DNA from: an uncultured Thermoleophilia bacterium
GTDB taxonomy: Bacteria > Actinomycetota > Thermoleophilia > UBA2241
Direction: 5' to 3'
NCBI GenBank assembly: GCA_963702475.1
Contig: CAVPCT010000003.1
Location: 416,001 to 480,000 of the forward strand
DNA length: 64,000 nucleotides
In this document: positions 1 to 64,000 of the stretch, one piece after another
How the letters are laid out: each line of letters begins with the position of its first letter
How positions within the stretch are numbered: the stretch's first letter is position 1
Made by a program: the position numbers and the translations under genes
The notes under the pieces: generated by a model
Database searches by the model: none
What the model saw: the letters and a program-made list of their open reading frames with translations, nothing else
Told to the model about the DNA's origin: nothing

Positions 1-56
1 CGCATCTGGTAAGGTCGCGGTTCCAGCCGCCACCGAGACGGAGGACCACCGCCACG

Positions 57-1859
57 ATGTCCCTTCTGCGCCTGGACGTCGGCGACCGCCAGGTCGTCAT
101 GCACACGGCCGGAGCTGTGTGCTCGAGCACCCAGGAGCTTGTCGAGAGCCGGGCCTTCGCGCGCGTCGTCGGTCTGTACCTCGACCATCTCGAGAGCCAC
201 GATCCCGCGGCCCTCGACGACCTCGGTCTCGACCACGCCGAGGACCTGGAGTTCGGCCGCGACGACCGGGCGGGCACCGGCGACCCCCGTCGTGCCCGCC
301 TCCTCGACCTGCTGCGGCTGCTCGCCAACAACCCGCTCGAGCGGGTGGCGCGCCTCGGGGTCGGCTCCGCCGACCTGCTGGCGCGCCGCGACCGCCTGCA
401 CGAGTTCATCGAGGGCCTCTACGACTTCTGGCGCCACTGGGACAGGTTCCTCATCGTGCGCGCCGAAGCCGTCCGGGAGCCAAGCGAAGCGCGCCCGTTG
501 CACGGCTTCACCGACACCGTGGACACGCTCGGCTTCCTCGTCCGCACGCTGTACCGCAACGTCGCGGAGCACGTCTCGGGCGGTCGGCCGCGCGTGTACC
601 GGCAGGTGGCGGCCGGCGCGGAGATGGGCGTCTACGCGGCGCCCCAGAAGTGGCCGGTGCCGGCCAAGTACCGCGAGCTGCTCGGCGGCATCCCGTTCGT
701 GCGCCACCTGCTCATGTACCCCCCCATGATGCTCGACCCTCCCTCCAACACGCGCACCGGCGTGTTCACCGAGGTGCAGGACGACCCGCTCGAGGGCCTC
801 GTGCTGCAGCGTGAGGAGTGGCTGTGCTACCCCGCTCTGGTGGGCCGGCTGGTGGTGTTCGTGTACTTCAATCAGCGCTTCGCCGGACTGGGCCTGACGC
901 TCGCCAACCTGTTCGAGATGGCGTCCGACGAGGAGATCGCGGCCGGGCCCGACGCCGTGTACCTCTACGGCGTCCCGCCGGCCGCACTGGCCCGCTACGG
1001 CGACCTGCCCACGGTATTCCACGAGGACACCGCCCGCCGCCTGCTGGTGGCGGCCGTGCCGCTGGAGGACCGCTTCGGGTACTTCGGCTACATCAAGAAG
1101 ATGGTGCTCACGCTGCACAACGTGGCCGTCATGCAGCGCGGACTCATGCCCTTCCACGGGGCGTACGTGCGGCTGAGCCTGGCGGGCGGCCGCACGGCCA
1201 GCGTGCTCATCATCGGCGACACGGCCACCGGCAAGTCCGAGACGCTGGAGGCGCTTCGCGTTGTTGGCGACGAGCGCATCCGGGAGGTGCGCGTCATCGC
1301 CGACGACATGGGCTCGCTCGAGGTCGCGACCGACGGCCGCCTGCTGGGGTACGGCACCGAGATCGGCGCCTTCGTGCGGCTGGACGACCTGCAGCAGGGG
1401 TACGCGTTCGGCCAGCTGGACAGGGCCGTCATCATGAGCCCCAACCGGGTCAACGCGCGCGTTGTGCTCCCGGTGACCACGCTGGAGCACGTGCTGCGCG
1501 GCTACCCGGTCGACTACCTGCTGTACGCCAACAACTACGAGACGGTCGACGCCGACCATCCCGTTCTGGAGCGACTTCCCGACGACGAGGCCGCGCTGGC
1601 CGTGTTCGGGGAGGGCAAGGCCATGGCCAAGGGCACCACCACCGCCACTGGACTGACGACGAGCCTCTTCGCCAACCCCTTCGGGCCGGCGCAGCGGCCG
1701 GAGCAGCACGAGCGGCTGGCGCGGCAGACGTTCGCGGCGGCCTTCCGGGCCGGGGTGTACGTCGGTCAGCTGCGCACGCAGCTCGGTCTGGCAGGCCAGG
1801 GGGTGGCCGGACCACGAGCGGCCGCCGAGGCCCTGCTGGGGCTCATCGCCGGCCGTTGA
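57..1859 (+). CDS. PEP carboxykinase-like P-loop protein (divergent family)
   Basis: 600 aa; P-loop [14 protein letters not shown], upstream PFHGA and downstream IADDMG motifs in the arrangement of the PEPCK/HprK P-loop superfamily; GGAGG SD upstream. Confidence 0.65.
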
Positions 1860-1887
1860 CGAAGCAGAGACGAGAGAGGAGCGCGAC

Positions 1888-2760
1888 GTGGGGACGCTGT
1901 ACGAGACCAACGAGACCGCCTGGGATCTGATCGCCCGGGGCAAGGTGCGCGACGTGTACGCCTACGCCCCCAACGAGATGCTCATCGTCGTCAGCGATCG
2001 CCTCTCCGCGTTCGACGTCATCCTGCCGACGCCCATCCCCGACAAGGGCATGGTGCTCACGCAGATCTCCAACTTCTGGTTCGCCAAGACCAGCGGCATC
2101 ATCGCCAACCACATCGTCGACCCCGACCCGTTCGCGACCGACAGCGAGCACGCCCACCTGGCAGGGCGGTCGGTCGTCGTGCACAAGGCCCAGGCGCTGC
2201 CGGTGGAGGCGATCGTGCGCGGGTACCTGACCGGCTCGGGGCGCAAGGACTACGAGCGCACCGGTCAGGTCTGCGGCATCCCGCTGCCCAAGGGTCTGGT
2301 CGAAGCCAGCCGCCTGCCCGAGCCGCTGTTCACGCCGTCCACCAAGGCCGAGATCGGCACGCACGACGAGAACATCTCCTTCGAGCAGACCGTGGACCTC
2401 GTCGGCCGGGAGCTGGCCGAACGCGTCCGCGACGCCGCCCTCGAGCTCTACAGCTTCGGCGCCGCCTACGCCCTGGAGCGTGGCATCATCATCGCCGACA
2501 CCAAGTTCGAGTTCGGCATCCTCGACGGGGAGCTCATCCTCATCGACGAGGCGCTCACGCCGGACTCGTCGCGGTTCTGGCCGGCCGACGGCTACGAGAA
2601 GGGCGTCAGCCAGCCGAGCTACGACAAGCAGTACGTGCGCGACTACCTGGAGACGCTGGACTGGGACAAGACGGATCCCGGCCCGGCGCTGCCCGACGAC
2701 GTCGTCAAACGCACGAGCGAGAAGTACCTGGAGGCGTGGCGCCGCCTGACGCAGGAATGA
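1888..2760 (+). CDS. purC: Phosphoribosylaminoimidazolesuccinocarboxamide (SAICAR) synthase
   Basis: [37 protein letters not shown] and DKQYVRD motifs. Confidence 0.97.
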
Positions 2761-2873
2761 CGGACGTAGCGGGCTCATCGAGGGGTGCACCGAAGGGACA
2801 CCGCTCCATGACCGACGTAGCAGGGTCAGCGAGAGGCGGGCCGCAGGGGGGCCTCCCAGTGAGCTGCGCGTGA
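2757..2873 (+). repeat. Two tandem 51-bp units of a dispersed junction repeat, forming a 38-aa mini-ORF
   Basis: Units 2757-2807 (atgacggacgtagcgggctcatcgagg...) and 2808-2858 (atgaccgacgtagcagggtcagcgaga...). The ATG overlaps the purC stop (ATGA) and the TGA overlaps the next gene's GTG (GTGA). Confidence 0.75.
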
Positions 2874-3550
2874 GCGGCGACGACATCCCGCAGGCCGCAC
2901 GCCACTGGGACGCGCGGTACGGAAGCGACGGCAAGCTCTGGGGCGACGGCCCCAGCGAGCTGGCTCGCCTCACCGTCGCCCGGCTGCGTCCCTACTCGAC
3001 GCCGGAGCTGTCGGTGCTCGACGTCGGCTGCGGGTACGGGCGCGACACTCGCTACCTGGCGGTCGAGCTTGGCTGCCGGGTGCTCGGCCTGGATCCGTCG
3101 CCCGCGGCCATCACTGCAGCCCGCCGGCAGCGCTCGGCCAGCCTGGACGTCGACTTCGTGGCGTCGGACCTGGTCGAGTTCGCGGCAGGGCTTGGGGACG
3201 ACGCCCGCTTCGACGTCGTCTTCGCCTGCAACGTCTACCACCTGTTGGGGCCGATCGGCCGCCGGGAGTTCGCGGCGGCGCTGGGCGCCGCCGCGCGGCC
3301 CGGCGGCCTCCTCTTTCTCAGCACGCTCTCGCCGCGCGATCCCCAGCACTACGCCGTGGGTCGTCAGGTGCTCGGCGAGGAGCGCAGCTGGGTCGACAAG
3401 GTGTATCTCCATTTCAGCTCGGCGCAGGAGCTGGAGGCCGAGCTGGCCGACTTCCAGATACTCGACCTCGACGAGCGCAGCTACGAGGAGCGGAACCCTG
3501 CCGGCGTGCACCACCACACGAGCTGGTTCGTGGAAGGTCGGCGGCGCTGA
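2870..3550 (+). CDS. Class I SAM-dependent methyltransferase
   Basis: VLDVGCGYGRD motif I, GLDPS motif II, FDVV and ARPGG motifs. Confidence 0.9.
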   Translation: MSGDDIPQAARHWDARYGSDGKLWGDGPSELARLTVARLRPYSTPELSVLDVGCGYGRDTRYLAVELGCRVLGLDPSPAAITAARRQRSASLDVDFVASDLVEFAAGLGDDARFDVVFACNVYHLLGPIGRREFAAALGAAARPGGLLFLSTLSPRDPQHYAVGRQVLGEERSWVDKVYLHFSSAQELEAELADFQILDLDERSYEERNPAGVHHHTSWFVEGRRR

Positions 3551-3593
3551 GGCACGCCGCCCACTGCGGGCCGCCGGCGCCGCGCTTCGCCGC

Positions 3594-4751
3594 CTACCGC
3601 ACGATGCGGTACACGCCGCCGTCGGTCGCGGTCAGATACAGCTCACCTGCGGCATCCTGCCCGAACGACGTGATCCCGGAGAGCGCCCGGTCCAGGCCGG
3701 GCGCCGGCCGCGGCGTCGCGGTGGGTCCGCGGAGTGCCCAGACCCTGGCGCTCGCCCAGTCGCCGTACAGGTACCAGCCGCGCAGTGCGGGGATCGCGCT
3801 TCCGCGATAGACGTAGCCGCCGATGACGGAGACGCCTTGGCGGCGCCCGTACTCCGCTACCGGCCAGACGACGGTGCTCCGCGGCAGCCGGGCGGCGCGC
3901 TCGGCACTGTACACGTTTCGCCCCTCGTAGGCGCTCCAGCCGAGGTTGGCGCCCGGCCTGCGGCGGGGCGCGAGGTAGTCGATCTCCTCCCGGGCGTTCT
4001 GCCCCACGTCCCCGATCCACAGGGCGCCCGTGCGGCTGTCGAACGAGAAGCGCCAGGGGTTGCGCAGCCCCTTGGCGTAGACGGCCACGCGCGGCGCCGA
4101 GTGCGGGGACGCGATGCGCACGATCTTGCCGAGCAAGCTGTCATCGCTTTGGGCGCGGTCGCCCGGGTCGCCGGCGGCCCCGCCGTCGCCGAGGCCGACG
4201 TACAGGCGGCCGTCAGGGCCGAAGGCCAGCTGGCCGCCGTTGTGGTTGGCGTACGGCTGGTCCACAGCGAGGATGACGACGCCGCTGCCGGGATCGGCGA
4301 GGTCGCGGTCGTCGCTTGAGACTCGATACCGCACGACCCGCGTGTCACCGGCGGTGTCGGTGAAGTGAGTGTAGAAGAGGCCGTTCGACGCGTAGCGCGG
4401 GTCGAACGCGAGCCCCAGCAGGCCGCGTTCACCCCCGGTGGAGATCCGTCCGGACACGTCGAGGAACGGGGTCGCCAACGGGCGGCCGTCTTTCACGATC
4501 AAGATGCGGCCGCCCTGCTCGACGACGAAGAGCCGCGAGCGGTCTCCGGGTGGCGCGGTGACGTAGAGGGCGCCGGGGTACGTGCCGGCGATCCGCTCGA
4601 GGCGGACGGCCGGAGGAGACGGGGTCGCCTGGCGCGGCTCGACGCCGGCCTCCGCCTGTCCTTCGCGAAGGGACGAGGCTCCGAGGGCGGCGGCCGCGGC
4701 GACGAGGGCCAGCGCGGCCGCGACGAGCGTGAACAGTCGTGTGCGGCGCAT
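3594..4751 (-). CDS. PQQ-dependent sugar dehydrogenase (glucose/sorbosone dehydrogenase family), exported
   Basis: GERGLLGLAFDP, NHNGGQLAFGPDG, GLRNPWRFSFD and GDVGQNAREEID motifs. Start chosen at MRRTRLFTLVAAALALVAAAAALGA (signal peptide). Confidence 0.9.
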   Translation of the reverse strand: MRRTRLFTLVAAALALVAAAAALGASSLREGQAEAGVEPRQATPSPPAVRLERIAGTYPGALYVTAPPGDRSRLFVVEQGGRILIVKDGRPLATPFLDVSGRISTGGERGLLGLAFDPRYASNGLFYTHFTDTAGDTRVVRYRVSSDDRDLADPGSGVVILAVDQPYANHNGGQLAFGPDGRLYVGLGDGGAAGDPGDRAQSDDSLLGKIVRIASPHSAPRVAVYAKGLRNPWRFSFDSRTGALWIGDVGQNAREEIDYLAPRRRPGANLGWSAYEGRNVYSAERAARLPRSTVVWPVAEYGRRQGVSVIGGYVYRGSAIPALRGWYLYGDWASARVWALRGPTATPRPAPGLDRALSGITSFGQDAAGELYLTATDGGVYRIVR

Positions 4752-4987
4752 GCTGTGAGCATCCCGCGCCGGCCGGCGGGCAAACCAGAGCCTGGGCATG
4801 GCAGCCTGGCGTGCGGCAGGAACCCTCGGGCATGCCGCCGCCGGAGGCTGGACACGGGCGGTGATCCGGCGCAACGGCATTGCCGCGCCCTGCCGGGAGT
4901 ACTGTGTGTTCGTGGAGTGCGCTAGGCCGCCATGTGCACGAGGACTCCCTCGACGAGTCGCATGCGGCCGGACCAGGAGGCTGCACC

Positions 4988-6322
4988 ATGGGGCGACGAC
5001 TTCTGCTGATCAATCCGTCGGCTGCGCACTTCGGACGGGAGAGGTGGAGCCTCGCCGCGTTCGCGACCATGGAGCCGCTCGCCCTGGCGTACGTGGCCGC
5101 GTTGACGCCGCCGGATTGGGAGGTGCGGATCGTCGACGAGACGGTCGAGGGCATGCCCTCGTACTGGAGCTTCGAGCCCGATCTCGTGGGCCTCACGAGC
5201 CAGACGCCCGCCGCGCCGCGTGCGTACGATGTCGCGGCCCACTTCCGCGCTCGTGGTGTGCCGGTGGCCATGGGGGGGATGCACGCGACGTTCTGCGCGG
5301 ACGAGGCGGCACGGTTCGTCGACGTGGTGTGCCAGGGGGAGGCCGAGGGACTGTGGCCGCAGCTCATCGACGATTTCGAGTCCGGAAGGCTTGCCGAGCG
5401 CTACGTGGGCGGCGCGACCGACCTCGCCGATCTGCCCCTGCCGCGCCGCGATCTGTACCGGTATCCGTACCGCGTGGCCCTTGTGACCAGCGCGCGCGGC
5501 TGCAACGAGCGCTGCGAGTTCTGCGCCGTCTGGAAGTTCGAGTCGGGGAGGTTCCGCGTGCGTCCCGTCGAGCAGGTGTTGGCCGAGCTGCCACGCGTGC
5601 CGTCCACGCCGTTCATGATGTTCACCGACGACAACGTGATGGCCGACCGCGATCATGCGCTGGAGGTGTGTCGCGGCATGCAGGAACGAGGGCTGAAGCG
5701 GCGGTTCGCGGTGCAGGCCTCGCTCGACATCGCGGATGACGACGAGTTGCTCGACGCGCTCCGGGCCAGCGGCTGCTTCCTCGTGGAGGTCGGCTTCGAA
5801 TCGCTGAGCGAGGCGACCCTCAAGAGGATGCGGAAGGGCGTCAACCTGCGGGTCGGCGTGGAGCGTTACGGGGAGTTGATCGGTCGGCTGCACGAGCACG
5901 GACTGCTGGTCGTTGGGACGTTCATCTTCGGCAATGACGGTGAAGGGATGGACGTCTTTCGCCGTACCACCGACTTCGTGCTTGACGCCGGCGTCGATCT
6001 GGCGCACTTCGGGCTCCTCACACCTACGCCGGGCACACCGGTCTTCGAGCGGCTCGCGCGCCAGGGGCGTCTGTTGTGGACGCGCTTCCCTGGCGACTAC
6101 GTGCTCTTCCACACCTGGCACTCCACGTTCGTCCCCGACGCCATGTCACCGCATCAGGCCGAGGAGGGGATGGCGACGGTCGCGCGCGACCTCACGCGGT
6201 GGCCGGTCGCGCTGCGACGGGCGGCGCGCACGGGTCTCGACACGCGGAGTCTCACCGCGGCGGCCACGTCACTGCTGTGGACGCGAACAGGGCTGCACCG
6301 GCGAGTGTTCGGTGTGAGGTGA
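4988..6322 (+). CDS. B12-binding domain radical SAM protein
   Basis: PLALAYVAA / PDLVGLT / GGMHAT B12-binding region, then RGCNERCEFC (CxxxCxxC); AGGAGG SD before ATG 4988. Confidence 0.9.
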   Translation: MGRRLLLINPSAAHFGRERWSLAAFATMEPLALAYVAALTPPDWEVRIVDETVEGMPSYWSFEPDLVGLTSQTPAAPRAYDVAAHFRARGVPVAMGGMHATFCADEAARFVDVVCQGEAEGLWPQLIDDFESGRLAERYVGGATDLADLPLPRRDLYRYPYRVALVTSARGCNERCEFCAVWKFESGRFRVRPVEQVLAELPRVPSTPFMMFTDDNVMADRDHALEVCRGMQERGLKRRFAVQASLDIADDDELLDALRASGCFLVEVGFESLSEATLKRMRKGVNLRVGVERYGELIGRLHEHGLLVVGTFIFGNDGEGMDVFRRTTDFVLDAGVDLAHFGLLTPTPGTPVFERLARQGRLLWTRFPGDYVLFHTWHSTFVPDAMSPHQAEEGMATVARDLTRWPVALRRAARTGLDTRSLTAAATSLLWTRTGLHRRVFGVR

Positions 6323-6359
6323 CGCACTCCGACCGTAGTGCGGGAGGCGCGGGCCGCCG

Positions 6360-7184
6360 TCAGGCGTACGTGGCGCGGAAGGCGGCGGCGCTCGCCTGTT
6401 CGGCCTCGGTGACGAGGCCCAGCAGGCGAGCGTGCATGTCTTCGTGCAGGCGCAGCTCGCGGCCGTCCACGTTGGCCACCATCACGATGCCGCGCACGCT
6501 GCTGGTGAGCAGCATGCCGTCGTCCGGGCGCAGGTCGGCGACGCGGGCGTACGCCTCGACGATGGTGAGTCCGGCGGCCGACCCCAGCTCCTCGACCTTC
6601 GCGCGCAGCACGCCGGGCAGGATGGCGCCCTCGGCCGGCGGCGTGACAAGGCCGCCGCCGCGCACCAGGAACAGGTTGGACGTGGCCCCCTCGAACATGC
6701 GCCCCTCGTCGTCCACGAGGATGGCGTCGTCCACGCCGGCAGCCGTCGCCGCGCGCTGCGCGAGGTAGGACTGCATCACCGTCATCGCCTTGAGCTCGGC
6801 GCGGATACGCACGCCCGGGTAGGTGATGACCTGGAGCGGCCGCGCGGGGAACGGGCGCTGGTCGGTCTGGATGAGGAGGTTGGGGGTGCCTCCGGACGCG
6901 CCCGCCGTGACGAGGACTCGGCAGGCGCCGGCGGCGACTCCGGTGGCCCGCGAGATGGCCGTGATCTGGGCGGCCATCTCCGCGCGGCCGGCCGGACGCT
7001 CCAGGCCGAGCGTCTCGAGCCCGCGGTCCAGGCGCGCAACGTGTTCCTCGAAGAACACGGGCACGCCGTCCACCAGCTTGAGCGTCTCGTACAGGCCGAG
7101 GCCGTGCGTGAGGGCGCGGTCGGTGACCGGCAGCGTCGCCTCCTCGACGGGGAGCAGGCCGCCGTTGAGCATCACGAACGTCAT
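6360..7184 (-). CDS. Class IV aminotransferase (ADC lyase PabC / branched-chain aminotransferase-like)
   Basis: DRALTHGLGLYETL, EGATSNLF and ILPGVLR motifs; directly downstream of the chorismate-binding enzyme. Confidence 0.85.
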   Translation of the reverse strand: MTFVMLNGGLLPVEEATLPVTDRALTHGLGLYETLKLVDGVPVFFEEHVARLDRGLETLGLERPAGRAEMAAQITAISRATGVAAGACRVLVTAGASGGTPNLLIQTDQRPFPARPLQVITYPGVRIRAELKAMTVMQSYLAQRAATAAGVDDAILVDDEGRMFEGATSNLFLVRGGGLVTPPAEGAILPGVLRAKVEELGSAAGLTIVEAYARVADLRPDDGMLLTSSVRGIVMVANVDGRELRLHEDMHARLLGLVTEAEQASAAAFRATYA

Positions 7185-7307
7185 GCGCGGAGTCTACAGT
7201 GCCGGGCCCGCCGGCGCCCCCGCCGTTTTGGAGCGGCTTGCGTGCTTCCACGCGCCTCGCGGTCGGTCATCGACGGGTGCGCCAGCTACGCACGGGTCAG
7301 CGACTCA

Positions 7308-7520
7308 GCTACGTCGGTCGCAGGGCGGTGCCCTGCGGCGCCCCGCTCGACAACGCCGCTGCGTGAGTCGCCGACCTGACCGCCTTCGGCCGCGGTCGGC
7401 GAAGGTGCTACGTCGGTTTCTGAGCGGTGCGCCTGCGGCGCCCCGCTCGAAAACGCCGCTGCGTGAGTCGCCGACCTGACCGCCTTCGGCCGCGGTCTGC
7501 GAAGGTACTACGTCGGTTTT
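7308..7520. repeat. ~100-bp tandem repeat (2 full units plus a partial third) containing the dispersed 51-bp element on the minus strand
   Basis: Units start at 7308, 7407 and 7507 (gctacgtcggt...ccgctcga.aacgccgctgcgtgagtcgccgacctgaccgccttcggccgcggtc.gcgaaggt). The third start overlaps the stop codon of the pabB-like gene. Confidence 0.9.
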
Positions 7521-9028
7521 TCGGCGATGCCGGCGCTCACGGCGCGCAGCATGCCGGCCGCCTTGTGCAGCGTCTCCCGGTACTCCTTCTCGGGGACCGA
7601 GTCGGCCACGATGCCCCCGCCCACCTGCAGGAACAGACGGTCACCGAGACGCACGAGCGTGCGGATGATGATGTTGAGGTCGAGCGTGTGCTCGGCCACC
7701 CATCCGAACGACCCGGTATACGGCCCGCGGCGCACGGTCTCGAGCTCGTCGATGATCTCCATGCAACGGACCTTGGGGCAGCCGGTGATGGTGCCGCCGG
7801 GGAACATGGCGCGGATGAGGTCGACGCTGTCGCGCGACGGGTGAAGGTGGCCACGAACGTTGCTGACGATGTGGATGACGTGCGAGTAGTACTCGTTGAC
7901 CATGAGCTCCGAGACGCGCACCGTGCCGTACTCGCACACACGGCCGAGGTCGTTGCGCTCGAGGTCGACGAGCATGATGTGTTCGGCGCGGTCCTTGGGG
8001 TCGAGGTTGAGCTCCTCGGTGAGGGCGTCGTCTTCGGGGGTGCGGTCGCCGCGCGGCCTCGTGCCGGCGATGGGACGCGTCTCCGCCCAGCCCGCACGGT
8101 CCAGGGAGACGAGGCGCTCGGGGGACGACGAGATGAGCTCGTAGTCGCCGAAGTGCAGGTAACCGGCGAAGGGCGACGGGTTGACGGTACGCAGGGTCTC
8201 GTACAGATGCAGGCTCGGCAGCGAGTACATGCCGTCCAGCCGCTGCGAGAGGTTGGCCTGGAAGATGTCGCCCGCGAAGACGTACTCTCGGGCGCGCGCG
8301 ACGACGGCCTCGTAATCGGGGCGGCGGAAGTTGGAGCGGAACACCGACGAGTCCCTGCCGTGGAGCTCTGCGGGCGCCGGCTGCGCGGCGCGCGCGAGGG
8401 CCTCGGCCACGCGCGCCGCCTCCACGCCCGCCTGTTCCGGCGTCGCCGCGAGGCGGTCGAGCAGCAGCACCTCGCCGCTTTCGAGGTCGTAGCGCAGCAG
8501 GCGACCGGGGACGAAGACGTCGATGTCGGGCAGGCCGAGGTCGTCGCGCGTGCTGTCCGGCAGGCGCTCCAGGTAGCGGACGGCGTCGTAGGAGATCAGC
8601 CCGAGCGCGGCCTCGGCCTCGGGAAGGCCCGCGAGGTCGGCCACCCCATGCTGCGCACCTGCAGACCCGGGGTGGCCGTTGCCCGGCGCGGCTGCGGTGA
8701 GCGCCCCGGCCGGCAGCGCCGCCAGCCGCGTGAGCCGTCGGAGCGCCTCGAACGGCGCGAGCGCCGCGAGCTCGGTCGCCCGGCCGCAGAGCTCCCGCGC
8801 CGCGGCGCTCCATGCGGTCTCGGGCTCGGCGAGCACCGTGACGACTCCGGCCCGCGCTCGCAGGCGCACCAAGGGGTGCCACGCGAGGTAGTGCCGGCGG
8901 GCGAGCGCCGGGGACCCGCCGGCCGAGTCGAGGAGCACGACGGGCGCCTGCCCCTCCAGACCCAGGGCGCGCAGCAGCGCCACGGGGTCGAGTGACGGCG
9001 TGCTGAAGCGGGTGAGGACGGGCGGCAT
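7508..9028 (-). CDS. Anthranilate synthase component I / aminodeoxychorismate synthase family protein
   Basis: LLDS, GDIFQANLSQR, SSSPERL, PIAGTRPRG, AEHIMLVDLERNDLGRV and FPGGTITGCPK motifs. Confidence 0.9.
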   Translation of the reverse strand: MPPVLTRFSTPSLDPVALLRALGLEGQAPVVLLDSAGGSPALARRHYLAWHPLVRLRARAGVVTVLAEPETAWSAAARELCGRATELAALAPFEALRRLTRLAALPAGALTAAAPGNGHPGSAGAQHGVADLAGLPEAEAALGLISYDAVRYLERLPDSTRDDLGLPDIDVFVPGRLLRYDLESGEVLLLDRLAATPEQAGVEAARVAEALARAAQPAPAELHGRDSSVFRSNFRRPDYEAVVARAREYVFAGDIFQANLSQRLDGMYSLPSLHLYETLRTVNPSPFAGYLHFGDYELISSSPERLVSLDRAGWAETRPIAGTRPRGDRTPEDDALTEELNLDPKDRAEHIMLVDLERNDLGRVCEYGTVRVSELMVNEYYSHVIHIVSNVRGHLHPSRDSVDLIRAMFPGGTITGCPKVRCMEIIDELETVRRGPYTGSFGWVAEHTLDLNIIIRTLVRLGDRLFLQVGGGIVADSVPEKEYRETLHKAAGMLRAVSAGIAEKPT

Positions 9029-9043
9029 GGAGCGGGGCGAGGT

Positions 9044-10399
9044 TCAGTCCTCGCCGATGTCGTAGTCCTCGGTGAGGCTCAGGGGCAGGAACCGCGTGTA
9101 CTCGCGGTTGAAGCCCAGCCGTACGGTGCCCACACGTCCATGCCTGTTCTTCGCGACCTTGAGCTTGATGATGCCTTTGGACGCAGGGTCGCTCTGGTCT
9201 TCGTAGAGGAACAGGACGAGGTCGGCGTCCTGCTCGATGGCCCCCGACTCGCGCAGGTGCGAGAGGTGGGGCTCGCCACTCGCGCTCGACTCGGGGGAGC
9301 GGTTGAGCTGAGACACGGCGATGATGGGGACCTCCAGCTCGCGGGCCAGCTGCTTGAGCGACCGCGAGATGTTGGCGACCTCCTGCTGCCGGCTCTCGGC
9401 GCGCGAGTCGCCGGCCATGAGCTGCAGGTAGTCGACGATGATGAGAGCCGGCGGCGTCTTGGCGAACAGGCGCCGCGCCTTGGCGCGCAGCTCGAACAGG
9501 TTGAGGTCCGACGAGTCGTCGATGAAGATGTCGGCCTTCTCGAGCACGCCGGCCGCGGTGACGAGCTTGGCCATCTCCTCGCCGGTGAGCCGGGAGGTGC
9601 GCAGCTTGTGCGAGCTCACGCGGGCCTGCGAGCACATGAGGCGCTCGCACAGCTCCAGGGCGCTCATCTCGAGGCTGAAGACGGCCACCGGATGACCGTG
9701 GTCGACGGCCACGTTGTGGGCGATGTTGAGCGCCAGCGAGGTCTTGCCGACACCGGGCCGCGCAGCCAGCACGATGAGGTTGGTCTTCTGGAACCCGCCC
9801 GTGTAGTCGTCGAGGCCGTCGAAGCCGGTGGCGAGGCCGGTGATGCCGTCGCTCTCCTGGCCCTCCTGGATGCGCAGAAAGCTCTCCACGAGGACCTGCT
9901 TGAGGTGCTGGAACTCGGCCACCCGGCGTTGCTGCTGGATGACGAACACCTTCTGTTCTGCTCGGTCGAGGAGCTCGGCGGGAGTGCCGGGGTGCTGGTA
10001 CCCCAGTTCGGCGATCTCGTTGCCCGCCTTGATGAGCGCCCGCAGCACGCTCTGTTCACGGACGATGCCGGCGTAGTACACGGCGTTGGTGGCGGCCGGC
10101 ACGAACTCGGCGAGGGTGTGCACCAGCTCGCGACCGCCGGCCCGCTCGAGGATGCCCTCGCGCTCGAGCTGGGCGCTGAGCGTGACGACGTCGACCTCCT
10201 CGCCGCGCCTGTAGAGCTCGACGACGGCGCGGTAGATGAGACGGTGGGAGTCACGATAGAAGTCCTCGGCGACGAGCGACTCGGTGACCGCCGTGATGGC
10301 GTTGGGGTTGACGAGCATGGCGCCGAGCACAGACTGCTCGGCCTCCTGGTCGTGAGGTGGGAGGCGGATCATCGCCGTGTCGACGGGCTGGACGGCCAT
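9044..10399 (-). CDS. dnaB: Replicative DNA helicase
   Basis: PPHDQEAEQSVLG, AARPGVGKT, FSLEMS, DYLQLM, SQLNR and LRESGAIEQDAD motifs; no intein. Confidence 0.98.
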   Translation of the reverse strand: MAVQPVDTAMIRLPPHDQEAEQSVLGAMLVNPNAITAVTESLVAEDFYRDSHRLIYRAVVELYRRGEEVDVVTLSAQLEREGILERAGGRELVHTLAEFVPAATNAVYYAGIVREQSVLRALIKAGNEIAELGYQHPGTPAELLDRAEQKVFVIQQQRRVAEFQHLKQVLVESFLRIQEGQESDGITGLATGFDGLDDYTGGFQKTNLIVLAARPGVGKTSLALNIAHNVAVDHGHPVAVFSLEMSALELCERLMCSQARVSSHKLRTSRLTGEEMAKLVTAAGVLEKADIFIDDSSDLNLFELRAKARRLFAKTPPALIIVDYLQLMAGDSRAESRQQEVANISRSLKQLARELEVPIIAVSQLNRSPESSASGEPHLSHLRESGAIEQDADLVLFLYEDQSDPASKGIIKLKVAKNRHGRVGTVRLGFNREYTRFLPLSLTEDYDIGED

Positions 10400-10511
10400 G
10401 GGTGCTCCGGTCGCGGTGCGGGGTGGCTGGGTCTCGCAGTGTACACCCGATGATAGCCGTCCGAGGGGACGGCAGACGACGGCCGGCGAGCGCCTCGAGC
10501 GGGTCCGGGAC

Positions 10512-10551
10512 GACGACGGCGCCGGCGGCCGAGGCCGCCGGCGCCGTCGTC
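10512..10551. terminator. 18-bp perfect GC hairpin downstream of rplI
   Basis: gacgacggcgccggcggc-cgag-gccgccggcgccgtcgtc; no U-tract. Confidence 0.5.
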
Positions 10552-10575
10552 TCCGCGATCAGACGGGAGGGACCG

Positions 10576-11022
10576 CTACTCGGCGATGACGATGGTCTTG
10601 ACCGAGGCCACGAAGCCCTCGGCGAGCTCCACGTCGACCATGAAGGTGCCGAGCTCCTTGATGGGCTCCTCGAGCAGCACCTTGCGCTTGTCGACGGTGA
10701 AACCGCGGGCGTCCTTGATGGCGTCGGCGATGTCGGCGGCCGTGATGGAGCCGAACAGGTGACCGCCCTCACCCGCTTTGGCGCCGAGCGTGATGACGGT
10801 GCGGTTGAGCGTTGCCGTGAACTCCTCGGCCTGCACGGCCATGCGGGCCTCGCGCGCCTTGCGCTCTTCCTCGCGCCGGCGGAACTCGGCGATCTTGCCG
10901 GGCGTGGCCGGCTCGACCAGCTTGCGCGGGATCAGGTAGTTGCGGGCGTAGCCCTTGGCGACGTTGGCAAGAGAGCCCTTGTCGCCGAGGTTCTCGACGT
11001 CCTGGAGCAGGATGACCTCCAT
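10576..11022 (-). CDS. rplI: 50S ribosomal protein L9
   Basis: MEVILLQDVENLG...GYARNYLIP and LFGSIT motifs. Confidence 0.98.
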   Translation of the reverse strand: MEVILLQDVENLGDKGSLANVAKGYARNYLIPRKLVEPATPGKIAEFRRREEERKAREARMAVQAEEFTATLNRTVITLGAKAGEGGHLFGSITAADIADAIKDARGFTVDKRKVLLEEPIKELGTFMVDVELAEGFVASVKTIVIAE

Positions 11023-11031
11023 CAGCCCTCC

Positions 11032-11295
11032 TCAGCTGTTGACGTTGGGCAGGAGCGCCATCTCGCGGGCGCGCTTGACCGCCACGGCGACCTGGATCTG
11101 GTGCCGGCGGCAGGTGCCGGTGACGCGGCGCGAACGGATCTTTCCGCGCTCCGACACGGTGCGACGCAGGGCGGCGAGGTCCTTGAAGTCGACCTCGTCG
11201 ATGTTCTCCTGACAGAAGTGACAGTACCGGTGAGAGGCACCGGCGGCGCCGGCCTTGGGCTTCTCGCGCCGGGGCTTGCTTGGTGAAACGGGCAT
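11032..11295 (-). CDS. rpsR: 30S ribosomal protein S18
   Basis: YCHFC...DFKD...[14 protein letters not shown]...[12 protein letters not shown]. Confidence 0.97.
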
Positions 11296-11349
11296 GCGTG
11301 GTTTCTCTCCTCGGCGCCCGCGGGCGCCGTGCTCGTGCGACCCTGAGAC

Positions 11350-11820
11350 TCAGAAGGGGATGTCGTCGTCGTCCGCGAAGTCGGACGCCGGCGGGGATCC
11401 CAGGCCGGTGTCGTTGAACGTGGTGCCGCCGGTCTGACGCGCCGGTTGGCGGTTCCAGTCGCCGCCCTGGCCGCCACCGGCATCGCGCGGGCCGATGAAC
11501 TGGACCGAGTTGGCGACGATGCTGACGGCCGATCGCTTCTGGCCGTCCTGGGTCTCCCAGGAGCGCCAGCGCAGTCGCCCTTCGATGGCCACCTGGCGGC
11601 CCTTCGAAAGGTACTGGGCGCAGTTCTCCCCCTGCTGGCCGAAGACGTCGATGTCGAAGTAGTTGGGGCGTTCGCCCCACTCTCCGGTCGAGGGATCCTT
11701 GCTGCGCTCGTTCACGGCGATGCCGAGACGACAGACACTCGTGCCGCCCGGAGTGGCACGCAACTCAGGGTCGCGCGTCAGATTGCCGACGAGGACGACG
11801 ACATTGACTGAACCGGCCAC
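11350..11820 (-). CDS. ssb: Single-stranded DNA-binding protein
   Basis: VNVVVLVGNLTRDPELR at the N-terminus; acidic DDDIPF C-terminus. Confidence 0.98.
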   Translation of the reverse strand: MAGSVNVVVLVGNLTRDPELRATPGGTSVCRLGIAVNERSKDPSTGEWGERPNYFDIDVFGQQGENCAQYLSKGRQVAIEGRLRWRSWETQDGQKRSAVSIVANSVQFIGPRDAGGGQGGDWNRQPARQTGGTTFNDTGLGSPPASDFADDDDIPF

Positions 11821-11847
11821 GGGGTCTCCCTTCGCTGAGAACGACGG

Positions 11848-12135
11848 CTAGGACTTCAGCCGGATGGTCTTGACCCGCAAGACCTCGTCAGTGATGCCCA
11901 GAACGCGCTCGACCTCGGCGAGAGTCTCGGGAGCGGCCGTGAACGTGATGACGGAGTAGACGCCTTCGGTCTCCTTCTTGATCTCGTAGGCCATCTTCTT
12001 CTTGCCCCACTCGTCGATGCCGGCTACTTGGCCTTTGCCCTTCTCGACGGTGGCGCGAAGACGCTCCACGATCTCTTTCTGGCGCTCCTCGTCCGCGTTC
12101 GGGTTCACGATGAGCATGAGCTCATACTTGTTGAT
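11848..12135 (-). CDS. rpsF: 30S ribosomal protein S6 (probable non-canonical ATC start; alternative GTG at 12144)
   Basis: NKYELMLIVNP, DEWGKKKMAYEIKK motifs; first gene of rpsF-ssb-rpsR; GGAGGTG SD lies 6 nt before ATC-AAC-AAG-TAT-GAG. Confidence 0.93.
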   Translation of the reverse strand: MNKYELMLIVNPNADEERQKEIVERLRATVEKGKGQVAGIDEWGKKKMAYEIKKETEGVYSVITFTAAPETLAEVERVLGITDEVLRVKTIRLKS

Positions 12136-12141
12136 CGCGAT

Positions 12142-12192
12142 CACCTCCTGTGGTCTACGCGGCCCCAGCCGGTGTGCTGGAGCAGGGGTGAC
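12142..12192 (-). promoter_or_regulatory. S6:S18 ribosomal protein autoregulatory leader RNA
   Basis: Minus strand reads cacccctgctccagc-acacc-ggctggggccgcgtagaccacaggaggtg: a hairpin, a CCG-containing internal loop and a lower stem pairing with the SD, as in the known rpsF leader. Confidence 0.7.
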
Positions 12193-12400
12193 AAGCTGCC
12201 TCGTGGCAACGTGAAGGGGCACTGTACCAGTCGCTGCAGGTCGCAGGCAAACTGTAGACGCTCGCCGTCCGGGACGCGAGGGTGACGCACGACCGGGACG
12301 GATGACGTTGCCGTGGGGGGCTCCCGTCTCGCCGACCGGGCCTGCGCCCCCGGCGCCGGCGGTCAGGTCTCCCGGGCGGAGTCGGGTCTACGCGTGCACC

Positions 12401-13330
12401 TCAGGTCTCTGCCGCGAGGCGGTGCCGGGCGGCGAGCCCCGTGTCCACCTCGCTGAGGACCAGCTCGCCGCCGGCCAGGCCGCCCACGTCCCACAGGGCG
12501 GCCAGGCGCGGCAGGCCCTTCTGGTCGGAGTGCATGTGCGCGAACACCGGCCGCGCGGCGGCCACGGTGGCGCGGGCCTCCTGCTGCTCCGTCCCGAAGG
12601 CGCGGACGACGGCGTCCACGAGGTGGCTCACGCTGTCGGCGCGTACAGTGGCGAGGCCGCCTACGTGGGGCTCGCTCGCCAGCAGGGTGAAGAACTCCCG
12701 CATCTCGGCGGCATGCATCTCGCCGACCACAAGACGGCCTGGAGTCATGCGCCACGCCTTGGCGAACAAGGCGGGGACGTCGGTGTCGTCGTCCACGCCG
12801 AGACGCACGCAGAAGGAGCGCTCCTTCAGGGAGGGGAGGTCCGGGCCGCGCTCGACGGTGACGAACCGTTCGTCCACCGGCACGAGCTCGAACAGCGAGT
12901 TCAGGAGGGTGGACTTGCCGGTGGCCCTGTCGCCGAAGATCACCAGCGTGCGACGCTCCCCGATCAGGCGCACGAGCGTGGCGGCCTGGCCGGCGGCCAG
13001 GGTGCCGCCGTCCACGAGACCGCGGAAGGTCGTGGAGAGCACGCCGGGCGGGCCGACCTCACCGGCGTACATCACCGAGGTGTGCGAGTACAGGGTCGCA
13101 CGCCGGGAGATGAAGTGGTCGAGGTAGGCGGAGACCTGCGTCTTGAGCAGGCCGCGGAGGATCTCGAGGTGTTCCCGGGCGGAGTCGCCGACGCGCGCTC
13201 GCGCGAGATCGTCGACGGCGTCGTCGATGTCCGTGAGCAGGCGCCCGCGAATCGTGCGGAGCGCATCCTGCGGGGTGTTCGGGCGTTCCGCGGGGCCTTG
13301 CTCGAGGGCTCCTCTGCGCTCGTGAGCCAT
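12401..13330 (-). CDS. Orphan type II/IV secretion-family (CpaF/TadA/VirB11-like) ATPase, short form
   Basis: Walker A GDRATGKSTLL, VTVER Asp-box region, PGRLVVGEM Walker B. Confidence 0.75.
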   Translation of the reverse strand: MAHERRGALEQGPAERPNTPQDALRTIRGRLLTDIDDAVDDLARARVGDSAREHLEILRGLLKTQVSAYLDHFISRRATLYSHTSVMYAGEVGPPGVLSTTFRGLVDGGTLAAGQAATLVRLIGERRTLVIFGDRATGKSTLLNSLFELVPVDERFVTVERGPDLPSLKERSFCVRLGVDDDTDVPALFAKAWRMTPGRLVVGEMHAAEMREFFTLLASEPHVGGLATVRADSVSHLVDAVVRAFGTEQQEARATVAAARPVFAHMHSDQKGLPRLAALWDVGGLAGGELVLSEVDTGLAARHRLAAET

Positions 13331-13491
13331 CGCCGACCCCCGGGTCGACTCCACGCTGCCGTCATCTTCCCTCACGCCGTCCGCTCCTCTCCCGGTCTCC
13401 AGGTCGTTCCCCCCTATCGGCAGGTCCCACGCTCGAGTGGAGCACGTTCCGGCCGGGTGGCCCGGCGGGCCGTCGTCCGTGCGCCCGGCGG

Positions 13492-14271
13492 TTGGCCGTG
13501 GCGGCGCCTGTGGGTACAGTCACCGTAGTGGACAGGTCGACTCGAGACGGCCCGCGCGGCCACCGCTTCGCCGTGGCGATCGTCGGGCTGCTGGCGTTCG
13601 CCAGCGTCGTCTGCGTGGGCCTCTTCCTCTTCCGCTGGGCCTACACGCAGACCATCGCGTACTGGTTCCTCATCTGGAACCTGGCTCTCGCCTGGGTCCC
13701 CTTCGTCTTCGCCGGGCTGGCGTACGCGCTGTCGTCGTCGCGTCGCACCCTCACGTGGGTCCTGGTGGTCTGTGCCGCGCTGGTTTGGCTCCTCTTCTTC
13801 CCCAACGCTCCGTACATCCTCACGGACTTCCTGCACCTGGGGAGCATGGGTGACGCCATGCCCGGCTGGTATGACGTACTGATGCTGTACTGGTACTCGT
13901 GGACGGGCCTGCTTCTGGGGGTCGTCTCGCTCTACCTCATGCAAGAGATCGTGGCCAGGGGGCTGGGCCGCGCCGTGAGCTGGGCGTTCGTGGTCGCGGT
14001 GGCGCTGGCGGGGAGCCTGGGCATTTACGTCGGGCGCTTTCTGCGCTGGAACAGCTGGGACCTGCTGCGGCGGCCGGGGCCTCTGGCAGAGCAACTGGTG
14101 GGCAACGTCACAGACCCGGCGACACAGCCGCGGCTGCTGGGCTTCACCCTGCTGTTCACGGCGCTGTTCCTCTTCATCTACGCGGCCGTGTACATCTTCG
14201 CCAAGCTCGCCAAGCCGCGGCCCGGAGGCCGGCCCGCCGGGGGGCCGCCGGGGCCGAAGGACGGAGCCTGA
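13492..14271 (+). CDS. DUF1361-type integral membrane protein
   Basis: FLIWNLALAWVP, WLLFFPNAPYILTDFLHL and GIYVGRFLRWNSWD motifs. Start uncertain (GTG at 13528 is possible). Confidence 0.85.
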   Translation: MAVAAPVGTVTVVDRSTRDGPRGHRFAVAIVGLLAFASVVCVGLFLFRWAYTQTIAYWFLIWNLALAWVPFVFAGLAYALSSSRRTLTWVLVVCAALVWLLFFPNAPYILTDFLHLGSMGDAMPGWYDVLMLYWYSWTGLLLGVVSLYLMQEIVARGLGRAVSWAFVVAVALAGSLGIYVGRFLRWNSWDLLRRPGPLAEQLVGNVTDPATQPRLLGFTLLFTALFLFIYAAVYIFAKLAKPRPGGRPAGGPPGPKDGA

Positions 14272-14370
14272 GGCGGAGATCGAGCCCAGTCGCCGAGCCC
14301 CGCCACCGGACCGGGAGCCGGATCGCACCGGGCGCCGTTGCAGCGCCGGGAGGGCAAGCCTGCGAACTAC

Positions 14371-14399
14371 TTGCCGCGCGCGAGCCCGGTGGCTACACT
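14371..14399 (+). promoter_or_regulatory. Sigma70-type promoter for a leaderless transcript
   Basis: TTGCCG-N17-TACACT with ATG 7 nt downstream and no SD. Confidence 0.65.
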
Positions 14400-14406
14400 C
14401 GCGCGC

Positions 14407-14592
14407 ATGACCGCCGGCAACATCCCCCGTCTCATCGAGACCCTCAAGGCGCAGGCCGGGGACGAGAAGCGCCTTGCCTGCGCCGACGCCTTCAGGATCG
14501 CGCAGGACCTCGACGTGCCCCTCTCCGAGGTCGGGCACGCCTGCAACGAGCTGGGCATCAAGATGATGCAGTGCCAGCTCGGCTGCTTCTGA
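14407..14592 (+). CDS. Small Cys-rich protein with a CQLGCF C-terminus (probable metal binding)
   Basis: 61 aa: LACADAFRIA...VGHACNELGIKMMQCQLGCF; I recognise this pattern from conserved hypothetical proteins of anaerobes. Confidence 0.75.
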   Translation: MTAGNIPRLIETLKAQAGDEKRLACADAFRIAQDLDVPLSEVGHACNELGIKMMQCQLGCF

Positions 14593-14802
14593 CGTCCGAG
14601 GGCTGAGGCGCCCGCCGTCCGCGCGGACGCGCGGACGGTCCGCGCATCCCTTCGGCGGGGCCATCAAAACACCACGTGTGCAGTGTTTTTCTGGCGGGCC
14701 ACCCGGGAAGAGCATCATCGAGACGAGTCCGCAGGTGACCGGTCAGCGCTGTCTTCGGTCCCTGCTCGAGCGGCCCGAGGAGGCCGCGGTGAGGTGAGAT
14801 CG

Positions 14803-16437
<1,635 letters not shown>

Positions 16438-16551
16438 CCCCGCACGGGCGGGGGCCTGGCCGTTCGGGTCCCCGCCCGTCAGGGTAGTGAGAGAGCGTGC
16501 GCCTGAGCCGCCGTCGAGTCAGGCGGAGACGACGAGGGGGAGGGAGCGAGC

Positions 16552-18075
<1,524 letters not shown>

Positions 18076-18150
18076 GGCCGAGAGGCTCGGACGGGCAAGC
18101 GGCCGGAGGCGCCGGGGCTGGGAGAGCCCGGAGCTCGGCCGGGAGCCACG

Positions 18151-18236
18151 AGGAAAGGAGGTTCGCGACATTGAGTAACTTACGAGGTGCGGCGCGCTAG
18201 ACGCCCCGCATGCGGTGAGCTCTAGCGCGCCGCACC
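18151..18236 (+). other. Strong SD plus 9-codon micro-ORF (18171-18200) embedded in a 16-bp perfect hairpin; candidate leader peptide or small RNA
   Basis: AAAGGAGGT-N8-TTG AGT AAC TTA CGA GGT GCG GCG CGC TAG; arms ggtgcggcgcgctaga (18186-18201) and tctagcgcgccgcacc (18221-18236). Confidence 0.45.
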
Positions 18237-18243
18237 ATAGTCT

Positions 18244-18282
18244 GGGGCGGCGGGCCTTCGGGTCCGCCGCCCCTCTTTCGTT
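18244..18282 (+). terminator. Intrinsic terminator
   Basis: ggggcggcgggcc-TTCG-ggtccgccgcccc followed by tctttcgtt. Confidence 0.8.
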
Positions 18283-18490
18283 CCGGGCGCCGGTCCGGCC
18301 TTCGGCCCGCCGGCGCCCGCCGCGTGGCGCGCAAGCCGGCCCTTCCCGGCCGCGCGCCCAAGCGCTCGTCGCCGGCCCTCCGGCCCTCGGCAGGAGCTGG
18401 ATGGCCGTGGCCCTCCGGCAGTGACCGACCCGGCCGTCGTCCGGAGCGGGCCGTGGCGTCCCGCCGGACGGCTGTGCTAGGATGCCGCCA

Positions 18491-18637
18491 GTCCTACTCC
18501 AAGCCCTCCGCCCTACGGCACTCTGCTATGGGCGCCGGGCCGTACCACGGACAGACCGTGGGGCAGCGCGACTGCGCTGTCGTGGGCCCGCGGCGGAAAC
18601 GCCCGGACCTCCTCGTGCTTGGAAAGGAGCAGAGGAC
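18491..18637 (+). promoter_or_regulatory. Moco-class riboswitch, P3-containing form
   Basis: aCTCCaag...cCTAcgg...TATgg (P2), long P3 (ccacggacag...ctgtcgtgg), GGAAAC loop in P4, CCTCC...GGAAAGGAG 3' end. P1 (gtcct-a-ctcc / ggag...aggac) covers the SD; TAGGAT -10 box at 18478. Confidence 0.75.
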
Positions 18638-18638
18638 G

Positions 18639-19044
18639 ATGACGCAGCTGACGCTGCCCCCGGCCGGGCTTGCGGCTGTACATGCACGGGACTCCCAATC
18701 GCTGCCGGCGACGGCGCCGCCGCAGCGGGCGTTCTTCGGCGACCTGCACGTCCACACCGGCGACTCCGAGGGGCGGGGCACCCCCGCCCGCGCCTACGCC
18801 GCGGCCAGAGTGGCCGGGGCAGACTCCCTCGCCGTCACCGAACACACCGACCTGGTTCGGTCCTGCCCGGTGGTCGGGCCAGCTGTCCGCGGCTGCGACG
18901 TCCGCGGACTTCGTGGCCTTGAGCGGCTACGAGGCGACGCTGAGCTGGGGTCACCTCAACGTGTACGGCACGGAGGCTTGGCCCGGAGACGACCATTTGG
19001 GGCGGCGGACGCCTGGACCGCACCCGTGTGGACCGGGGCCGTGA
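18639..19044 (+). pseudogene. Frameshifted, truncated CehA/McbA-family (PHP-type) metallohydrolase
   Basis: FFGDLHVHTGDSEG...AVTEH in one frame, DFVALSGYEATLSWGHLNVYG in another; the C-terminal half is missing. Confidence 0.7.
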
Positions 19045-19081
19045 ACGCTTCAGCGTCGAGTCCTGATCTCAAGGAGGAGCG

Positions 19082-19630
19082 ATGACCGAGACAGCATCGA
19101 GACTGAGCTGGCGGACGATAGGCCTGCTCGCGGCCGCCGCCGCCGTGGTTCTGGCCGTCAGCCTGTTCGTGGCGCTACGGCCTCCGGACGCGGTCCCCGC
19201 GGAGGGTCCCTACGCCGACCTGGTGCTCAAGGGCAAGCTGACCAAGCGCATCGCGTGGGCGGACCTCCCCGTCACGGTCTCCTGGGACGGCACCAAGGAC
19301 AGCGACATCCCCAAGGACCTGCAGGCCGTCTACAGGGGGCAGACGCTGTACAAGCTCATCGGCCTTGTGGACGACAAGAAGCCGGGGAGCTTCAACGTCG
19401 CTCTGGCCAGGAAGGGCTACAAGATCCGTCTTCTGGCGACCGACGGTTACAGCTGGGACATGGACAGCAAGGCGATCATCGGCAAGAAGACGTGGATCGT
19501 CGCGCGGCTCAAGAACGGCAAGCCGCTGCCGGACGGTGAAGGCCCGTATCGCGACGTCGGCTCGTTCATCAAGCACTTCTACGGTCGCGAGTCGGTCAAG
19601 ATGCTCACACGCATCCAGCTCGTGTTCTGA
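19082..19630 (+). CDS. Exported or membrane-anchored protein with one molybdopterin-binding oxidoreductase-like domain
   Basis: N-terminal hydrophobic segment; YRGQTLYKLIGLVD, LATDGY, IVARLKNGKPLPDGEGPYR, VKMLTRI pattern of the sulfite-oxidase Moco-binding fold; no Cys in the protein; AAGGAGG SD. Confidence 0.7.
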   Translation: MTETASRLSWRTIGLLAAAAAVVLAVSLFVALRPPDAVPAEGPYADLVLKGKLTKRIAWADLPVTVSWDGTKDSDIPKDLQAVYRGQTLYKLIGLVDDKKPGSFNVALARKGYKIRLLATDGYSWDMDSKAIIGKKTWIVARLKNGKPLPDGEGPYRDVGSFIKHFYGRESVKMLTRIQLVF

Positions 19631-19645
19631 CGCAGGCTCCTCCGC

Positions 19646-21760
19646 GTGACCGCCGTCTCACACTCGGTTCTGACGCGTCCCGCACCGATCGGGCGCGCCT
19701 CTCTCGTCGCAACGGGCGGGGTGTTGCTCCTGACGGGACCGCGCGGGAGCGGCAAGACGACCGCCTGCCGCGCGCTGGTCTCGGACACGGTCTCCCGCGC
19801 TGGCGTGGTGGCCGGCATCGTGTGTCCCGCCCGCTTCCGCGACGGCGTCAAGGTCGGCATCGACGCCGTGGACGTGGCGAGCGGTGCGCGCCGGCGGCTC
19901 GCCACGAGGCTCGACGGCGCCGACGCGTATCATGCGGCGGCCGGAGGGGACCTCATCCTCGGCTCCTGGAGCTTCGACCGCGAGGCTCTGGCCTGGGCCG
20001 ACGACGTGCTGGCGGCCTCGTCCCCGGCGTGCGATCTGCTCGTGATCGACGAGCTCGGCCCCCTGGAGCTGCTGCGCGGTGAAGGCCTGACCTCGGCGCT
20101 GGACCTCGTCGACGCGGCCGCGGCCGGCCTCGTCGTGGCGGTCGTGCGGCCTGAGCTCGTGGACGTCGCGCTGGAGCGCTGGCCGCTCGCCCGCACCGTC
20201 ACTCCGGATGCGCTGGCGGCGCAGGTGCGCGCCGCGGGCCTCGACGACTCCGGAGTCGCAGGCCGGCCTCGTCGGGGCGCGCCCGCGGCGCCGGCCGTCG
20301 AGCTCCGCGGCCTCTCGGTCACCTATGCGGGTCGGCCCGCGCTGCGCGACGTGACCCTCGACGTGGCGGCGGGCGAGTTCGTGCTCGTCAGCGGCCCCTC
20401 CGGTTGCGGCAAGAGCACGCTGGCGCGAGTCTTGGCCGGTCTCGTCCCTCACGTGCTGCCCGGCGTCGTCGACGGGGCGGTCAGGGTCGGAGAGGTCGAC
20501 CCGGTCGCCCGCGGTCCGGCGGCGACCGCCCGCCATGTGGGCACGGTGTTCCAGGAGCCGGCTTCCCAGCTCTTCTGTCTCACCGTCGACGAGGAGCTCG
20601 CCTTCGGGCCACGGAACCTCGGCCTCGACGAACGGGAGGTGGCGGAGCGGGTGGACCGGGCCGTGACGGCCTGCTCCCTCGAGGCCGTGCGCTCGCGGGC
20701 GCCGGCGGCGCTCTCGGGGGGCGAGCAGCAGCGGGTGGCGACCGCGGCGGTGCTGACGATGAGGCCGCGTGTGCTCGTGCTCGACGAACCGCTTGCCGGT
20801 CTCGACCTGGGGGGCGTCCGTGCGCTCCTTGCGACGCTGGAGCGCCTCAACCGTGAGGAGGGCGTGACCGTCGTCCTCATCGAGCACAGGCTGGGGGAGG
20901 TCGTGTCGCTGGCGGACCGCGTCGTGCTGCTGGAGCGCGGTCGCGTGGTGGCCGACGGCCGGCCCCGGGAGATCCTCCACGACGAGGAGCTGTCGCGCCG
21001 GCTGGGGTTCCGCCATCCGGCCGTCGAGCCGGCGTCGGAGTGGGAGGATCTCCTGCAGCCGCTGGCCGGTCCCGGCGCCGGCGAGGTCGTGCTTCGCGCC
21101 GAGCATCTCGCGGCGGGCTACGGGAGGCGCCGCGTGCTCCACGACGTCGAGCTCGAGCTGCACGCCGGGGAGCTCGTGGCCCTCGTCGGCGAGAACGGCT
21201 CGGGCAAGAGCACGCTGGCGCGCGTCCTCGCCGGTCTCCGGCGTCCGGCCTCGGGCAGCCTGACGTTCCCCGGCGTGCGGAAGCCGCGGCCGGGCCGTGA
21301 CATCGGGCTCCTGCTGCAGGACCCGGCCGACCAGCTGCTCACGGACGAGGTGGACGCGGAGGTCGCCCTGGGGCCACGCTCCTGGGGGCGCTTCGACGCG
21401 GCGGCGCACGAGGACCTGCTCAGGAGGAGCGACCTCGCCGACCTGCGCGGCTATCCTCCGCTCTCCCTGTCCGCCGGACAGCAGCAACGCACCGTGCTCG
21501 CCGCTTCTCTGGCGTTGAGGCCGCGTGTCCTCATCCTGGACGAGCCGACCCACGGCCAGGACTGGGGACACCTGGAGCATCTCGTGGGCGTCCTCCAGGA
21601 CCTCAAGGCGGGCGGCAGCGCGATCCTGCTCATCACGCACGACTTCAAGCTGGCCCACTTCTGCGCCGACCGGGTGATGGTCCTCCGCGACGGGCGCATC
21701 GCCGCCGAGGGCGCCTTCTCGCGGCGTGGAGCACGTACCGGACGTGGGGCGGAGCCGTGA
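19646..21760 (+). CDS. ECF transporter dual ATPase (A-A') fused to an N-terminal THEP1/DUF2478-like NTPase
   Basis: Three P-loops: TGPRGSGKTT with LLVIDELGPLE; GPSGCGKST with FQEPASQLF, LSGGEQQR, VLDEP; GENGSGKST with LQDPADQL, LSAGQQQR, LDEPTHGQD. Confidence 0.88.
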   Translation: MTAVSHSVLTRPAPIGRASLVATGGVLLLTGPRGSGKTTACRALVSDTVSRAGVVAGIVCPARFRDGVKVGIDAVDVASGARRRLATRLDGADAYHAAAGGDLILGSWSFDREALAWADDVLAASSPACDLLVIDELGPLELLRGEGLTSALDLVDAAAAGLVVAVVRPELVDVALERWPLARTVTPDALAAQVRAAGLDDSGVAGRPRRGAPAAPAVELRGLSVTYAGRPALRDVTLDVAAGEFVLVSGPSGCGKSTLARVLAGLVPHVLPGVVDGAVRVGEVDPVARGPAATARHVGTVFQEPASQLFCLTVDEELAFGPRNLGLDEREVAERVDRAVTACSLEAVRSRAPAALSGGEQQRVATAAVLTMRPRVLVLDEPLAGLDLGGVRALLATLERLNREEGVTVVLIEHRLGEVVSLADRVVLLERGRVVADGRPREILHDEELSRRLGFRHPAVEPASEWEDLLQPLAGPGAGEVVLRAEHLAAGYGRRRVLHDVELELHAGELVALVGENGSGKSTLARVLAGLRRPASGSLTFPGVRKPRPGRDIGLLLQDPADQLLTDEVDAEVALGPRSWGRFDAAAHEDLLRRSDLADLRGYPPLSLSAGQQQRTVLAASLALRPRVLILDEPTHGQDWGHLEHLVGVLQDLKAGGSAILLITHDFKLAHFCADRVMVLRDGRIAAEGAFSRRGARTGRGAEP

Positions 21761-22371
21761 AGTTCTCGACCAAGGAGCTGGTGACGCTGGCGGTGTTCGG
21801 CACGCTGTGGGGAAGCGTGGAGATGACGCTGGGAGCCTGGTTGCACGCGGCCAACGCGCCGTTCACGGGGCTTCTGCTCGCCGGCGTGGGCATCTGTGTC
21901 GCCCTCATCGGCTACGTGTTCGTGCCGCGCGCAGGCGCCGTGTTCATGATCAGCCTGGTCGCGGCGATCCTGAAGGCGTTCAGCGTCGGCGGCGTGGTGC
22001 TCAACCCCATGATCGCGATCGTCGTGGAGGGCCTGCTCGCCGAGCTCGGCTTGGCCATCGGCGGCCGGCACCGTCGTTTGCTGCCGTTCCTCCTGGCCGG
22101 CGTGCTCGCCGTCAACTGGTCGCTGGTGCAGCCCTTCTTCACCCAGGGCGTGCTCGCCGGGCAAGGTGTGTTCCTCATCTACACGCGCACGCTGCAGAGG
22201 GTCGCCGACCTGCTGGGTCTGAGCCCCGGCATGGTTGTCGCCCTGGTCGCCATCGTCGTCCTGGCGCACTCGCTGGTCGGTCTGGGCGCGGGCGCGGTGG
22301 CGGCCGGCGTGGGGCGTCAGCTCACGCGACGTCTGCGTTCGCGTGCCCCCGTGGAGGTTCCAGGTGACTGA
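21757..22371 (+). CDS. ECF transporter S (substrate-specificity) component
   Basis: 204 aa, about 6 hydrophobic helices, MKFSTKELVTLAVFG N-terminus typical of S components; lies between the ATPase and T genes. Confidence 0.75.
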   Translation: MKFSTKELVTLAVFGTLWGSVEMTLGAWLHAANAPFTGLLLAGVGICVALIGYVFVPRAGAVFMISLVAAILKAFSVGGVVLNPMIAIVVEGLLAELGLAIGGRHRRLLPFLLAGVLAVNWSLVQPFFTQGVLAGQGVFLIYTRTLQRVADLLGLSPGMVVALVAIVVLAHSLVGLGAGAVAAGVGRQLTRRLRSRAPVEVPGD

Positions 22372-23152
22372 GCGACGTAGCGGGCTCAGCGAGGGGGGCT
22401 CCGCAGGGGCACCGCTCAGTGACCGGCGGAGCGTCGCCACCCCACGAACGGCCGCGACCGCATCACTCGGCGGGTGGCTCGGCACCCCGGGCTACCTCTG
22501 CTGTTTCGCCGCCTCGATGACGGCGGCCGTGCTGCTGCCCGGCTGGCGGGCGGCGCTGGCTCTCGCCCTCGCTGCGGCTCTCGCGCTGCTGTTCTACCGC
22601 GTCGCCTTCCGCGCGCTGACGCACCCAGGGCTCTGGGTCTTCGTGGGCTTGCTGCTGGTCTCGATGACGTTCTGGGTGGGGGAGCCGACCGGCAGCCTGG
22701 GTCCGTTGCCGGCGTCCCTCAGCGGGCTGTCCGCCGGCCTGCAGATGTCGTTGCGGGCGCTGGCCATCACGCTGGCGGTGCGCGGGCTGGCGGCGCGCGT
22801 CTCGCCCGGGGAGTCGGCCGGCCTGCTGGAGCGCGCCGGCGTCAAGGGGCTGGGGTTCACCGTTGGCGTCGCCTTCAACCTCCTCCCGTCCATGGAGCGG
22901 TCTGTCCGCCAGACGCTGGACACGGCGCGACTGCGTGGAGGGTCGCTGTGGCGGCGGCCGCGGGTGCTGCGCCTGGCCGCCGTGACCGCGCTCGCCTCGG
23001 CGGTGCGGCGCGCCGAGGACGTGGCCGCGGCCGCCGAGGTGCGTGGGTTCTCCCCGCAGCACACGCGCGCCTTGCCGCTACGCCGCGGGCGCTACGACCT
23101 GCGGGTGGCCGTGGTGCTCGGCCTCGTGGTCGCCGGTCTCGTGGTCCTCTGA
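22364..23152 (+). CDS. ECF transporter T component (EcfT/CbiQ-like)
   Basis: Hydrophobic N-half; ARLRG and AAEVRGF motifs (XRX coupling motifs); GGAGG SD before GTG 22364. The N-terminus is encoded by the 51-bp repeat. Confidence 0.82.
   Translation: MTERRSGLSEGGSAGAPLSDRRSVATPRTAATASLGGWLGTPGYLCCFAASMTAAVLLPGWRAALALALAAALALLFYRVAFRALTHPGLWVFVGLLLVSMTFWVGEPTGSLGPLPASLSGLSAGLQMSLRALAITLAVRGLAARVSPGESAGLLERAGVKGLGFTVGVAFNLLPSMERSVRQTLDTARLRGGSLWRRPRVLRLAAVTALASAVRRAEDVAAAAEVRGFSPQHTRALPLRRGRYDLRVAVVLGLVVAGLVVL
22368..22430 (+). repeat. Copy of the dispersed 51-bp junction repeat
   Basis: ctgagcgacgtagcgggctcagcgaggggggctccgcaggggcaccgctca-gtgacc aligns with units 2757-2858. Confidence 0.75.
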
Positions 23153-23246
23153 GCCGAGTGGGCTTCGATGGCCGCGATGCGAGGCACCGCCTGCGGCGGA
23201 TGCCATCCTGTACAACGCGAACGCCGTCCGTTCTACCCCGGCGTCC

Positions 23247-23275
23247 TTGTGAGCCGTCGCACGACCGCGTAGACT
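23247..23275 (+). promoter_or_regulatory. Sigma70-type promoter
   Basis: TTGTGA-N17-TAGACT immediately 5' of the second riboswitch. Confidence 0.6.
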
Positions 23276-23279
23276 CACT

Positions 23280-23386
23280 GCGCTTCTCCGAGTCGTGGAT
23301 GCCTAAGGGCCGAAGGGCCTATGGCGCCGCGACCGGAAGGGTACAGCGGGAAACCGCCGTGTCTCCCAGTGCGGAAAGGAGAGCGC
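23280..23386 (+). promoter_or_regulatory. Moco-class riboswitch, P3-less (tungsten-cofactor-associated) form
   Basis: CTCCGAG...CCTAAG...TATGG (P2), then CCGGAAGG in place of P3, GGGAAACC (P4), CTCCC...GGAAAGGAG; P1 gcgcttctcc/ggagagcgc. A hairpin with a T-run follows at ~23395-23427. Confidence 0.85.
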
Positions 23387-23570
23387 GCTTCGCCGGGCCT
23401 CTCCGCGTGCGGAAGGGCCCTTTCGTTGCCCCCGTCACGCGGGCGGCCCACCGCCGCCGGTGCACGCGTCCCGGCGACCGACGGGGCTCCTCCTCGTTCC
23501 CCACCGGGCGAACCGGCCGTCCCGACCTTCCCGGAGAAGCGGTAACCGGGCCACGGGGAGGAGTGGGAGC

Positions 23571-24695
23571 ATGACAAGAAGACTGACTGTTATCACCGTG
23601 CTGGTGGTCGTTCTGGTGCTCGCGGCGGGGGCGATGGCGTTCGCCAGGCATGCCGCCTCGTCCGAGATGTACGGCTGGGACCTGCAGCTGCGCAACACGG
23701 TGTCCACCCAGTACAGCAGCGACATGGCGTACAAGGCGTTCACCGCCTGGGCGGCCGCGCATCAGGTGACGATCGTCGACACCAACAAGACGCCGGACAA
23801 CCCGGCCGACGACACCACGTACAAGGGCGTCGCCCTCAAGACGCTCGTGGGGTATTTCGACGACGCCGACCCCGGCACGTTCAACACGGCGCTGGCCTCG
23901 GCCGGGTACAACGTCGTGCTCATGGGCATGGACGGCTTCACCGGCACGTTCAGTGCAGCCGACATCGCCGCCCTTGGCGACAAGGTCATCCTCGCCAATC
24001 TCGCCAACGACGCCCCGCTTGCGGTGCCGGCCGCCACACTCGGCAGCGGTGGCGCTGCCAGCTGGAAGCCGAGCTGGCCGCTCAGGGTCGTCAGCAACGA
24101 GGGCAGCGTGACCGGCAAGATGAAGCCCGGCGGCGTGCTGCGCGTGAGCATCGTGTCGGCCACAGATCCCAACGCGCCGGCCGAGCCCGTGGCCTGGGAC
24201 CTGCAGCTGCGGAACACGAAGACCAAGAAGTACAGCGCCGACATGACCTCCACGCAGTGGGCGACCTGGGCGGCCAAGGCCGGACGTACCGTCACCGTCA
24301 GCAGCACCGAAGGCACGAAGACCGTCGCCTACAAGGGCGTCTCGCTCAAGAACCTGGTCGGCTACTTCGACGACAAGAACCGCACCACGTTCAACACGAA
24401 GCTGGCCGCCAAGGGCTACTACATCACCATCCTCGGCATGGACGGGTTCAGCTACGCGTGGTCGAGCAAGGGCCTCGCCAAGCTCGGTAACAAGGTCATC
24501 GTGGCGAGCCAGGCCGACGGCGCCCCGCTGCCCGTGCCCAAGCCCTTCGTCAACAGCGAGGGCGCCGCGGAGTGGGTGCCCGACTGGCCGCTGCGCGTGG
24601 TGAGCAACGTGCCCGACGTGGAGGTGGATGCGAAGGTCCAGGGCATCGTGCGCCTGACGATCTCGTCGAAGGCGCCCAAGACAGCCCCCTTTTGA
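23571..24695 (+). CDS. Secreted protein with two tandem molybdopterin-binding oxidoreductase-like domains
   Basis: Signal peptide (...AGAMA). Internal duplication WDLQLRNT...YKGV.LK.LVGYFDD...GMDGF...LG.KVI.A...WPLRVVSN occurs twice; no Cys. Confidence 0.8.
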   Translation: MTRRLTVITVLVVVLVLAAGAMAFARHAASSEMYGWDLQLRNTVSTQYSSDMAYKAFTAWAAAHQVTIVDTNKTPDNPADDTTYKGVALKTLVGYFDDADPGTFNTALASAGYNVVLMGMDGFTGTFSAADIAALGDKVILANLANDAPLAVPAATLGSGGAASWKPSWPLRVVSNEGSVTGKMKPGGVLRVSIVSATDPNAPAEPVAWDLQLRNTKTKKYSADMTSTQWATWAAKAGRTVTVSSTEGTKTVAYKGVSLKNLVGYFDDKNRTTFNTKLAAKGYYITILGMDGFSYAWSSKGLAKLGNKVIVASQADGAPLPVPKPFVNSEGAAEWVPDWPLRVVSNVPDVEVDAKVQGIVRLTISSKAPKTAPF

Positions 24696-25143
24696 CCGGG
24701 CGCGAGCGGCGGGCACCGACGACCTGAAGCTGACCCTGCGCGGCAAGACCAAGAAGGTGCTGCCGTGGGCCAAGGTGCCGGCCAAGGTGGCCTGGCACGG
24801 CGAGAAGGCCGGCAACATCAATCCGTCGTTGCGGTACGTGTACCGGGGCCAGACACTGTCCAAGCTGGTGGGGCTCGTGGACGGCGGGAACAGCTCGTTC
24901 AACGTCGCGCTCGCCAAGAAGGGCTACCAGATCCAGTTCGTCTGCCGGGACGGCTACAAGCCGAAGATCCCGAGCAAGTGGATCGTCGGCAAGAAGACCT
25001 GGATCGTGGCGAAGCTCAAGAGCGGCAAGCCACTGCAGGGTGACGAAGCTCCGTTCCGCTTCGTCGGCGGCAAGCCGATCACGCAGCCGTTCAACAACAA
25101 GCTGTCGGCCTACGGGGTGGTGGAGATCCGGCTCATCTTCTGA
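24694..25143 (+). CDS. Single molybdopterin-binding-like domain with no evident start or signal peptide; paralogue of 19082-19630, possibly reached by +1 frameshift
   Basis: YRGQTLSKLVGLVD, SFNVALAKKGY and IVGKKTWIVAKLKSGKPL closely match the 19082 protein. Homology extends upstream of the first GTG (24757), and the frame is open across the upstream gene's stop. Confidence 0.7.
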   Translation, partial: DRARAAGTDDLKLTLRGKTKKVLPWAKVPAKVAWHGEKAGNINPSLRYVYRGQTLSKLVGLVDGGNSSFNVALAKKGYQIQFVCRDGYKPKIPSKWIVGKKTWIVAKLKSGKPLQGDEAPFRFVGGKPITQPFNNKLSAYGVVEIRLIF

Positions 25144-25290
25144 GCCGTGCGCGACCGGCAGACGGCGCGACGGGGGCTTTCGCCCAGCTCCCGTCGCGCC
25201 TGCCGGCATCCGGCGGCCACGTGCCGCCGCGCGGGCGACGCAAGGCATGAGCCGACGACGGCTCACGGGCAGCACTGGAGGAAGTCAGCA

Positions 25291-26331
25291 ATGAAGAGAA
25301 CGAGCGTGTGGGCGGCCCTCGTGACCGTGGTGCTGGTCGCAGCCGTCGCCCTCGTGGGGACGGCGGTGACGGGCGGCGCGCCGCAGGCGTCCGCCGCCGA
25401 CCCGGTGGTGCTCACGATCACCGGCAACAGTCAGACCAAGACGTACACCATGACGGAGTTGCGGGCGCTGCCCGCCTACACCGGCTACGCCGGGTACGTG
25501 AACAGCTCCGGCACCGTCAGCCCGCCGTGGCCCATCAAGGGTGTGAAGGTCACGGACCTGCTGGCCGAGATCGGCGGCATCCCCGACGGGCAGTCGGTCG
25601 ACGTCACCGCCATCGACGACTACGGCATGACGTTCACCTGGGACGAGGCCGTCAACGGCTCCGTCACCGTGTACGACGCCACCACCAAGAAGGAGGAGCC
25701 TGCGGCCGCGCCGCTCTCCATGGTGCTGGCGTACGAGGAGAACGGCGCGCCCATCGCGGCTTACCCGACGGGAGACGGGCCCCTGCGCCTCGTGTTCGCC
25801 CAGACGCAGGACGTCGGCCAGATCGTCGACGGGCATCTGTTCGTCAAGTGGGTCGACCGCGTCGGCCTGCGCAACGCCGTCGTGCCCTGGGAGGTCAAGA
25901 TGTACGGCCTCAAGGACAAGAAGGGCAAGCGGCAGACGTACACGCTGGACCGCATGAGCTACGACTCGTGCGCCACGCCGGGGTGTCACGGCGCCTCCTG
26001 GGTCGAGCCGGCCACGCAGAAGACCTGGAGCGGCGTGCCGCTGTTCCTGTGCATCGGCAAGGTCGACGGCGGCAAGGGTCACGGCGGCTACGGCGCCTAC
26101 AACGAGGCCCTCGCCCTCAAGGGCTACCGCATCAAGATCACATCCGCCGCCGGCAAGAGTGCGATCATCGGCTCGCGGACCATCCGCAACGTCGAGACGA
26201 TCATCTTGGCCAACAAGCTGATGGGATCCGAGCTCGGACCGGACTACTACCCGCTGCGGCTGATGGGTCCCAAGATCGGCAGCAAGAACTGGGTCGGGCA
26301 GATCACCAAGATCACGCTGCTCCCGAAGTGA
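25291..26331 (+). CDS. Secreted protein with two molybdopterin-binding oxidoreductase-like domains and a CX4CH motif
   Basis: Signal peptide (...QASA); TYTMTELRALP, KGVKVTDLL, AIDDYGMTF, VLAYEENG, GPLRLV, FVKWVDRV; SCATPGCHG; second domain WSGVPL...IILANKLMG...YPLRLMG. Confidence 0.82.
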   Translation: MKRTSVWAALVTVVLVAAVALVGTAVTGGAPQASAADPVVLTITGNSQTKTYTMTELRALPAYTGYAGYVNSSGTVSPPWPIKGVKVTDLLAEIGGIPDGQSVDVTAIDDYGMTFTWDEAVNGSVTVYDATTKKEEPAAAPLSMVLAYEENGAPIAAYPTGDGPLRLVFAQTQDVGQIVDGHLFVKWVDRVGLRNAVVPWEVKMYGLKDKKGKRQTYTLDRMSYDSCATPGCHGASWVEPATQKTWSGVPLFLCIGKVDGGKGHGGYGAYNEALALKGYRIKITSAAGKSAIIGSRTIRNVETIILANKLMGSELGPDYYPLRLMGPKIGSKNWVGQITKITLLPK

Positions 26332-26398
26332 GAGCGCTCCGTGGACACCTGACGGCCGCGTGCGCCGCGGCACCCGGTGCTGCCCAGCGGACGGCATC

Positions 26399-27418
26399 AT
26401 GAGGACCCGGGTCCTCGCGGCCGTCGCCTTCGTGCTGGCGCTCTCCGTGCCGGCCGGCCTGGCCGCCTGCGGCGGCCAGGCCGGCCCCTCCGCCTCGCCT
26501 TCGCCCTCCGTGAGCCCCTCCGGGCCCGTCGTGCTCACGGTGGTCGGCGAGGACGGCCAGAAGCAGTTCACGATGAACCAGCTCCAGGCGCTGCCGGCCT
26601 ACACCGGGTACGCCGGCCTCAAGAGCAGCACCGGCGTCATCACGCTCCCCGTGGAGTACACCGGCGTCTCGCTCACCTCGCTCACCGACCTCGTGGGCGG
26701 CATGAGCAAGACCAACGGCGTCACGCTCGTGGCGAAGGACGGCTACGGTATGACGATCTCGTACGCGCAGCTCGTCGATCACGCCTTCACGACCTATGAC
26801 CCTGCCACGGGCGACGAGGTGCCGCCGGCGGACGACCTCACGGTCATCGTCGCCTACGCACGAGAGGGCGAGCCGCTGGGCGAGGACGAAGGGCCGCTGC
26901 GGCTGATGGTCGCCTCCCCCGATCCCGGAGGGCAGATCGTCGACGGACACTGGACGGTGAAGTGGGTCGACCGGGTCTCGGTCACCAAGGCCTCCGCGGA
27001 GTGGAAGGTGCAGATCCAGGGCGCGCGCCCCGACACCCTGGACAAGCCCAGGTACGTCAACTGCGCCTCGCCCGGCTGCCACGGTTCGGGCTGGGTGGAC
27101 GACAGCGGAAGGCGCTGGGAGGGCATCCCGCTCTACCTGGTCGCCGGTCTCGTGGACGACGAGAAGAAGCACGGCGAGGGCGCCTACAACGCGGCCCTGG
27201 CGAAGCAGGGCTACGACATCCTCATCGAGGACGCCGACGGCGAGGTGACGACCATCGACTCCCGCGACATCGCCGGCAGGGACGACGTGGTGCTGTCGTC
27301 CAAGGTGGACGGCGGCGAGCTCTCCGACGAGGACTTCCCGCTGCGGCTGGTCGGCCCGGGTCTGGACGAAGCGCAGATGCCCGGGCGCGTCGCCCGCATC
27401 GTCGTGCGCCCGCGGTAG
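26399..27418 (+). CDS. Lipoprotein with two molybdopterin-binding oxidoreductase-like domains and a CX4CH motif
   Basis: Lipobox LAAC then a Ser/Pro linker; FTMNQLQALP, YTGVSL, AKDGYGMT, VAYAREGEPL...GPLRL, VKWVDRV; NCASPGCHG; paralogue of 25291. Confidence 0.82.
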   Translation: MRTRVLAAVAFVLALSVPAGLAACGGQAGPSASPSPSVSPSGPVVLTVVGEDGQKQFTMNQLQALPAYTGYAGLKSSTGVITLPVEYTGVSLTSLTDLVGGMSKTNGVTLVAKDGYGMTISYAQLVDHAFTTYDPATGDEVPPADDLTVIVAYAREGEPLGEDEGPLRLMVASPDPGGQIVDGHWTVKWVDRVSVTKASAEWKVQIQGARPDTLDKPRYVNCASPGCHGSGWVDDSGRRWEGIPLYLVAGLVDDEKKHGEGAYNAALAKQGYDILIEDADGEVTTIDSRDIAGRDDVVLSSKVDGGELSDEDFPLRLVGPGLDEAQMPGRVARIVVRPR

Positions 27419-27428
27419 CGGGTACGGC

Positions 27429-28547
27429 ATGGCGGCAGGTGGTCGCGGGTCCGGGCGGGCGGTCCGGAGTGCGTGGGCTCGCGGGGCCGCACTCGCGCTG
27501 CTGGCCTGCGTCGCACTGCCGGCAGCGGCCCTCTCGGCGGCCTGCGGCGACACCCCGCGGCAGGTCAGGGTGATCGAGGCGGGCAGCCTCATCGTCCCGT
27601 TCGCCGACGTGGCCGCCGCGTTCGAACGGTCGCACCCGGGCGTGGAGGTCGTCACGGAGAGCCACGGAAGCATCCAGGTGCTGCGCTACGTGTCGGAGCT
27701 CGGCGAGCGCTTCGACCTCGCCGCGAGCGCCGACGAGCAGCTCATGGAGCCGCTGCTGTACGACCGCGACGACCCGGCGACGGGCGAGCCCTTCGCGAGC
27801 TGGTACTGCTCGTTCGCCACGAACCGGGTGGTCCTCGCCGTGTCGCCGAAGAGCCCGCTGGCCGGGCAGCTCACGGCCGCCGACTGGTACCGGCGCATCA
27901 CGGAGCCGGATGTGCGCTTCGGGCTCGCCGACCCGCGCTTCGACGCCGCCGGCTACCGCGCCCTGATGGTGCTCCAGCTGGCCGAGCGTGCCTACGACGA
28001 CCCGTACTTGTTCGAGGACATGTTCATGGGCGCGTTCACGTCGCCGGTGACCGTCGAGCAGCGCGGTCCGACGGCGGTCATCGAGGTCCCCGAGATCCTC
28101 GAGACCCGCTCCGGATCGCACGTCGTGCTCCGCGGCGCGAGCATCCAGCTGGTGGCGCTGCTGGAATCGGGCGACCTCGATTGCGCCTTCGAGTACGAGA
28201 GCGTCGCCCGGCAGCACGGGCTCGAGTACGTGCGGCTGCCCGGCTCCGTGGACCTCGGCGATCCGTCCCGCCGCGACCTGTACGGGACGGTGGAGGTCAA
28301 GCTCGACTTCCAGCGCTTCGCCAGCGTGCGCCCGGTCTTCCGCGGCGACGTGATCCGCTACGCGTTCACGATCCCCGCGAACGCGCCGGACCCCGAGCTG
28401 GCGGCGGAGTTCGCGGCGTTCCTTGTCGGCGAGGAGGGCCGCAGCATCCTCCTCGCCGACCACCAGCCTCTGCTCACGCCGCCCGAGCTCGACGGCGCGG
28501 CCGCCGCCCCGGAGGAGGTGAGACGGGCGTGCGCAGGGTCACGGTGA
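27429..28547 (+). CDS. wtpA: Tungstate/molybdate ABC transporter substrate-binding lipoprotein, WtpA-type
   Basis: AGSLIVPF, HGSIQVLR, ASAD, DPRFDAAGYRA, FEYESVARQHGL and IRYAFTIP match WtpA better than short ModA; lipobox SAAC. Confidence 0.85.
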   Translation: MAAGGRGSGRAVRSAWARGAALALLACVALPAAALSAACGDTPRQVRVIEAGSLIVPFADVAAAFERSHPGVEVVTESHGSIQVLRYVSELGERFDLAASADEQLMEPLLYDRDDPATGEPFASWYCSFATNRVVLAVSPKSPLAGQLTAADWYRRITEPDVRFGLADPRFDAAGYRALMVLQLAERAYDDPYLFEDMFMGAFTSPVTVEQRGPTAVIEVPEILETRSGSHVVLRGASIQLVALLESGDLDCAFEYESVARQHGLEYVRLPGSVDLGDPSRRDLYGTVEVKLDFQRFASVRPVFRGDVIRYAFTIPANAPDPELAAEFAAFLVGEEGRSILLADHQPLLTPPELDGAAAAPEEVRRACAGSR

Positions 28548-28647
28548 GCGTCCTCAGGGATCACAGGCGACCCTTCGCGCCGGGGCCCTGCGCCCGCCCG
28601 TCTCCCGCCGGGCGCGGATCGTACCGGCGGCGGCCCCTCACGGGCCC

Positions 28648-29454
28648 GTGACCCGGCGCCGCCCCTCGCTGTTCTGGGCGCTCTGCGCCGTCGCCGGCGC
28701 GGTGCTGGTGGCGTTCGTCGTGCTGCCTGCCGCCGGCATGCTCGCCGGTGCCGGCGCCGGCATGCTTGGCGAGGCGCTTCGTCAGGACGACGTGCGGCGC
28801 TCCCTGTGGCTCACCGTGAGCGCCGCCCTCATCTCCACCGCCATCGCCTTCGTCGCCGGCGTGCCGCTCGCCTACCTGCTCGCGCGCAAGGACTTTCCCG
28901 GCAAGCGTGTGGTGGAGGGCATCATCGACCTGCCCATCGTCTTTCCGCACACCGCCGCCGGCGTCGCCCTTCTCATGGTGTGGGGCCGCGAGGGCGTCGT
29001 GGGGCGGGCGTTCGCCTCGGTGGGCATCACGTTCACCGACACCGTGGCCGGTATCGTCCTGGCGATGCTGTTCGTGAGCCTCCCGTTCCTGGTGGACACC
29101 TCGCGAGAGGCCTTCGCGCTGGTGGACGAACGGTACGAGCACGTGGCCCGCACCCTGGGCTCGTCGCGTGCGGGGGCCTTCGCGCGCGTCACCTTCCCCC
29201 AGGCGTGGCGCGGCGTGTTCTCGGGCGCCGTGCTCATGTGGGGCCGCGGTATCAGCGAGTTCGGTGCCGTCGTCATCCTCGCCTACAACCCCAAGGTGAT
29301 CTCCGTGCTCACCTTCGAGCGGTTCGAGGGGTTCGGGCTCGACGCTGCAGAGCCCCCGGCCGTGCTCATCGTCATCGTCGCCTTCGTCGTCTTCCTCGTG
29401 CTGCGCACGCTGCTGCTGCCGCGACGCAGGCGCTCGCGCAGGGACGCGTCGTGA
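28648..29454 (+). CDS. wtpB: Tungstate/molybdate ABC transporter permease
   Basis: GVPLAYLLAR, IIDLPIVFPHTAAGVALL, VARTLG and WGRGISEFGAV motifs. Confidence 0.85.
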   Translation: MTRRRPSLFWALCAVAGAVLVAFVVLPAAGMLAGAGAGMLGEALRQDDVRRSLWLTVSAALISTAIAFVAGVPLAYLLARKDFPGKRVVEGIIDLPIVFPHTAAGVALLMVWGREGVVGRAFASVGITFTDTVAGIVLAMLFVSLPFLVDTSREAFALVDERYEHVARTLGSSRAGAFARVTFPQAWRGVFSGAVLMWGRGISEFGAVVILAYNPKVISVLTFERFEGFGLDAAEPPAVLIVIVAFVVFLVLRTLLLPRRRRSRRDAS

Positions 29455-30533
29455 TCGGCCTCCGGCGGCTCCAGGTCGAGGCCGGCGGCTTTCGCGTGGG
29501 GCCGCTGGACCTCGAGGTGGGCGACGGGGTCTACGGCGTGCTGCTCGGGCCGAGCGGCGCCGGCAAGAGCCTCGTCCTCGAGGCGGCCGCCGGCGTGTGG
29601 CCGCTCCGCGCCGGCGCCGTGCTCGTCGACGGCGAGGAGGTGTCGGCGCGCGCCCCAGAGCGGCGCCGCGTCGGCCTCGTCTTCCAGGACGGCCTGCTGT
29701 TCCCGCACCTGAGCGTGGCCGACAACATCGCCTACGGCCTGCGTGACGAGCCGCGTGTGGGGGCCGGGCGCCGTGGCCGCGCCGCGGCCGTGGCCGCGCT
29801 GGCGGGCTCCGTCGGCGCCGGCCACCTGCTCGAGCGCCGCCCTGCCACGCTCTCGGGCGGCGAGCGGCAGCGAGTCGCGCTGGCGCGCGCCCTCGCGCCC
29901 CGTCCGCGCGTCCTCCTCCTCGACGAGCCGCTCAGCGCCGTCGACACGGAGGCGCGGGAGGAGCTGCAGGAGCTGCTGCGGTCCCTCAGCCGCGAGCGCG
30001 GTCTCACCGTGCTCCACGTCACCCACGACCGCGCCGAGGCGTTCGCCTTGGCCGACGTGTGCGCCGTGCTCGTGGGCGGCCGGCTGCGCCAGACCGGCCG
30101 GCCGCAGGATGTGCTCAGGGAGCCGGCCGACGAGGCGGTCGCCCGGCTCCTCGGCGCGCGCAACGTCCTGCGCGCCTCGCGCGACCCGGCCGATCCCGCG
30201 CGCGCCCTGACCGTCTCAGGACTCACCCTGGCAGTCACGACCCCGCTTCCGGATGGCGCCTTCGACCTGGTCGTCCGCCCCGAGGACGTCGAGGTCCGTC
30301 CGCCCGGCGCCGCGGTGGCGGCAGGCACTGTGGCTCACGCCACCGTGGCTCGCCTCGTCCTGCAGGGCAGCCACGTGCTGGTCGGCGTCGAAGCGCGTGC
30401 AGCGGACGGTGCTCAGGCGCCGCTGGAGGCGCTGCTGGGGCGTCGCCGGGTCGAGGAGTTGGACCTGCGCATCGGGACCGCGATCGAGCTCGTCATCGAC
30501 CCCGCCCACGTCCACGTGATCCCGATCGCGTAG
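29451..30533 (+). CDS. wtpC: Tungstate/molybdate ABC transporter ATPase with a C-terminal TOBE-like region
   Basis: GPSGAGKS, LFPHLSVADNI, LSGGERQRVALARAL, LLLDEP; GTG overlaps the permease stop. Confidence 0.85.
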   Translation: MIGLRRLQVEAGGFRVGPLDLEVGDGVYGVLLGPSGAGKSLVLEAAAGVWPLRAGAVLVDGEEVSARAPERRRVGLVFQDGLLFPHLSVADNIAYGLRDEPRVGAGRRGRAAAVAALAGSVGAGHLLERRPATLSGGERQRVALARALAPRPRVLLLDEPLSAVDTEAREELQELLRSLSRERGLTVLHVTHDRAEAFALADVCAVLVGGRLRQTGRPQDVLREPADEAVARLLGARNVLRASRDPADPARALTVSGLTLAVTTPLPDGAFDLVVRPEDVEVRPPGAAVAAGTVAHATVARLVLQGSHVLVGVEARAADGAQAPLEALLGRRRVEELDLRIGTAIELVIDPAHVHVIPIA

Positions 30534-30622
30534 CGGTCGTAACGCCGTTTGCAGAACGCCCGCCGGGGAATGTGTGAGCCGACAGGCCGCGAGGCGCGGC
30601 GTCCCCAGCGGAGGAGGGTCCC

Positions 30623-30826
30623 ATGGCAATCAGCGCGAGAAACCAGCTCCCTGGCACGGTCAAGAGCGTCGTCCTCGGCACGGTGATGGCGGAGGTCGTC
30701 GTGGACGTGGCGGGGCACGAGGTGGTCTCGGCCATCACGCGGCACGCGGTGGAGCGCCTGGACCTCAAGGCCGGCGACGAGGTCAAGGCCATCATCAAGT
30801 CCACGGAGGTCATGATAGAGAAGTGA
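30623..30826 (+). CDS. Molbindin / TOBE (Mop) molybdate-tungstate binding protein
   Basis: MAISARNQLPG...SAIT...LDLKAGDEVKAIIKSTEVMI. Confidence 0.92.
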   Translation: MAISARNQLPGTVKSVVLGTVMAEVVVDVAGHEVVSAITRHAVERLDLKAGDEVKAIIKSTEVMIEK

Positions 30827-30916
30827 CGCATGGGCGCCCCGGCGTTAGACTCGTTGTGAACTGACGCCCATTCGGCGGCGCCCTGCGCCGTCCGTCCGAG
30901 GAAGAACGGCCAGCGC

Positions 30917-31882
30917 GTGAACGCCATCCCCGACAGGGTGCAGGGCCGCGTGGATTACCTGCGCCTCTCGATCACCGACCGCTGTAACCTGCGCTGCGCG
31001 TACTGCATGCCGCCAGAGGGCGTACCGGCGCGCGCCCACGGCGAGATCCTGAGCTACGAGGAGCTCGCCGCCTTCGCGCGCGTCGCCGCCGGCTGCGGCA
31101 TCAGCAAGGTGCGCATCACCGGCGGCGAACCGCTCGTGCGCCACGGCTGCGCCGACCTGGTGGCGATGCTCGCCCGCACCAGCGGCATCCGCGACCTCTC
31201 GCTGACTACCAACGGCACGCTGCTCGCGCGCTTCGCCGGCGAGCTCCGCGACGCGGGCCTGAGCCGTGTCAACATCAGCCTGGACAGCCTGGACGAGGCG
31301 CGCTTCGCCGAAGTCACGCGTGGTGGCCGGCTCGGCGACGCGCTGGCCGGCCTGGATGCCGCGTTCGCGGCCGGCTTCGCGCCGGTCAAGGTGAACACCC
31401 TCCTGCTCGAGGGCGTTGAGGACGAGTTGCCGGCGTTCGTCGACCTCACGCGAGCGCGCGAGGTGCACGTGCGTTTCATCGAGTTCATGCCGCTGGACCG
31501 CCGGCTGGGCGGGAGCGGCCGCCTGGTGCCGGCGCCGCAGGTGCTGCAGCGGCTGCGCGAGCTGTACGAGCTGGTGCCGCACGAGGGGCCGCTGGGACAC
31601 GGGCCGGCGCAGTACTGGCACGTGCCCGGGGCTCTCGGCACCATCGGCTTCATCGCCGGCGTCTCCGAGCACTTCTGCGAGAGCTGCAACCGCCTGCGTC
31701 TCACGGCCGACGGGCGTCTGCGCACCTGCCTGTTCTCGGGCGAGGAGACCGCCGTGCGGCCGCTCATCTCCCGCCCGGAGGAGCTGCGCGCCGCCATCCT
31801 CGCCGCGGTCTCGGGCAAGAGCTTCGACCGCTGCGCCGAGCGGCGCGCCAACGAGCGCGCCATGTCCGAGATCGGCGGCTGA
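30917..31882 (+). CDS. moaA: GTP 3',8-cyclase
   Basis: [33 protein letters not shown]...CLF and C-terminal MSEIGG. Confidence 0.97.
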
Positions 31883-31884
31883 GC

Positions 31885-32433
31885 GTGAACAGCCACCGCA
31901 GGCGGGCTGACGAGCGGTGTACCGAAGAGGCACCGCTCTGCGAGCTCAGTCACATCGACGAGCAGGGCCGCGCGCGCATGGTGGACGTGGGCGCCAAGGA
32001 CGAGACCGAGCGCGTGGCGCGCGCCGAGGCGCTCGTCGTCATGGCGCCCGAGACCCTGCGGCTCATCGCCGACCGGGCCGTGGCCAAGGGCGACGTGCTG
32101 GCCACGGCCCGCCTGGCCGGCATCATGGCCGCCAAGCGCACGCACGAGCTCATCCCGCTGTGCCACCAGGTCAACCTCACCGCCGTGCACGTGGACATCA
32201 CGGCCGACGAGGAGCTGCCGGGCCTGCGCGTGGTCACCGAGGCGCGCCTCCGCGGCCGCACCGGCGTGGAGATGGAGGCGCTCGTGGCGGCCTCCGTGGC
32301 GGGCCTCACGATCTACGACATGTGCAAGGCCGTGGACCGCGGCATGGAGGTGCGGACCGTGCGCCTCCTCGAGAAGAGCGGCGGCCGCAGTGGCCACTGG
32401 AATCGTCCCGACCTCAGCGAGGAGAGCTCATGA
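31885..32433 (+). CDS. moaC: Cyclic pyranopterin monophosphate synthase
   Basis: LSHID...[20 protein letters not shown] and IYDMCKAVD motifs; N-terminal extension encoded by a copy of the dispersed repeat. Confidence 0.96.
31898..31945 (+). repeat. Degenerate copy of the dispersed 51-bp repeat inside the moaC 5' end
   Basis: gcgggctgacgagcggtgtaccgaagaggcaccgctc compared with gcgggctcatcgaggggtgcaccgaagggacaccgctc at 2769. Confidence 0.65.
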
Positions 32434-33383
32434 GCGTTCACGACGTCGATGGGAACGTCGTCTCCGTCAACGTCGCCGAGAGCAAGGGCGTGCGCAAGGA
32501 CCCCGTCGAGTCGATCACGCTGATCGTGGAGCACGGTGTGGAGGGCGACGCGCACGCCGGCCCGTGGCACCGTCAGGTCAGCCTGCTGGCGCGCGAGAGC
32601 GTCGACAAGATGCTGGCCGCGTGTCCCACCGTGGACAACGGCGCTTTCGGCGAGAACATCACCACCGAGGGTCTCGTGCTCTACGAGCTCCCCGTCGGCG
32701 CCCGCTTCTACTGCGGCGAGTGCCTGCTCGAGGTCACGCAGATCGGCAAGGAGTGCCACGACCGCTGCGCCATCTTCCATCAGGCCGGCGACTGCGTGAT
32801 GCCGCGCGAGGGCATCTTCGCGCGCGTGCTCGAAGCCGGGCGGATCTCGCCCGGCGACGGCATCGTCCTGTTCAGGAACAGCCTCATCGTGGCGGCGGTG
32901 CTCACGGTCAGCGACAAGGGGTCGCGCGGCGAGCGTGAGGACACCAGCGGCGACGCCCTTGAAGAAGGACTCACCGCGATGGGCGTGGCCTCCGTGGAGC
33001 GTGCGATCGTGCCGGACGAACAGGACGAGATCTCGGCTGCACTCAGGCGCTGGGCCGACGAGACCAACGTCAATCTCGTGCTCACGACGGGCGGCACGGG
33101 GATGACCAGCCGCGACGTGACGCCCGAGGCCACACTGGCCGTGCTCGACCGCCAGGCTCCGGGCTTCGCTGAGGCGATGCGCGCGGGCTCGCTGGCCGCC
33201 ACGCCGCACGCGATGATCTCGCGCGCCGTGAGCGGTATGCGCGGGCGCACCCTGATCATCAACATGCCGGGGAGCCCGAACGCCTGCAGGGAGCAGTTCG
33301 CGATGATCGCCAAGGCGCTGCCGCACGCGGTGGAGAAGCTGCAGGACCGCGGCGGCGACTGCGCGCCCGCGCCGCGGCCCTGA
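32430..33383 (+). CDS. MOSC domain-MogA (molybdopterin adenylyltransferase) fusion
   Basis: [28 protein letters not shown]...C...CVMPREG (MOSC); TVSDKG...[26 protein letters not shown] (MogA/MoaB). Confidence 0.92.
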
Positions 33384-33395
33384 GTCCGCGGCCCT

Positions 33396-34043
33396 TCAGG
33401 TGCCGGGCGGACGGACCGCCGTGAGGCCCAGGAAGACGCTCACGGCGGCGTCGGCCTCGTCCACGTCCCGCCATCGTCCCGCCGCCAGGCGCTCGCCCAC
33501 GCTCTGACGCGTGACCCCCAGCCTCCGCGCCACCGCCTGCTGATGTCCCAGCTCGCGGTAGGCGGCGACCGCCTCCCACTGTTTGTCGCTGCGCGCGCGC
33601 AGGATCGGGTCGACCAGGCGGCACAGCGCCCCCAGCAGCACGTCCCCGGCCTCGCCGGTGCCGAGATAGCGCGTGAGTCCGCCTTCGCGGACGACGAGCT
33701 GCAGAGCGCGACGGGCCAAGGCGTGCGCGTCGCGTCCGTCACCGATCTCGGCGCCGAGCTCCACGACGCCCACGCCCACGCCGGCCCGCACCACGTGCGG
33801 CGCCAGGCCCTCGCGCAGCAGGCTGAGGCAGAGCGGCGCCTGCGACGGGTCGGCCAGCGCCCCGTCGAAACGGTCGGGCGCGGCCGCCGAGAACGGCTCC
33901 CACAAGGCCGCATGGAGTGTGCGGTTGACGGAGTCGAGGGCGGCTCTCAGAGTGGGGAGGTCCGGCGAGGATTCCGCCACGCCCGTCACGTCGGCGTCGA
34001 TCGTGGCGACGACTCTGCTCTCGCGGCGTGTGTCGATGGGCAT
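33396..34043 (-). CDS. SatD-family protein with a C-terminal HTH
   Basis: IDADV N-terminus, RAGVGVG, KQWEAV...QQAVARRLGVTRQSVGERL. Confidence 0.65.
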   Translation of the reverse strand: MPIDTRRESRVVATIDADVTGVAESSPDLPTLRAALDSVNRTLHAALWEPFSAAAPDRFDGALADPSQAPLCLSLLREGLAPHVVRAGVGVGVVELGAEIGDGRDAHALARRALQLVVREGGLTRYLGTGEAGDVLLGALCRLVDPILRARSDKQWEAVAAYRELGHQQAVARRLGVTRQSVGERLAAGRWRDVDEADAAVSVFLGLTAVRPPGT

Positions 34044-34207
34044 GCTGCAACCTACGCCGCTCCGCCTGCGTCTCCTCCCGCGGAGCGCGCGCCCGGCGGA
34101 GGGGCTCGAGAATACGGTCTAATCCCGTCCGTTGTAGTGGAAATGGCGCGAAGGCAGAAGGTGGGCTACACTAGGCTTCGCCTCGTCATACAACCGGGGG
34201 TATCCGC

Positions 34208-34624
34208 GTGAACAAGAGATCCCGAACTCGCCTCCTCATCGCCACGGGTGTCATCGTCGCCGTGTTCGTGGTCGGTATCGTGTTCCTCGTCCAGAAGCAG
34301 GGCGCGTACTACAGGCAGGTCTCAGACCTGACCACGGGGCAGTACGACGGCAAGAACGTGAAGGTCGGTGGCCGCGTCATCGACGGTACGATCAACCGCG
34401 ACGACAGCGGCGTCCACTTCGAGATCCTGGACCTCACCGGGAAGACCGACACGATCCAGGTCACGTACAGCGGGCAGATGCCGAACACCTTCGAGAGCGG
34501 CGTCGACGTGGTGGTCATCGGTACCTACGCGTCCAACGTGCTCACGGCCGACCAGTTGCAGACCAAGTGCCCGAGCAAGTACGAGGGGTCGGCTTCGCCG
34601 GCGCCCGCCGCCCAGACGCAGTGA
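34208..34624 (+). CDS. ccmE: Cytochrome c maturation heme chaperone, CxxxY variant
   Basis: N-terminal TM helix, VKVGG, YSGQMPNTF, KCPSKY motif. Confidence 0.92.
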   Translation: MNKRSRTRLLIATGVIVAVFVVGIVFLVQKQGAYYRQVSDLTTGQYDGKNVKVGGRVIDGTINRDDSGVHFEILDLTGKTDTIQVTYSGQMPNTFESGVDVVVIGTYASNVLTADQLQTKCPSKYEGSASPAPAAQTQ

Positions 34625-34637
34625 GCCCGCGCCTGTG

Positions 34638-36641
34638 ATGACCCTCGGGAACATCTCCCTGACCCTGGCGCTCGTCCTGTCTGTGGCGAGCGTTCTCTTC
34701 CTCGCCCTCGGCATGCGCTGGGACCGGGCGGACTACCTCCGCAACGGCTACTACGCCGTGTATGGGTTCTTCCTGGCCACGGTGATCGCCTCCGCCGTGC
34801 TGCTGCAGGCGTTCCTCAAGAAGGACTTCAGCTTCGGCTACGTGGCCGAGAACTCCGACGCCTCCCTGTCGGTGTTCTACCGCATCGCCGGGTTCTGGGC
34901 CGGCCAGCAGGGATCGTTCCTGCTCTGGCTCCTGCTCATCGCCATCGTCACGGTCGTCATCGCGCTCCTCGACCTCCCCAAGCTCCAGCGGCTCACCGCC
35001 GGCGCCGTCATGGTGCTGTGCCTCACCGGGGCCGTGTTCGCCGCCCTCATGGTGCTGAACAAGGGCTCCAACCCGTTCGAGCCGGCTGCGGCGGGCATGA
35101 TGCCGTTCGGCCTCAACCCGCTCCTGCTGCATCCGGGCATGGTGCTGCACCCGCCGGCGCTGTTCATCGGCTATGTCGGCCTGTCGGTGCCGTTCGCCTT
35201 CGCCATCTCCGCCCTGCTGCTCGGGCGCGCCGACAGGATGTGGGTGAACCTCTCTCAGAAGTGGGCGGTGTTCGGCTGGCTGTTCCTCTCGCTGGGCATC
35301 GGCCTCGGCGCGTGGTGGGCCTACGTGGTCCTCAGCTTCGGCGGCTACTGGGCGTGGGATCCCGTTGAGAACACCTCTCTCGTGCCGTGGCTCACGGCCA
35401 CCGCCCTGCTCCACGCGATGACGCTCTACAAGTCGCGCGGCATCTTCAAGCACTGGGCCCTGGGCCTCGCCATCGCCACCTTCTGGTTCACGATCCTCGC
35501 CACGTGGACCACGCGCACCGGCCTCATCCAGTCGGTGCACGCCTTCGAGCGCAACCCGCTGCTGGTGTGGATCCTCTCGGGCTTCCTCGTGGTCACAGCC
35601 GCCGCCGCCGTCGGGCTCATGGCGTGGCGCTGGCGCCGCTTCTCCAGTCACGACCAGTTCGATTCCATCGTGTCGCGTGACTTCATGTACTACCTCACGA
35701 ACCTGCTGCTCACCCTGTTCGCCGTGGCTGTTGCGTTCGGCACCGTGGTGGTCCCGCTGACCATGGAGAAGACCGTCGGGGCGAGTACCTACGACATGAT
35801 CGCCCAGCCGCTCGGCGTCGTGGTGCTTCTGCTCATCGCCGTCTGCCCGCTGCTGGCGTGGCGCAAGACGGAGGGCGCCGAGTTGCGCAAGACGCTCATC
35901 CTGCCGCTCGTCACCATGCTGCTCTCCATCCCGCTGTGGCTGTATCTGGGCTTCCAGAGCAACGTGTGGGGCTTCATCGGCTTCCTGGTCTGCGGCTTCG
36001 CCGTGGGCGCGGTGATCCAGTTCGTGCTGCGCTCGGCGCGGCGCGCGGCCGGACCCGGCAGGAGCCTGTGGTCCGGCATGGGCCGCGCCTTCACCGGCAG
36101 TCGCACCCGCACCGCCGCGTACATCGTGCACTTCGGCATGATCCTCGTGGTGGCCGGCCTGCTCGGCTCCTCCCTGTACAAGCAGGAGGAGACCGCCATG
36201 GTCAAGGTCAAGAAGGGCGAGACGGCCACGATCGGCGACTACACCCTCACCTACGTCGAGATGACCGGAGGCACGGGGCCGCAGAGCTCGACGCGCGCCA
36301 ACGCCGTCTTCGAGGTGTCCAGGGGCGGCCGGTCGGTCGGGACGGTGGCCCCGCACACCGAGATCTATCCGGTGAGCGGGGCGGCCGTGCGCGCCGTCAT
36401 CCTGGGCGGCCCGCGCGAAGACCTCTTCGTCGTCACCGATGAGCCATTCGACAGCAGCTCCGAGACCCTTGCGCTGCGCATGGTCGTGTTCCCGCTGATC
36501 CAATGGGTGTGGATCGGCTCCATCCTGCTGTGCGTGGGCGCCGTCGTCTCACTGTGGCCGAAGGCTCGCCGTCAGGAGCAGGAGGCCCGCGAGGCGGCGC
36601 CGGCCGACGAGGACGGCGAGCTCGGCGAGGCGTCGGCCTGA
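34638..36641 (+). CDS. ccmF: Cytochrome c biogenesis heme lyase
   Basis: WAGQQGSFLLW, GLNPLL...HPPALF, WAYVVLSFGGYWAWDPVEN and TRTGLIQSVHAF motifs. Confidence 0.95.
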   Translation: MTLGNISLTLALVLSVASVLFLALGMRWDRADYLRNGYYAVYGFFLATVIASAVLLQAFLKKDFSFGYVAENSDASLSVFYRIAGFWAGQQGSFLLWLLLIAIVTVVIALLDLPKLQRLTAGAVMVLCLTGAVFAALMVLNKGSNPFEPAAAGMMPFGLNPLLLHPGMVLHPPALFIGYVGLSVPFAFAISALLLGRADRMWVNLSQKWAVFGWLFLSLGIGLGAWWAYVVLSFGGYWAWDPVENTSLVPWLTATALLHAMTLYKSRGIFKHWALGLAIATFWFTILATWTTRTGLIQSVHAFERNPLLVWILSGFLVVTAAAAVGLMAWRWRRFSSHDQFDSIVSRDFMYYLTNLLLTLFAVAVAFGTVVVPLTMEKTVGASTYDMIAQPLGVVVLLLIAVCPLLAWRKTEGAELRKTLILPLVTMLLSIPLWLYLGFQSNVWGFIGFLVCGFAVGAVIQFVLRSARRAAGPGRSLWSGMGRAFTGSRTRTAAYIVHFGMILVVAGLLGSSLYKQEETAMVKVKKGETATIGDYTLTYVEMTGGTGPQSSTRANAVFEVSRGGRSVGTVAPHTEIYPVSGAAVRAVILGGPREDLFVVTDEPFDSSSETLALRMVVFPLIQWVWIGSILLCVGAVVSLWPKARRQEQEAREAAPADEDGELGEASA

Positions 36642-36652
36642 CGGGAGAGCCT

Positions 36653-37366
36653 GTGCCGCTCGAGATCGAGGTCGAGGGTCTGCGCAAGACGTTCGGTCGC
36701 CGCGAGGTGCTGAAGGGCATCTCCTTCAGCGTCGAGCGCGGCGGCTTTCTCAGCATCTTCGGCCCCAACGGCGCCGGTAAGACCACCACGCTGCGCGTGC
36801 TGGCAACGCTGCTCACGGCCACGGCCGGCACCGTCAAAGTGGCGGGTCACGACGTGCGCCAGGACCCCATGCCCGTCCGTTCGGCCATCGGCCTCATCTC
36901 GCACACGCCCATGCTGTACCCCGACCTCACCGCCGACGAGAACCTGCGTTTCTACGCCGACATGTACGGCCTTACCGATCGCGAGGAGCGCATCAGCGAC
37001 CTGCTCGAGCGTCTGGAGCTCAGCCACCGGCGCCACGACGTGGTGCGCACCTACAGCAAGGGCATGCGTCAGCGGCTCGCCATCGCGCGCGCAGTCCTTC
37101 ACAGGCCGCGCGTCCTGCTTCTGGACGAGCCGCACTCCGGCCTCGACCCCCGCGCCGTGGACATCTTCGACGGCCTGCTGGGCGAGATCCGCGACGAGCA
37201 CACCTTCGTCATGGTGACCCACAACATCGCCAAGGGTCTTGAGTGGGGCACCCACCTGATGATCATCGAGAACGGCCGCATCGCCTACGAGCATGCGGCC
37301 GGCGTCGACCACGACGCTTTCAGCGCCGTGTACCGCGAGCACGTGCACGACGGGAGCGTGGTTTGA
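36653..37366 (+). CDS. ccmA: Heme export ABC ATPase
   Basis: GPNGAGKTT, YSKGMRQR, LLLDEP; operon context. Confidence 0.88.
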   Translation: MPLEIEVEGLRKTFGRREVLKGISFSVERGGFLSIFGPNGAGKTTTLRVLATLLTATAGTVKVAGHDVRQDPMPVRSAIGLISHTPMLYPDLTADENLRFYADMYGLTDREERISDLLERLELSHRRHDVVRTYSKGMRQRLAIARAVLHRPRVLLLDEPHSGLDPRAVDIFDGLLGEIRDEHTFVMVTHNIAKGLEWGTHLMIIENGRIAYEHAAGVDHDAFSAVYREHVHDGSVV

Positions 37367-38050
37367 CGGCGCGCCGCCAGTTCATGGCCATCATCCGCAA
37401 GGACCTCATCCGCGAGCTCCGTACTCGCGAGATGATCATCAGCATGATCCTCTTCGTGCTGCTGGCGATGGTCATCTTCCACTACGCCTTCAGCGTCAAG
37501 GAGGGCGCCGACCTCACCTTCTTCACCGGCGGCATGCTGTGGGTCACGTTCATCTTCGCCATGCTGCTGGGACTGAACCGCTCGTTCGCGCAGGAGAAGG
37601 ACGAGCGCTGCCTGGACGGCCTGCTGCTGTGCCCGGTCGACCGCGTGACGATCTTCCTCGCCAAGACCGCGGGCAACCTCATCTTCCTGCTCATCATCCA
37701 GGTCGTCGCCGTGCCCGTCTTCACGCTGTTCTTCGTCGACCGCAGCTACGCGGGCGACATCCCTGCAGTTCCTCGTGGTGCTGCTGCTCGCCGACGTGGG
37801 CATCTGCGCCCTGGGCACGCTGCTCGCCACCATCTCCATGAACACGCGCTCGCGCGACCTGCTGCTGCCCATCATCTTCCTGCCGCTGATCGTGCCGGTG
37901 CTCATCGCGGCCACCGGCGCGACCACCCTGATCTTCGCGGAAGGGGCGAGCTTCGGCAGCCTCCTCGCCCGCGTTCTGTTCCTGTTAGGCTTTGACGCCG
38001 TCTTCCTCGTGGCGGCGTACGGCACCTACGATTTCGCGATAGGAGAATGA
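37363..38050 (+). pseudogene. ccmB: CcmB heme exporter permease with a single frameshift at ~37761 (probably an assembly error)
   Basis: KDLIRELR...LLGLNRSFAQEKDERCLDGLLL; continues in the +1 frame as GTLLATI...RDLLLPIIFLPLIVPVLI. Removing one C from CCC at 37761-37763 restores a full ORF. Confidence 0.8.
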
Positions 38051-38736
38051 GTGTGAAGAAGCTCCTCAGCGCACCATCGCTGTTCATCGGGGCCGGCATC
38101 TTCCTCATCGTCGGCATCCTGCTCGGGTTCTGGTGGGCGCCCGTCGATTCGTCGTCCATGGGCTTCACCCAGAAGATCTTCTACTACCACGCACCGATCG
38201 CCGAGACGTCGCTGGTGGCCTTCGGCATCGCCTTCGTGGCGGCCATCATGTACCTGCGCACGCAGGACCTGAAGTGGGACCGCCTCGGCTACGTGTGCGT
38301 GCGCCTCGGCCTGCTCTTCGCCGTGCTGGTGATGATCACCGGCATGATCTGGGGGAAGGCGTCATGGGGCACGTGGTGGGCGTGGGAGCCGCGCCTCACC
38401 ACCTTCCTGCTGGTGTGCTTCCTGTACGTGGCCTACTGGGTGCTGCGCTCCGTCGTGGAGGAGGAGCAGCGCCGCGCCACCTACGCGGCGGTGTTCGCCA
38501 TCATCGCGTTCATCGACGTGCCCATCACCTTCTTCGCGACGCGCTTCCTTCCCGAGGGTCTGCACCCGGTCGTGATCACGACGGGTGACACCGGCATGGA
38601 AGGCAGCATGTTCGCGAGCTTCTTCATCAGCATGATCGGCATGACCCTGCTCCTGGTCGCGCTCATCCGCAGCGAGCTCCACGTGGAGACGCTCAAGGAC
38701 CGCGTGGCCGACCTCAAGCACTCGATCGGAGGCTGA
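38047..38736 (+). CDS. ccmC: Heme exporter protein C
   Basis: KIFYYHAP, TGMIWGKASWGTWWAWEPRLT (WWD domain), LHP. Confidence 0.93.
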   Translation: MSVKKLLSAPSLFIGAGIFLIVGILLGFWWAPVDSSSMGFTQKIFYYHAPIAETSLVAFGIAFVAAIMYLRTQDLKWDRLGYVCVRLGLLFAVLVMITGMIWGKASWGTWWAWEPRLTTFLLVCFLYVAYWVLRSVVEEEQRRATYAAVFAIIAFIDVPITFFATRFLPEGLHPVVITTGDTGMEGSMFASFFISMIGMTLLLVALIRSELHVETLKDRVADLKHSIGG

Positions 38737-38740
38737 TCCG

Positions 38741-38914
38741 ATGTCCATCGAAGAAGCGGCCCGGTACGTCGCCGCGGCCTACGCCGTCATCCTTGCCGTG
38801 CTCATCCTGTACTTCATCATCAGCGCCCGGCGCATGAGCCGGCTCGCACGCGACGTCGACATCCTCGAACGCGAGGTCGAGCGCCGGCAGGGCGTCGGGT
38901 CGCCGGAGGCCTGA
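38741..38914 (+). CDS. ccmD: CcmD-like small membrane protein (below the ORF-track cutoff)
   Basis: 57 aa: YVAAAYAVILAVLILYFII followed by a charged tail; directly after ccmC. Confidence 0.75.
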   Translation: MSIEEAARYVAAAYAVILAVLILYFIISARRMSRLARDVDILEREVERRQGVGSPEA

Positions 38915-38951
38915 CCCGCCGGCGGCACCGGCGCACCCCGACGCCTGACTC

Positions 38952-39779
38952 ATGGAGCACGTCTCCATCATCCTCCTGTGGATCGCGTACCTGCTCTACG
39001 CGGGTGCGTTCGCGATCTTCGTGGTGCAGTTCCTGACCAAGAGCCCGACGCTCACCCGTATCGGGCTCTGGGTGGCCGCCACGGGCCTGGTCTTCCAGAC
39101 GGTGGCCATCATCCTGCGCGGTTTCAGCGCCGGGCACGTACCTTTCGTCGGCGCCTACGAGTCGCTGGTGCTGGTGTCCTGGGCGGTGGTCCTCGTGTGG
39201 CACGTCCTGGAGTCGTTCACCAAGATGCGCGCCGTCGGCCTGTTCGTGTTGCCGGTGGTGCTCGTGCTGCTCACCGCGGCCCTCATCGAGTACGACGCCC
39301 CGGTCGGACTCACGCCGGCGTTGCGCAGCGACATCGTCGTGCTCCACGTGGTCGTCATGCTCACCGCCATCGGCTGCCTGTACGTGGCCGGCGGCGCCGC
39401 GACCCTGTACCTCATCGAGGAGTCGCTGCTGCGGCGGCACCGCGCCGACGGCGTGCTGGGCCGCCTGCCGTCACTCGGGACGCTGGAGAAGCTGGTCTAT
39501 CACGCCACGCTGGTCGGGCTCCCGTTCCTCACCGCCGGCATGCTGGCCGGCATCATCCGTGCCGAGACCTTCAATGTCCCGCAGTGGTGGCTGGACCCCA
39601 TGGTGCTGCTCGCCATCTTCGCCTGGGCGCTGTACGCGGCGCTGCTGTGGGGACGCGTGCGCGCCGACTGGGTCGGCAGTCGCATCGCCTGGCTCGCCGT
39701 CAGCGGCCTCGTGGTGCTGCTCGTCATCCGTTTCGCCGCCGTCCCGTTCTGGACGGGCTTCCACACCTACGGGGGTTGA
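38952..39779 (+). CDS. CcsA/HemX-like cytochrome c assembly family membrane protein
   Basis: GHVPFVGAYESL, LHVVV, RLPSLGTLEKL, WLDP, GFHTY; about 8 TM helices; precedes hemA. Confidence 0.82.
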   Translation: MEHVSIILLWIAYLLYAGAFAIFVVQFLTKSPTLTRIGLWVAATGLVFQTVAIILRGFSAGHVPFVGAYESLVLVSWAVVLVWHVLESFTKMRAVGLFVLPVVLVLLTAALIEYDAPVGLTPALRSDIVVLHVVVMLTAIGCLYVAGGAATLYLIEESLLRRHRADGVLGRLPSLGTLEKLVYHATLVGLPFLTAGMLAGIIRAETFNVPQWWLDPMVLLAIFAWALYAALLWGRVRADWVGSRIAWLAVSGLVVLLVIRFAAVPFWTGFHTYGG

Positions 39780-39783
39780 GCGC

Positions 39784-41262
39784 GTGCTCGTGGTCGTCAC
39801 CGGCATCTCGCACAAGACCGCCTCGCTCGACCTGAGGGAGCGACTGGCGCTGGACGAGCAGAACGCCCTGCGCGTCGCTCAGGAGTTGCTCGAGAGCGGC
39901 GTGGCCTGCGAGGCGGTGTCGCTCAGCACGTGCAACCGCACCGAGCTGTACACGTACGCGCACGACTCGCTGGCGGCGCGCCACGCCTGCGTCGGCGCCC
40001 TGGCGCGCCACGCCGGCGTGGCCGACGCCGACCTCGAGTCGAGCCTGTACAGCTACTCGGGCGATGGCGCCATCTCCCATCTGTTCCGCGTGACCTCGAG
40101 CCTCGACTCCATGGTGGTCGGTGAGGCGCAGATCGTGGCGCAGATGAAGGCGGCGTACCAGCTGGCGTGCGAGGGCGGTTGCACCAGCGTGGTCTTCAAC
40201 CGCCTGTTCCGGCACGCGCTCGAAGTCGGCAAGCGCGTGCGCACCGAGACCTCCATCGGCGAGCGCCCGGTGAGCGTCAGCTCCGCGGCCGTCGAGCTCG
40301 CCCTGCAGGTGTTCGGCAAGCTCAAGGACCATACGGTGCTCATCGTCGGTGCCGGAGAGACCAGTGAGCTCACCGCCACGCACCTGAAGGCGCACGGCGT
40401 CGCGCGCATCCTGGTCACCAATCGCACGCTCGAGACATCGGAGAAGCTGGCGCACAACGTGGGCGGGATCGCGGTGCCGTGGCCCGATCTCGAGCAGCAC
40501 CTGGCCGCGGCCGACATCGTCGTCAGCTCCACCGCGGCGCCCCACTACGTGATCACCCGCGACACGGTGGAACGGGCTCTCAAGCACCGCCGCAAGCGGC
40601 CCATCTTCTTCATCGACATCGCCGTGCCGCGCGACCTGGACCCCGAGATCAACCGCATCAGGAACGCCTACCTGTACGACATCGACGACCTGCAGCACGT
40701 GGTGGAGCACAACCGCCACGAGCGGGAGAGAGACGCGCAGCACGCCGAGCGGATCGTCGGGGAGGAGCTCCACAACGTGGACGACTGGCTCCGCAGCCTC
40801 GAGGTCGTGCCGACCATCGCCACGCTCCGGGAGGCCGTCGAGAGCATCCGCAGGAGCGAGCTCGAGCGCCTGGGGAGCAAGCTCTCGAGTCTCACGGACG
40901 AGCAGCGCGCCCAGGTGGAGATGCTCACGACGAGCATCGTCAACAAGATCCTGCACATGCCGACCGTCAAGATGAAGGAGGCCGCGGGCGGCGACTCCTG
41001 CTACTTGTACGTGGATGCCGTGCGTACCCTCTTCGACCTCGGGGACGGGTCGGGGGAGGAGGAGCCGGCGCCGGCCGCGGCGGCCGGTGCGGAGCGCGCG
41101 TCCGCGGCCTCCTGCCCGGCGGCCGAGCGGCCGTCCGAGCCGCGCGAGCCGGCCGCCCCGGATCTGACCGCCGCGGAAGGGCAGGAGGCCCTCCTCGAGC
41201 CTGATCCGGAACCGGCCGGCGCCACGGTGCACAGGCTGCGTGAGACCGGGACGGGCGTATGA
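39784..41262 (+). CDS. hemA: Glutamyl-tRNA reductase
   Basis: GISHKTA, STCNRTE, LDSMVVGEAQI, GAGE and DIAVPRD motifs; Ala/Pro/Glu-rich C-terminal tail. Confidence 0.96.
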   Translation: MLVVVTGISHKTASLDLRERLALDEQNALRVAQELLESGVACEAVSLSTCNRTELYTYAHDSLAARHACVGALARHAGVADADLESSLYSYSGDGAISHLFRVTSSLDSMVVGEAQIVAQMKAAYQLACEGGCTSVVFNRLFRHALEVGKRVRTETSIGERPVSVSSAAVELALQVFGKLKDHTVLIVGAGETSELTATHLKAHGVARILVTNRTLETSEKLAHNVGGIAVPWPDLEQHLAAADIVVSSTAAPHYVITRDTVERALKHRRKRPIFFIDIAVPRDLDPEINRIRNAYLYDIDDLQHVVEHNRHERERDAQHAERIVGEELHNVDDWLRSLEVVPTIATLREAVESIRRSELERLGSKLSSLTDEQRAQVEMLTTSIVNKILHMPTVKMKEAAGGDSCYLYVDAVRTLFDLGDGSGEEEPAPAAAAGAERASAASCPAAERPSEPREPAAPDLTAAEGQEALLEPDPEPAGATVHRLRETGTGV

Positions 41263-42212
41263 GCGATGTCGTCAGGATAGGTTCGCGAGGCAGCAGGCTC
41301 GCGCTCATCCAGAGCGAGTGGGTCCGCGACGAGCTGGTGCGCCTGCACCCGGACCTGCAGGTGGAGATCGTGGTCATCCAGACCAAGGGCGACAGGCTGC
41401 TCGACGCACCGCTCGCCAAGTTGGGCGACAAGGGGCTGTTCACGAAGGAGCTGGAGGCGGCGATGCTCGACGGCCGCACCGACCTCGCCGTGCACTCGGC
41501 CAAGGACATGCCGACGTCGGTGCCGGACGGCCTCGCCATCGTGGCCTTCACGGCGCGAGAGGACGTGCACGACGTGTTCGTCCCCGGGCCGGGCGCGCGC
41601 CCGCACGACATCGGCGCCCTTCCGCAGTGTGCGGTCATAGGGTCGTCGAGCCTGCGCCGTCGCTCGCAGCTGCTGGCGCTGCGCCCCGACCTGCGGCTCG
41701 TCGACATCCGCGGCAACGTGCAGACGCGGCTGCGCAAGCTGGAGGAGCAGGGCATGGCCGGGACCGTGCTCGCGGCCGCCGGCCTCGCGCGCCTCGGGCA
41801 GCCGGGACTGGCGGCGTTCGCCTTCTCCTTCGAGCAGATGCTCCCCGCCGTCGGGCAGGGTTCGCTCGCCATCGAGGCGCGTACCGGCGACACGCGTGTG
41901 GAGGCGCTTGTCACGCCGTTGGTGCACGAGCCGACCAGCCTGGCGGTGCGGGCGGAGCGCGCCCTGATGCACCGCCTGGAGGGTGGCTGCCAGGTGCCCA
42001 TCGCCGCACATGCCCGCGTCTCCCGCGTGCCCGACGACGTCGCCTCACTGCAGCTCAGCCTGCGCGCCTTCGCCGGCTCGCTCGACGGGAGCGCCGCGGT
42101 GCGCGGCGAGTTGGTCGGCCCTGCGCAGGCCCCGGAGGGGCTGGGCATCGCCTTGGCCGAGGACCTGCTCGGGCGGGGCGCCGACCGTATCCTGGCCTCG
42201 GTCCGCGGCTGA
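41259..42212 (+). CDS. hemC: Hydroxymethylbilane synthase
   Basis: IGSRGSRLALIQ, KGLFTKELE, AVHSAKDMP, SSLRR and LEGGCQVP motifs. Confidence 0.97.
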   Translation: MSDVVRIGSRGSRLALIQSEWVRDELVRLHPDLQVEIVVIQTKGDRLLDAPLAKLGDKGLFTKELEAAMLDGRTDLAVHSAKDMPTSVPDGLAIVAFTAREDVHDVFVPGPGARPHDIGALPQCAVIGSSSLRRRSQLLALRPDLRLVDIRGNVQTRLRKLEEQGMAGTVLAAAGLARLGQPGLAAFAFSFEQMLPAVGQGSLAIEARTGDTRVEALVTPLVHEPTSLAVRAERALMHRLEGGCQVPIAAHARVSRVPDDVASLQLSLRAFAGSLDGSAAVRGELVGPAQAPEGLGIALAEDLLGRGADRILASVRG

Positions 42213-42218
42213 CGACCC

Positions 42219-43076
42219 GTGCACGTCGACCGGCCGCTCGGCGGCAAGACCGTGGTCGTCACGCGGCCGGCCGAGCAGGCCGCTTCTCTGGCGGAGCCTC
42301 TGGAGCGCCTCGGCGCGCGTGTGTTGCTGGCGCCGACCATCCGCATCGTACCCAGACCCTGGGACGACGAGGTCGCGGCCGCGGTCGAGGGACTCGCCTC
42401 CTACGGGCTGGTGGTCTTCACCAGCAGGAACGGCGTGGACAGCTTCCTCGACCACCTCGAGACGGCCGGGCGGAGGCCCGAGTCCGGGCCGGTGCCGGGC
42501 TCCATGACGCCGCGGCCGCTCGCCCCCGGCGTGCTGGTCGCTGCCGTCGGCTCGGCTACAGCCTCAGCTCTGGAAGAGCGCGGCGTGGCCGTCGATCTGG
42601 TGCCGGACGAGTTCATCGCGGAGGGCCTCGTGTCCACACTCGAGCAGGAGGGCATCGTGCCGGCTGGGACGAGGGTCCTGCTGCCCACGGCGCGGCGCGC
42701 GCGGCCGGTGCTCCCCGACGCGCTGCGCGCCCGGGGCGCGCAGGTGGACGTGCTGGCCGTCTACGACACCGTCGCGGCCGAGACCCTCGCGCTGCCGCCG
42801 GCCGAGCTTGCGGCCGCCGACTTCATCACGTTCACCTCCGCCAGCACCGCCGAGGAGCTCGCCGCTCTCGTGGGCGCGGCCCTCGCGGCGGGGGGCGCGC
42901 CGGCCGGCTCCCAGGCGCTCGCGGAGCTTCTCGTCGGCGTGCGCGTGTGCTCCATCGGACCGGCGACCAGCGCCGCTCTCGGTGCACTCGGCCTGCATGT
43001 CGCGGTGGAGGCGTCGGAGCACACCGCCGCCGGCCTCGTGGCGGCGATCGCCGGCGCCGCGCAGCGGTCCGCCTGA
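42219..43076 (+). CDS. hemD: Uroporphyrinogen-III synthase
   Basis: VVVTRP, VFTSRNGV, AVGSATA, VYDT, FTSAST and SIGPAT motifs. Confidence 0.93.
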   Translation: MHVDRPLGGKTVVVTRPAEQAASLAEPLERLGARVLLAPTIRIVPRPWDDEVAAAVEGLASYGLVVFTSRNGVDSFLDHLETAGRRPESGPVPGSMTPRPLAPGVLVAAVGSATASALEERGVAVDLVPDEFIAEGLVSTLEQEGIVPAGTRVLLPTARRARPVLPDALRARGAQVDVLAVYDTVAAETLALPPAELAAADFITFTSASTAEELAALVGAALAAGGAPAGSQALAELLVGVRVCSIGPATSAALGALGLHVAVEASEHTAAGLVAAIAGAAQRSA

Positions 43077-43151
43077 TCCTTTGCCACGCGGGTCGCGTGT
43101 ATACCGTCCAGGCTACGCATGCCGGCGGTGCGCCGGTGTCCCGGGCGCCCG

Positions 43152-43188
43152 CTACGACGTTGCGCCTCCGGGCGCAACGTCGTAGGTT
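43152..43188 (+). promoter_or_regulatory. 15-bp perfect inverted repeat overlapping a candidate leaderless -10 box
   Basis: ctacgacgttgcgcc-tccg-ggcgcaacgtcgtag; the right arm ends in TAGGTT, 6 nt before ATG 43195. Confidence 0.5.
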
Positions 43189-43194
43189 GCCGTC

Positions 43195-44001
43195 ATGGCC
43201 CGGCTGATCTGCTTCGCCAGCGACTATGGCCACGCCGACGACTTCGCCGGCGTGTGCCGCGGCGTGATCGCGCGTCTCGCGCCCGGCGTGCGCGTCATCG
43301 ACGTCACGCACGGCCTGCCGCAGCGCGACGTGATGGCCGGCGCGCTCATCCTGCGCAACTCGCTGCCGTACATGCCGGAGCGGGCCGTGCATCTCACGGT
43401 CGTCGATCCGGGAGTGGGCGGCCCGCGCCGGGCGGTCGCCCTTCGCAGCCGCGGCGACCGCCTCTTCGTGGGTCCGGACAACGGCCTCATGATGCTCGCC
43501 GTCGCGCGTGACGGCGGCGTGATCGAGGCCGTCGAGCTCACCAATGACGAGCTCTGGCTGTCCCCGCTCTCGGCCACCTTCCACGGCCGCGACATCTTCG
43601 CGCCGGTCGCCGCCCGGCTGGCCGACGGGCTGCCGCTCGAGGCGGCCGGCACGGCGGTCGACCCTGCCGGGCTGGTCCCGCTCGAGCTTCCCCAGGTGCG
43701 CCGTCACCGCGACGGACTCACGGCGACGGCGCTGCTCGTGGACCGCTTCGGCAACGTCACACTCAACCTGCGCGCCCGTCAGCTCGAGGAGGCCAGGCTT
43801 GGCGACGACGTGGAGCTGCTCTGCGGGGGCGAGCGCTTTCTGGCGCGCGTGGCGCGCACGTTCTCGTCGGTGCGGCCCAGCGACATCGTCGTGCTCGTGG
43901 ACAGCTACGGGCAGGCGGCGATCGCCGTCAACGCCGGCTCGGCGGTCGAAGTCCTGGGCCTGGAGCCCGGCGACGAGGTCCGCCTGCGGCGCCTCGGGTA
44001 G
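43195..44001 (+). CDS. SAM-dependent chlorinase/fluorinase family protein (SAM hydroxide adenosyltransferase, DUF62)
   Basis: SDYG, IDVTH, VVDPGVG, GPDNG, SATFHGRDIFAP and DRFGN motifs. Confidence 0.92.
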   Translation: MARLICFASDYGHADDFAGVCRGVIARLAPGVRVIDVTHGLPQRDVMAGALILRNSLPYMPERAVHLTVVDPGVGGPRRAVALRSRGDRLFVGPDNGLMMLAVARDGGVIEAVELTNDELWLSPLSATFHGRDIFAPVAARLADGLPLEAAGTAVDPAGLVPLELPQVRRHRDGLTATALLVDRFGNVTLNLRARQLEEARLGDDVELLCGGERFLARVARTFSSVRPSDIVVLVDSYGQAAIAVNAGSAVEVLGLEPGDEVRLRRLG

Positions 44002-44052
44002 CCTGCCGAAGGAGCAGCGCGCGGAGCTCCTACGCTCACCGCGCGCCCGGTG

Positions 44053-44081
44053 TTGCGCCGCTCGCCGGGATTCGCTATAGT
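44053..44081 (+). promoter_or_regulatory. Sigma70-type promoter of rplM-rpsI
   Basis: TTGCGC-N17-TATAGT. Confidence 0.65.
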
Positions 44082-44136
44082 CCTCTTTCGCGCGTCCGAA
44101 GGGGCGCGCGTTCCGTCAGCGAGACCGAGAGAGCAC

Positions 44137-44571
44137 ATGAAGACGTACGTCGCCAAACCGTCCACCATCGAGAAGAAGTGGTACATCGTCGACGCCAAGG
44201 GCCAGACGCTTGGCCGGCTCTCCACCGTCGTCGCCGATTGCCTGCGCGGCAAGCGCAAGCCCATCTACACGCCGAACATCGACACGGGTGATTTCGTCGT
44301 CGTCATCAACGCCGACCAGATCGTCGTGACGGGCCGCAAGCCCGAGCAGAAGATGTACTACCACCACTCCGGCTACCCCGGCGGGCTCAAGGCAGAGTCC
44401 TACGCCAAGCTGCTGGCGCGCCGTCCGGAGGAGATCGTACGCCATGCCGTGCGCGGCATGCTGCCCCACAACAAGCTGGGCCGCGCCCAGCTCCGCAAGC
44501 TCAAGATCTACGCGGGCGCGGAGCATCCTCACGAGGCGCAGATGCCCGTTCCGCTGGAGATCAAGGAGTAG
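44137..44571 (+). CDS. rplM: 50S ribosomal protein L13
   Basis: [41 protein letters not shown] motifs. Confidence 0.98.
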
Positions 44572-44573
44572 GC

Positions 44574-44969
44574 GTGGCTGATGCAGTGACTTACCGCGCG
44601 ACCGGCAAGCGCAAGACCAGCGTCGCTCGCGTGACGCTCATCCCCGGCGTCGGCAAGGTCGCCGTCAACGGCCGCGAGATAGACGCGTACTTCGGCCGCA
44701 AGGTCCTCGAGACCATCGCCCTCATGCCGTTCGACACCACGCGCACGCAGGGCCGCTTCGACGTCAAGGCCAACGTGTACGGCGGCGGCATCTCCAGCCA
44801 GGCCGGCGCCGTGCGTCACGGCATCGCCCGCGCCCTTTGCGAGGCCGACGAGAACCTGCGCACGCCGCTCAAGCGCGCCGGTTTCCTCACCCGCGACGAC
44901 CGTCAGGTCGAGCGCAAGAAGGCGGGCTTCCACAAGGCGCGCAAGAAGCCGCAGTTCAGCAAGCGCTGA
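44574..44969 (+). CDS. rpsI: 30S ribosomal protein S9
   Basis: [30 protein letters not shown] and PQFSKR C-terminus. Confidence 0.98.
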
Positions 44970-45149
44970 CGCACCCCGGGCACTCACCGCTACATCAGCG
45001 AGCTCCGACGGGCCGCCGCGAGGCGGCCCGTCCGCGTACGGGGTCCCGCGTCCTTGTCGGGATCGCCCGGGTGCCAGCGTGGCCGCGTGCGGCCGGCGGG
45101 CGGCTCACGACGAGGCGCCCGGTCGCGGAGGTTGACCGGCATCAAGGGG

Positions 45150-45587
45150 ATGGCGCGCGCGAGCCGGTACAGTCGAGCTGTGCGGTTCGTCACCAGACAC
45201 CTCCTGCTCGCCGTCGGCTGGACGGCCCTCGGCTTGGCGGCGGTCGGCATCGTCGTCCCAGTGCTGCCGACCGTGCCGTTCCTCCTGCTGGCTGCGGCCT
45301 GCTTTCTCAGAAGCTCCGAGCGGCTGCACCGCTGGCTGGTCACGCACCCGCTGTTCGGCCGCCACATCGCCGACTACCTGGCCGGGCGGGGTCTGCGGGT
45401 GCGTGCCAAGGTGACAGCGCTGGCGATGCTGTGGGCGAGCATCCTGCTCAGCGTCATCCTGGTCGTGCCGCTGCTGTGGGCCGACGCCGTGATGCTGGCG
45501 CTCGCGGCGGCCGTGAGCGTGTACATCCTCCGGCTGCCCACGTGCCCGCCCGGCCCGCCGTCGGGCGGGTCGTGCCGTAGCGGCTGA
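45150..45587 (+). CDS. YbaN/DUF454 family membrane protein
   Basis: VGIVVPVLPTVPFLLLAAACFLRSSERLHRWL. Confidence 0.88.
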   Translation: MARASRYSRAVRFVTRHLLLAVGWTALGLAAVGIVVPVLPTVPFLLLAAACFLRSSERLHRWLVTHPLFGRHIADYLAGRGLRVRAKVTALAMLWASILLSVILVVPLLWADAVMLALAAAVSVYILRLPTCPPGPPSGGSCRSG

Positions 45588-45741
45588 CTCTGGCGGCTGC
45601 TCGTCTTGAGGCGGCGCCGTGGACGCTGGGCGCCGCCGCAGCCGGCCGCACCCGGCGCCGCCGCGCAGCTCGTGCTCGCGGCGCGGGGCGGCAGGTGGCA
45701 TACTGCCGCCTACGCCGCACGGCCTCACAGGAAAGGTGGGG

Positions 45742-47223
45742 ATGGGTACGACCGAGACAGCTTGCGCGGGATCGGGCGCACGCCCGCGCGTGATCCTGCG
45801 CGCCTGCCCGTCGTACGACGTGGCGCGCATCAGGCGCATCGTCCGCGAGGGCATGGAGGAGCTCGGGCTGCGGCCTGAGGGGCGTACGCTGGTCAAGCCC
45901 AACCTCGTGGCCAGCGGCCGCCTGTTCACGCACTCGCACACGCGGGCGGAGTTCTTCGAGGGCGTCATCCTGGCGCTGCAGGACAGGGCCGACGGCCGTC
46001 GGAGCGGGCTGGCGGTCGGGGAGAGGAGCGGCGTCACCATCCCGACGCGGTTCTCCTACGCCGGCTCGGGGTTCGACCGCGTCATCCGGAAGACGGGCAT
46101 CCGCCGGTTCTGCTTCGACGAGGAGCAGCAGGTCGAGGTGCCGCTCCGTCACGAGGGCCGGCTGCGCGACTCCGTGTTCGTCCCGCGCTCCGTCGCGGCC
46201 ACCGACTTCCTCGTCAACTGCCCCAAGTTCAAGGCGCACCCCTGGACCACCGTGACCTTCTCGATGAAGAACTTCATCGGCATCCAGGACGACCGGCACC
46301 GCCTGATCGACCACGACCACCACCTGAACGCCAAGGTGGCGGACCTCCAGCACGTGATCCAGCCGCGCTTCATCGCCATGGACGCCATCGTCGCGGGGCA
46401 GGGCCCCATGCTCACGCCGGAGCCCTTCGACCTTGGCCTGGTGATCATGGGCGACAACCAGCCGGCCTTCGACGCGGTGTGCTGCGCCGTGATCGGTGTG
46501 GACCCGCACAGCGTTGAGCACATCCGGGTCGCGCACGCACAGGGCTTCGGCCCGATCGACCTCGGCGACATCGTCGTCAGCGGTGACGTGACCGTGGACG
46601 AGGCGCGGCGCCGGGCGCGGGGCTTCAAGGTCGGACTCGTCCGCGTGGAGGAGTGGTTCGAGGGTACGAGCGTCTCCTGCTACGCAGGACCGCCGACCGC
46701 GGACGGTACCCACGACTACTGCTGGGGCGGGTGCCCGGGGACGCTGCTCGAGGCGTACTCGGTGCTGCGGCGCTTCGACGCGGAGACCGACCGCAAGATG
46801 CCGAAGCTGCACATCGTGTTCGGCGACTACCGCGGCGAGATCCCGGCACGGCGCGGGGAGAAGGTCGTGTTCGTCGGCGGCTGCACCACGTGGAAGGGCA
46901 GGATCGGCGGCCGCGAGGTGGCCGTGGACAAGCTGCCCGTCGCCCGCGCGCTCACCGACCCGCACCACGCCCGGCACCAGGACATCTACGCCAAGATGCT
47001 GGCCGTGACGTACCGTCTGCTCAAGGCCAGGGGGGCGGACCACGTGCGCCTCCCCGGCTGCCCGATCAGCGTCGCGGAGCAGGTCCTCATGCTGTGTCAC
47101 CTGAGCGGTGCGAAGAACCCGTACTTCGACCCGCGGATCGTGATGGGGTTCAACCGCGGCTACCTCGGCTGGCGGCTGGCGGCCCTGCGGCGCGGAAGGT
47201 ACCAGGAGCCGGCGCGGGTTTGA
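45742..47223 (+). CDS. DUF362 domain protein with a Cys-rich C-terminal extension
   Basis: LVKPNLV, VNCPKFKAH, TFSMKNFIG, DAIVAGQGP; C-terminal YCWGGCPG, GGC and PGCP. Confidence 0.8.
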   Translation: MGTTETACAGSGARPRVILRACPSYDVARIRRIVREGMEELGLRPEGRTLVKPNLVASGRLFTHSHTRAEFFEGVILALQDRADGRRSGLAVGERSGVTIPTRFSYAGSGFDRVIRKTGIRRFCFDEEQQVEVPLRHEGRLRDSVFVPRSVAATDFLVNCPKFKAHPWTTVTFSMKNFIGIQDDRHRLIDHDHHLNAKVADLQHVIQPRFIAMDAIVAGQGPMLTPEPFDLGLVIMGDNQPAFDAVCCAVIGVDPHSVEHIRVAHAQGFGPIDLGDIVVSGDVTVDEARRRARGFKVGLVRVEEWFEGTSVSCYAGPPTADGTHDYCWGGCPGTLLEAYSVLRRFDAETDRKMPKLHIVFGDYRGEIPARRGEKVVFVGGCTTWKGRIGGREVAVDKLPVARALTDPHHARHQDIYAKMLAVTYRLLKARGADHVRLPGCPISVAEQVLMLCHLSGAKNPYFDPRIVMGFNRGYLGWRLAALRRGRYQEPARV

Positions 47224-47284
47224 GCCGGCGGCGAGCGCCCGGCCGTCGGTGCTAGGATGCGTCAGTCGACCGCGAGGAGTCCCG

Positions 47285-47518
47285 ATGGCCCGGTATCGCA
47301 ATCCCGCGCGCCCGCCGCGCAACACCGCCCCCCTGTGGAAGAAGCTCTCGGTGGTGCTGGCGGCCCCGGTGGCGGTCGTCGTCGTCGTCACGCTGCTGCA
47401 CGCCAACGAGTGGAACTTCTTCCTCTTCCTGTTCGTCGTCATCGTCGTGGCGGCGGTCGCGGTGTGGGTCATGGCCAAGCTGCTCGGCGTGCACCTGAGC
47501 CTGCGCAGCTGGGACTGA
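47285..47518 (+). CDS. Small two-TM membrane protein
   Basis: GAGGAG SD; two hydrophobic helices; typical codon usage. Confidence 0.6.
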   Translation: MARYRNPARPPRNTAPLWKKLSVVLAAPVAVVVVVTLLHANEWNFFLFLFVVIVVAAVAVWVMAKLLGVHLSLRSWD

Positions 47519-47581
47519 TGCACGGAAGAGCAGTAGAGCGGCTCTCGCGCCGTCAGGCGCAGAGAGAGACGGACTAGCGAA

Positions 47582-48919
47582 GTGGGCGCCTACTTCGGTA
47601 CCGACGGCATCCGCGGCGTCGCCGGCGAACTGCTGACCGCGGAGCTCGCCGTGCAGGTCGGCAGAGCGGCGGCCGTTGTGCTGGCGCAGAAGGCCGGCCC
47701 GCACCCGCTGTTCGTGATCGGGCGCGACACGCGGCTCAGCGGCCCGATGCTGGAGGCGGCGCTCACTGCCGGTCTCACCAGCGGGGGCGCCCGCGTGGAG
47801 GTCGCCGGCGTCATGCCGACGCCCGCCCTCGCCGCGCTCGTGCTCAAGCACGGCGCCGCCGCGGGTGTCGTGGTCAGCGCCTCCCACAACCCCTTCCGCG
47901 ACAACGGCATCAAGCTCTTCTCCTCGGCCGGGCTCAAGCTCAGCGACGAGGAGGAGGCCGAGATAGAGGCGCACATCGCCCACCACGATCTGCAGTCGCT
48001 GGCCGGTGCCGACTTCGGCAGCGCCGAGCGGCTCGACGGCGTGGTGGAGGCGTACACCCTCGACCTGGCGCGGCGCATACCGCTGGACCTGCGCGGCATG
48101 AGGGTCGCCGTCGACTGCGCCAACGGTGCGATGTACCGCGCGGCGCCGCTGGCCCTGGTCGAGTCCGGCGCCGACGCCACCGTCATGTTCTCCGACCCGG
48201 ACGGCGTGAACATCAACGCCGGCTGCGGCAGCACCCACATCGGCGCGTTGCAGCAGGCGGTGCGCGCCGGCGGGTTCGACCTGGGCCTCGCCTTCGACGG
48301 CGACGGCGATCGCGTGCTCGCCGTCGACGCCTCCGGCGAGCTGGTGGACGGCGACTTCATCATCGCGATACTAGCGAAACACCTGAAAGGCCGTGGGCTC
48401 CTTCGCGGCGACACCGTCGTGACGACGGTGATGACCAACCTCGGCTTCCACCAGGCCATGGCGCGCGAGGGCATCCAGGTGGTGGTGACCGACGTCGGCG
48501 ACCGCTATGTCATAGCTGAGATGCTCAAGGGGGACTACCTGCTCGGCGGGGAGCAGTCCGGCCACATCATCAACCGCGACCTGAGCACGACGGGGGACGG
48601 TCTGGCGACGGCCCTGCTGCTGCTCCAGGCGCTGGGCCAGATGGACGTGCCTCTCGCCGAGGCGGCCACAGTGATGCGGCGCCTGCCGCAGAAGCTGGTC
48701 AACGTGCGCGTGCGCGACCGCGACGAGCTCGCAGGCGCGGCCGAGGTGTGGGCGGCGGTGGACGCCGAGAGCCAGCGTCTGGGCGGCGGCGGCCGTGTGC
48801 TGGTGCGCACCTCCGGCACGGAGCCGCTGGTGCGCGTGATGGCCGAGGGGCCGACGGTGGAAGACGTGGACGGGGCCTGCGAGCGCATCGTCGCGGTCGT
48901 GCAGGAGCATCTGACCTGA
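47582..48919 (+). CDS. glmM: Phosphoglucosamine mutase
   Basis: FGTDGIRG, SASHNP, DGDGDR, VGDRYV, GGEQSGH and SGTEPLVRVM motifs. Confidence 0.97.
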   Translation: MGAYFGTDGIRGVAGELLTAELAVQVGRAAAVVLAQKAGPHPLFVIGRDTRLSGPMLEAALTAGLTSGGARVEVAGVMPTPALAALVLKHGAAAGVVVSASHNPFRDNGIKLFSSAGLKLSDEEEAEIEAHIAHHDLQSLAGADFGSAERLDGVVEAYTLDLARRIPLDLRGMRVAVDCANGAMYRAAPLALVESGADATVMFSDPDGVNINAGCGSTHIGALQQAVRAGGFDLGLAFDGDGDRVLAVDASGELVDGDFIIAILAKHLKGRGLLRGDTVVTTVMTNLGFHQAMAREGIQVVVTDVGDRYVIAEMLKGDYLLGGEQSGHIINRDLSTTGDGLATALLLLQALGQMDVPLAEAATVMRRLPQKLVNVRVRDRDELAGAAEVWAAVDAESQRLGGGGRVLVRTSGTEPLVRVMAEGPTVEDVDGACERIVAVVQEHLT

Positions 48920-48997
48920 GGGACGGCGGGCCCGGTCGTCCCCGCGGAAGGACTACGAAGGCCTGGGCTGAGTCCGGGCGCGGCGGGCGGCCCTTGC

Positions 48998-49416
48998 TCA
49001 GTCGGGGACGGCGACGAGCGTGACATCGGTGCGGGAGAAGTCGTTGCCGACCGCCATCAGTGGTGCCCCCGCCTGCATCGCCTGCGCGTAGGAACAGCAG
49101 TCCACGATGTTCAGCCCCGCGGGGCGCCGGCCCTTGCCCCAACGCTCCAGGCCTCCGCGGCGAACACCGCCAGCTCGTGCGTGAGTGAGACGACCTCGAT
49201 GCCGAACGCATCCAGCAGCAGTCCAAACTCCGCCTGGCCGGCAGGGCCCAGCCGGGCGAGGCTGACGATCGTGCCCTCCAGCAGACAGGCCGCAGAGGCC
49301 CGCACTCGCTCCGGTTCTCTAGAATCCATGGAAGTCGACATCGAGCTCGGTCTCGTGTCCGGCGGACGACGCGGGGAGGACCCGAGCAGCGCGACGGGGT
49401 ACACTACTCCCGACAT
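48998..49416 (-). pseudogene. Degraded VapC/PIN toxin gene
   Basis: Fragments in three frames: SAACLLEGTIV...FGIEVV...AEAW / GKGRRPAGLNIVDCCSYA / PLMAVGNDFSRTDV. No antitoxin found. Confidence 0.72.
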
Positions 49417-49451
49417 ACGCAGACCGGCGGAGCGGACTCCCAAGTCAGCAA

Positions 49452-49612
49452 CCCAGCGCCTGGCCCGCGTGGTCGCGCCCCTCCGGGGCGCCGCACGCGG
49501 GTGACGAGGTGGAGGTTCATCGAAAGACTCGGCGGATGCCTCCCGGCCCGGCACGGTCGTGATCGAGTCGCCAAAACCCGCCGGCGACGGCGGAACAAAC
49601 CGGCTCGAAGGT
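49452..49612 (+). ncRNA. glmS ribozyme (GlcN6P-activated self-cleaving riboswitch)
   Basis: AGCGCC at 49455, P1 cccgcgtg/cacgcggg, then TGACGAGGTGGAGGTTCATCGA...TCGGCGGATGCCTCCCGG core and an A-rich P4 (aaaa...aacaaa); directly upstream of glmS; TACACT -10 box at 49400. Confidence 0.9.
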
Positions 49613-49665
49613 GCCGTCCGCAGCCCTGCCCATCTGCGCCCACACCCCGCGAGGGAGGGAGCGCC

Positions 49666-51513
<1,848 letters not shown>

Positions 51514-51609
51514 GGATCCCGGACCGGGAGGGCGACGGGGGTGGCCACGCGCAGGGCCGCCGTCGCCCCCGCCGCCTGCGGCGATGTCTGCGGCCCGCGC
51601 GGCCGCCCC

Positions 51610-51828
51610 TCACTCGGGACGGCCGAGCCGCAGTCGCAGGATGCCCAGCGCGATCGCCAGCTCGAGCAGCGCCAGCGCGGCCCAGCCGCAGCGTCGCGGG
51701 CCGCGCGCCCGGGCGGAGCGGGCCGCCAGGGCCGCTGCGGCTCCGGCCGCACCCGCCAGCGACAGCGCCCACACGGCCGGGTGTTCGGCCAGATAGCGGG
51801 GCGGGCCTTTCAGGTCGCGCCGCGTCAT
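51610..51828 (-). CDS. Small hypothetical membrane protein
   Basis: GAGGAGGAG SD; two hydrophobic stretches. Confidence 0.5.
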   Translation of the reverse strand: MTRRDLKGPPRYLAEHPAVWALSLAGAAGAAAALAARSARARGPRRCGWAALALLELAIALGILRLRLGRPE

Positions 51829-51873
51829 CGTCTCCTCCTCGTTGTCGCGCGTCGGGCCCGCACGACGAGGGCG

Positions 51874-52293
51874 TCACACCGCCCGCATGCGGTTGTTGCG
51901 CGGGTTGTGCTCGAGCTCGGCCAGGCCCAGGGCCTCGAGCAGCGGCGGCAGGTACATGCCGAAGCGGCCGCGGAGGCCCTTCCTGAGTCCGTACCAGCCG
52001 CCGACCGGGTTGTCGGGCGAGCGGCCCCACGCCTCCACGGTGCCCTCCGCGGCCGGCTTCTGCTCGTCGGCGGCGCCCAGGGGGACCCAGTCACCCAGCT
52101 CCTTCAGCCAGGCGTGCAGGTCGTCGATGGCGTTGAGACGGTAGGAGAGTGTGGTCTTGCCGACCACGCAGACGAGGGCGGGCGGGTCCGCCGCCTCGTC
52201 GCGGTACATCAGGTACTCGGAGCTGCCGGGCGGGGTCTTGAGGACCCAGGGGTCCTCTCTGGTGCCCGTCCCTGTCGCGGTGACGTCAGCCAT
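51874..52293 (-). CDS. Conserved hypothetical protein (DUF6855-like, from recall)
   Basis: GTREDPWVLKTPPG, LGAADEQK, WGRSPDNPVGGWYGLRKGLRGRFGMY; strong coding bias. Confidence 0.75.
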   Translation of the reverse strand: MADVTATGTGTREDPWVLKTPPGSSEYLMYRDEAADPPALVCVVGKTTLSYRLNAIDDLHAWLKELGDWVPLGAADEQKPAAEGTVEAWGRSPDNPVGGWYGLRKGLRGRFGMYLPPLLEALGLAELEHNPRNNRMRAV

Positions 52294-52384
52294 GGTCCGC
52301 ACCTTCGCTTTCGTGAGCGATGTGAGCCGTAGGGTACCCGGCTGCCGCACGTGCGCACACATCTATCGGCGAGCGAGGCCGGCG

Positions 52385-53062
52385 TCAAAGCCGGCGGAGG
52401 CGTTCGGTCCGCTTGGGGATCCCCGCCCGGACGGTGCGCCAGGTGTCGCCGTCGAGCACGTCGTACTCACGGAAACAGCAGAGGATGCCGCGCGCCGTCC
52501 GCGGGTCCCGCTCGTCCATCAGCTGGAAGTGGAGGTGCGGAGCCGTCGAGTTGCCGGAGTGGCCGACGGCGGCGACGACCTGACCTGCGGTGACCCGGTC
52601 TCCCGGCCGGACCCGCACCGAGCCGGTCTGCGCGTGGGCGTAGAGCACGAAGCCGTACTCGGATTCCACCATGACGTGGTTGCCGGTCAGCGGCCGGAAG
52701 TCCGTGAGCTTGTCGACGTCGAAGGTGAGGCCGTTGCGCAGGGCCACGGCCAAGTCGCGGACGGGGTGGACCGGGTCCCGCTCGGGCCAGCCGTCCTCGG
52801 CCTGCACCACCACACCGGGGGTCGCCGCGAGGATCGGCTCACCCCAGCCGAAGCAACCTCGCAGCGGGATGCCGGAGGTCAAGTACCGGAAGACCGAGTG
52901 TCGCGAGAGGCGCACGCCCTTCGATGCCTGCACGGTGCGCACGAAGTCATACGCGTATCGCTGCCCCAGCAGGTCGGTGCCGTGGCTCGGCACGCGCGTG
53001 CCCGGCGTGTTGGGAGTCCACCACTCGCCCCTCAACGGGAAGTCCACCACAACGGGTCCCAT
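52385..53062 (-). CDS. M23-family metallopeptidase
   Basis: RYAYDF, GNHVMV, LYAH and GHSGNSTAPHLHFQL motifs. Confidence 0.88.
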   Translation of the reverse strand: MGPVVVDFPLRGEWWTPNTPGTRVPSHGTDLLGQRYAYDFVRTVQASKGVRLSRHSVFRYLTSGIPLRGCFGWGEPILAATPGVVVQAEDGWPERDPVHPVRDLAVALRNGLTFDVDKLTDFRPLTGNHVMVESEYGFVLYAHAQTGSVRVRPGDRVTAGQVVAAVGHSGNSTAPHLHFQLMDERDPRTARGILCCFREYDVLDGDTWRTVRAGIPKRTERLRRL

Positions 53063-53170
53063 CGTCGGCTCCTCGCTCGCGAACGCGCCCTGCAGGCGGG
53101 TCAGTCCGCGTGGATACTACGCCCCTTCGCGGCGGGACGGCACGGCGAGCCGGGCGGATAGAATGGCGGG

Positions 53171-53611
53171 ATGGACGACCGGATCACAGAGAGGGCGGGC
53201 GGCGGGTTCCCTCAGATCCCGCCCGCCGGGCTGCTCTTGGGCCTCGGGATCGACGTGATCGAGGCCGCCCGCATCCGGCGCCTGCTCGAGCGCCTGCCGC
53301 GCGCCTATCAGCGTCTCTTCAGCGAGCAGGAGCGCGCGTACTGCGACCGTTTCTCGGACCCGTGGCCGCACTACGCCGCCCGCTTCGCCGCCAAGGAAGC
53401 GGTCGGCAAGGCCCTCGGCATCGGTATCATCGGGTTCGTGTGGCGAGAGGTGGAGGTGCTCTCCGGCGGCAAGCCGCTCATCGCCCTGCACGGCGACGTC
53501 GCCCGGATCGCCCGGCGCCTCGGCGTGACCCGCGTCGAGCTCTCACTCAGTCATACAGGCGGCATGGCCTACGCCGTGGCCGCCGCCCTCAAGGAGGACG
53601 CGCGTGGATGA
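53171..53611 (+). CDS. acpS: Holo-[acyl-carrier-protein] synthase
   Basis: GLGIDVI, AARFAAKEAVGKALG and LSLSH; TAGAAT 6 nt upstream of the ATG (leaderless). Confidence 0.94.
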   Translation: MDDRITERAGGGFPQIPPAGLLLGLGIDVIEAARIRRLLERLPRAYQRLFSEQERAYCDRFSDPWPHYAARFAAKEAVGKALGIGIIGFVWREVEVLSGGKPLIALHGDVARIARRLGVTRVELSLSHTGGMAYAVAAALKEDARG

Positions 53612-55184
53612 GTCCCTGCTGCTCCCGCTCTACACCGGCGACCTGATGCGCAAGGTCGACGGCACCGCGATCCACGGCGTCGGCATCCCCGGCGGCCACC
53701 TCATGGAGCGTGCCGGCCTGGCCGTCGCGACGGAGATCCTCGACCGCTACGATCCGGACGAGGCCGTCGTCTTCGCCGGCAAGGGCAACAACGGCGGGGA
53801 CGGCTTCGTCGTGGCGCGCGAGCTGTTCAACGCCGGCGTCGAGGTGACGGTGTTCGTCCTGGCGGCGCCGGACGAGTACAAGGACGACGCCGGCCTCAAC
53901 CTGCTCGTCCTGGAGCAGCTGGGTGTGGACGTGCTGCCGGCTGCGGACGACGCCGGGGAGCTGCACGAGGGCGTCGTCTCGCTCACCGAGATGGCCGACG
54001 TGGTGGTGGACGCCATCTTCGGGACCGGATTCACCGGCGCCGCCAAGGGCCCCGCCGCGCTGGCCATAGAGCTCATCAACGAGGCGCCCGGCGCCGTGGT
54101 GAGCGTGGACATCGCCAGCGGTGTGGGCGCCGACGCTGGCGCCGTGCACGGGCCGGCGGTGGCGGCCGACCTCACCGTGGCGCTGCACGCCGCCAAGGTC
54201 GGCCACTTCGTCACTCCCGGCGGAGCGTTCAGCGGCGAAGTGGTGGTGGTGCCCATCGGCATCCCGCCGCTGTGCGATCACGACACGGACGTGTGGCTGC
54301 TCACGGCCGAGGGCGTCGCCGGGCTGGTCGTGCCCAAGAGCTCGCTCGACCACAAACGTTCCGTCGGCACCGTGCTCGTCGTGGGCGGCTCGCGCGGCAT
54401 GACCGGGGCGGCGCACATGGCCGCCTTCTCGGCGCTGCGCGCCGGCGCCGGGCTCGTACACGCCGCCCTGCCGCAGGGCGCGGGCGGCGAGAAGCCGTTC
54501 ATGGAGGTGATCACCGTCGAGGTGCCCGGTGAGGACGGGCAGTTCTCGCTGGAGGCGAGGCCGGCGCTGGCGGAGCAGGCCGCCGGCCTCAAGGCCATGG
54601 CCGTCGGCCCCGGCCTCGGCCGCACCGACGGCGCCCGGCTGCTGGTCAGAGAACTGCTGAGCCTCGACCGGCCGCTGCTGCTGGACGCCGACGGCCTGTG
54701 GGCCATGGGCGGCAAGCTCGAGCTGCTCGCGGAGCGTACGCAGCCGACGGTGCTCACGCCGCACGAGGGCGAGCTGGGCCGCCTGCTCGGCCGCCCGGCG
54801 GACGAGGTCGCGGCCCAGCGGCTCGTGTGCGCCCGCTCCGCCGCGCAGCGCAGCGGCGCGACGGTGGTCCTCAAGGGCGAGGCGACCATCGTCGCCGACC
54901 CGTCGGGACACTGTTACGTCGTCCCGACCGGCAACCCCGGCCTCGCCACGCCGGGCACGGGCGACGTGCTCACCGGCATCATCGCGGCGCAGCTGGCCAA
55001 GGGCATGAGCGGTACTGAGGCGGCCTGCCTGGGCGCCTACGTGCACGGGTTCGCCGCCGACCTCGCGTCTGAGCAGGTGGGGACCGAGGGTATGGTGGCA
55101 AGCGACGTCATCGAATCACTGCCGGCGGCCGTGGAGCGGCTCAAGGCCGGCCCGGAGGAGGAAGAAGGGCATGAGCACCACTGA
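53604..55184 (+). CDS. nnr: Bifunctional NAD(P)H-hydrate epimerase/dehydratase
   Basis: LMERAG, GKGNNGGDG, DAIFGTG; GPGLG, LTPHEGE and LATPGTGDVLTG motifs. Confidence 0.94.
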   Translation: MDESLLLPLYTGDLMRKVDGTAIHGVGIPGGHLMERAGLAVATEILDRYDPDEAVVFAGKGNNGGDGFVVARELFNAGVEVTVFVLAAPDEYKDDAGLNLLVLEQLGVDVLPAADDAGELHEGVVSLTEMADVVVDAIFGTGFTGAAKGPAALAIELINEAPGAVVSVDIASGVGADAGAVHGPAVAADLTVALHAAKVGHFVTPGGAFSGEVVVVPIGIPPLCDHDTDVWLLTAEGVAGLVVPKSSLDHKRSVGTVLVVGGSRGMTGAAHMAAFSALRAGAGLVHAALPQGAGGEKPFMEVITVEVPGEDGQFSLEARPALAEQAAGLKAMAVGPGLGRTDGARLLVRELLSLDRPLLLDADGLWAMGGKLELLAERTQPTVLTPHEGELGRLLGRPADEVAAQRLVCARSAAQRSGATVVLKGEATIVADPSGHCYVVPTGNPGLATPGTGDVLTGIIAAQLAKGMSGTEAACLGAYVHGFAADLASEQVGTEGMVASDVIESLPAAVERLKAGPEEEEGHEHH

Positions 55185-55719
55185 ACCGCCCGTCGAGGGC
55201 GCTGCGCCGGTCGAGGACGAGGAGTACACCGGCGAGGCCGATGCGGGCGAGACCGAAGACGCCGAGGCTCTCGTGCGCGACATCATGACCGCGCCGGTCA
55301 TCACCGTGGGTCCCGACATGTCCGTCAAGGACCTCGCCGCCCTGTTCCGCGAGCAGCGCGTCGGCGGAGTCCCCGTCGTCCAGGACGGCAGGCTCATCGG
55401 CATGGTCACCGAGGGCGACATGATGGCCATGGACGCCGACATCCAGTACCCGCACTGGTTCGAGCTGTTCGACAGCGTCATCTACCTGGGCAGCCAGAAG
55501 AAGTTCAAAGCGCAGCTGGAGAAGGCCGCCGCCGCCAACGTCGAACAGCTCATGACGCACCGCGAGAAGGTGATGACCGTCGGGCCGGACGACCCGGCAC
55601 GCCAGGCCGCCAACCTCATGGTGAAGCACCACTTCGACCGTGTCCCCGTTGTGGACGAGGACGACGACCTGTTGGGGCTGGTCACGCGGCACGACATCAT
55701 GAAGCTCATCGGGCTCTGA
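55171..55719 (+). CDS. CBS domain pair protein
   Basis: VRDIMT...GGVPVV...GMVTEGD; VPVVD...GLVTRHD. Confidence 0.9.
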   Translation: MSTTEPPVEGAAPVEDEEYTGEADAGETEDAEALVRDIMTAPVITVGPDMSVKDLAALFREQRVGGVPVVQDGRLIGMVTEGDMMAMDADIQYPHWFELFDSVIYLGSQKKFKAQLEKAAAANVEQLMTHREKVMTVGPDDPARQAANLMVKHHFDRVPVVDEDDDLLGLVTRHDIMKLIGL

Positions 55720-55720
55720 G

Positions 55721-56935
55721 ATGCTGGCCGGGTGCGAGCGTGCCCTGGCGGAGGTCGACCTCGAGGCGGTCCGCCACAACGTCCGGCGGCTGAGCAGTGG
55801 CCTGCCGGTCGGAGGGCGGCTGTGCGCCGTGGTCAAGGCCGACGGTTACGGGCACGGGGCTGTGCCGGTGGCCGGCGCGGCGCTCGAGGCCGGCGCGGCC
55901 TGGCTCGGGGTGTCCACGGCCGGCGAGGCGGAGGAGCTCCGCGCAGCCGGCCTGACCGCTCCCGTGCTCGTGTTCGGCCCGATGACGGGCCTCGACCTGG
56001 CGCGGGCCGTGGCGGCCGGCGCCGAGGTGGTCGTGTGGTCGGCCAGGTTCCTGGAGGCGGCACGCCGCCGCAAGGCTCGCGTGCACGTCAAGTACAACTC
56101 CGGGATGGGCCGGCTCGGCGTGGGCGAGGAGAAGACCCGCATGCTCTGTGCCGCGGCGGCCGCGGACGGGCTGCTCGCGGGCCTGATGAGCCACTTCGCC
56201 ACCGCCGATGAGGCGGACAGCGGCTTCTTCGAGGAGCAGCTGGCGCGGTTCACCGCGCTCGCCGGCGAACTGAAAGCGCTGTACCCGGACCTGCTCTGTC
56301 ACACGGCGAACAGCGCGGCGGTGCTGCGCGCGCCGCGCTCCCACTTCGACATGGTGCGCACCGGCATCGCGATGTACGGGCTGGCGCCGTCCAACGACGA
56401 CCCGTTCAAGGACGGGCTGCGGCCGGCGATGAAGCTCAGCTCCTACGTGGCGGCGGTGCGTCTGGTAGAACCGGGCGAGTCGGTCGGCTACGGTCGCCGG
56501 TTCATCGCCGACGAGCCGGCGCGGGTGGCGATCGTGCCGATCGGCTACGCCGACGGGGTGCGCCGAGCTCTGACGAACCGCGGGGATGTGCTGGTCGCCG
56601 GGAGGCGGTGTCGCATCACCGGCACCGTGAGCATGGACCAGCTCACCGTGCGCCTGCCCGAGGACTGGGGCGGGCCCGGGGACGAAGTCGTGTTCTTCGG
56701 CGCAGCCGGGGACGGCGGACGGCTCGGCCTGTCCGCGCCGAACGCCGCCGGCGGCCCGGGGCCGCGCGCGGACGCGCCCGACGCGGCGCGCATCCTGTGC
56801 GAGGAGGTCGCGCGGGTGCTCGAGACGATCAACTACGAGGTGGCCTGCGACGTCGGGGCGCGGGTGGCGCGCCGCTACCGCGGCGTGGAGCCCGCGCCGG
56901 GCGCCGGATCCAGCGCCGCCGGCCCGCCCGCCTGA
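55721..56935 (+). CDS. alr: Alanine racemase
   Basis: AVVKADGYGHG, SGMGRLG, SHFATAD, IGYADG, GTVSMDQ and TINYE motifs. Confidence 0.96.
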   Translation: MLAGCERALAEVDLEAVRHNVRRLSSGLPVGGRLCAVVKADGYGHGAVPVAGAALEAGAAWLGVSTAGEAEELRAAGLTAPVLVFGPMTGLDLARAVAAGAEVVVWSARFLEAARRRKARVHVKYNSGMGRLGVGEEKTRMLCAAAAADGLLAGLMSHFATADEADSGFFEEQLARFTALAGELKALYPDLLCHTANSAAVLRAPRSHFDMVRTGIAMYGLAPSNDDPFKDGLRPAMKLSSYVAAVRLVEPGESVGYGRRFIADEPARVAIVPIGYADGVRRALTNRGDVLVAGRRCRITGTVSMDQLTVRLPEDWGGPGDEVVFFGAAGDGGRLGLSAPNAAGGPGPRADAPDAARILCEEVARVLETINYEVACDVGARVARRYRGVEPAPGAGSSAAGPPA

Positions 56936-56942
56936 GGTAGCC

Positions 56943-58577
56943 GTGCCTGGCCTGCCTGAAGGGGGAACGCGCCCGCCGTCACCCGACGAGGTGACGGTGG
57001 CGGCACGCGCCTGCCTCGGTCCCGGTGAGGCCGGCTGGCTGGTCGGCGGATGCCTGCGTGACGAGCTGCTCGGGCGCGCCTCCGGTGACGTCGACGTCGT
57101 CGTGGACGGCGACCCCGAGCGATTCGCGCGCGCGCTGGCCGGCCGCCTCGGCGGCCCCCTGTTCGCCTCGTCCGACGCGTTCGGCACGTGGCGTGTCCTC
57201 GTTGCCGGCGCCCACGTCGACGTTGCACCGCTGCGCGCCCTCCCGGTGAGCGCTGAGAACGGCGAGCCGGGTCGTGACGCGCGCAGATCCGCCGGGCGGG
57301 CCGGCGAAGCCTCGCCCGCGTCTCGCAGCGCCCGTCTCGAGGCCGACCTGCGCCTGCGCGACTTCACCGTGGACGCGCTGGCGCGGCCGCTCGAGGGCGG
57401 CGGCATCGTCGACCCGCTCAACGGCCTCGACGACCTGGCCGCACGCCGGCTGCGGCTGTGCTCGCCCGGCGCGCTCGAGAGCGACCCGCTGCGCGTGCTT
57501 CGTCTCGCGCGCCTCGCGCGGCACCACGGTCTCGTCCCCGACCACGTCGCGACCACTGCGGCCGTGGCAGCCGCCCCGCTGCTCACCCAGGTCAGCGGCG
57601 AGCGCGTGCGAGACGAGCTCTCGGCGATCCTCGCGGGTCCCGACGCGGCCGTCTCCTTCCGCGACCTCGCCGTGTGGGGCGCGCTCGCCTTCGTCCTTCC
57701 CGAGGTCGACGCGCTCCGCGGGGTCGAGCAGAACCCGTACCACCACCTCGACGTGTTCGAGCACACGCTCGAAGCGCTCACCTTCGTGGACGGCGTCGTC
57801 AAGCAGCTCGGGGGCGAGTCGCACCTCACCTCTCCCGAGGAGGCAGGGCTCCCAGGGGTCGCCCCGCTGGTCCCCGTCACCTGGGCCGTGCTGCTGCACG
57901 ACATCGGCAAGCCGGTGGTCAAGGTGGTTGACGAGCAAGGACGCATCATCTTCTGGCACCACGACGAGGCCGGCCGCCGGATGGGGCAGGAGATCGCCGC
58001 CCGCTTGCGTATGAGCCACCGTTTCGCTCAGTACCTGGGGACCCTGATCAGGCAGCACCTGCGCCTCGGGTTCCTCATCCGCGAGCACCCCCTGACGCGC
58101 CGGGCCCTGGCTCGGTACCGTCGCGACGTGAGCCCGTGGGTGTTCGAATCGGTGGTGGTCTCGCTGTGCGACCGCCTGGCGACGCGGGGGGAGAAGACGC
58201 CCGCGGTGTCGATGGCGCGGCACTACCGCGTGGCGCGGTCGGTGTGGACGGCCGTGAGCAAGGCGCCGGTGCCGCAGGTGCTCAGCGGCGACGACGTGAT
58301 GGAGGTGCTCGGTATCGAGCCCGGTCCGGCGGTCGGCCAGGCGCTGGACGCCCTCGAGGAAGAGCTGGAAGCCGGCGAGGTGCTCACGGAGGACGAGGCG
58401 CGCGTCTTCCTGCTGGCGTGGTGGGAGCGGGAGAGCGAGGAGCCGGGCGAAGAGGAGGACGCGGCCGGCAGGCCAGGCAGTGGCGGGACCGTGGGCGGAA
58501 GACCCGGCGGCCGGCCTGCTGGACCCGGCCCGCCCGGAGGATCCGGCGGCCGGCCCGAAGGCGGACCAGATGCCTGA
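56943..58577 (+). CDS. tRNA nucleotidyltransferase / poly(A) polymerase family protein with HD domain
   Basis: LVGGCLRD...DVDVV, RDFTVDALA, DPLRVLR, QNPYHHLDVFEHT and LLHDIGK motifs. Confidence 0.88.
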   Translation: MPGLPEGGTRPPSPDEVTVAARACLGPGEAGWLVGGCLRDELLGRASGDVDVVVDGDPERFARALAGRLGGPLFASSDAFGTWRVLVAGAHVDVAPLRALPVSAENGEPGRDARRSAGRAGEASPASRSARLEADLRLRDFTVDALARPLEGGGIVDPLNGLDDLAARRLRLCSPGALESDPLRVLRLARLARHHGLVPDHVATTAAVAAAPLLTQVSGERVRDELSAILAGPDAAVSFRDLAVWGALAFVLPEVDALRGVEQNPYHHLDVFEHTLEALTFVDGVVKQLGGESHLTSPEEAGLPGVAPLVPVTWAVLLHDIGKPVVKVVDEQGRIIFWHHDEAGRRMGQEIAARLRMSHRFAQYLGTLIRQHLRLGFLIREHPLTRRALARYRRDVSPWVFESVVVSLCDRLATRGEKTPAVSMARHYRVARSVWTAVSKAPVPQVLSGDDVMEVLGIEPGPAVGQALDALEEELEAGEVLTEDEARVFLLAWWERESEEPGEEEDAAGRPGSGGTVGGRPGGRPAGPGPPGGSGGRPEGGPDA

Positions 58578-59568
58578 GCTTCCCGAGGTCGAGACCGTCC
58601 GGCGCAGGCTGATGACCTGTCTGCCGGGGCTCCTGGTGCGCGATGTGGTCGTGAACGATGCGACGGTGAGCGAGCAGGGCGAGGCGGAGCTCCGCGCCCT
58701 GCTCAGACGCCGCCGAGTCACCGGCCTGCGGCGGCGCGGCAAGTACCTGATCGTCGACCTGGGGCCGCGGGAGGACGAGGCGGCCGGCGGTACTTCGCCC
58801 GCCGGCCCTGCTCTGCCTGCCGGTCCAGCTTCGCCCGCCGGCCTCGCTGGGCCCGCCGGCCCCACCGTCGCCGTCATCCACCTGCGCATGACCGGCCAGC
58901 TGCTCTTTCGCCCGGAGCCGGGCGACCGTCCGCCGCGCTTCGTCTGGCGGCTCGAGCCGGACACCGATCTGCAGTTCCAGGATGTGCGCCGCTTCGGCCG
59001 CCTCTGGGCGTTTCCACCCGAGGCCGAGGAGGGCTTCTTCGCCGGCATGGGTCCGGAGCCGTTCTCGGCCGCGTTCACGGTCGCACACCTGCTGGAGGCG
59101 GCGCACGGGCGTCAGGCGCCGCTCAAGTCGTTCCTGCTCGACCAGCGGCGCGTCGCCGGTGTCGGCAACATCTACGCCGACGAAGCGCTGTTCCGGGCCC
59201 GCCTGCACCCGCTGCGGGCGGCAGGGTCTGTGGGGCCGCGTGAGGCGCGTCGCCTGCACGCGGCCCTGCTCGAGACCCTGCAGGACGGTATCGACCACGA
59301 GGGGTCGTCGATCGAGAGCTTCATCGACCCGGCCGGGCGCCGGGGCAGCTTCCAGGAGATGCTCAACGTCTACCAGCGCACCGGGCAGCCGTGCCGGGTG
59401 TGCGGGACGACCGTCCGGCGACTGGAGGTGGGCGGCAGGGGGACGCACTACTGCCCGTCGTGCCAGCCGCGCCGCGGCGGCATGTCGCGTGGTTCGCGGC
59501 GGCTGCGCGGCAGCTCTGTGCCGCCGCGCAGCGGCAAGCCCCCCGACTGGGCGTCCCCGGAGCGGTGA
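58570..59568 (+). CDS. mutM: Formamidopyrimidine-DNA glycosylase
   Basis: MPELPEVE, RRGKYL, HLRMTG, GVGNIYADE and the CRVC...CPSC zinc finger; a PAG-rich insertion at ~58780-58865. Confidence 0.95.
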   Translation: MPELPEVETVRRRLMTCLPGLLVRDVVVNDATVSEQGEAELRALLRRRRVTGLRRRGKYLIVDLGPREDEAAGGTSPAGPALPAGPASPAGLAGPAGPTVAVIHLRMTGQLLFRPEPGDRPPRFVWRLEPDTDLQFQDVRRFGRLWAFPPEAEEGFFAGMGPEPFSAAFTVAHLLEAAHGRQAPLKSFLLDQRRVAGVGNIYADEALFRARLHPLRAAGSVGPREARRLHAALLETLQDGIDHEGSSIESFIDPAGRRGSFQEMLNVYQRTGQPCRVCGTTVRRLEVGGRGTHYCPSCQPRRGGMSRGSRRLRGSSVPPRSGKPPDWASPER

Positions 59569-60083
59569 GGGCCGGCGCCGGGGACGGCCCAGGCCGCGTG
59601 TCCGGACCGGAATCACCGGCCGGCGCGGGCGCTGCGCCTCCCCTCTACATCGTGTTGACCTACGTGCCGCGCCGCACGGTCATCGTGATCGGCGAGAAGG
59701 GGCCGCAGGCGTTCCCCCGCGGCTGGTACACGTATGTGGGCAGCGCCGTGCGGGCGCGCGAGGCGCGCGTGGCCCGCCACCTCGCGCGCGAGAAACCGCT
59801 GCGCTGGCACGCCGACTACCTGTTCGCCGCCGTTCCGGCGAGGGCCGCGTGGCTGGTCGACGGCGCTCGCGGTGAGTGCGGGCTGGCCGGCGCCCTGGCG
59901 GCACTGCCCGGCGCGGAGCGCCGTCCGGCCCGCTTCGGCGCCGGCGACTGCCGATGTGCCGGGCACCTCGTGCGCTTTGCGCGCCGGCCCCGGCGCCCTG
60001 ACCTGGCGGCCGCGGCGCACGCCGCCGGCGCCCTGCCCGCCGGCGCCGTGCGACGCTTTCGCGCCACTCACCCGGCGCCCTGA
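59565..60083 (+). CDS. DUF123 / GIY-YIG (Uri-superfamily) protein
   Basis: GWYTYVGSA, RVARH, RWHADYL, EC and FGAGDCRCAGHL motifs. Confidence 0.82.
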   Translation: MRAGAGDGPGRVSGPESPAGAGAAPPLYIVLTYVPRRTVIVIGEKGPQAFPRGWYTYVGSAVRAREARVARHLAREKPLRWHADYLFAAVPARAAWLVDGARGECGLAGALAALPGAERRPARFGAGDCRCAGHLVRFARRPRRPDLAAAAHAAGALPAGAVRRFRATHPAP

Positions 60084-60225
60084 CCGCTCACCGGCGCCGC
60101 GCGCCGGCCGCGTGGCGCCCACGCCTGCCTTGCGTTGGCCCAGCAAGCGGTCGTGATGAGCGTCGGTACCCATGCTGCCTGGGCCATCGTACCTAGAACG
60201 TCTGTCTACTCGCGCCCGCCATCTC

Positions 60226-60252
60226 TAAAGTCGTGGCCCCAGTTGCCGATGC
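60226..60252 (+). promoter_or_regulatory. Sigma28 (FliA/SigD/WhiG)-type promoter candidate
   Basis: TAAA-N15-GCCGATG (TAAAGTCG...GCCGATGC) about 240 nt upstream of the TasA-like gene. Confidence 0.55.
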
Positions 60253-60494
60253 CTTGCTCGCGCTGCCATCCAGGCTGCGTGCGACGGTCGCCGTCCGGAG
60301 TGAGCGCCAGTCTGGCGCCTTGGAGCGCCGATGGACGCTGGGTCCGGCGAACGTCCGCGAAGGGCCCGTGAGGGCTCGGGCGGCCGGTGCCGGACAGGAC
60401 TCCGCAGCCGAAAGGGCGACGCTGGTCGTCGGTTCGAAGCAGGGTGTCCGCGCCGGCGACAGAACGTAACTGACGGATCGGACTTGGAGGTCAG

Positions 60495-61058
60495 ATGAAG
60501 CGGTTCAGGGTCTTGTTCGGGCAGCGGCGGTTCCAGCTGTTGGTCACCGTCGCGGTGGTGCTGCTTGCCGCGAGCGTGGTCATCGGTTCGGGCGCTACGT
60601 TCACGAGCACGTCGGCCAACCCGGACAACCTGCTCACTACGGGCAACCTGCATCACAGCAGCACCCCGGCAGATGGGACGGCGATCATCACGGCGGCTTT
60701 GATGAAGCCCGGCGACACCGCCAACGGTAGCATCACCCTCACCAACGACGGCGACATCCCCGGCACCTTCACGCTCTCCAAGACCATCACATCCAATGTG
60801 CCCGGCCTGTTCGGCGGCGACCTGGCGGGCAAGCTCCTGCTGACCATCTCGGAGGGCGGCAGCACCGTGTGGAGCGGCACCATCGGTGGCGACCTGACCT
60901 CGGTCGGCCTCGGCACGTGGGATCCGGGCGCCGCGCACACCTACGACTTCACGGTGACCTTCCCCGACTCCGGCACGCCGACGAGCAACACCACGGAGGA
61001 CAACGCCTACAAGCACGCCAGCATCACCGCGCAGTTCGTCTGGACTGCCGTCCAGTGA
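60495..61058 (+). CDS. TasA/CalY (camelysin)-like protein with a SipW-type signal peptide
   Basis: Hydrophobic leader ending SGATFT, N..TTGNL, MKPGD...SITLTNDG, YDFTVTFP...NAYK...AVQ; GGAGGT SD. Confidence 0.8.
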   Translation: MKRFRVLFGQRRFQLLVTVAVVLLAASVVIGSGATFTSTSANPDNLLTTGNLHHSSTPADGTAIITAALMKPGDTANGSITLTNDGDIPGTFTLSKTITSNVPGLFGGDLAGKLLLTISEGGSTVWSGTIGGDLTSVGLGTWDPGAAHTYDFTVTFPDSGTPTSNTTEDNAYKHASITAQFVWTAVQ

Positions 61059-61070
61059 CCTGAGAGCTCC

Positions 61071-61118
61071 GCGTCCGGGGGCGGGCTCGGTCCACAGCCC
61101 GCCCCCGGACGCTTCTCT
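61071..61118 (+). terminator. 17-bp perfect hairpin with a pyrimidine tail after the first TasA-like gene
   Basis: gcgtccgggggcgggct-N8-agcccgcccccggacgc-ttctct. Confidence 0.65.
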
Positions 61119-61135
61119 CGCACACGGGGGACCAC

Positions 61136-61681
61136 GTGCTCACGACGAGCCGCGACATCTGGGTAAGGAAGGTACTCCTCTCTCTGGTCGTGCTCGCGGT
61201 CCTCGCCCTCACCTTCAGCTCCCTCGAGCTCTCGGGAGCGAGCTTCACGTCCGGTGCTGCCAATCCGGGTAGTGTCTTCACCGCCGGGAACCTGTCGCAC
61301 GTCAACGACCGCGATGGCCAGCTGACGATCGACGCGAGCGGCCTGACCCCCGGCGCCACCTGCGCCGGGACGATGACGCTCCTCGCCACCGGCGATCTTG
61401 ACGGCGACTACACACTGCGTGCCTCCCGCCTCACCGACACGCCGGGACCGGCAAGGCTCTCGACCGTGCTCACGCTGACCATCGAGGAGGTCGGTGAGGT
61501 GAACGACACGCTGTACGACGGGCCGGTGGCCGGCTTCTCCTCGGCCGCCCTGGGCACCGTCTGGGCCGGCACGGCGCGCACCTACGTTCTCTCGCTCGCG
61601 TATCCGGAGGGCCCCAACGACGCTGCCCTGCAGGGCGCGACCATGGTGCTGGAGCTCGTCGTCGCGGGGGTCGCGCGATGA
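61136..61681 (+). CDS. Second TasA/CalY-like protein
   Basis: SGASFT...VFTAGNL, LTPG, LYDG and LQGA motifs; paralogous to 60495. Confidence 0.72.
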   Translation: MLTTSRDIWVRKVLLSLVVLAVLALTFSSLELSGASFTSGAANPGSVFTAGNLSHVNDRDGQLTIDASGLTPGATCAGTMTLLATGDLDGDYTLRASRLTDTPGPARLSTVLTLTIEEVGEVNDTLYDGPVAGFSSAALGTVWAGTARTYVLSLAYPEGPNDAALQGATMVLELVVAGVAR

Positions 61682-62244
61682 CGCGCCTGGCCCGGCCGGC
61701 CACCACCGCCGCGTGCCTCGCGCTGTCCATCGCCCTCGTGCTCCTGGTGTTGGCCCCGGCGCTCCTGGGCCTGCATCGCTACGTCATCACCGGCGGGTCG
61801 ATGGCGGGCGCCATCGACAGAGGGTCGGTGGTCTACGCGCGGCTCACGCCGGTGGAGCGGCTCAGGGTGGGCGACATCGTCACATTCGTTCCACCCGGCG
61901 AGCAGCGCATGGTCACCCACCGCATCATCGGCATCTCCAGGACCAGGGACGGTAGGCTGGCCTTCCAGACCAAGGGCGACTTCAACACAGCTGCGGACCC
62001 CGGGAGGATCGTCTTCTCGCAGCCCCAGCAGGCGCGCTGCGTGTACCACATCCCGTACCTGGGCTATGCACTGGCGCCGCTGGGGAGCCGTCAGGTGCGC
62101 CTGGTGGTGATCGCTGTGCCGGCGATCGTCCTGGCCGTCTCGCTGTTGTGGTCGATCTGGCGGTCCGCCGGTGACGAACTGCGCCGCCGGGAGGCGGCGG
62201 ACCGCGCCCTGCCGCACACGTCGTCCGGCGCCGACGCTGAGTGA
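61678..62244 (+). CDS. sipW: Signal peptidase I, SipW/ER-type (S26B)
   Basis: VITGGSM, LRVGDIVTF, VTHRI, TKGDFN...DP and IPYLGY (Ser/His type). Confidence 0.88.
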   Translation: MTRLARPATTAACLALSIALVLLVLAPALLGLHRYVITGGSMAGAIDRGSVVYARLTPVERLRVGDIVTFVPPGEQRMVTHRIIGISRTRDGRLAFQTKGDFNTAADPGRIVFSQPQQARCVYHIPYLGYALAPLGSRQVRLVVIAVPAIVLAVSLLWSIWRSAGDELRRREAADRALPHTSSGADAE

Positions 62245-62248
62245 GCGC

Positions 62249-64000
62249 GTGAGTCGCGTCTTCGTCACCGCCCTCGCGCTGGCCTTGCTGGCTGCGGCCA
62301 CCGTCAACGTCGTGCTCTCAAGCGCGTCGTTCACGACGACGAGTGCGACGACGCTCCAGGTCTCCACCTCACTGCTGACCGACGACCGGATGGAGTCGTA
62401 CGCCGGCGACGGACAGACGGCCGTGGTGGATCACACCGTTGCCACGGCTCCGAGCGTGCTCGTGGAAGACGGTCACGGCAACCCCGTGTCGGGCATCGCA
62501 GTGACCTTCTCCGTGACGTCGGGGGGCGGCACGGTGACGGGCGGCACCAGCGTCACGGACAGCTCGGGCATCGCCGCAGTGGGCAGCTGGAAGCTGGGCA
62601 CGAGCGCGGGCGCCAACACGCTGAGGGCCTCAGCCGCCGGCCTCCCTGGGGAGGCCGTGTCCTTCTCGGCCACCGCGGTGGCCGGGCCGGTGGCCAGGTG
62701 TCAGGTCATCGCCGGCACCTACGCGCCGGTGGCCGGCAGCGATGTCACGATCACCGCCCGGCTCGCCGACGAGTTCGGCAACCCCATCCTCACGCCCGGC
62801 ATCGGCGTGACGTTCTCTCTGGCCGGCGAAGGGACACTCGTGGGTGCCAACCCCGCCGTGACCGATGACGCCGGCGCCGCGACCATCACGCTCACGACGA
62901 GTACGGTGGCCGGCAGGGTCGCCACCGTGCGTGCCGAGAGCCCGAGTCCGGCGGTGAGCGGAGTGACGGCGCCGATCACGACTGTCGCCGGAGGGGCAGA
63001 CCGAATCGCCGCCACCGGCGGAGACGGCCAGTCGGCCACCGTGGGAACGGCCGTCGCGGTGGTGCCGAGCGTCCGCGTGACCGACGTCCACGGCAACCCC
63101 GTCGCCGGCGTGACCGTGACCTTCGCCGTCGCCTCCGGCGGCGGCTCCGTGACCGGCGCCACGGCCACCACCGGCGCCTCGGGCATCGCCGCCGTCGGCA
63201 GCTGGACGCTGGGCACGATCGCCGGCGCCAACACCCTCACGGCTACCAGCGCCGGCCTCAGCGGCTCACCGCTGACCTTCACCGCCACCGGCCTCGCCGG
63301 CGAGGCCACCAGGTACGTCGTCACGTCGAGCAGCTACAACCCGTCTGCGGGCACGACGGTCACCATGACCGCCCAGCTCTCCGACGGGTACGGCAACGCC
63401 GTCCCGACATCCGGCAGCTCCGTCGCCTGGACCAAGTCGAACACCGGGGGGTCGTTCGGAGCCAATCCCACAGTGACCAACGCGAGCGGGATGGCGACCA
63501 CGACCTTCAGGACCAGCAGCACATCCGGCGTCGTCGCCACCGTCACCGCCACCAGCACCGGCATCACCGGCACCAGCGCAGCCATCACCACGCGTACGGC
63601 GTCAAGGCTCGCGCTTAGCGCCGGTGACGGGCAGTCCGCGATCGCCGGAGCGCTGGTCGCCCTGGCTCCCAGCGTCCTGGTCACCGACGCCGGTGGCAAC
63701 CCCGTGAGCGGCATCGTCGTCACGTTCTCGGTCGTTTCAGGCGGCGGCTCCATCACTGGGGGTTCGGCCACCACGAACGCGTCCGGCATCGCCAGCGTCG
63801 GCAGCTGGAGGCTCGGCGCGACCGCCGGCACCAACAGGCTGAGGGCGACCCGCAGCGGCCTCACCGGGTCCCCGCTGACGTTCACGGCGACCGGCGTCGC
63901 AGGTCCGGCCTCCAAGATCGTGGTCAATGCCGGCAACGCGCAGTCCGCCACTGTGAACACCGCCGTGACCACGGCTCCCAGCGTCAAGGTCACGGACGGC
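62249..64000 (+). CDS. Large Ig-like repeat (invasin/intimin Big_1-type) surface protein, partial; absent from the ORF track because it runs off the window
   Basis: Open frame from GTG 62249; leader ending SSASFT; recurring units GDGQ.A.V...PSV.VTD..GNPV.G..VTF.V.SGGG...SGIA.VGSW.LG..AG.N.L. Confidence 0.85.
   Translation, partial: MSRVFVTALALALLAAATVNVVLSSASFTTTSATTLQVSTSLLTDDRMESYAGDGQTAVVDHTVATAPSVLVEDGHGNPVSGIAVTFSVTSGGGTVTGGTSVTDSSGIAAVGSWKLGTSAGANTLRASAAGLPGEAVSFSATAVAGPVARCQVIAGTYAPVAGSDVTITARLADEFGNPILTPGIGVTFSLAGEGTLVGANPAVTDDAGAATITLTTSTVAGRVATVRAESPSPAVSGVTAPITTVAGGADRIAATGGDGQSATVGTAVAVVPSVRVTDVHGNPVAGVTVTFAVASGGGSVTGATATTGASGIAAVGSWTLGTIAGANTLTATSAGLSGSPLTFTATGLAGEATRYVVTSSSYNPSAGTTVTMTAQLSDGYGNAVPTSGSSVAWTKSNTGGSFGANPTVTNASGMATTTFRTSSTSGVVATVTATSTGITGTSAAITTRTASRLALSAGDGQSAIAGALVALAPSVLVTDAGGNPVSGIVVTFSVVSGGGSITGGSATTNASGIASVGSWRLGATAGTNRLRATRSGLTGSPLTFTATGVAGPASKIVVNAGNAQSATVNTAVTTAPSVKVTDG

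Follow-up and report, generated by a model that had tools for sequence, protein, structure and literature searches.

What does an ECF-type importer bring into the cell when its operon lies behind a molybdenum cofactor (Moco) riboswitch, and next to a second operon that encodes an oxyanion transporter? The question is raised by an island in the window, as we call the whole stretch of 64,000 nucleotides analysed here, which comes from an uncultured Thermoleophilia bacterium (genome G000). An earlier note on this DNA had proposed a cofactor scavenging system, arguing that oxyanion uptake is already covered by WtpABC, so that the ECF module would import a pterin. Of that interpretation, the conserved, riboswitch-linked ECF module of the molybdenum-cofactor regulon stands, and the step to pterin import is not supported. 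The importer is real and conserved, and apparently undescribed. It probably brings molybdenum into the cell, and the molybdenum is more likely to arrive as an inorganic oxyanion than as ready-made cofactor.

The island and its transcription units

All of the elements listed in the earlier note are present in the 18491-33383 region, co-oriented on the + strand (Table 1): two Moco-class riboswitches, a frameshifted PHP hydrolase relic, the ECF module, five apparently exported, Cys-less SUOX-like proteins, WtpABC, a Mop molbindin, MoaA, MoaC and a MOSC-MogA fusion. The hairpin ahead of the island is a strong terminator-like one. Operon 1 holds the ECF genes and operon 2 the four further SUOX-like ORFs, WtpABC, the molbindin, MoaA, MoaC and the MOSC-MogA fusion. 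WtpABC is recognized by a WtpA equivalog match above cut-off with permease and ATPase genes adjoining. A 96-aa ORF was rejected as the molbindin, since the Mop match belongs to the 67-aa ORF.

Table 1. Features of the island, all positions being those of the window.
Feature	Coordinates	Strand	Evidence and remarks
Terminator-like hairpin	18244..18273	+	13 pairs, then T-rich tail; ends upstream transcription unit
Moco riboswitch 1, P3-containing	18489..18643	+	RF01055 48.5 bits; 38-nt insert at P3 position
PHP-family hydrolase relic (148 aa)	18639..19085	+	NCBIfam partial matches, residues 34-74
Small membrane-anchored, Cys-less, truncated SUOX/PruR-like protein (182 aa)	19082..19630	+	PF00174 18 bits, below cut-off
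THEP1-like P-loop NTPase (~residues 1-215) fused to EcfA-EcfA'	19646..21760	+	PF03266; PF00005 x2
ECF S component (204 aa)	21757..22371	+	PF09819 29.1 bits, cut-off 25.2
ECF T component	22436..23152	+	PF02361 CbiQ 47.7 bits, cut-off 25; start uncertain
Moco-class riboswitch 2, P3-less ('Tuco')	23274..23397	+	RF01055 58.3 bits, P3 columns deleted
Two tandem SUOX/PruR-like domains, predicted exported	23571..24695	+	jackhmmer 1e-58
Single SUOX/PruR-like domain ORF	24757..25143	+	51% identical to 19082-19630; start uncertain
Two-domain SUOX-like protein, predicted exported	25291..26331	+	PF00174 37.5 bits
Lipoprotein paralogue of 25291-26331	26399..27418	+	PF00174 42.9 bits; lipobox LAAC, CX4CH motif
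WtpA tungstate/molybdate-binding protein	27429..28547	+	TIGR03730 258.1 bits, cut-off 242.75
WtpB permease	28648..29454	+	PF00528
WtpC ATPase, C-terminal TOBE domain	29451..30533	+	PF00005, PF03459, PF08402; start inferred
Mop molbindin (67 aa)	30623..30826	+	TIGR00638 69.4 bits, above cut-off
MoaA	30917..31882	+	PF04055, PF06463
MoaC	31885..32433	+	PF01967 184.5 bits
MOSC-MogA/MoaB fusion (MOSC+MoCF)	32430..33383	+	PF03473, PF00994; start inferred

In frame, the ORF that follows riboswitch 1 retains only an N-terminal PHP motif, and the label of relic fits because the remaining PHP-like sequence continues in another frame; tblastn found a counterpart in none of 82 related loci. Is the island then a recently transferred and partly decayed copy, whose ECF operon may no longer work in this genome? 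The frameshifted relic stands between the riboswitch and the first intact gene and is missing from the closest loci (L008, L011 and L013), and the S family is nearly absent from the sample of the window's own phylum, with one weak match in 400 other genomes. The genes for the ECF components and the small exported protein are nonetheless intact open frames, 73-86% identical to relatives that keep the same gene order, and the stop of the relic overlaps the start of the next gene (ATGA, 19082-19085), so that translational coupling of the two would be possible. We regard a decayed copy as very improbable indeed.

A dedicated ECF importer

The product of operon 1 is an ABC importer of the dedicated (group I) ECF type. 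It is made up of an S component, a T component, fused A-A' ATPases, a THEP1-like NTPase and a small SUOX-fold protein that is truncated, without Cys and predicted to be Sec-exported. Two EcfA-type ATPase domains (TIGR04521 340.4 bits, cut-off 330; TIGR04520 336.8 bits, cut-off 315), a CbiQ/EcfT-type T component and a small integral-membrane protein of S fold lie together in one operon. The ECF genes are contiguous and overlapping from 19646 to 23152, and the gene order is the same in the 82 related loci examined. The open frame of the T component runs from 22235 to 23152, and T genes 84-86% identical directly follow S in L008-L012. The N-terminal PF03266 domain of the ATPase gene was absent from the earlier account; in 32 of 35 related loci the THEP1-like NTPase has a gene of its own.

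The S component belongs to a family that has only a generic name, distantly YkoE-like and of the vitamin type. Its AF2 model is helical throughout (pLDDT 86.3), and the best Foldseek match is the ECF S component 5edl (TM 0.60, E 0.016), followed by TmRibU (E 0.56); at the sequence level no match to any solved chain was found. Relatives number 442 in metagenomes, and within one Chloroflexota class 64 of 401 genomes carry the family.

Riboswitches and gene neighbourhoods

Riboswitches were called with Rfam RF01055 at its gathering score of 36 bits, and both elements of the window exceed that score across model positions 1-135. In the first, the AGGAG sits in the 3' strand of P1 and the ATG of the first ORF (18639) lies inside the last five bases, a geometry from which we infer that operon 1 is off when Moco is plentiful and on when it is scarce. 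Translation is repressed in the presence of Moco by the E. coli moaA element (PMC2408646). Downstream of riboswitch 2 (element to 23427), a hairpin at 23395-23420 is followed by UUUCGUU; the fold (-18.5 kcal/mol) is no better than that of shuffles.

Is the link between riboswitch and importer general? The earlier note had proposed such a link, and it is upheld by RF01055 matches directly upstream of the ECF module and on its strand in all three of the first loci (the window, L004 and L005) and just upstream in 27 of 38 further metagenome loci that had upstream sequence. In the corresponding position, one more metagenome locus reaches 36.0 bits and another two reach 28-29 bits. The 27 matches each span 153-204 nt, the size of P3-containing elements; the P3-less elements of these genomes measure 111-121 nt and precede AOR, moaA-moaC or TupA-like genes. 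Riboswitch control of the ECF family is not universal: none was found at six metagenome ECF loci or at those of G803, G811 and G816. Moco-class riboswitches also precede TupA-like genes in G809 and G803, and the window's genome has a third, ahead of modA. Regulski et al. (2008; PMC2408646) assign P3-containing elements to molybdenum functions and P3-less ones to tungsten functions and MPT synthesis, and already record P3-less RNAs ahead of 'sulphite oxidase' genes in S. wolfei, genes that they treat as Moco-using exceptions.

The downstream neighbourhood was surveyed in 30 loci with at least 2.5 kb after the T gene. On the same strand, MoeA follows in 12 of them, MobB in 11 and either one in 16; in two more loci MoeA lies just upstream of the module. 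The ECF family is conserved. As a rule a P3-containing Moco riboswitch stands at its head, and moeA, mobB or both often come after it. The earlier note knew of no characterized bacterial Moco importer of such design, and we found no description, in the literature searched, of an ECF module of the molybdenum-cofactor regulon.

The exported SUOX/PruR-like proteins

What might the exported proteins contribute? PruR, as described in PMC11194511, is a secreted pterin binder with a truncated SUOX fold that has lost its Cys, and is a signalling protein. The 19082-19630 protein and its kin are likewise small, secreted, truncated and Cys-less. That protein gives profile matches to SoxC and PruR (7kom, 8e-6), and its AF2 model (pLDDT 81.8) has PruR in all of the top seven Foldseek places (TM to target 0.51-0.73). 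By jackhmmer the four operon 2 ORFs are of the same domain family, though 23571-24695 has no Pfam match. Export is predicted from the N-termini, with their hydrophobic anchor or lipobox; three of the four N-termini have no twin arginine. In the five window proteins and the 28 related lipoproteins inspected, the aligned Moco-domain region contains no Cys, so that the conserved Mo-coordinating Cys of the SUOX-family molybdoenzymes is absent. We take these proteins to be non-catalytic.

The earlier description of the proteins as exported Moco-fold domains survives as a non-catalytic SUOX fold with the pterin binder PruR as the nearest solved structure. As mapped by sequence alignment rather than by superposition, the Tyr/Trp sandwich with its Asn and PW motif is not kept as a whole: the pterin-stacking Tyr is retained (DGY), Asn has become Asp, and the stacking Trp is Met in 19082-19630 and in typical ECF-linked lipoproteins. 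The PW loop is deleted in typical lipoproteins, and PW and VKW motifs occur only in the N-domain of 25291-26331, which is without the Cys ligand; a CX4CH motif lies between the two domains of that protein. Neither is there a DcpA-type diguanylate cyclase/phosphodiesterase operon, the neighbours being ECF, Wtp/Tup, MoeA and MobB genes. In other loci the SUOX-like domain is fused to TupA-type proteins (L103; L104:5708-6979) and to WtpA (L107:391-1863, 408 bits on NF003196), and three-domain versions immediately precede WtpA in L104, L106 and L108, which is also the arrangement found in the window's operon 2.

Could these proteins be the main point of the system, as extracytoplasmic redox or sensor proteins, with the ECF module serving them, for example by delivering or recycling a ligand, or importing some other compound needed at low Moco? 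Two larger paralogues do carry the CX4CH motif and match weakly a diheme family and SorT/SoxC, PruR itself signals, and the small protein adjoins S in only 45 of 82 loci, so that the two are separable. We think the idea improbable, as there is no Cys to serve as Mo ligand, the operons would be turned off by the very cofactor that such enzymes need, and the linked genes encode MoeA, MobB and Mo/W binding proteins rather than redox partners or signalling domains. To our knowledge, moreover, ECF modules are known as importers only.

What does the module import?

Gene content was compared between 40 S-carrying genomes and 40 neighbours without S, all of one Chloroflexota class. ModA (TIGR01256 above cut-off) is found in 1 of 40 carriers versus 20 of 40 non-carriers (Fisher p 1e-6 with kinship ignored; a MoaC tree has only four well-supported independent carrier/non-carrier contrasts, with which a sign test cannot reach significance for ModA). 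WtpA (10 versus 6 of 40) and TupA-like proteins (23 versus 24 of 40) are without such a split, and the S component appears to replace ModA across the sampled class. MoaC is present in 36 of the 40 carriers.

We prefer the reading in which the module supplies inorganic molybdenum, as molybdate or a closely related species, for instance a thio-oxyanion, tungstate being a possibility too, and judge it about evenly poised between right and wrong. In its favour, S and ModA look nearly mutually exclusive in the sampled class, carriers with MoaC would make their own pterin, the module is linked to metal insertion through MoeA and MobB, and the SUOX-like domain travels with oxyanion binders. The cobalt importer CbiMNQO, under B12 riboswitches, may by analogy serve as a precedent. 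Oxyanion uptake is indeed covered in the window's genome, as the earlier note had it, and more fully than was supposed, by ModABC, with ModA behind the third riboswitch, as well as by WtpABC. The step from there to pterin import is not supported, given the ModA and MoaC counts among carriers, the frequent sharing of an operon with the metal insertase MoeA, and the fusions to TupA and WtpA.

Against inorganic molybdenum, a third oxyanion importer looks redundant in G000; G401 also has a ModA-like protein. S belongs to the vitamin type (PF09819; 5edl, then RibU), we know of no ECF importer for an anion, and the solved structures nearest to the exported domain are pterin binders, whose stacking Tyr is kept. 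MoaE is rarer in carriers, four carriers are without both MoaC and MoaE, the ModA contrast rests on few independent contrasts, and riboswitch control is not universal across ECF loci.

Several of these points suit import of a pterin species, be it Moco, metal-free molybdopterin, cPMP or a breakdown product. The PruR-like domains would capture and shield the pterin, and MoeA and MobB would re-metalate it or convert it to a dinucleotide form. The Foldseek and profile matches to PruR, the YkoE-like S component and the ModABC and WtpABC already at hand in G000 point in this direction; absence of ModA is likewise expected if molybdenum arrives within the cofactor. MoaE (PF02391) is found in 19 of 40 carriers versus 30 of 40 non-carriers. 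In the draft genome G402, MoaA, MoaC, MoaE, ModA, WtpA and TupA were all not found, yet it has four MoeA_N and five PF00384 matches, with MobB and the start of a MoeA gene in the ECF operon. The retention of MoaC speaks against a pterin, a metal-loaded cofactor would not need MoeA in the operon, the SUOX-like domain is fused to oxyanion binders, and PruR's PW loop and stacking Trp are lost. A search for carriers lacking moaA/moaC, proposed in the earlier note, was mostly negative: only four of 40 lack both MoaC and MoaE, with PF00384 enzymes in all four and MoeA in three. These are draft genomes, and MoaC and MoaE adjoin each other wherever a genome has the two, so that one lost contig removes both; eight non-carriers also have MoaC without MoaE, so PF02391 may simply miss a variant. 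Pterin import is, in our view, possible but doubtful, and equally tentative is the claim that would go with it, that this is the first prokaryotic importer devoted to a molybdopterin-type cofactor (Moco, metal-free MPT or cPMP), with PruR-like proteins capturing it at the surface. If it were true, Anaerolineae and other members of anaerobic communities could share the cofactor, and certain lineages like G402 could live as molybdopterin auxotrophs.

How would import of inorganic molybdenum work? With Moco plentiful, P1 of the aptamer would sequester the Shine-Dalgarno sequence together with the start codon, and operon 1 would be off; with Moco scarce the importer would be made. The exported SUOX-like domain would capture or present the anion at the membrane surface, S would take it up, A-A' and T would power the S toppling cycle, and the metal would pass to MoeA for insertion into molybdopterin of the cell's own making. 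In carriers without ModABC the module would stand in for it; in G000 it would work beside ModABC and WtpABC, and the four SUOX-like proteins of operon 2 may do the same capture job for WtpABC.

Comparison with known systems

PruR (7kom, 7kp2, 7kos/7kou, 7rkb) has in common with the exported proteins the small, secreted, Cys-less, truncated SUOX fold and the stacking Tyr. Typical members here differ in having no PW loop, a replaced stacking Trp, Moco riboswitch control, a transporter or Mo/W binding protein as partner instead of the DcpA cyclase, and Chloroflexota and Actinomycetota-like rather than Proteobacterial hosts. The RNA class and its functional split by P3 are those of the Moco/Tuco regulon (Regulski et al. 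2008); from its description in PMC2408646 we know of no ECF transporter in it.

The Moco-class riboswitch regulon and the MoeA, MobB and moa neighbours are common to the ECF module and ModABC, WtpABC and TupABC. Those three are ABC importers of type I and rely on a classical binding protein, whereas the ECF module is of type III and apparently without one; ModABC, WtpABC and the module coexist in G000. The YkoEDC-type group I vitamin importer (5edl) offers the best structural match of S and shares PF09819, but the regulon here is that of Moco, not thiamine, and an exported helper and an NTPase are added.

CbiMNQO, the ECF importer of cobalt, is under B12 riboswitches and includes one small additional component. 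CbiMNQO and NikMNQO, compared here by Pfam only, are dedicated group I operons under B12-riboswitch or NikR control. The module's S component is PF09819/YkoE-like rather than of the CbiM/NikM metal type, its presumed substrate is an anion, its helper has a SUOX fold, and a THEP1-like NTPase is added. With these systems it nevertheless shares the dedicated group I operon, the small extracytoplasmic or membrane component beside S, the probable switching off by a riboswitch for the finished cofactor and, on the reading of inorganic molybdenum that we prefer, the import of a cofactor's metal.

Organisation and control of the island

The earlier note had listed two Moco-class riboswitches, a hydrolase relic, an ECF module, Moco-fold proteins (SUOX-like in our analysis), Wtp, a molbindin and moa genes in this island, and all of these were confirmed.

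Features of the island and of the surrounding window
Feature	Operon	Position	Strand	Details
Hairpin		18244-18273		13 pairs and T-rich tail; ends the transcription unit preceding riboswitch 1
Moco riboswitch 1		18489-18643	+	Rfam RF01055, 48.5 bits, full-length; 38-nt insert at P3
PHP hydrolase relic	1			in-frame part is the N-terminal motif only
SUOX-like protein	1	19082-19630	+	membrane-anchored, 182 aa
THEP1-like NTPase (PF03266) fused to EcfA-A'	1		+	704 aa
S component; T component	1		+	PF09819; PF02361
Terminator-like hairpin		22472-22497	+	pattern scan; within conserved start of T gene, probably no terminator
Moco riboswitch 2		23274-23397	+	Rfam RF01055, 58.3 bits, full-length; P3 columns deleted
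Four further SUOX-like proteins	2		+	same domain family
WtpA, WtpB, WtpC-TOBE	2		+	WtpA above TIGR03730 cut-off
Mop molbindin	2		+	67 aa
MoaA, MoaC, MOSC-MogA	2		+
glmS ribozyme/riboswitch		49444-49617	+	RF00234, 82 bits, full-length

Aptamer 1 has the geometry of a translational OFF switch, with an ATG (18639) within the final five bases of the aptamer and AGGAG within the 3' strand of P1. Switching of this kind is reported for the E. coli moaA element (PMC2408646). Downstream of aptamer 2 come a hairpin and the sequence UUUCGUU; because the folding energy is no better than that of shuffled sequences, we call the arrangement only compatible with attenuation.

Outside the window, locus L003 of the same genome (G000:C3:562381-565516) has a third Moco riboswitch, scoring 48 bits on the minus strand, directly before a gene for a lipoprotein ModA (TIGR01256, 140 bits), with a MobA/MobB-like ORF upstream of it. 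The genome thus has three separately riboswitch-controlled Mo/W systems. It also gives 29 matches to PF00384 (Mo/W-bisPGD), several with in-frame TGA, and the organism is a heavy user of Mo/W enzymes.

A conserved ECF module

How widespread is the module, and how constant is its control? A word-indexed search found 61 relatives of the S protein, named 'ECF transporter S component', 'thiamin/HMP permease' or not at all, and the protein atlas labels the S clusters 'hypothetical protein'. Genome contigs searched with the single S protein gave two loci, one in a Chloroflexi and one in an Anaerolineales bacterium; scanning metagenome contigs with an S profile gave 442 relatives, of which 80 were kept. 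Across 82 loci tblastn places the NTPase first, then EcfA-A' and S, often with a small gene before T. Many of these loci are short; 72 contain EcfA-A' and 55 contain T, and the 35 with the NTPase have it as its own gene in 32 cases and as a fusion, as in the window, in 3. The S profile matched no PDB chain in a sequence search; the AlphaFold model of the S component (pLDDT 86.3) comes closest to the ECF S component 5edl, with TmRibU second, both at modest scores.

PF03266 matches all 18 NTPase members tested, with further matches to DUF2478 in three and to MobB in one. The alignment of the window NTPase (19646-20290) with those of 17 loci has an invariant Cys three residues past the P-loop Lys (GKTxxC), an invariant Trp, and DELGPLE as Walker B.

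The riboswitch RF01055 lies directly upstream of the module in both genome loci. Among the 38 metagenome loci with upstream sequence it reaches the gathering score (36 bits) in 27, on the + strand and just 5' of the first module gene; allowing for the near-duplicate pairs L014/L015, L077/L079, L053/L054 and L008/L013, about 23 positives are distinct. At 153-204 nt, all 27 are of the P3-containing type. These counts bear out the proposed tie of the ECF module to the Moco regulon, and we regard the module as very probably an importer belonging to the Mo-cofactor regulon.

Riboswitch control of the module is frequent, not universal. Leads from a motif scan, scored in E-value mode, gave weaker riboswitches at L036 (36.0 bits), L057 (28.7) and L058 (28.2), and none was seen at L016, L018, L023, L019, L030 and L063; this re-scan took in the loci below the gathering score apart from L060 and L080. 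When five genomes carrying the S family were searched in full, G402, the anchor of our Chloroflexota class sample, was the only one with a riboswitch at the module, and direct scans of the module loci of genomes G803, G811 and G816 found none.

Other Moco-class RNAs came to light at L088-L095 (genomes G803, G809, G816). The P3-less ones stand before genes for aldehyde:ferredoxin oxidoreductase, before a moaA-moaC-moaE operon and before a TupA-like gene, and a P3-containing one precedes a permease-ATPase-TupA operon in G803. These RNAs agree with the Moco/Tuco split described in 2008; the RNA before the G803 permease-ATPase-TupA operon is the exception.

Gene links and the exported SUOX-like proteins

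Thirty loci have at least 2.5 kb of sequence after T. On the same strand MoeA follows in 12 of these, MobB in 11, and one or the other in 16; MoeA also lies just upstream of the module in L080 and L082.

The SUOX-like domain has a wider distribution, the A3 profile finding it in 28 of 80 genomes, non-carriers included. In several matches it shares an open frame with a binding-protein domain for Mo/W. PBP_like_2 is joined to PF00174 in L103 and in L104:5708-6979, with L104:5708-6979 scoring 234 bits on the TupA model, and L107:391-1863 joins WtpA (408 bits, NF003196) to PF00174. Three-domain lipoproteins stand directly before WtpA in L104, L106 and L108, and in L106 WtpB, MoaA and MoaC follow, which is the layout of operon 2 of the window. 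From these fusions and placements, the truncated SUOX domain repeatedly accompanies systems for oxyanion uptake generally, beyond the ECF module. At L100 (5939-7381, G818:C7), on a different contig from the S gene of that genome, a mogA-moeA-moeA-moaA-moaC cluster includes an ORF (about 481 aa) that by eye resembles a double ABC ATPase at its N-terminus; after this ORF come a TupC-like ATPase and the TupA-SUOX fusion.

A small SUOX-like protein was found by jackhmmer beside S in 45 of the 82 loci. It is usually a lipoprotein of about 145-150 aa between S and T; in the window and the loci most closely related to it, L008, L011 and L013, it is upstream and membrane-anchored. Its profile matches SoxC (2xts, 1.9e-6) and PruR (7kom, 8e-6), and the best seven PDB matches of its AlphaFold model (pLDDT 81.8) are all PruR, followed by SoxC. 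PruR, as described in PMC11194511, is a secreted, truncated, Cys-less SUOX fold whose pterin is sandwiched by Tyr and Trp, with a hydrogen bond from Asn. When sequences are aligned, the Tyr (DGY) is retained in the ECF-linked proteins, but Asn becomes Asp, Trp becomes Met, and typical lipoproteins have no PW loop. The fold of the small protein is thus PruR-like, but these replacements and the missing loop do not fit the PruR family. A predicted complex of S with the mature exported domain scored 0.01, against a mark of 0.32, and is counted neither way.

Might the SUOX-like proteins of the island be ordinary Tat-exported Moco enzymes? We reject this, as the Mo-ligand cysteine is absent from all of their domains and the operons look to be under OFF-type control. 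By inspection, the proteins begin with what reads as a membrane anchor, a Sec signal or a lipobox. Of four signal sequences, those of 19082-19630 and of the two proteins that start at 25291 and 26399 have no twin-arginine motif; the fourth, of the two-domain protein 23571-24695, starts MTRRL and could direct a Tat route. Between the two domains of 25291-26331 and 26399-27418 is a CX4CH motif (CATPGCH, CASPGCH), and both give weak matches to the 'GEGP diheme' family. These large paralogues may carry covalent haem and hence have a redox role.

What does the module carry?

The S family turned up in 64 of 401 genomes of the class around G402, in 5 of 401 in the phylum sample around genome G401, and as one weak case in 400 other genomes of the sample from the window's phylum, most of which therefore does not have the family as a native one. 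For comparison, 40 carriers were set against 40 genomes with neighbouring handles and no S gene.

Cofactor and uptake proteins in carriers and non-carriers of the S family (Fisher values ignore kinship)
Protein	Carriers	Non-carriers	Fisher p
MoaC	36/40	39/40	0.36
ModA (TIGR01256, above cut-off)	1/40	20/40	1e-6
WtpA (above cut-off)	10/40	6/40
TupA-like (NF041772, E <= 1e-30)	23/40	24/40	1.0
MoaE (PF02391)	19/40	30/40	0.02

As a control for kinship, a MoaC tree of 75 genomes gave four independent contrasts on supported branches. On average S and ModA were opposite in 2.4, the same in 0.0 and without difference in 1.6 (median p 0.5); the contrasts agree in direction but have no power. TupA and MoaE gave no trend in the same test.

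We put inorganic Mo(W) as the substrate at about an even chance. It is favoured by the pattern of ModA replacement, the retention of MoaC in carriers, the link to MoeA, the fusion of the SUOX-like domain to TupA and WtpA, and the parallel with a cobalt ECF importer under B12-riboswitch control. The earlier note thought a pterin the most plausible cargo; we now place that behind inorganic Mo(W), as a possibility of distinctly lower probability. The PruR-like fold of the exported protein and the vitamin-type S component speak for a pterin, as does the coexistence of the module in the window's genome with both ModABC and WtpABC, ModA being right behind the third riboswitch. The MoaE deficit among carriers and the pattern in G402 point the same way. 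Four carriers (G402, G887, G914, G949) have neither MoaC nor MoaE, and G402 also has no MoaA; all four keep PF00384 enzymes and three keep MoeA. These are draft genomes of unknown completeness, and MoaC and MoaE are adjacent wherever both occur. Salvage of cPMP alone is weakened by the MoaC that most carriers keep. Other readings of the module's role we consider unlikely.

MoaC without detectable MoaE was seen in 26 of the 80 Chloroflexota genomes sampled, and such lineages have either a divergent MPT synthase or none. The weak MoaE-like protein of the window's genome, as query, had no matches in 80 genomes, an uninformative result. In L097, L099 and L100, from genomes of this kind (G811, G817, G818; MoaC but no PF02391 match), the gene after moaC encodes a small protein that, in translations compared by eye, resembles the window's MOSC domain at its N-terminus, the layout of window 31885-33383.

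Comparison with known systems

The text portions that a full-text literature search returned link no ECF transporter with Moco, molybdate or tungstate and describe no bacterial importer of Moco, in keeping with the earlier note's remark that no characterised one of this design was known to it. If the substrate is an oxyanion, no ECF-type importer for an anion would have preceded this module, and bacteria would have a fourth route of Mo/W uptake; Mo supply without ModABC would be explained in about one-sixth of a large Chloroflexota class. For the truncated SUOX fold this would mean a new role as extracytoplasmic helper of Mo/W uptake, for ECF, Tup and Wtp alike. If it is a pterin, the module would be the first known bacterial importer of Moco or molybdopterin, and cofactor cross-feeding would be directly testable. 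With either substrate, families now called 'hypothetical', 'thiamine/HMP permease' or 'molybdopterin-dependent oxidoreductase' would call for re-annotation, and the 'sulphite oxidase' genes that were noted in 2008 behind Moco-class riboswitches would be accounted for.

What the first reader, a model, noticed from the sequence alone, without database searches (positions are those of the whole stretch)
19082..27418. Eight sulfite-oxidase-type Moco-binding-like domains in five ORFs, lacking the usual catalytic Cys
Seen: ORFs 19082 (1 domain), 23571 (2), 24694 (1), 25291 (2) and 26399 (2) repeat the pattern (Y/W)xGVxLxxL...DG(Y/F)...(I/V)xA...GxPL...GPLR(L/V)...VK. Four carry Sec-type signals or a lipobox, with no clear Tat consensus. 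Established: in SorA/MsrP/YuiH this fold ligates Mo through a Cys upstream of the GV motif, and cofactor-loaded enzymes are exported by Tat. Here 19082 and 23571 contain no Cys at all, and the first domains of 25291 and 26399 have none at that position. Inference: they are exported as apo-proteins and act as extracellular cofactor receptors ('mocophores'), possibly in a relay like Isd/NEAT heme capture: secreted proteins to lipoprotein to S component.
Basis: partly seen in the sequence, partly recalled or inferred. Interest (0 to 1): 0.82.

Follow-up and report, generated by a model that had tools for sequence, protein, structure and literature searches.

The report
Cofactor-riboswitch-controlled surface proteins beside tungsten importers
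A tungsten-hungry anaerobe makes a set of exported, cysteine-less look-alikes of the sulfite-oxidase cofactor domain only when its molybdenum or tungsten cofactor runs low, next to two importers, which suggests a so far undescribed outside-the-cell step in obtaining these metals or their cofactor.

Summary
In detail: eight homologous sulfite-oxidase-fold domains, Sec- or lipoprotein-exported, lack the Mo-ligand Cys. Both models match best the Cys-less periplasmic pterin binder PruR, then sulfite oxidases.

- Two Moco/Tuco riboswitches head two separate units. A variant with stem-loops at P3 precedes A plus the ECF transporter. A P3-less, Tuco-type variant precedes B/C-D-E-WtpABC-MoaAC.
- B-E do not go with the ECF transporter. 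No locus of 80 has its S, T or NTPase parts, whereas E sits just upstream of WtpA in 73 of 74 loci from two phyla. The ECF's own partner is A, in 5 of 5 cassettes.
- The second domains of D and E carry an invariant Cys-His in a CX4CH motif: 80 of 80 loci keep CH. It is probably a haem c site.
- "ORF 24694" has no start or signal. It is joined to B across a conserved CCCUUUUGA slip site.

Best reading: non-catalytic capture modules of the Mo/W-cofactor supply regulon. The ligand (pterin or pyranopterin versus oxyanion) is unresolved. The "mocophore relay to the S component" is only partly supported.

The parts
18489..18643 (+). Moco/Tuco riboswitch aptamer (RF01055) with stem-loops at the P3 position, heading the A-ECF unit
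   Evidence: 48.5 bits against gathering 36, with a 38-nt insert at P3; two hairpins fold there, z -3.41; terminator-like hairpin at 18244-18273 upstream, after the aldehyde dehydrogenase genes.
19082..19630 (+). A: N-terminal membrane anchor plus one type II (PruR-like) domain, no Cys
   Evidence: Model pLDDT 80.9. Best fold match PruR 7kom, E 3.2e-6, TM 0.72 on the target.
19646..21760 (+). NTPase_1 domain fused to EcfA-EcfA' (two ABC ATPase domains)
   Evidence: NTPase_1 60.7 bits, ABC_tran 186.9 bits in 2 stretches. TIGR04521 340.4 bits, cut-off 330.
21757..22371 (+). ECF S component (YkoE-like, PF09819)
   Evidence: 29.1 bits, cut-off 25.2; 61 homologues, which JGI names thiamin/HMP permease; found in 5 of 201 genomes of the class.
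22235..23152 (+). ECF T component (CbiQ); true start uncertain, the ORF as listed overlaps S
   Evidence: CbiQ 47.7 bits, cut-off 25.
23274..23397 (+). P3-less (Tuco-type) RF01055 riboswitch heading B/C-D-E-WtpABC-TOBE-MoaA-MoaC-MOSC/MoaB
   Evidence: 58.3 bits, P3 columns gapped. The P3-Tuco correlation comes from PMC2408646. Kept upstream of the cluster in 16 of 17 relatives scanned.
23571..24695 (+). B: Sec signal plus two type II domains (B1 about 23661-24161, B2 about 24162-24692), no Cys
24687..24695 (+). CCCTTTTGA: B stop (CCC TTT TGA) overlapping the +1 frame (C CCT TTT GAC) that runs into C; candidate programmed frameshift site
   Evidence: (11 of 11 split loci identical); no indel in contigs of 3 runs that bridge it.
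24694..25143 (+). C: one type II domain with no start or signal of its own; frame open from 24658
   Evidence: One ORF with B in 13 loci; has its own signal peptide in 5 loci.
25291..26331 (+). D: Sec signal, type I domain (Asn at the ligand-Cys place), type II domain with CATPGCH at 25969-25989
26399..27418 (+). E: lipoprotein (LAAC), type I domain (Ser76 at the ligand-Cys place), type II domain with CASPGCH at 27062-27082
27429..30533 (+). WtpA (27429-28547), WtpB (28648-29454), WtpC (29454-30533): tungstate ABC importer
   Evidence: TIGR03730 258.1 bits, cut-off 242.75.. Synteny.
30578..33383 (+). TOBE protein, MoaA, MoaC, MOSC-MoaB/Mog fusion on the same strand
   Evidence: Pfam: TOBE, MOSC and MoCF_biosynth. 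MoaA and MoaC are named from the ORFs and were not scanned against Pfam. All four are kept in relatives as tblastn matches to these window proteins.

Best explanation
**What is encoded.** The five ORFs are four products: A, B (with C added by a ribosomal shift), D and E. Each is built from truncated, Cys-less sulfite-oxidase-fold domains of the PruR kind. They are exported unfolded (Sec or lipoprotein) and stay at the cell surface.

**Two units, each switched on when cofactor is scarce.**
- Unit 1: a riboswitch with stem-loops at P3 (Moco type), then A, then NTPase-EcfAA'-S-T.
- Unit 2: a P3-less (Tuco-type) riboswitch, then B/C, D, E, WtpABC, TOBE, MoaA, MoaC and MOSC-MoaB.

**Proposed role.** The domains act outside the membrane as non-catalytic ligand-capture modules that feed the importer encoded beside them. 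E, helped by D and B-C, serves the tungstate binding protein WtpA. A serves the ECF S component. D2 and E2 hold an extra cofactor or metal site at the invariant Cys-His, most likely a covalently bound haem c.

**Shown:** fold, missing Cys, export type, riboswitches, synteny.

**Inferred:**
- capture function and hand-over;
- the ligand. For A/ECF my odds are pterin or pyranopterin (Moco, molybdopterin, cPMP) about 0.4, Mo/W oxyanion about 0.3, other about 0.3. For B-E they are a W/Mo species or the cofactor, undecided;
- haem at CX4CH, about 0.6.
For: **Fold**
- The E model (pLDDT 76.6) hits SoxC, PruR (7kom, 7kos, 7rkb; TM on target 0.65-0.75) and sulfite oxidases at E 1e-6 to 1e-4.
- The A model's best hit is PruR 7kom, E 3.2e-6.
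- PruR is a Cys-less periplasmic pterin binder with this fold (PMC11194511, passages read).
- Its pterin-contacting N-x-Y corresponds to D-[GD]-[YF], kept in 6 of 8 domains.

**Regulon**
- RF01055 lies at 23274-23397 (58.3 bits) and 18489-18643 (48.5 bits).
- It is kept upstream of the B cluster in 16 of 17 relatives scanned.
- It precedes the ECF cassette in 3 of 3 cassettes that have upstream sequence: the window, L086 and L087.
- In L087 the order is riboswitch, MobA-MobB, A, ECF.
- The genome has only 3 RF01055 copies. The third heads a ModA-like gene.

**Synteny**
- E is followed by WtpA within 2.6 kb on the same strand in 73 of 74 loci from Thermoleophilia and Anaerolineae.
- A is directly upstream of NTPase-EcfAA'-S-T in the window and in 4 of 4 other genomes.

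**Demand**
- The genome holds 11 AOR-type and 29 PF00384 matches.

**Cys-His site**
- CX4CH is found in 73 of 80 loci, CAQCH in 1 and G-x4-CH in 6, so CH is kept in 80 of 80.
- The genome has Ccm genes.
- It also has multihaem ORFs that use CX4CH, one with 23 CXXCH and 5 CX4CH.

**Complex prediction, WtpA with E: weak support**
- Score 0.40; best of 3 controls 0.00.
- The mark was reached by 58 of 80 solved complexes and 2 of 110 mismatched pairs. At 0.60 or under it was reached by only 7 of those 80 and by both mismatches.
- The runs agree in at least 62% of contacts. Partner pLDDT is at least 82.
Against:
- The Trp of PruR's pterin sandwich has a counterpart (K-W) only in D1 and E1. PruR's P-W motif is absent.
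- The type II domain also occurs as 3-8 repeats in giant surface proteins. Of the 147 representatives examined, 55 have 800 aa or more. Two of 7 tested carry PKD domains. That fits a general binding or structural module.
- No RF01055 was found in the 2 Chloroflexi loci scanned (L036, L040) or in L022.
- The organism has a full de novo pathway, a ModA-like gene and WtpABC, so no import of cofactor is needed.
- Only 1 of 5 A models was confident; the others had pLDDT 48-60.
- The Cys-His of E2 lines up by spacing with the canonical CVEGW loop. It may therefore be a metal ligand and not a haem site.
- Six loci have only one Cys there.
- The complex score is weak.
Confidence: 0.5

Rival explanations
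1. One reading: B, C and D are secreted 'mocophores' that pass captured Moco to lipoprotein E and on to the ECF S component, as in Isd/NEAT haem capture.
For: - All are Cys-less SUOX-fold proteins exported by Sec.
- All lie in one 8-kb stretch under cofactor riboswitches.
- A, a domain of the same type, is a fixed ECF partner.
Against: - None of 80 loci with E (31 of them also with B, C or D) has the S, T or NTPase parts.
- The S component is found in 5 of 201 genomes of the class and in 2 of 401 of the phylum sample, one of those weak.
- In L086 the cassette stands 20 kb away from any B-E gene.
- A second riboswitch separates the two units.
- PruR-type pockets are described as too short for Moco.
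Confidence: 0.08
2. D and E are surface redox enzymes (haem c plus a degenerate SUOX domain). They would convert a poorly available form of W/Mo (thio-anions, or mineral-bound or reduced species), or a pterin, into the form that WtpA takes. B-C and A would be binding helpers.
For: - The CX4CH/CXXCH/xCH pattern is kept in 80 of 80 loci.
- Haem next to a SUOX domain is the layout of SorAB and animal sulfite oxidase (recalled).
- The genome is rich in multihaem cytochromes.
- E1 keeps Tyr and the K-W of the cofactor cleft.
- The genes are co-expressed with WtpABC under a Tuco-type riboswitch.
Against: - There is no Mo-ligand Cys in D1 or E1, and Sec export rules out cytoplasmic Moco loading.
- Haem is not shown.
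- No substrate can be named.
- The Cys-His may be a metal ligand homologous to the canonical Cys loop.
Confidence: 0.22
3. They are pterin sensors of the PruR kind: they bind an excreted pterin and regulate a membrane partner, rather than deliver a substrate.
For: PruR is the best structural match for A and among the best for E. The proteins are exported and Cys-less.
Against: - No DcpA-type GGDEF/EAL or other signalling gene is adjacent. The neighbours are transporters and Moa genes.
- The P-W motif is absent.
- The tandem multi-domain layout is unlike single-domain PruR.
Confidence: 0.07
4. They are general cell-surface repeat modules (structural or adhesive) with no ligand tied to Mo/W. The linkage to the transporters would be incidental.
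For: The domain occurs in giant multi-repeat proteins with PKD and DUF2341 domains.
Against: - Linkage of E to WtpA in 73 of 74 loci across two phyla.
- Riboswitch control in 16 of 17 relatives for the B cluster and 3 of 3 cassettes for the ECF unit.
- All 6 type II domains of the genome lie in this locus.
- E is 64-83% identical among the 27 homologues aligned.
Confidence: 0.05

Closest known systems
PruR, the periplasmic pterin-binding protein of Agrobacterium, Vibrio and Klebsiella (PDB 7kos, 7kom, 7kp2, 7rkb; PMC11194511)
   Same: - Exported.
- A truncated SUOX fold of about 135-150 residues.
- No Mo-ligand Cys and no catalysis expected.
- Best structural match of A and among the best of E.
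- The Tyr of the pterin cleft is kept in 6 of 8 domains.
   Different: - PruR is a single domain encoded with the c-di-GMP enzyme DcpA, which it regulates. Here the domains are tandem, anchored to the membrane, under Moco/Tuco riboswitches, and encoded with importers and Moa genes.
- The P-W motif is absent.
- The Trp of the sandwich is found only in D1 and E1.
- D2 and E2 add a Cys-His site.
- The phyla are Actinomycetota and Chloroflexota, not Proteobacteria.
SUOX-family molybdoenzymes (SorA/SorT, SoxC, MsrP/YedY, sulfite oxidase; Pfam PF00174)
   Same: - The fold is shared.
- The motifs Y/W-x-G-V, D-G-Y, G-x-P-L and P-L-R-L...K-W are shared.
- D and E pass the Pfam cut-off.
- A haem partner is reminiscent of SorAB.
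   Different: - The ligand Cys is replaced (Ser76 in E1, Asn in D1) or absent.
- Export is by Sec or as a lipoprotein, not by Tat.
- There is no dimerisation domain.
- The genome's own canonical member carries FHCVEGWS.
Group I ECF importers with extra extracytoplasmic parts (CbiMNQO/NikMNQO with NikK/NikL; YkoEDC)
   Same: A dedicated A-A'-T-S module sits in one operon. The S component is of the YkoE/PF09819 family. An extra exported component is encoded alongside.
   Different: - The extra component has the SUOX/PruR fold.
- EcfA-A' carries an N-terminal NTPase_1 domain.
- The unit is under a Moco riboswitch, once together with MobA-MobB.
- I found no such unit in print.
WtpABC tungstate transporter under a P3-less Moco-motif RNA (Regulski et al. 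2008, PMC2408646)
   Same: WtpA passes the equivalog cut-off. A P3-less aptamer heads an operon with W uptake and molybdopterin synthesis genes.
   Different: Three or four genes for SUOX-fold surface proteins stand between the riboswitch and wtpA. They are not part of any described Wtp, Tup or Mod system that I could find (and recall).
prfB (+1, CUU UGA C) and dnaX (-1, A AAA AAG) programmed frameshifts (recalled)
   Same: A slippery run ends in or next to UGA. Two products arise from one gene.
   Different: The site is CCC UUU UGA / C CCU UUU GA. No conserved Shine-Dalgarno-like stimulator was seen. The shift is unproven.

Membership tests
SUOX-family molybdoenzyme (PF00174) | SUOX Moco-domain fold | tested here: met
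   Foldseek hits to SoxC, sulfite oxidases, SorA/SorT and YedY for the E and A models.
SUOX-family molybdoenzyme (PF00174) | Pfam model above its gathering score | tested here: inconclusive
   D 38.2 and E 43.1 bits pass the cut-off of 24. A scores 18.2 and fails. B and C give no hit.
SUOX-family molybdoenzyme (PF00174) | Cys that ligates Mo | tested here: not met
   A and B have no Cys. C has one, at another place. E1 has Ser76 and D1 has Asn at the aligned place. D2 and E2 have an invariant C-H near that loop by spacing only, which remains unresolved.
SUOX-family molybdoenzyme (PF00174) | Tat export of the folded holo-enzyme | tested here: not met
   Read by eye: lipobox, Sec signals, signal anchor. 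The RR in B is not kept in relatives. No Tat predictor was available.
PruR-type pterin-binding protein | Truncated SUOX fold, exported, no ligand Cys | tested here: met
   (TM on target 0.62-0.75).
PruR-type pterin-binding protein | P-W motif in place of Cys; pterin held between Tyr and Trp with Asn (N102, Y104, W160) | tested here: inconclusive
   A Tyr/Phe counterpart is found in 6 of 8 domains, with Asp in place of Asn. The K-W is found only in D1 and E1. No P-W occurs at the Cys place. This rests on sequence only; the paper's supplementary alignments could not be seen.
PruR-type pterin-binding protein | Operon with a DcpA-type GGDEF/EAL protein | tested here: not met
   The neighbours are ECF, Wtp and Moa genes.
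PruR-type pterin-binding protein | Binds reduced pterins | not testable with these tools
   Needs purified protein.
ECF transporter | EcfA/A', T (CbiQ) and S components in one operon | tested here: met
   TIGR04521 340.4 bits against 330; CbiQ 47.7 against 25; PF09819 29.1 against 25.2. The unit is conserved in 5 of 5 genomes: the window and 4 others.
c-type cytochrome | CXXCH-type motif, Sec export, maturation system in the genome | tested here: met
   CX4CH in 73 loci, CXXCH in 1 and xCH in 6, of 80. Ccm genes are present. CX4CH is used in multihaem ORFs of the genome.
c-type cytochrome | Covalently bound haem | not testable with these tools
   Co-occurrence with PF01578 is uninformative: 7 of 8 E-bearing genomes have it, against 112 of 121 overall.
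Moco/Tuco riboswitch (RF01055) | Covariance-model score above the gathering score; P3 present or absent | tested here: met
   58.3 bits (P3 columns gapped) and 48.5 bits (38-nt insert that folds into hairpins).
WtpA tungstate-binding protein | NCBIfam equivalog TIGR03730 above its cut-off | tested here: met
   258.1 bits against 242.75.

The most novel reading that the evidence does not exclude
The riboswitch-controlled unit A + NTPase-EcfAA'-S-T would be the first bacterial importer for a pyranopterin (molybdenum cofactor, molybdopterin or cPMP). A would be its outward-facing receptor. In one genome it would feed MobA-MobB directly. The B/C-D-E array would do the same for the tungsten side at WtpA. 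Anaerobes would thus scavenge ready-made Mo/W cofactor from their surroundings.
Probability: 0.2. Interest if true: 0.9.

Novelty: new variant of a known kind. Interest (0 to 1): 0.7.

Why it matters
- Uptake of Mo and W is thought to need only an oxyanion binding protein and an ABC permease. No bacterial route for taking up the cofactor or its pterin precursors is known to me, and four literature searches found none.
- Here a family of exported cofactor-domain look-alikes is switched on by the cofactor riboswitches themselves. It is tied to WtpA in two phyla and to a rare ECF importer.
- This gives concrete, clonable candidates for an extracellular step in W/Mo or cofactor acquisition.
- It extends the recently defined PruR class of pterin binders beyond signalling and beyond Proteobacteria.
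- It offers a pair of Moco-type and Tuco-type riboswitches in one locus.
- It offers a candidate new recoding site.

Tried and rejected
- **Profile searches against PDB sequences.** The A/C family gave nothing significant. The E profile gave only weak hits, the best being plant sulfite oxidase at E 0.0045.
- **Co-occurrence of E with cytochrome c maturation genes.** This was uninformative because PF01578 is near-universal: 5 of 5 genomes, 112 of 121. One E-bearing genome (G576) had no match.
- **ESM Atlas** for E and for the S component gave only 'Oxidored_molyb' and 'hypothetical / Trep_Strep' clusters.
- **Literature searches.** ECF plus molybdopterin/tungstate, WtpA plus lipoprotein/cytochrome, the GEGP dihaem family, Moco plus ECF plus riboswitch and Moco uptake found nothing on such a system. 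Only listings and abstracts were seen. One search showed only nematode and plant Moco-transfer work.
- **NCBIfam hits** of D and E to 'GEGP motif-containing dihaem protein' score 22.8 and 26.5 bits against a cut-off of 300. They are far below threshold and were not followed.
- **Flanks of the ECF cassette in L086** (AI-2E transporter, GNAT, MFS, aldehyde dehydrogenase) give no clue.
- **Sequencing runs.** No RNA holder is listed. One run guessed to be RNA has contigs on parts of B, but this is not taken as expression.
- **A TTG inside CCCTTTTGAC** was considered as a restart codon and rejected, because it lies in the third frame.
- **Supplements** of PMC11194511 (residue alignments) and PMC2408646 (Fig. 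S4, gene lists) are closed. They could refine the residue equivalences and the P3 assignment.

Full report
**Setting.** The window has about 71% G+C. It lies in a 4.3-Mb, 9-contig genome. Its closest relatives by this locus are Thermoleophilia MAGs.

All genes listed below are on the + strand:

| Feature | Coordinates | Basis |
|---|---|---|
| Two aldehyde dehydrogenases | 14803-18075 | |
| Terminator-like hairpin | 18244-18273 | |
| A | 19082-19630 | |
| NTPase_1-EcfA-EcfA' | 19646-21760 | |
| ECF S component | 21757-22371 | |
| ECF T component | to 23152 | |
| B | 23571-24695 | |
| C | 24694-25143 | |
| D | 25291-26331 | |
| E | 26399-27418 | |
| WtpA, WtpB, WtpC | 27429-30533 | |
| TOBE protein, MoaA, MoaC, MOSC-MoaB | 30578-33383 | |
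| Ccm genes and HemC | from 34175 | |

**The observation.** The eight domains are real and homologous.
- BLASTP E-values among them run from 1e-50 to 4e-3.
- All eight share aromatic-x-G-[VIQ] and P-x-R.
- There are two types. D1 and E1 (type I) pass the Pfam Oxidored_molyb cut-off: 38.2 and 43.1 bits against 24.
- A scores 18.2 bits. B and C are not recognised by Pfam.
- Type II (A, B1, B2, C, D2, E2) is a family of its own. A profile of 30 A/C homologues matches E2 at 98.1% probability.
- That profile finds exactly six matches in the genome, all of them here.

The Cys statements are right. Profile alignment to the genome's own canonical family member (FHCVEGWS) puts Ser76 of E1 on the ligand Cys (modest probability of 54.5%). 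D1 has Asn there.

Export signals, read by eye:
- A has a signal anchor.
- B and D have Sec signals.
- E has a lipobox. It is also seen, by a simple pattern, in most E homologues, including MAKKWLLVLALCALLFTAAAC in Longilinea.

**Fold.**
- The AlphaFold model of E (28-sequence alignment, pLDDT 76.6, pTM 0.63) is weak at residues 199-227, where the Cys motif lies.
- The model of A has pLDDT 80.9, but the other four models scored 48-60.
- Both hit the same set of solved structures. These are the PruR 'putative pterin binding proteins' (7kom, 7kp2, 7kos, 7rkb; TM 0.62-0.75 on the target), then sulfite oxidases, SorA/SorT, SoxC, nitrate reductase and YedY.

According to the passages I read (review PMC13259868), PruR:
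- is a periplasmic, Cys-less SUOX-fold protein;
- binds reduced monapterin;
- has a cleft too short for Moco;
- holds the pterin between a Tyr (in N-x-Y) and a Trp;
- regulates the c-di-GMP enzyme DcpA.

The HMMER alignment puts E1's K-D-G-Y on PruR's L-N-D-Y. This D-[GD]-[YF] is kept in 6 of 8 domains. The K-W counterpart is kept only in D1 and E1.

**Regulation.** This is the main new fact. Rfam finds two Moco/Tuco riboswitch aptamers above the gathering score of 36.
- One, at 23274-23397 (58.3 bits), lies in front of B. Its P3 columns are gapped.
- The other, at 18489-18643 (48.5 bits), lies in front of A. It has a 38-nt insert at P3 that folds into two hairpins.
- Regulski et al. 2008 report that P3-containing RNAs go with Moco genes and P3-less ones with tungsten-cofactor (Tuco) genes (PMC2408646, passages read).

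Conservation of the elements:
- Upstream of the cluster, on the same strand, in 16 of 17 Thermoleophilia-type loci scanned.
- Fourteen lie 82-454 nt before the B match. Two (L027, L029) lie about 1.4-1.5 kb before it. L022 has none.
- These hits are 119-131 nt long, from which I infer, without having seen the alignments, that they too lack P3.
- Upstream of the ECF cassette in L086 (158 nt) and L087 (160 nt).
- The genome has only three copies. The third precedes a ModA-like gene.
- The two Chloroflexi loci scanned had none.

**Genomic partners of E.**
- Pattern search in one genome per species returned 224 confirmed relatives of E, and the best 80 were kept.
- tblastn with 20 window proteins at E <= 1e-8 gave no match to the S component, the T component or the NTPase domain in any of the 80 loci.
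- In Thermoleophilia-type loci the order is Aldh - [riboswitch] - B - C - D - E - WtpA - WtpB - WtpC - ... - MoaA - MoaC - MOSC/MoaB - CcmE - CcmF.
- In Anaerolineae and other Chloroflexota it is E - WtpA - WtpB. There E carries a third domain: the Longilinea protein has three PF00174 stretches at 86.6 bits.
- Of 74 loci with at least 1.5 kb downstream of E, 73 have WtpA within 2.6 kb on the same strand. The exception is L039. The other six loci were too short downstream to count.

**Genomic partners of the ECF unit.**
- The S component is rare: 5 of 201 genomes of the class, and 2 of 401 in the phylum sample, one of them at 1.7e-7.
- Only 61 homologues are found among 5.8 billion proteins.
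- In all four other genomes that have it, the order is A (twice in L086) - NTPase-EcfAA' - S - T.
- In L087 the cassette follows MobA-MobB behind the riboswitch and lies next to a DMSO-reductase-family gene.

So there are two units. B-E belong to Wtp, and A belongs to the ECF importer.

**The Cys-His site.**
- In 28 aligned homologues, C222, A223, P225, G226, C227, H228, G229 and W232 are invariant. So are S77, G79, H184 and H258.
- Across the 80 loci the motif is C-x4-C-H in 73, C-A-Q-C-H in one (L055) and G-x4-C-H in six. Cys-His is therefore kept in 80 of 80.
- This pattern, Sec export, the Ccm genes and this genome's use of CX4CH inside obvious multihaem ORFs (one with 23 CXXCH and 5 CX4CH) favour a haem c site.
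- Against that, by spacing the loop (G-C-H-G-S-G-W ... R-W-E-G-I) lines up with the canonical F-H-C-V-E-G-W-S ... K-W-G-G-V. The Cys could therefore be the homologue of the metal ligand.
- I put haem at about 0.6.

**Demand.**
- The genome has 11 matches to the tungsten-enzyme family AOR.
- It has 29 matches to the DMSO-reductase-family domain.
- It has a canonical SUOX protein.
- It has MoaE and MoeA.
- It is a heavy Mo/W user with a complete de novo pathway.

**Physical link.** A complex prediction of mature WtpA with mature E gave weak support.
- Score 0.40 (runs 0.51, 0.29, 0.40); best of 3 controls 0.00.
- The mark was reached by 58 of 80 solved complexes and 2 of 110 mismatched pairs. 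At 0.60 or under it was reached by only 7 of those 80 and by both mismatches.
- Runs agree in at least 62% of contacts. Partner pLDDT is at least 82.
- My own alignments were used, so the counts hold only roughly.

**Wider family.**
- The A/C profile finds 484 cluster representatives at E <= 1e-3, 249 at <= 1e-10 and 81 at <= 1e-30, among 1.84 billion.
- Of the 147 sequences I examined, 55 have 800 aa or more. Six carry CXXCH and three carry CX4CH.
- Of seven scanned, six have PF00174 hits and two have PKD domains.
- The domain is thus also a repeat module of large surface proteins, which cautions against a narrow ligand claim.

**B and C.**
- C has no start codon before GTG 24757, which lies inside the domain, and no signal. 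Its frame opens at 24658.
- B ends CCC TTT TGA. The +1 frame reads C CCT TTT GAC and runs into C.

Of 32 junctions read:

| State | Loci |
|---|---|
| Split in exactly this way | 11 |
| B and C in one ORF | 13 |
| C has its own signal peptide | 5 |
| Unreadable or spurious (L005, L028, L079) | 3 |

- All 11 split loci have the identical CCCTTTTGA, with P-F-[DE] in the +1 frame, amid diverged flanks.
- Of 10 fused loci inspected (L025, L027 and L029 were not), 7 have C CCT TTT GA in frame.
- In 21 window genes, TTT makes up 5 of 220 Phe codons and CCT 24 of 445 Pro codons. TTTT occurs 9 times in 64 kb counting both strands. The string is therefore kept at the nucleotide level.
- On a tree of E, the split state needs at least 2 changes on well-supported branches and 4 on the best tree. 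The tree has 30 rows; L071, L005, L008 and L028 were left out.
- Contigs from three public runs of three studies bridge the site without any inserted or missing letter, while differing at 11, 2 and 4 other places. The extra T is therefore not an assembly slip of this genome.

I read this as a candidate recoding site. A +1 shift at UUU UGA would give B-C in split genes. Possibly a -1 shift on C CCU UUU gives B alone in fused ones. This is not tested.

**Verdict.**
- The proteins are best filed as a new variant of the PruR kind of Cys-less SUOX-fold binding proteins, recruited to Mo/W acquisition.
- The proposed relay to the S component is not supported for B-E, and Moco as the ligand is unproven.

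Noticed in passing
window 24687-24695 (with 24658-24757): The string CCCTTTTGA joins B and C. It is identical in 11 of 11 split relatives and present in frame in 7 of 10 fused ones, despite TTT and CCT being rare codons here. This is a candidate programmed +1 (or -1) frameshift that yields two isoforms.
   Followed up: yes
window 49444-49617 (+): glmS ribozyme/riboswitch, 82 bits against a gathering score of 37.
   Followed up: no
own genome C3:563881-564016 (-), outside the window: The third and last RF01055 copy of the genome (48 bits) lies just upstream of a ModA-like SBP_bac_11 gene (164 bits). All three cofactor riboswitches therefore head uptake units.
   Followed up: partly
own genome, e.g. 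C8:26259-29732 (-), C5:801945-809396 (-): Many multihaem cytochrome ORFs, one with 23 CXXCH plus 5 CX4CH and others with 15, 11, 11, 9 and 7 CXXCH. With 11 AOR and 29 PF00384 matches, this points to an anaerobe with extracellular electron transfer and a very large Mo/W enzyme set.
   Followed up: partly
L011 14019-14140 and L014 14066-14186: In these relatives a second RF01055 copy sits between WtpC and MoaA. This splits the long operon into an uptake unit and a pterin-synthesis unit.
   Followed up: no
L036 9890-11332 and other Chloroflexota loci: E homologues carry a third SUOX-like domain with a conserved CxxC pair (for example ACKDCL in Longilinea). Cys pairs at matching places occur in L043, L051, L055, L072, L075 and L079.
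   Followed up: partly
window 18324-19085 (+): A 253-aa ORF with a PHP-like 'GDLHVHT' motif overlaps the riboswitch at 18489-18643. It has no Pfam hit and is probably not a gene.
   Followed up: partly
L015 (record labelled Deltaproteobacteria MAG): Its B-C-D-E locus nests inside the Thermoleophilia clade on the E tree. The contig is probably mis-binned, and this is not a transfer.
   Followed up: no
proteins P0224-P0267: Proteins of 900-3100 aa with 3-8 copies of the type II domain, some with PKD and DUF2341 domains. Their genomic context and hosts are unknown.
   Followed up: partly
window 33396-34118 (-): A divergently oriented 240-aa ORF between the Moa and Ccm genes has only a weak HTH_8 hit (17.9 bits, below the cut-off of 22). 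It may be a regulator.
   Followed up: no
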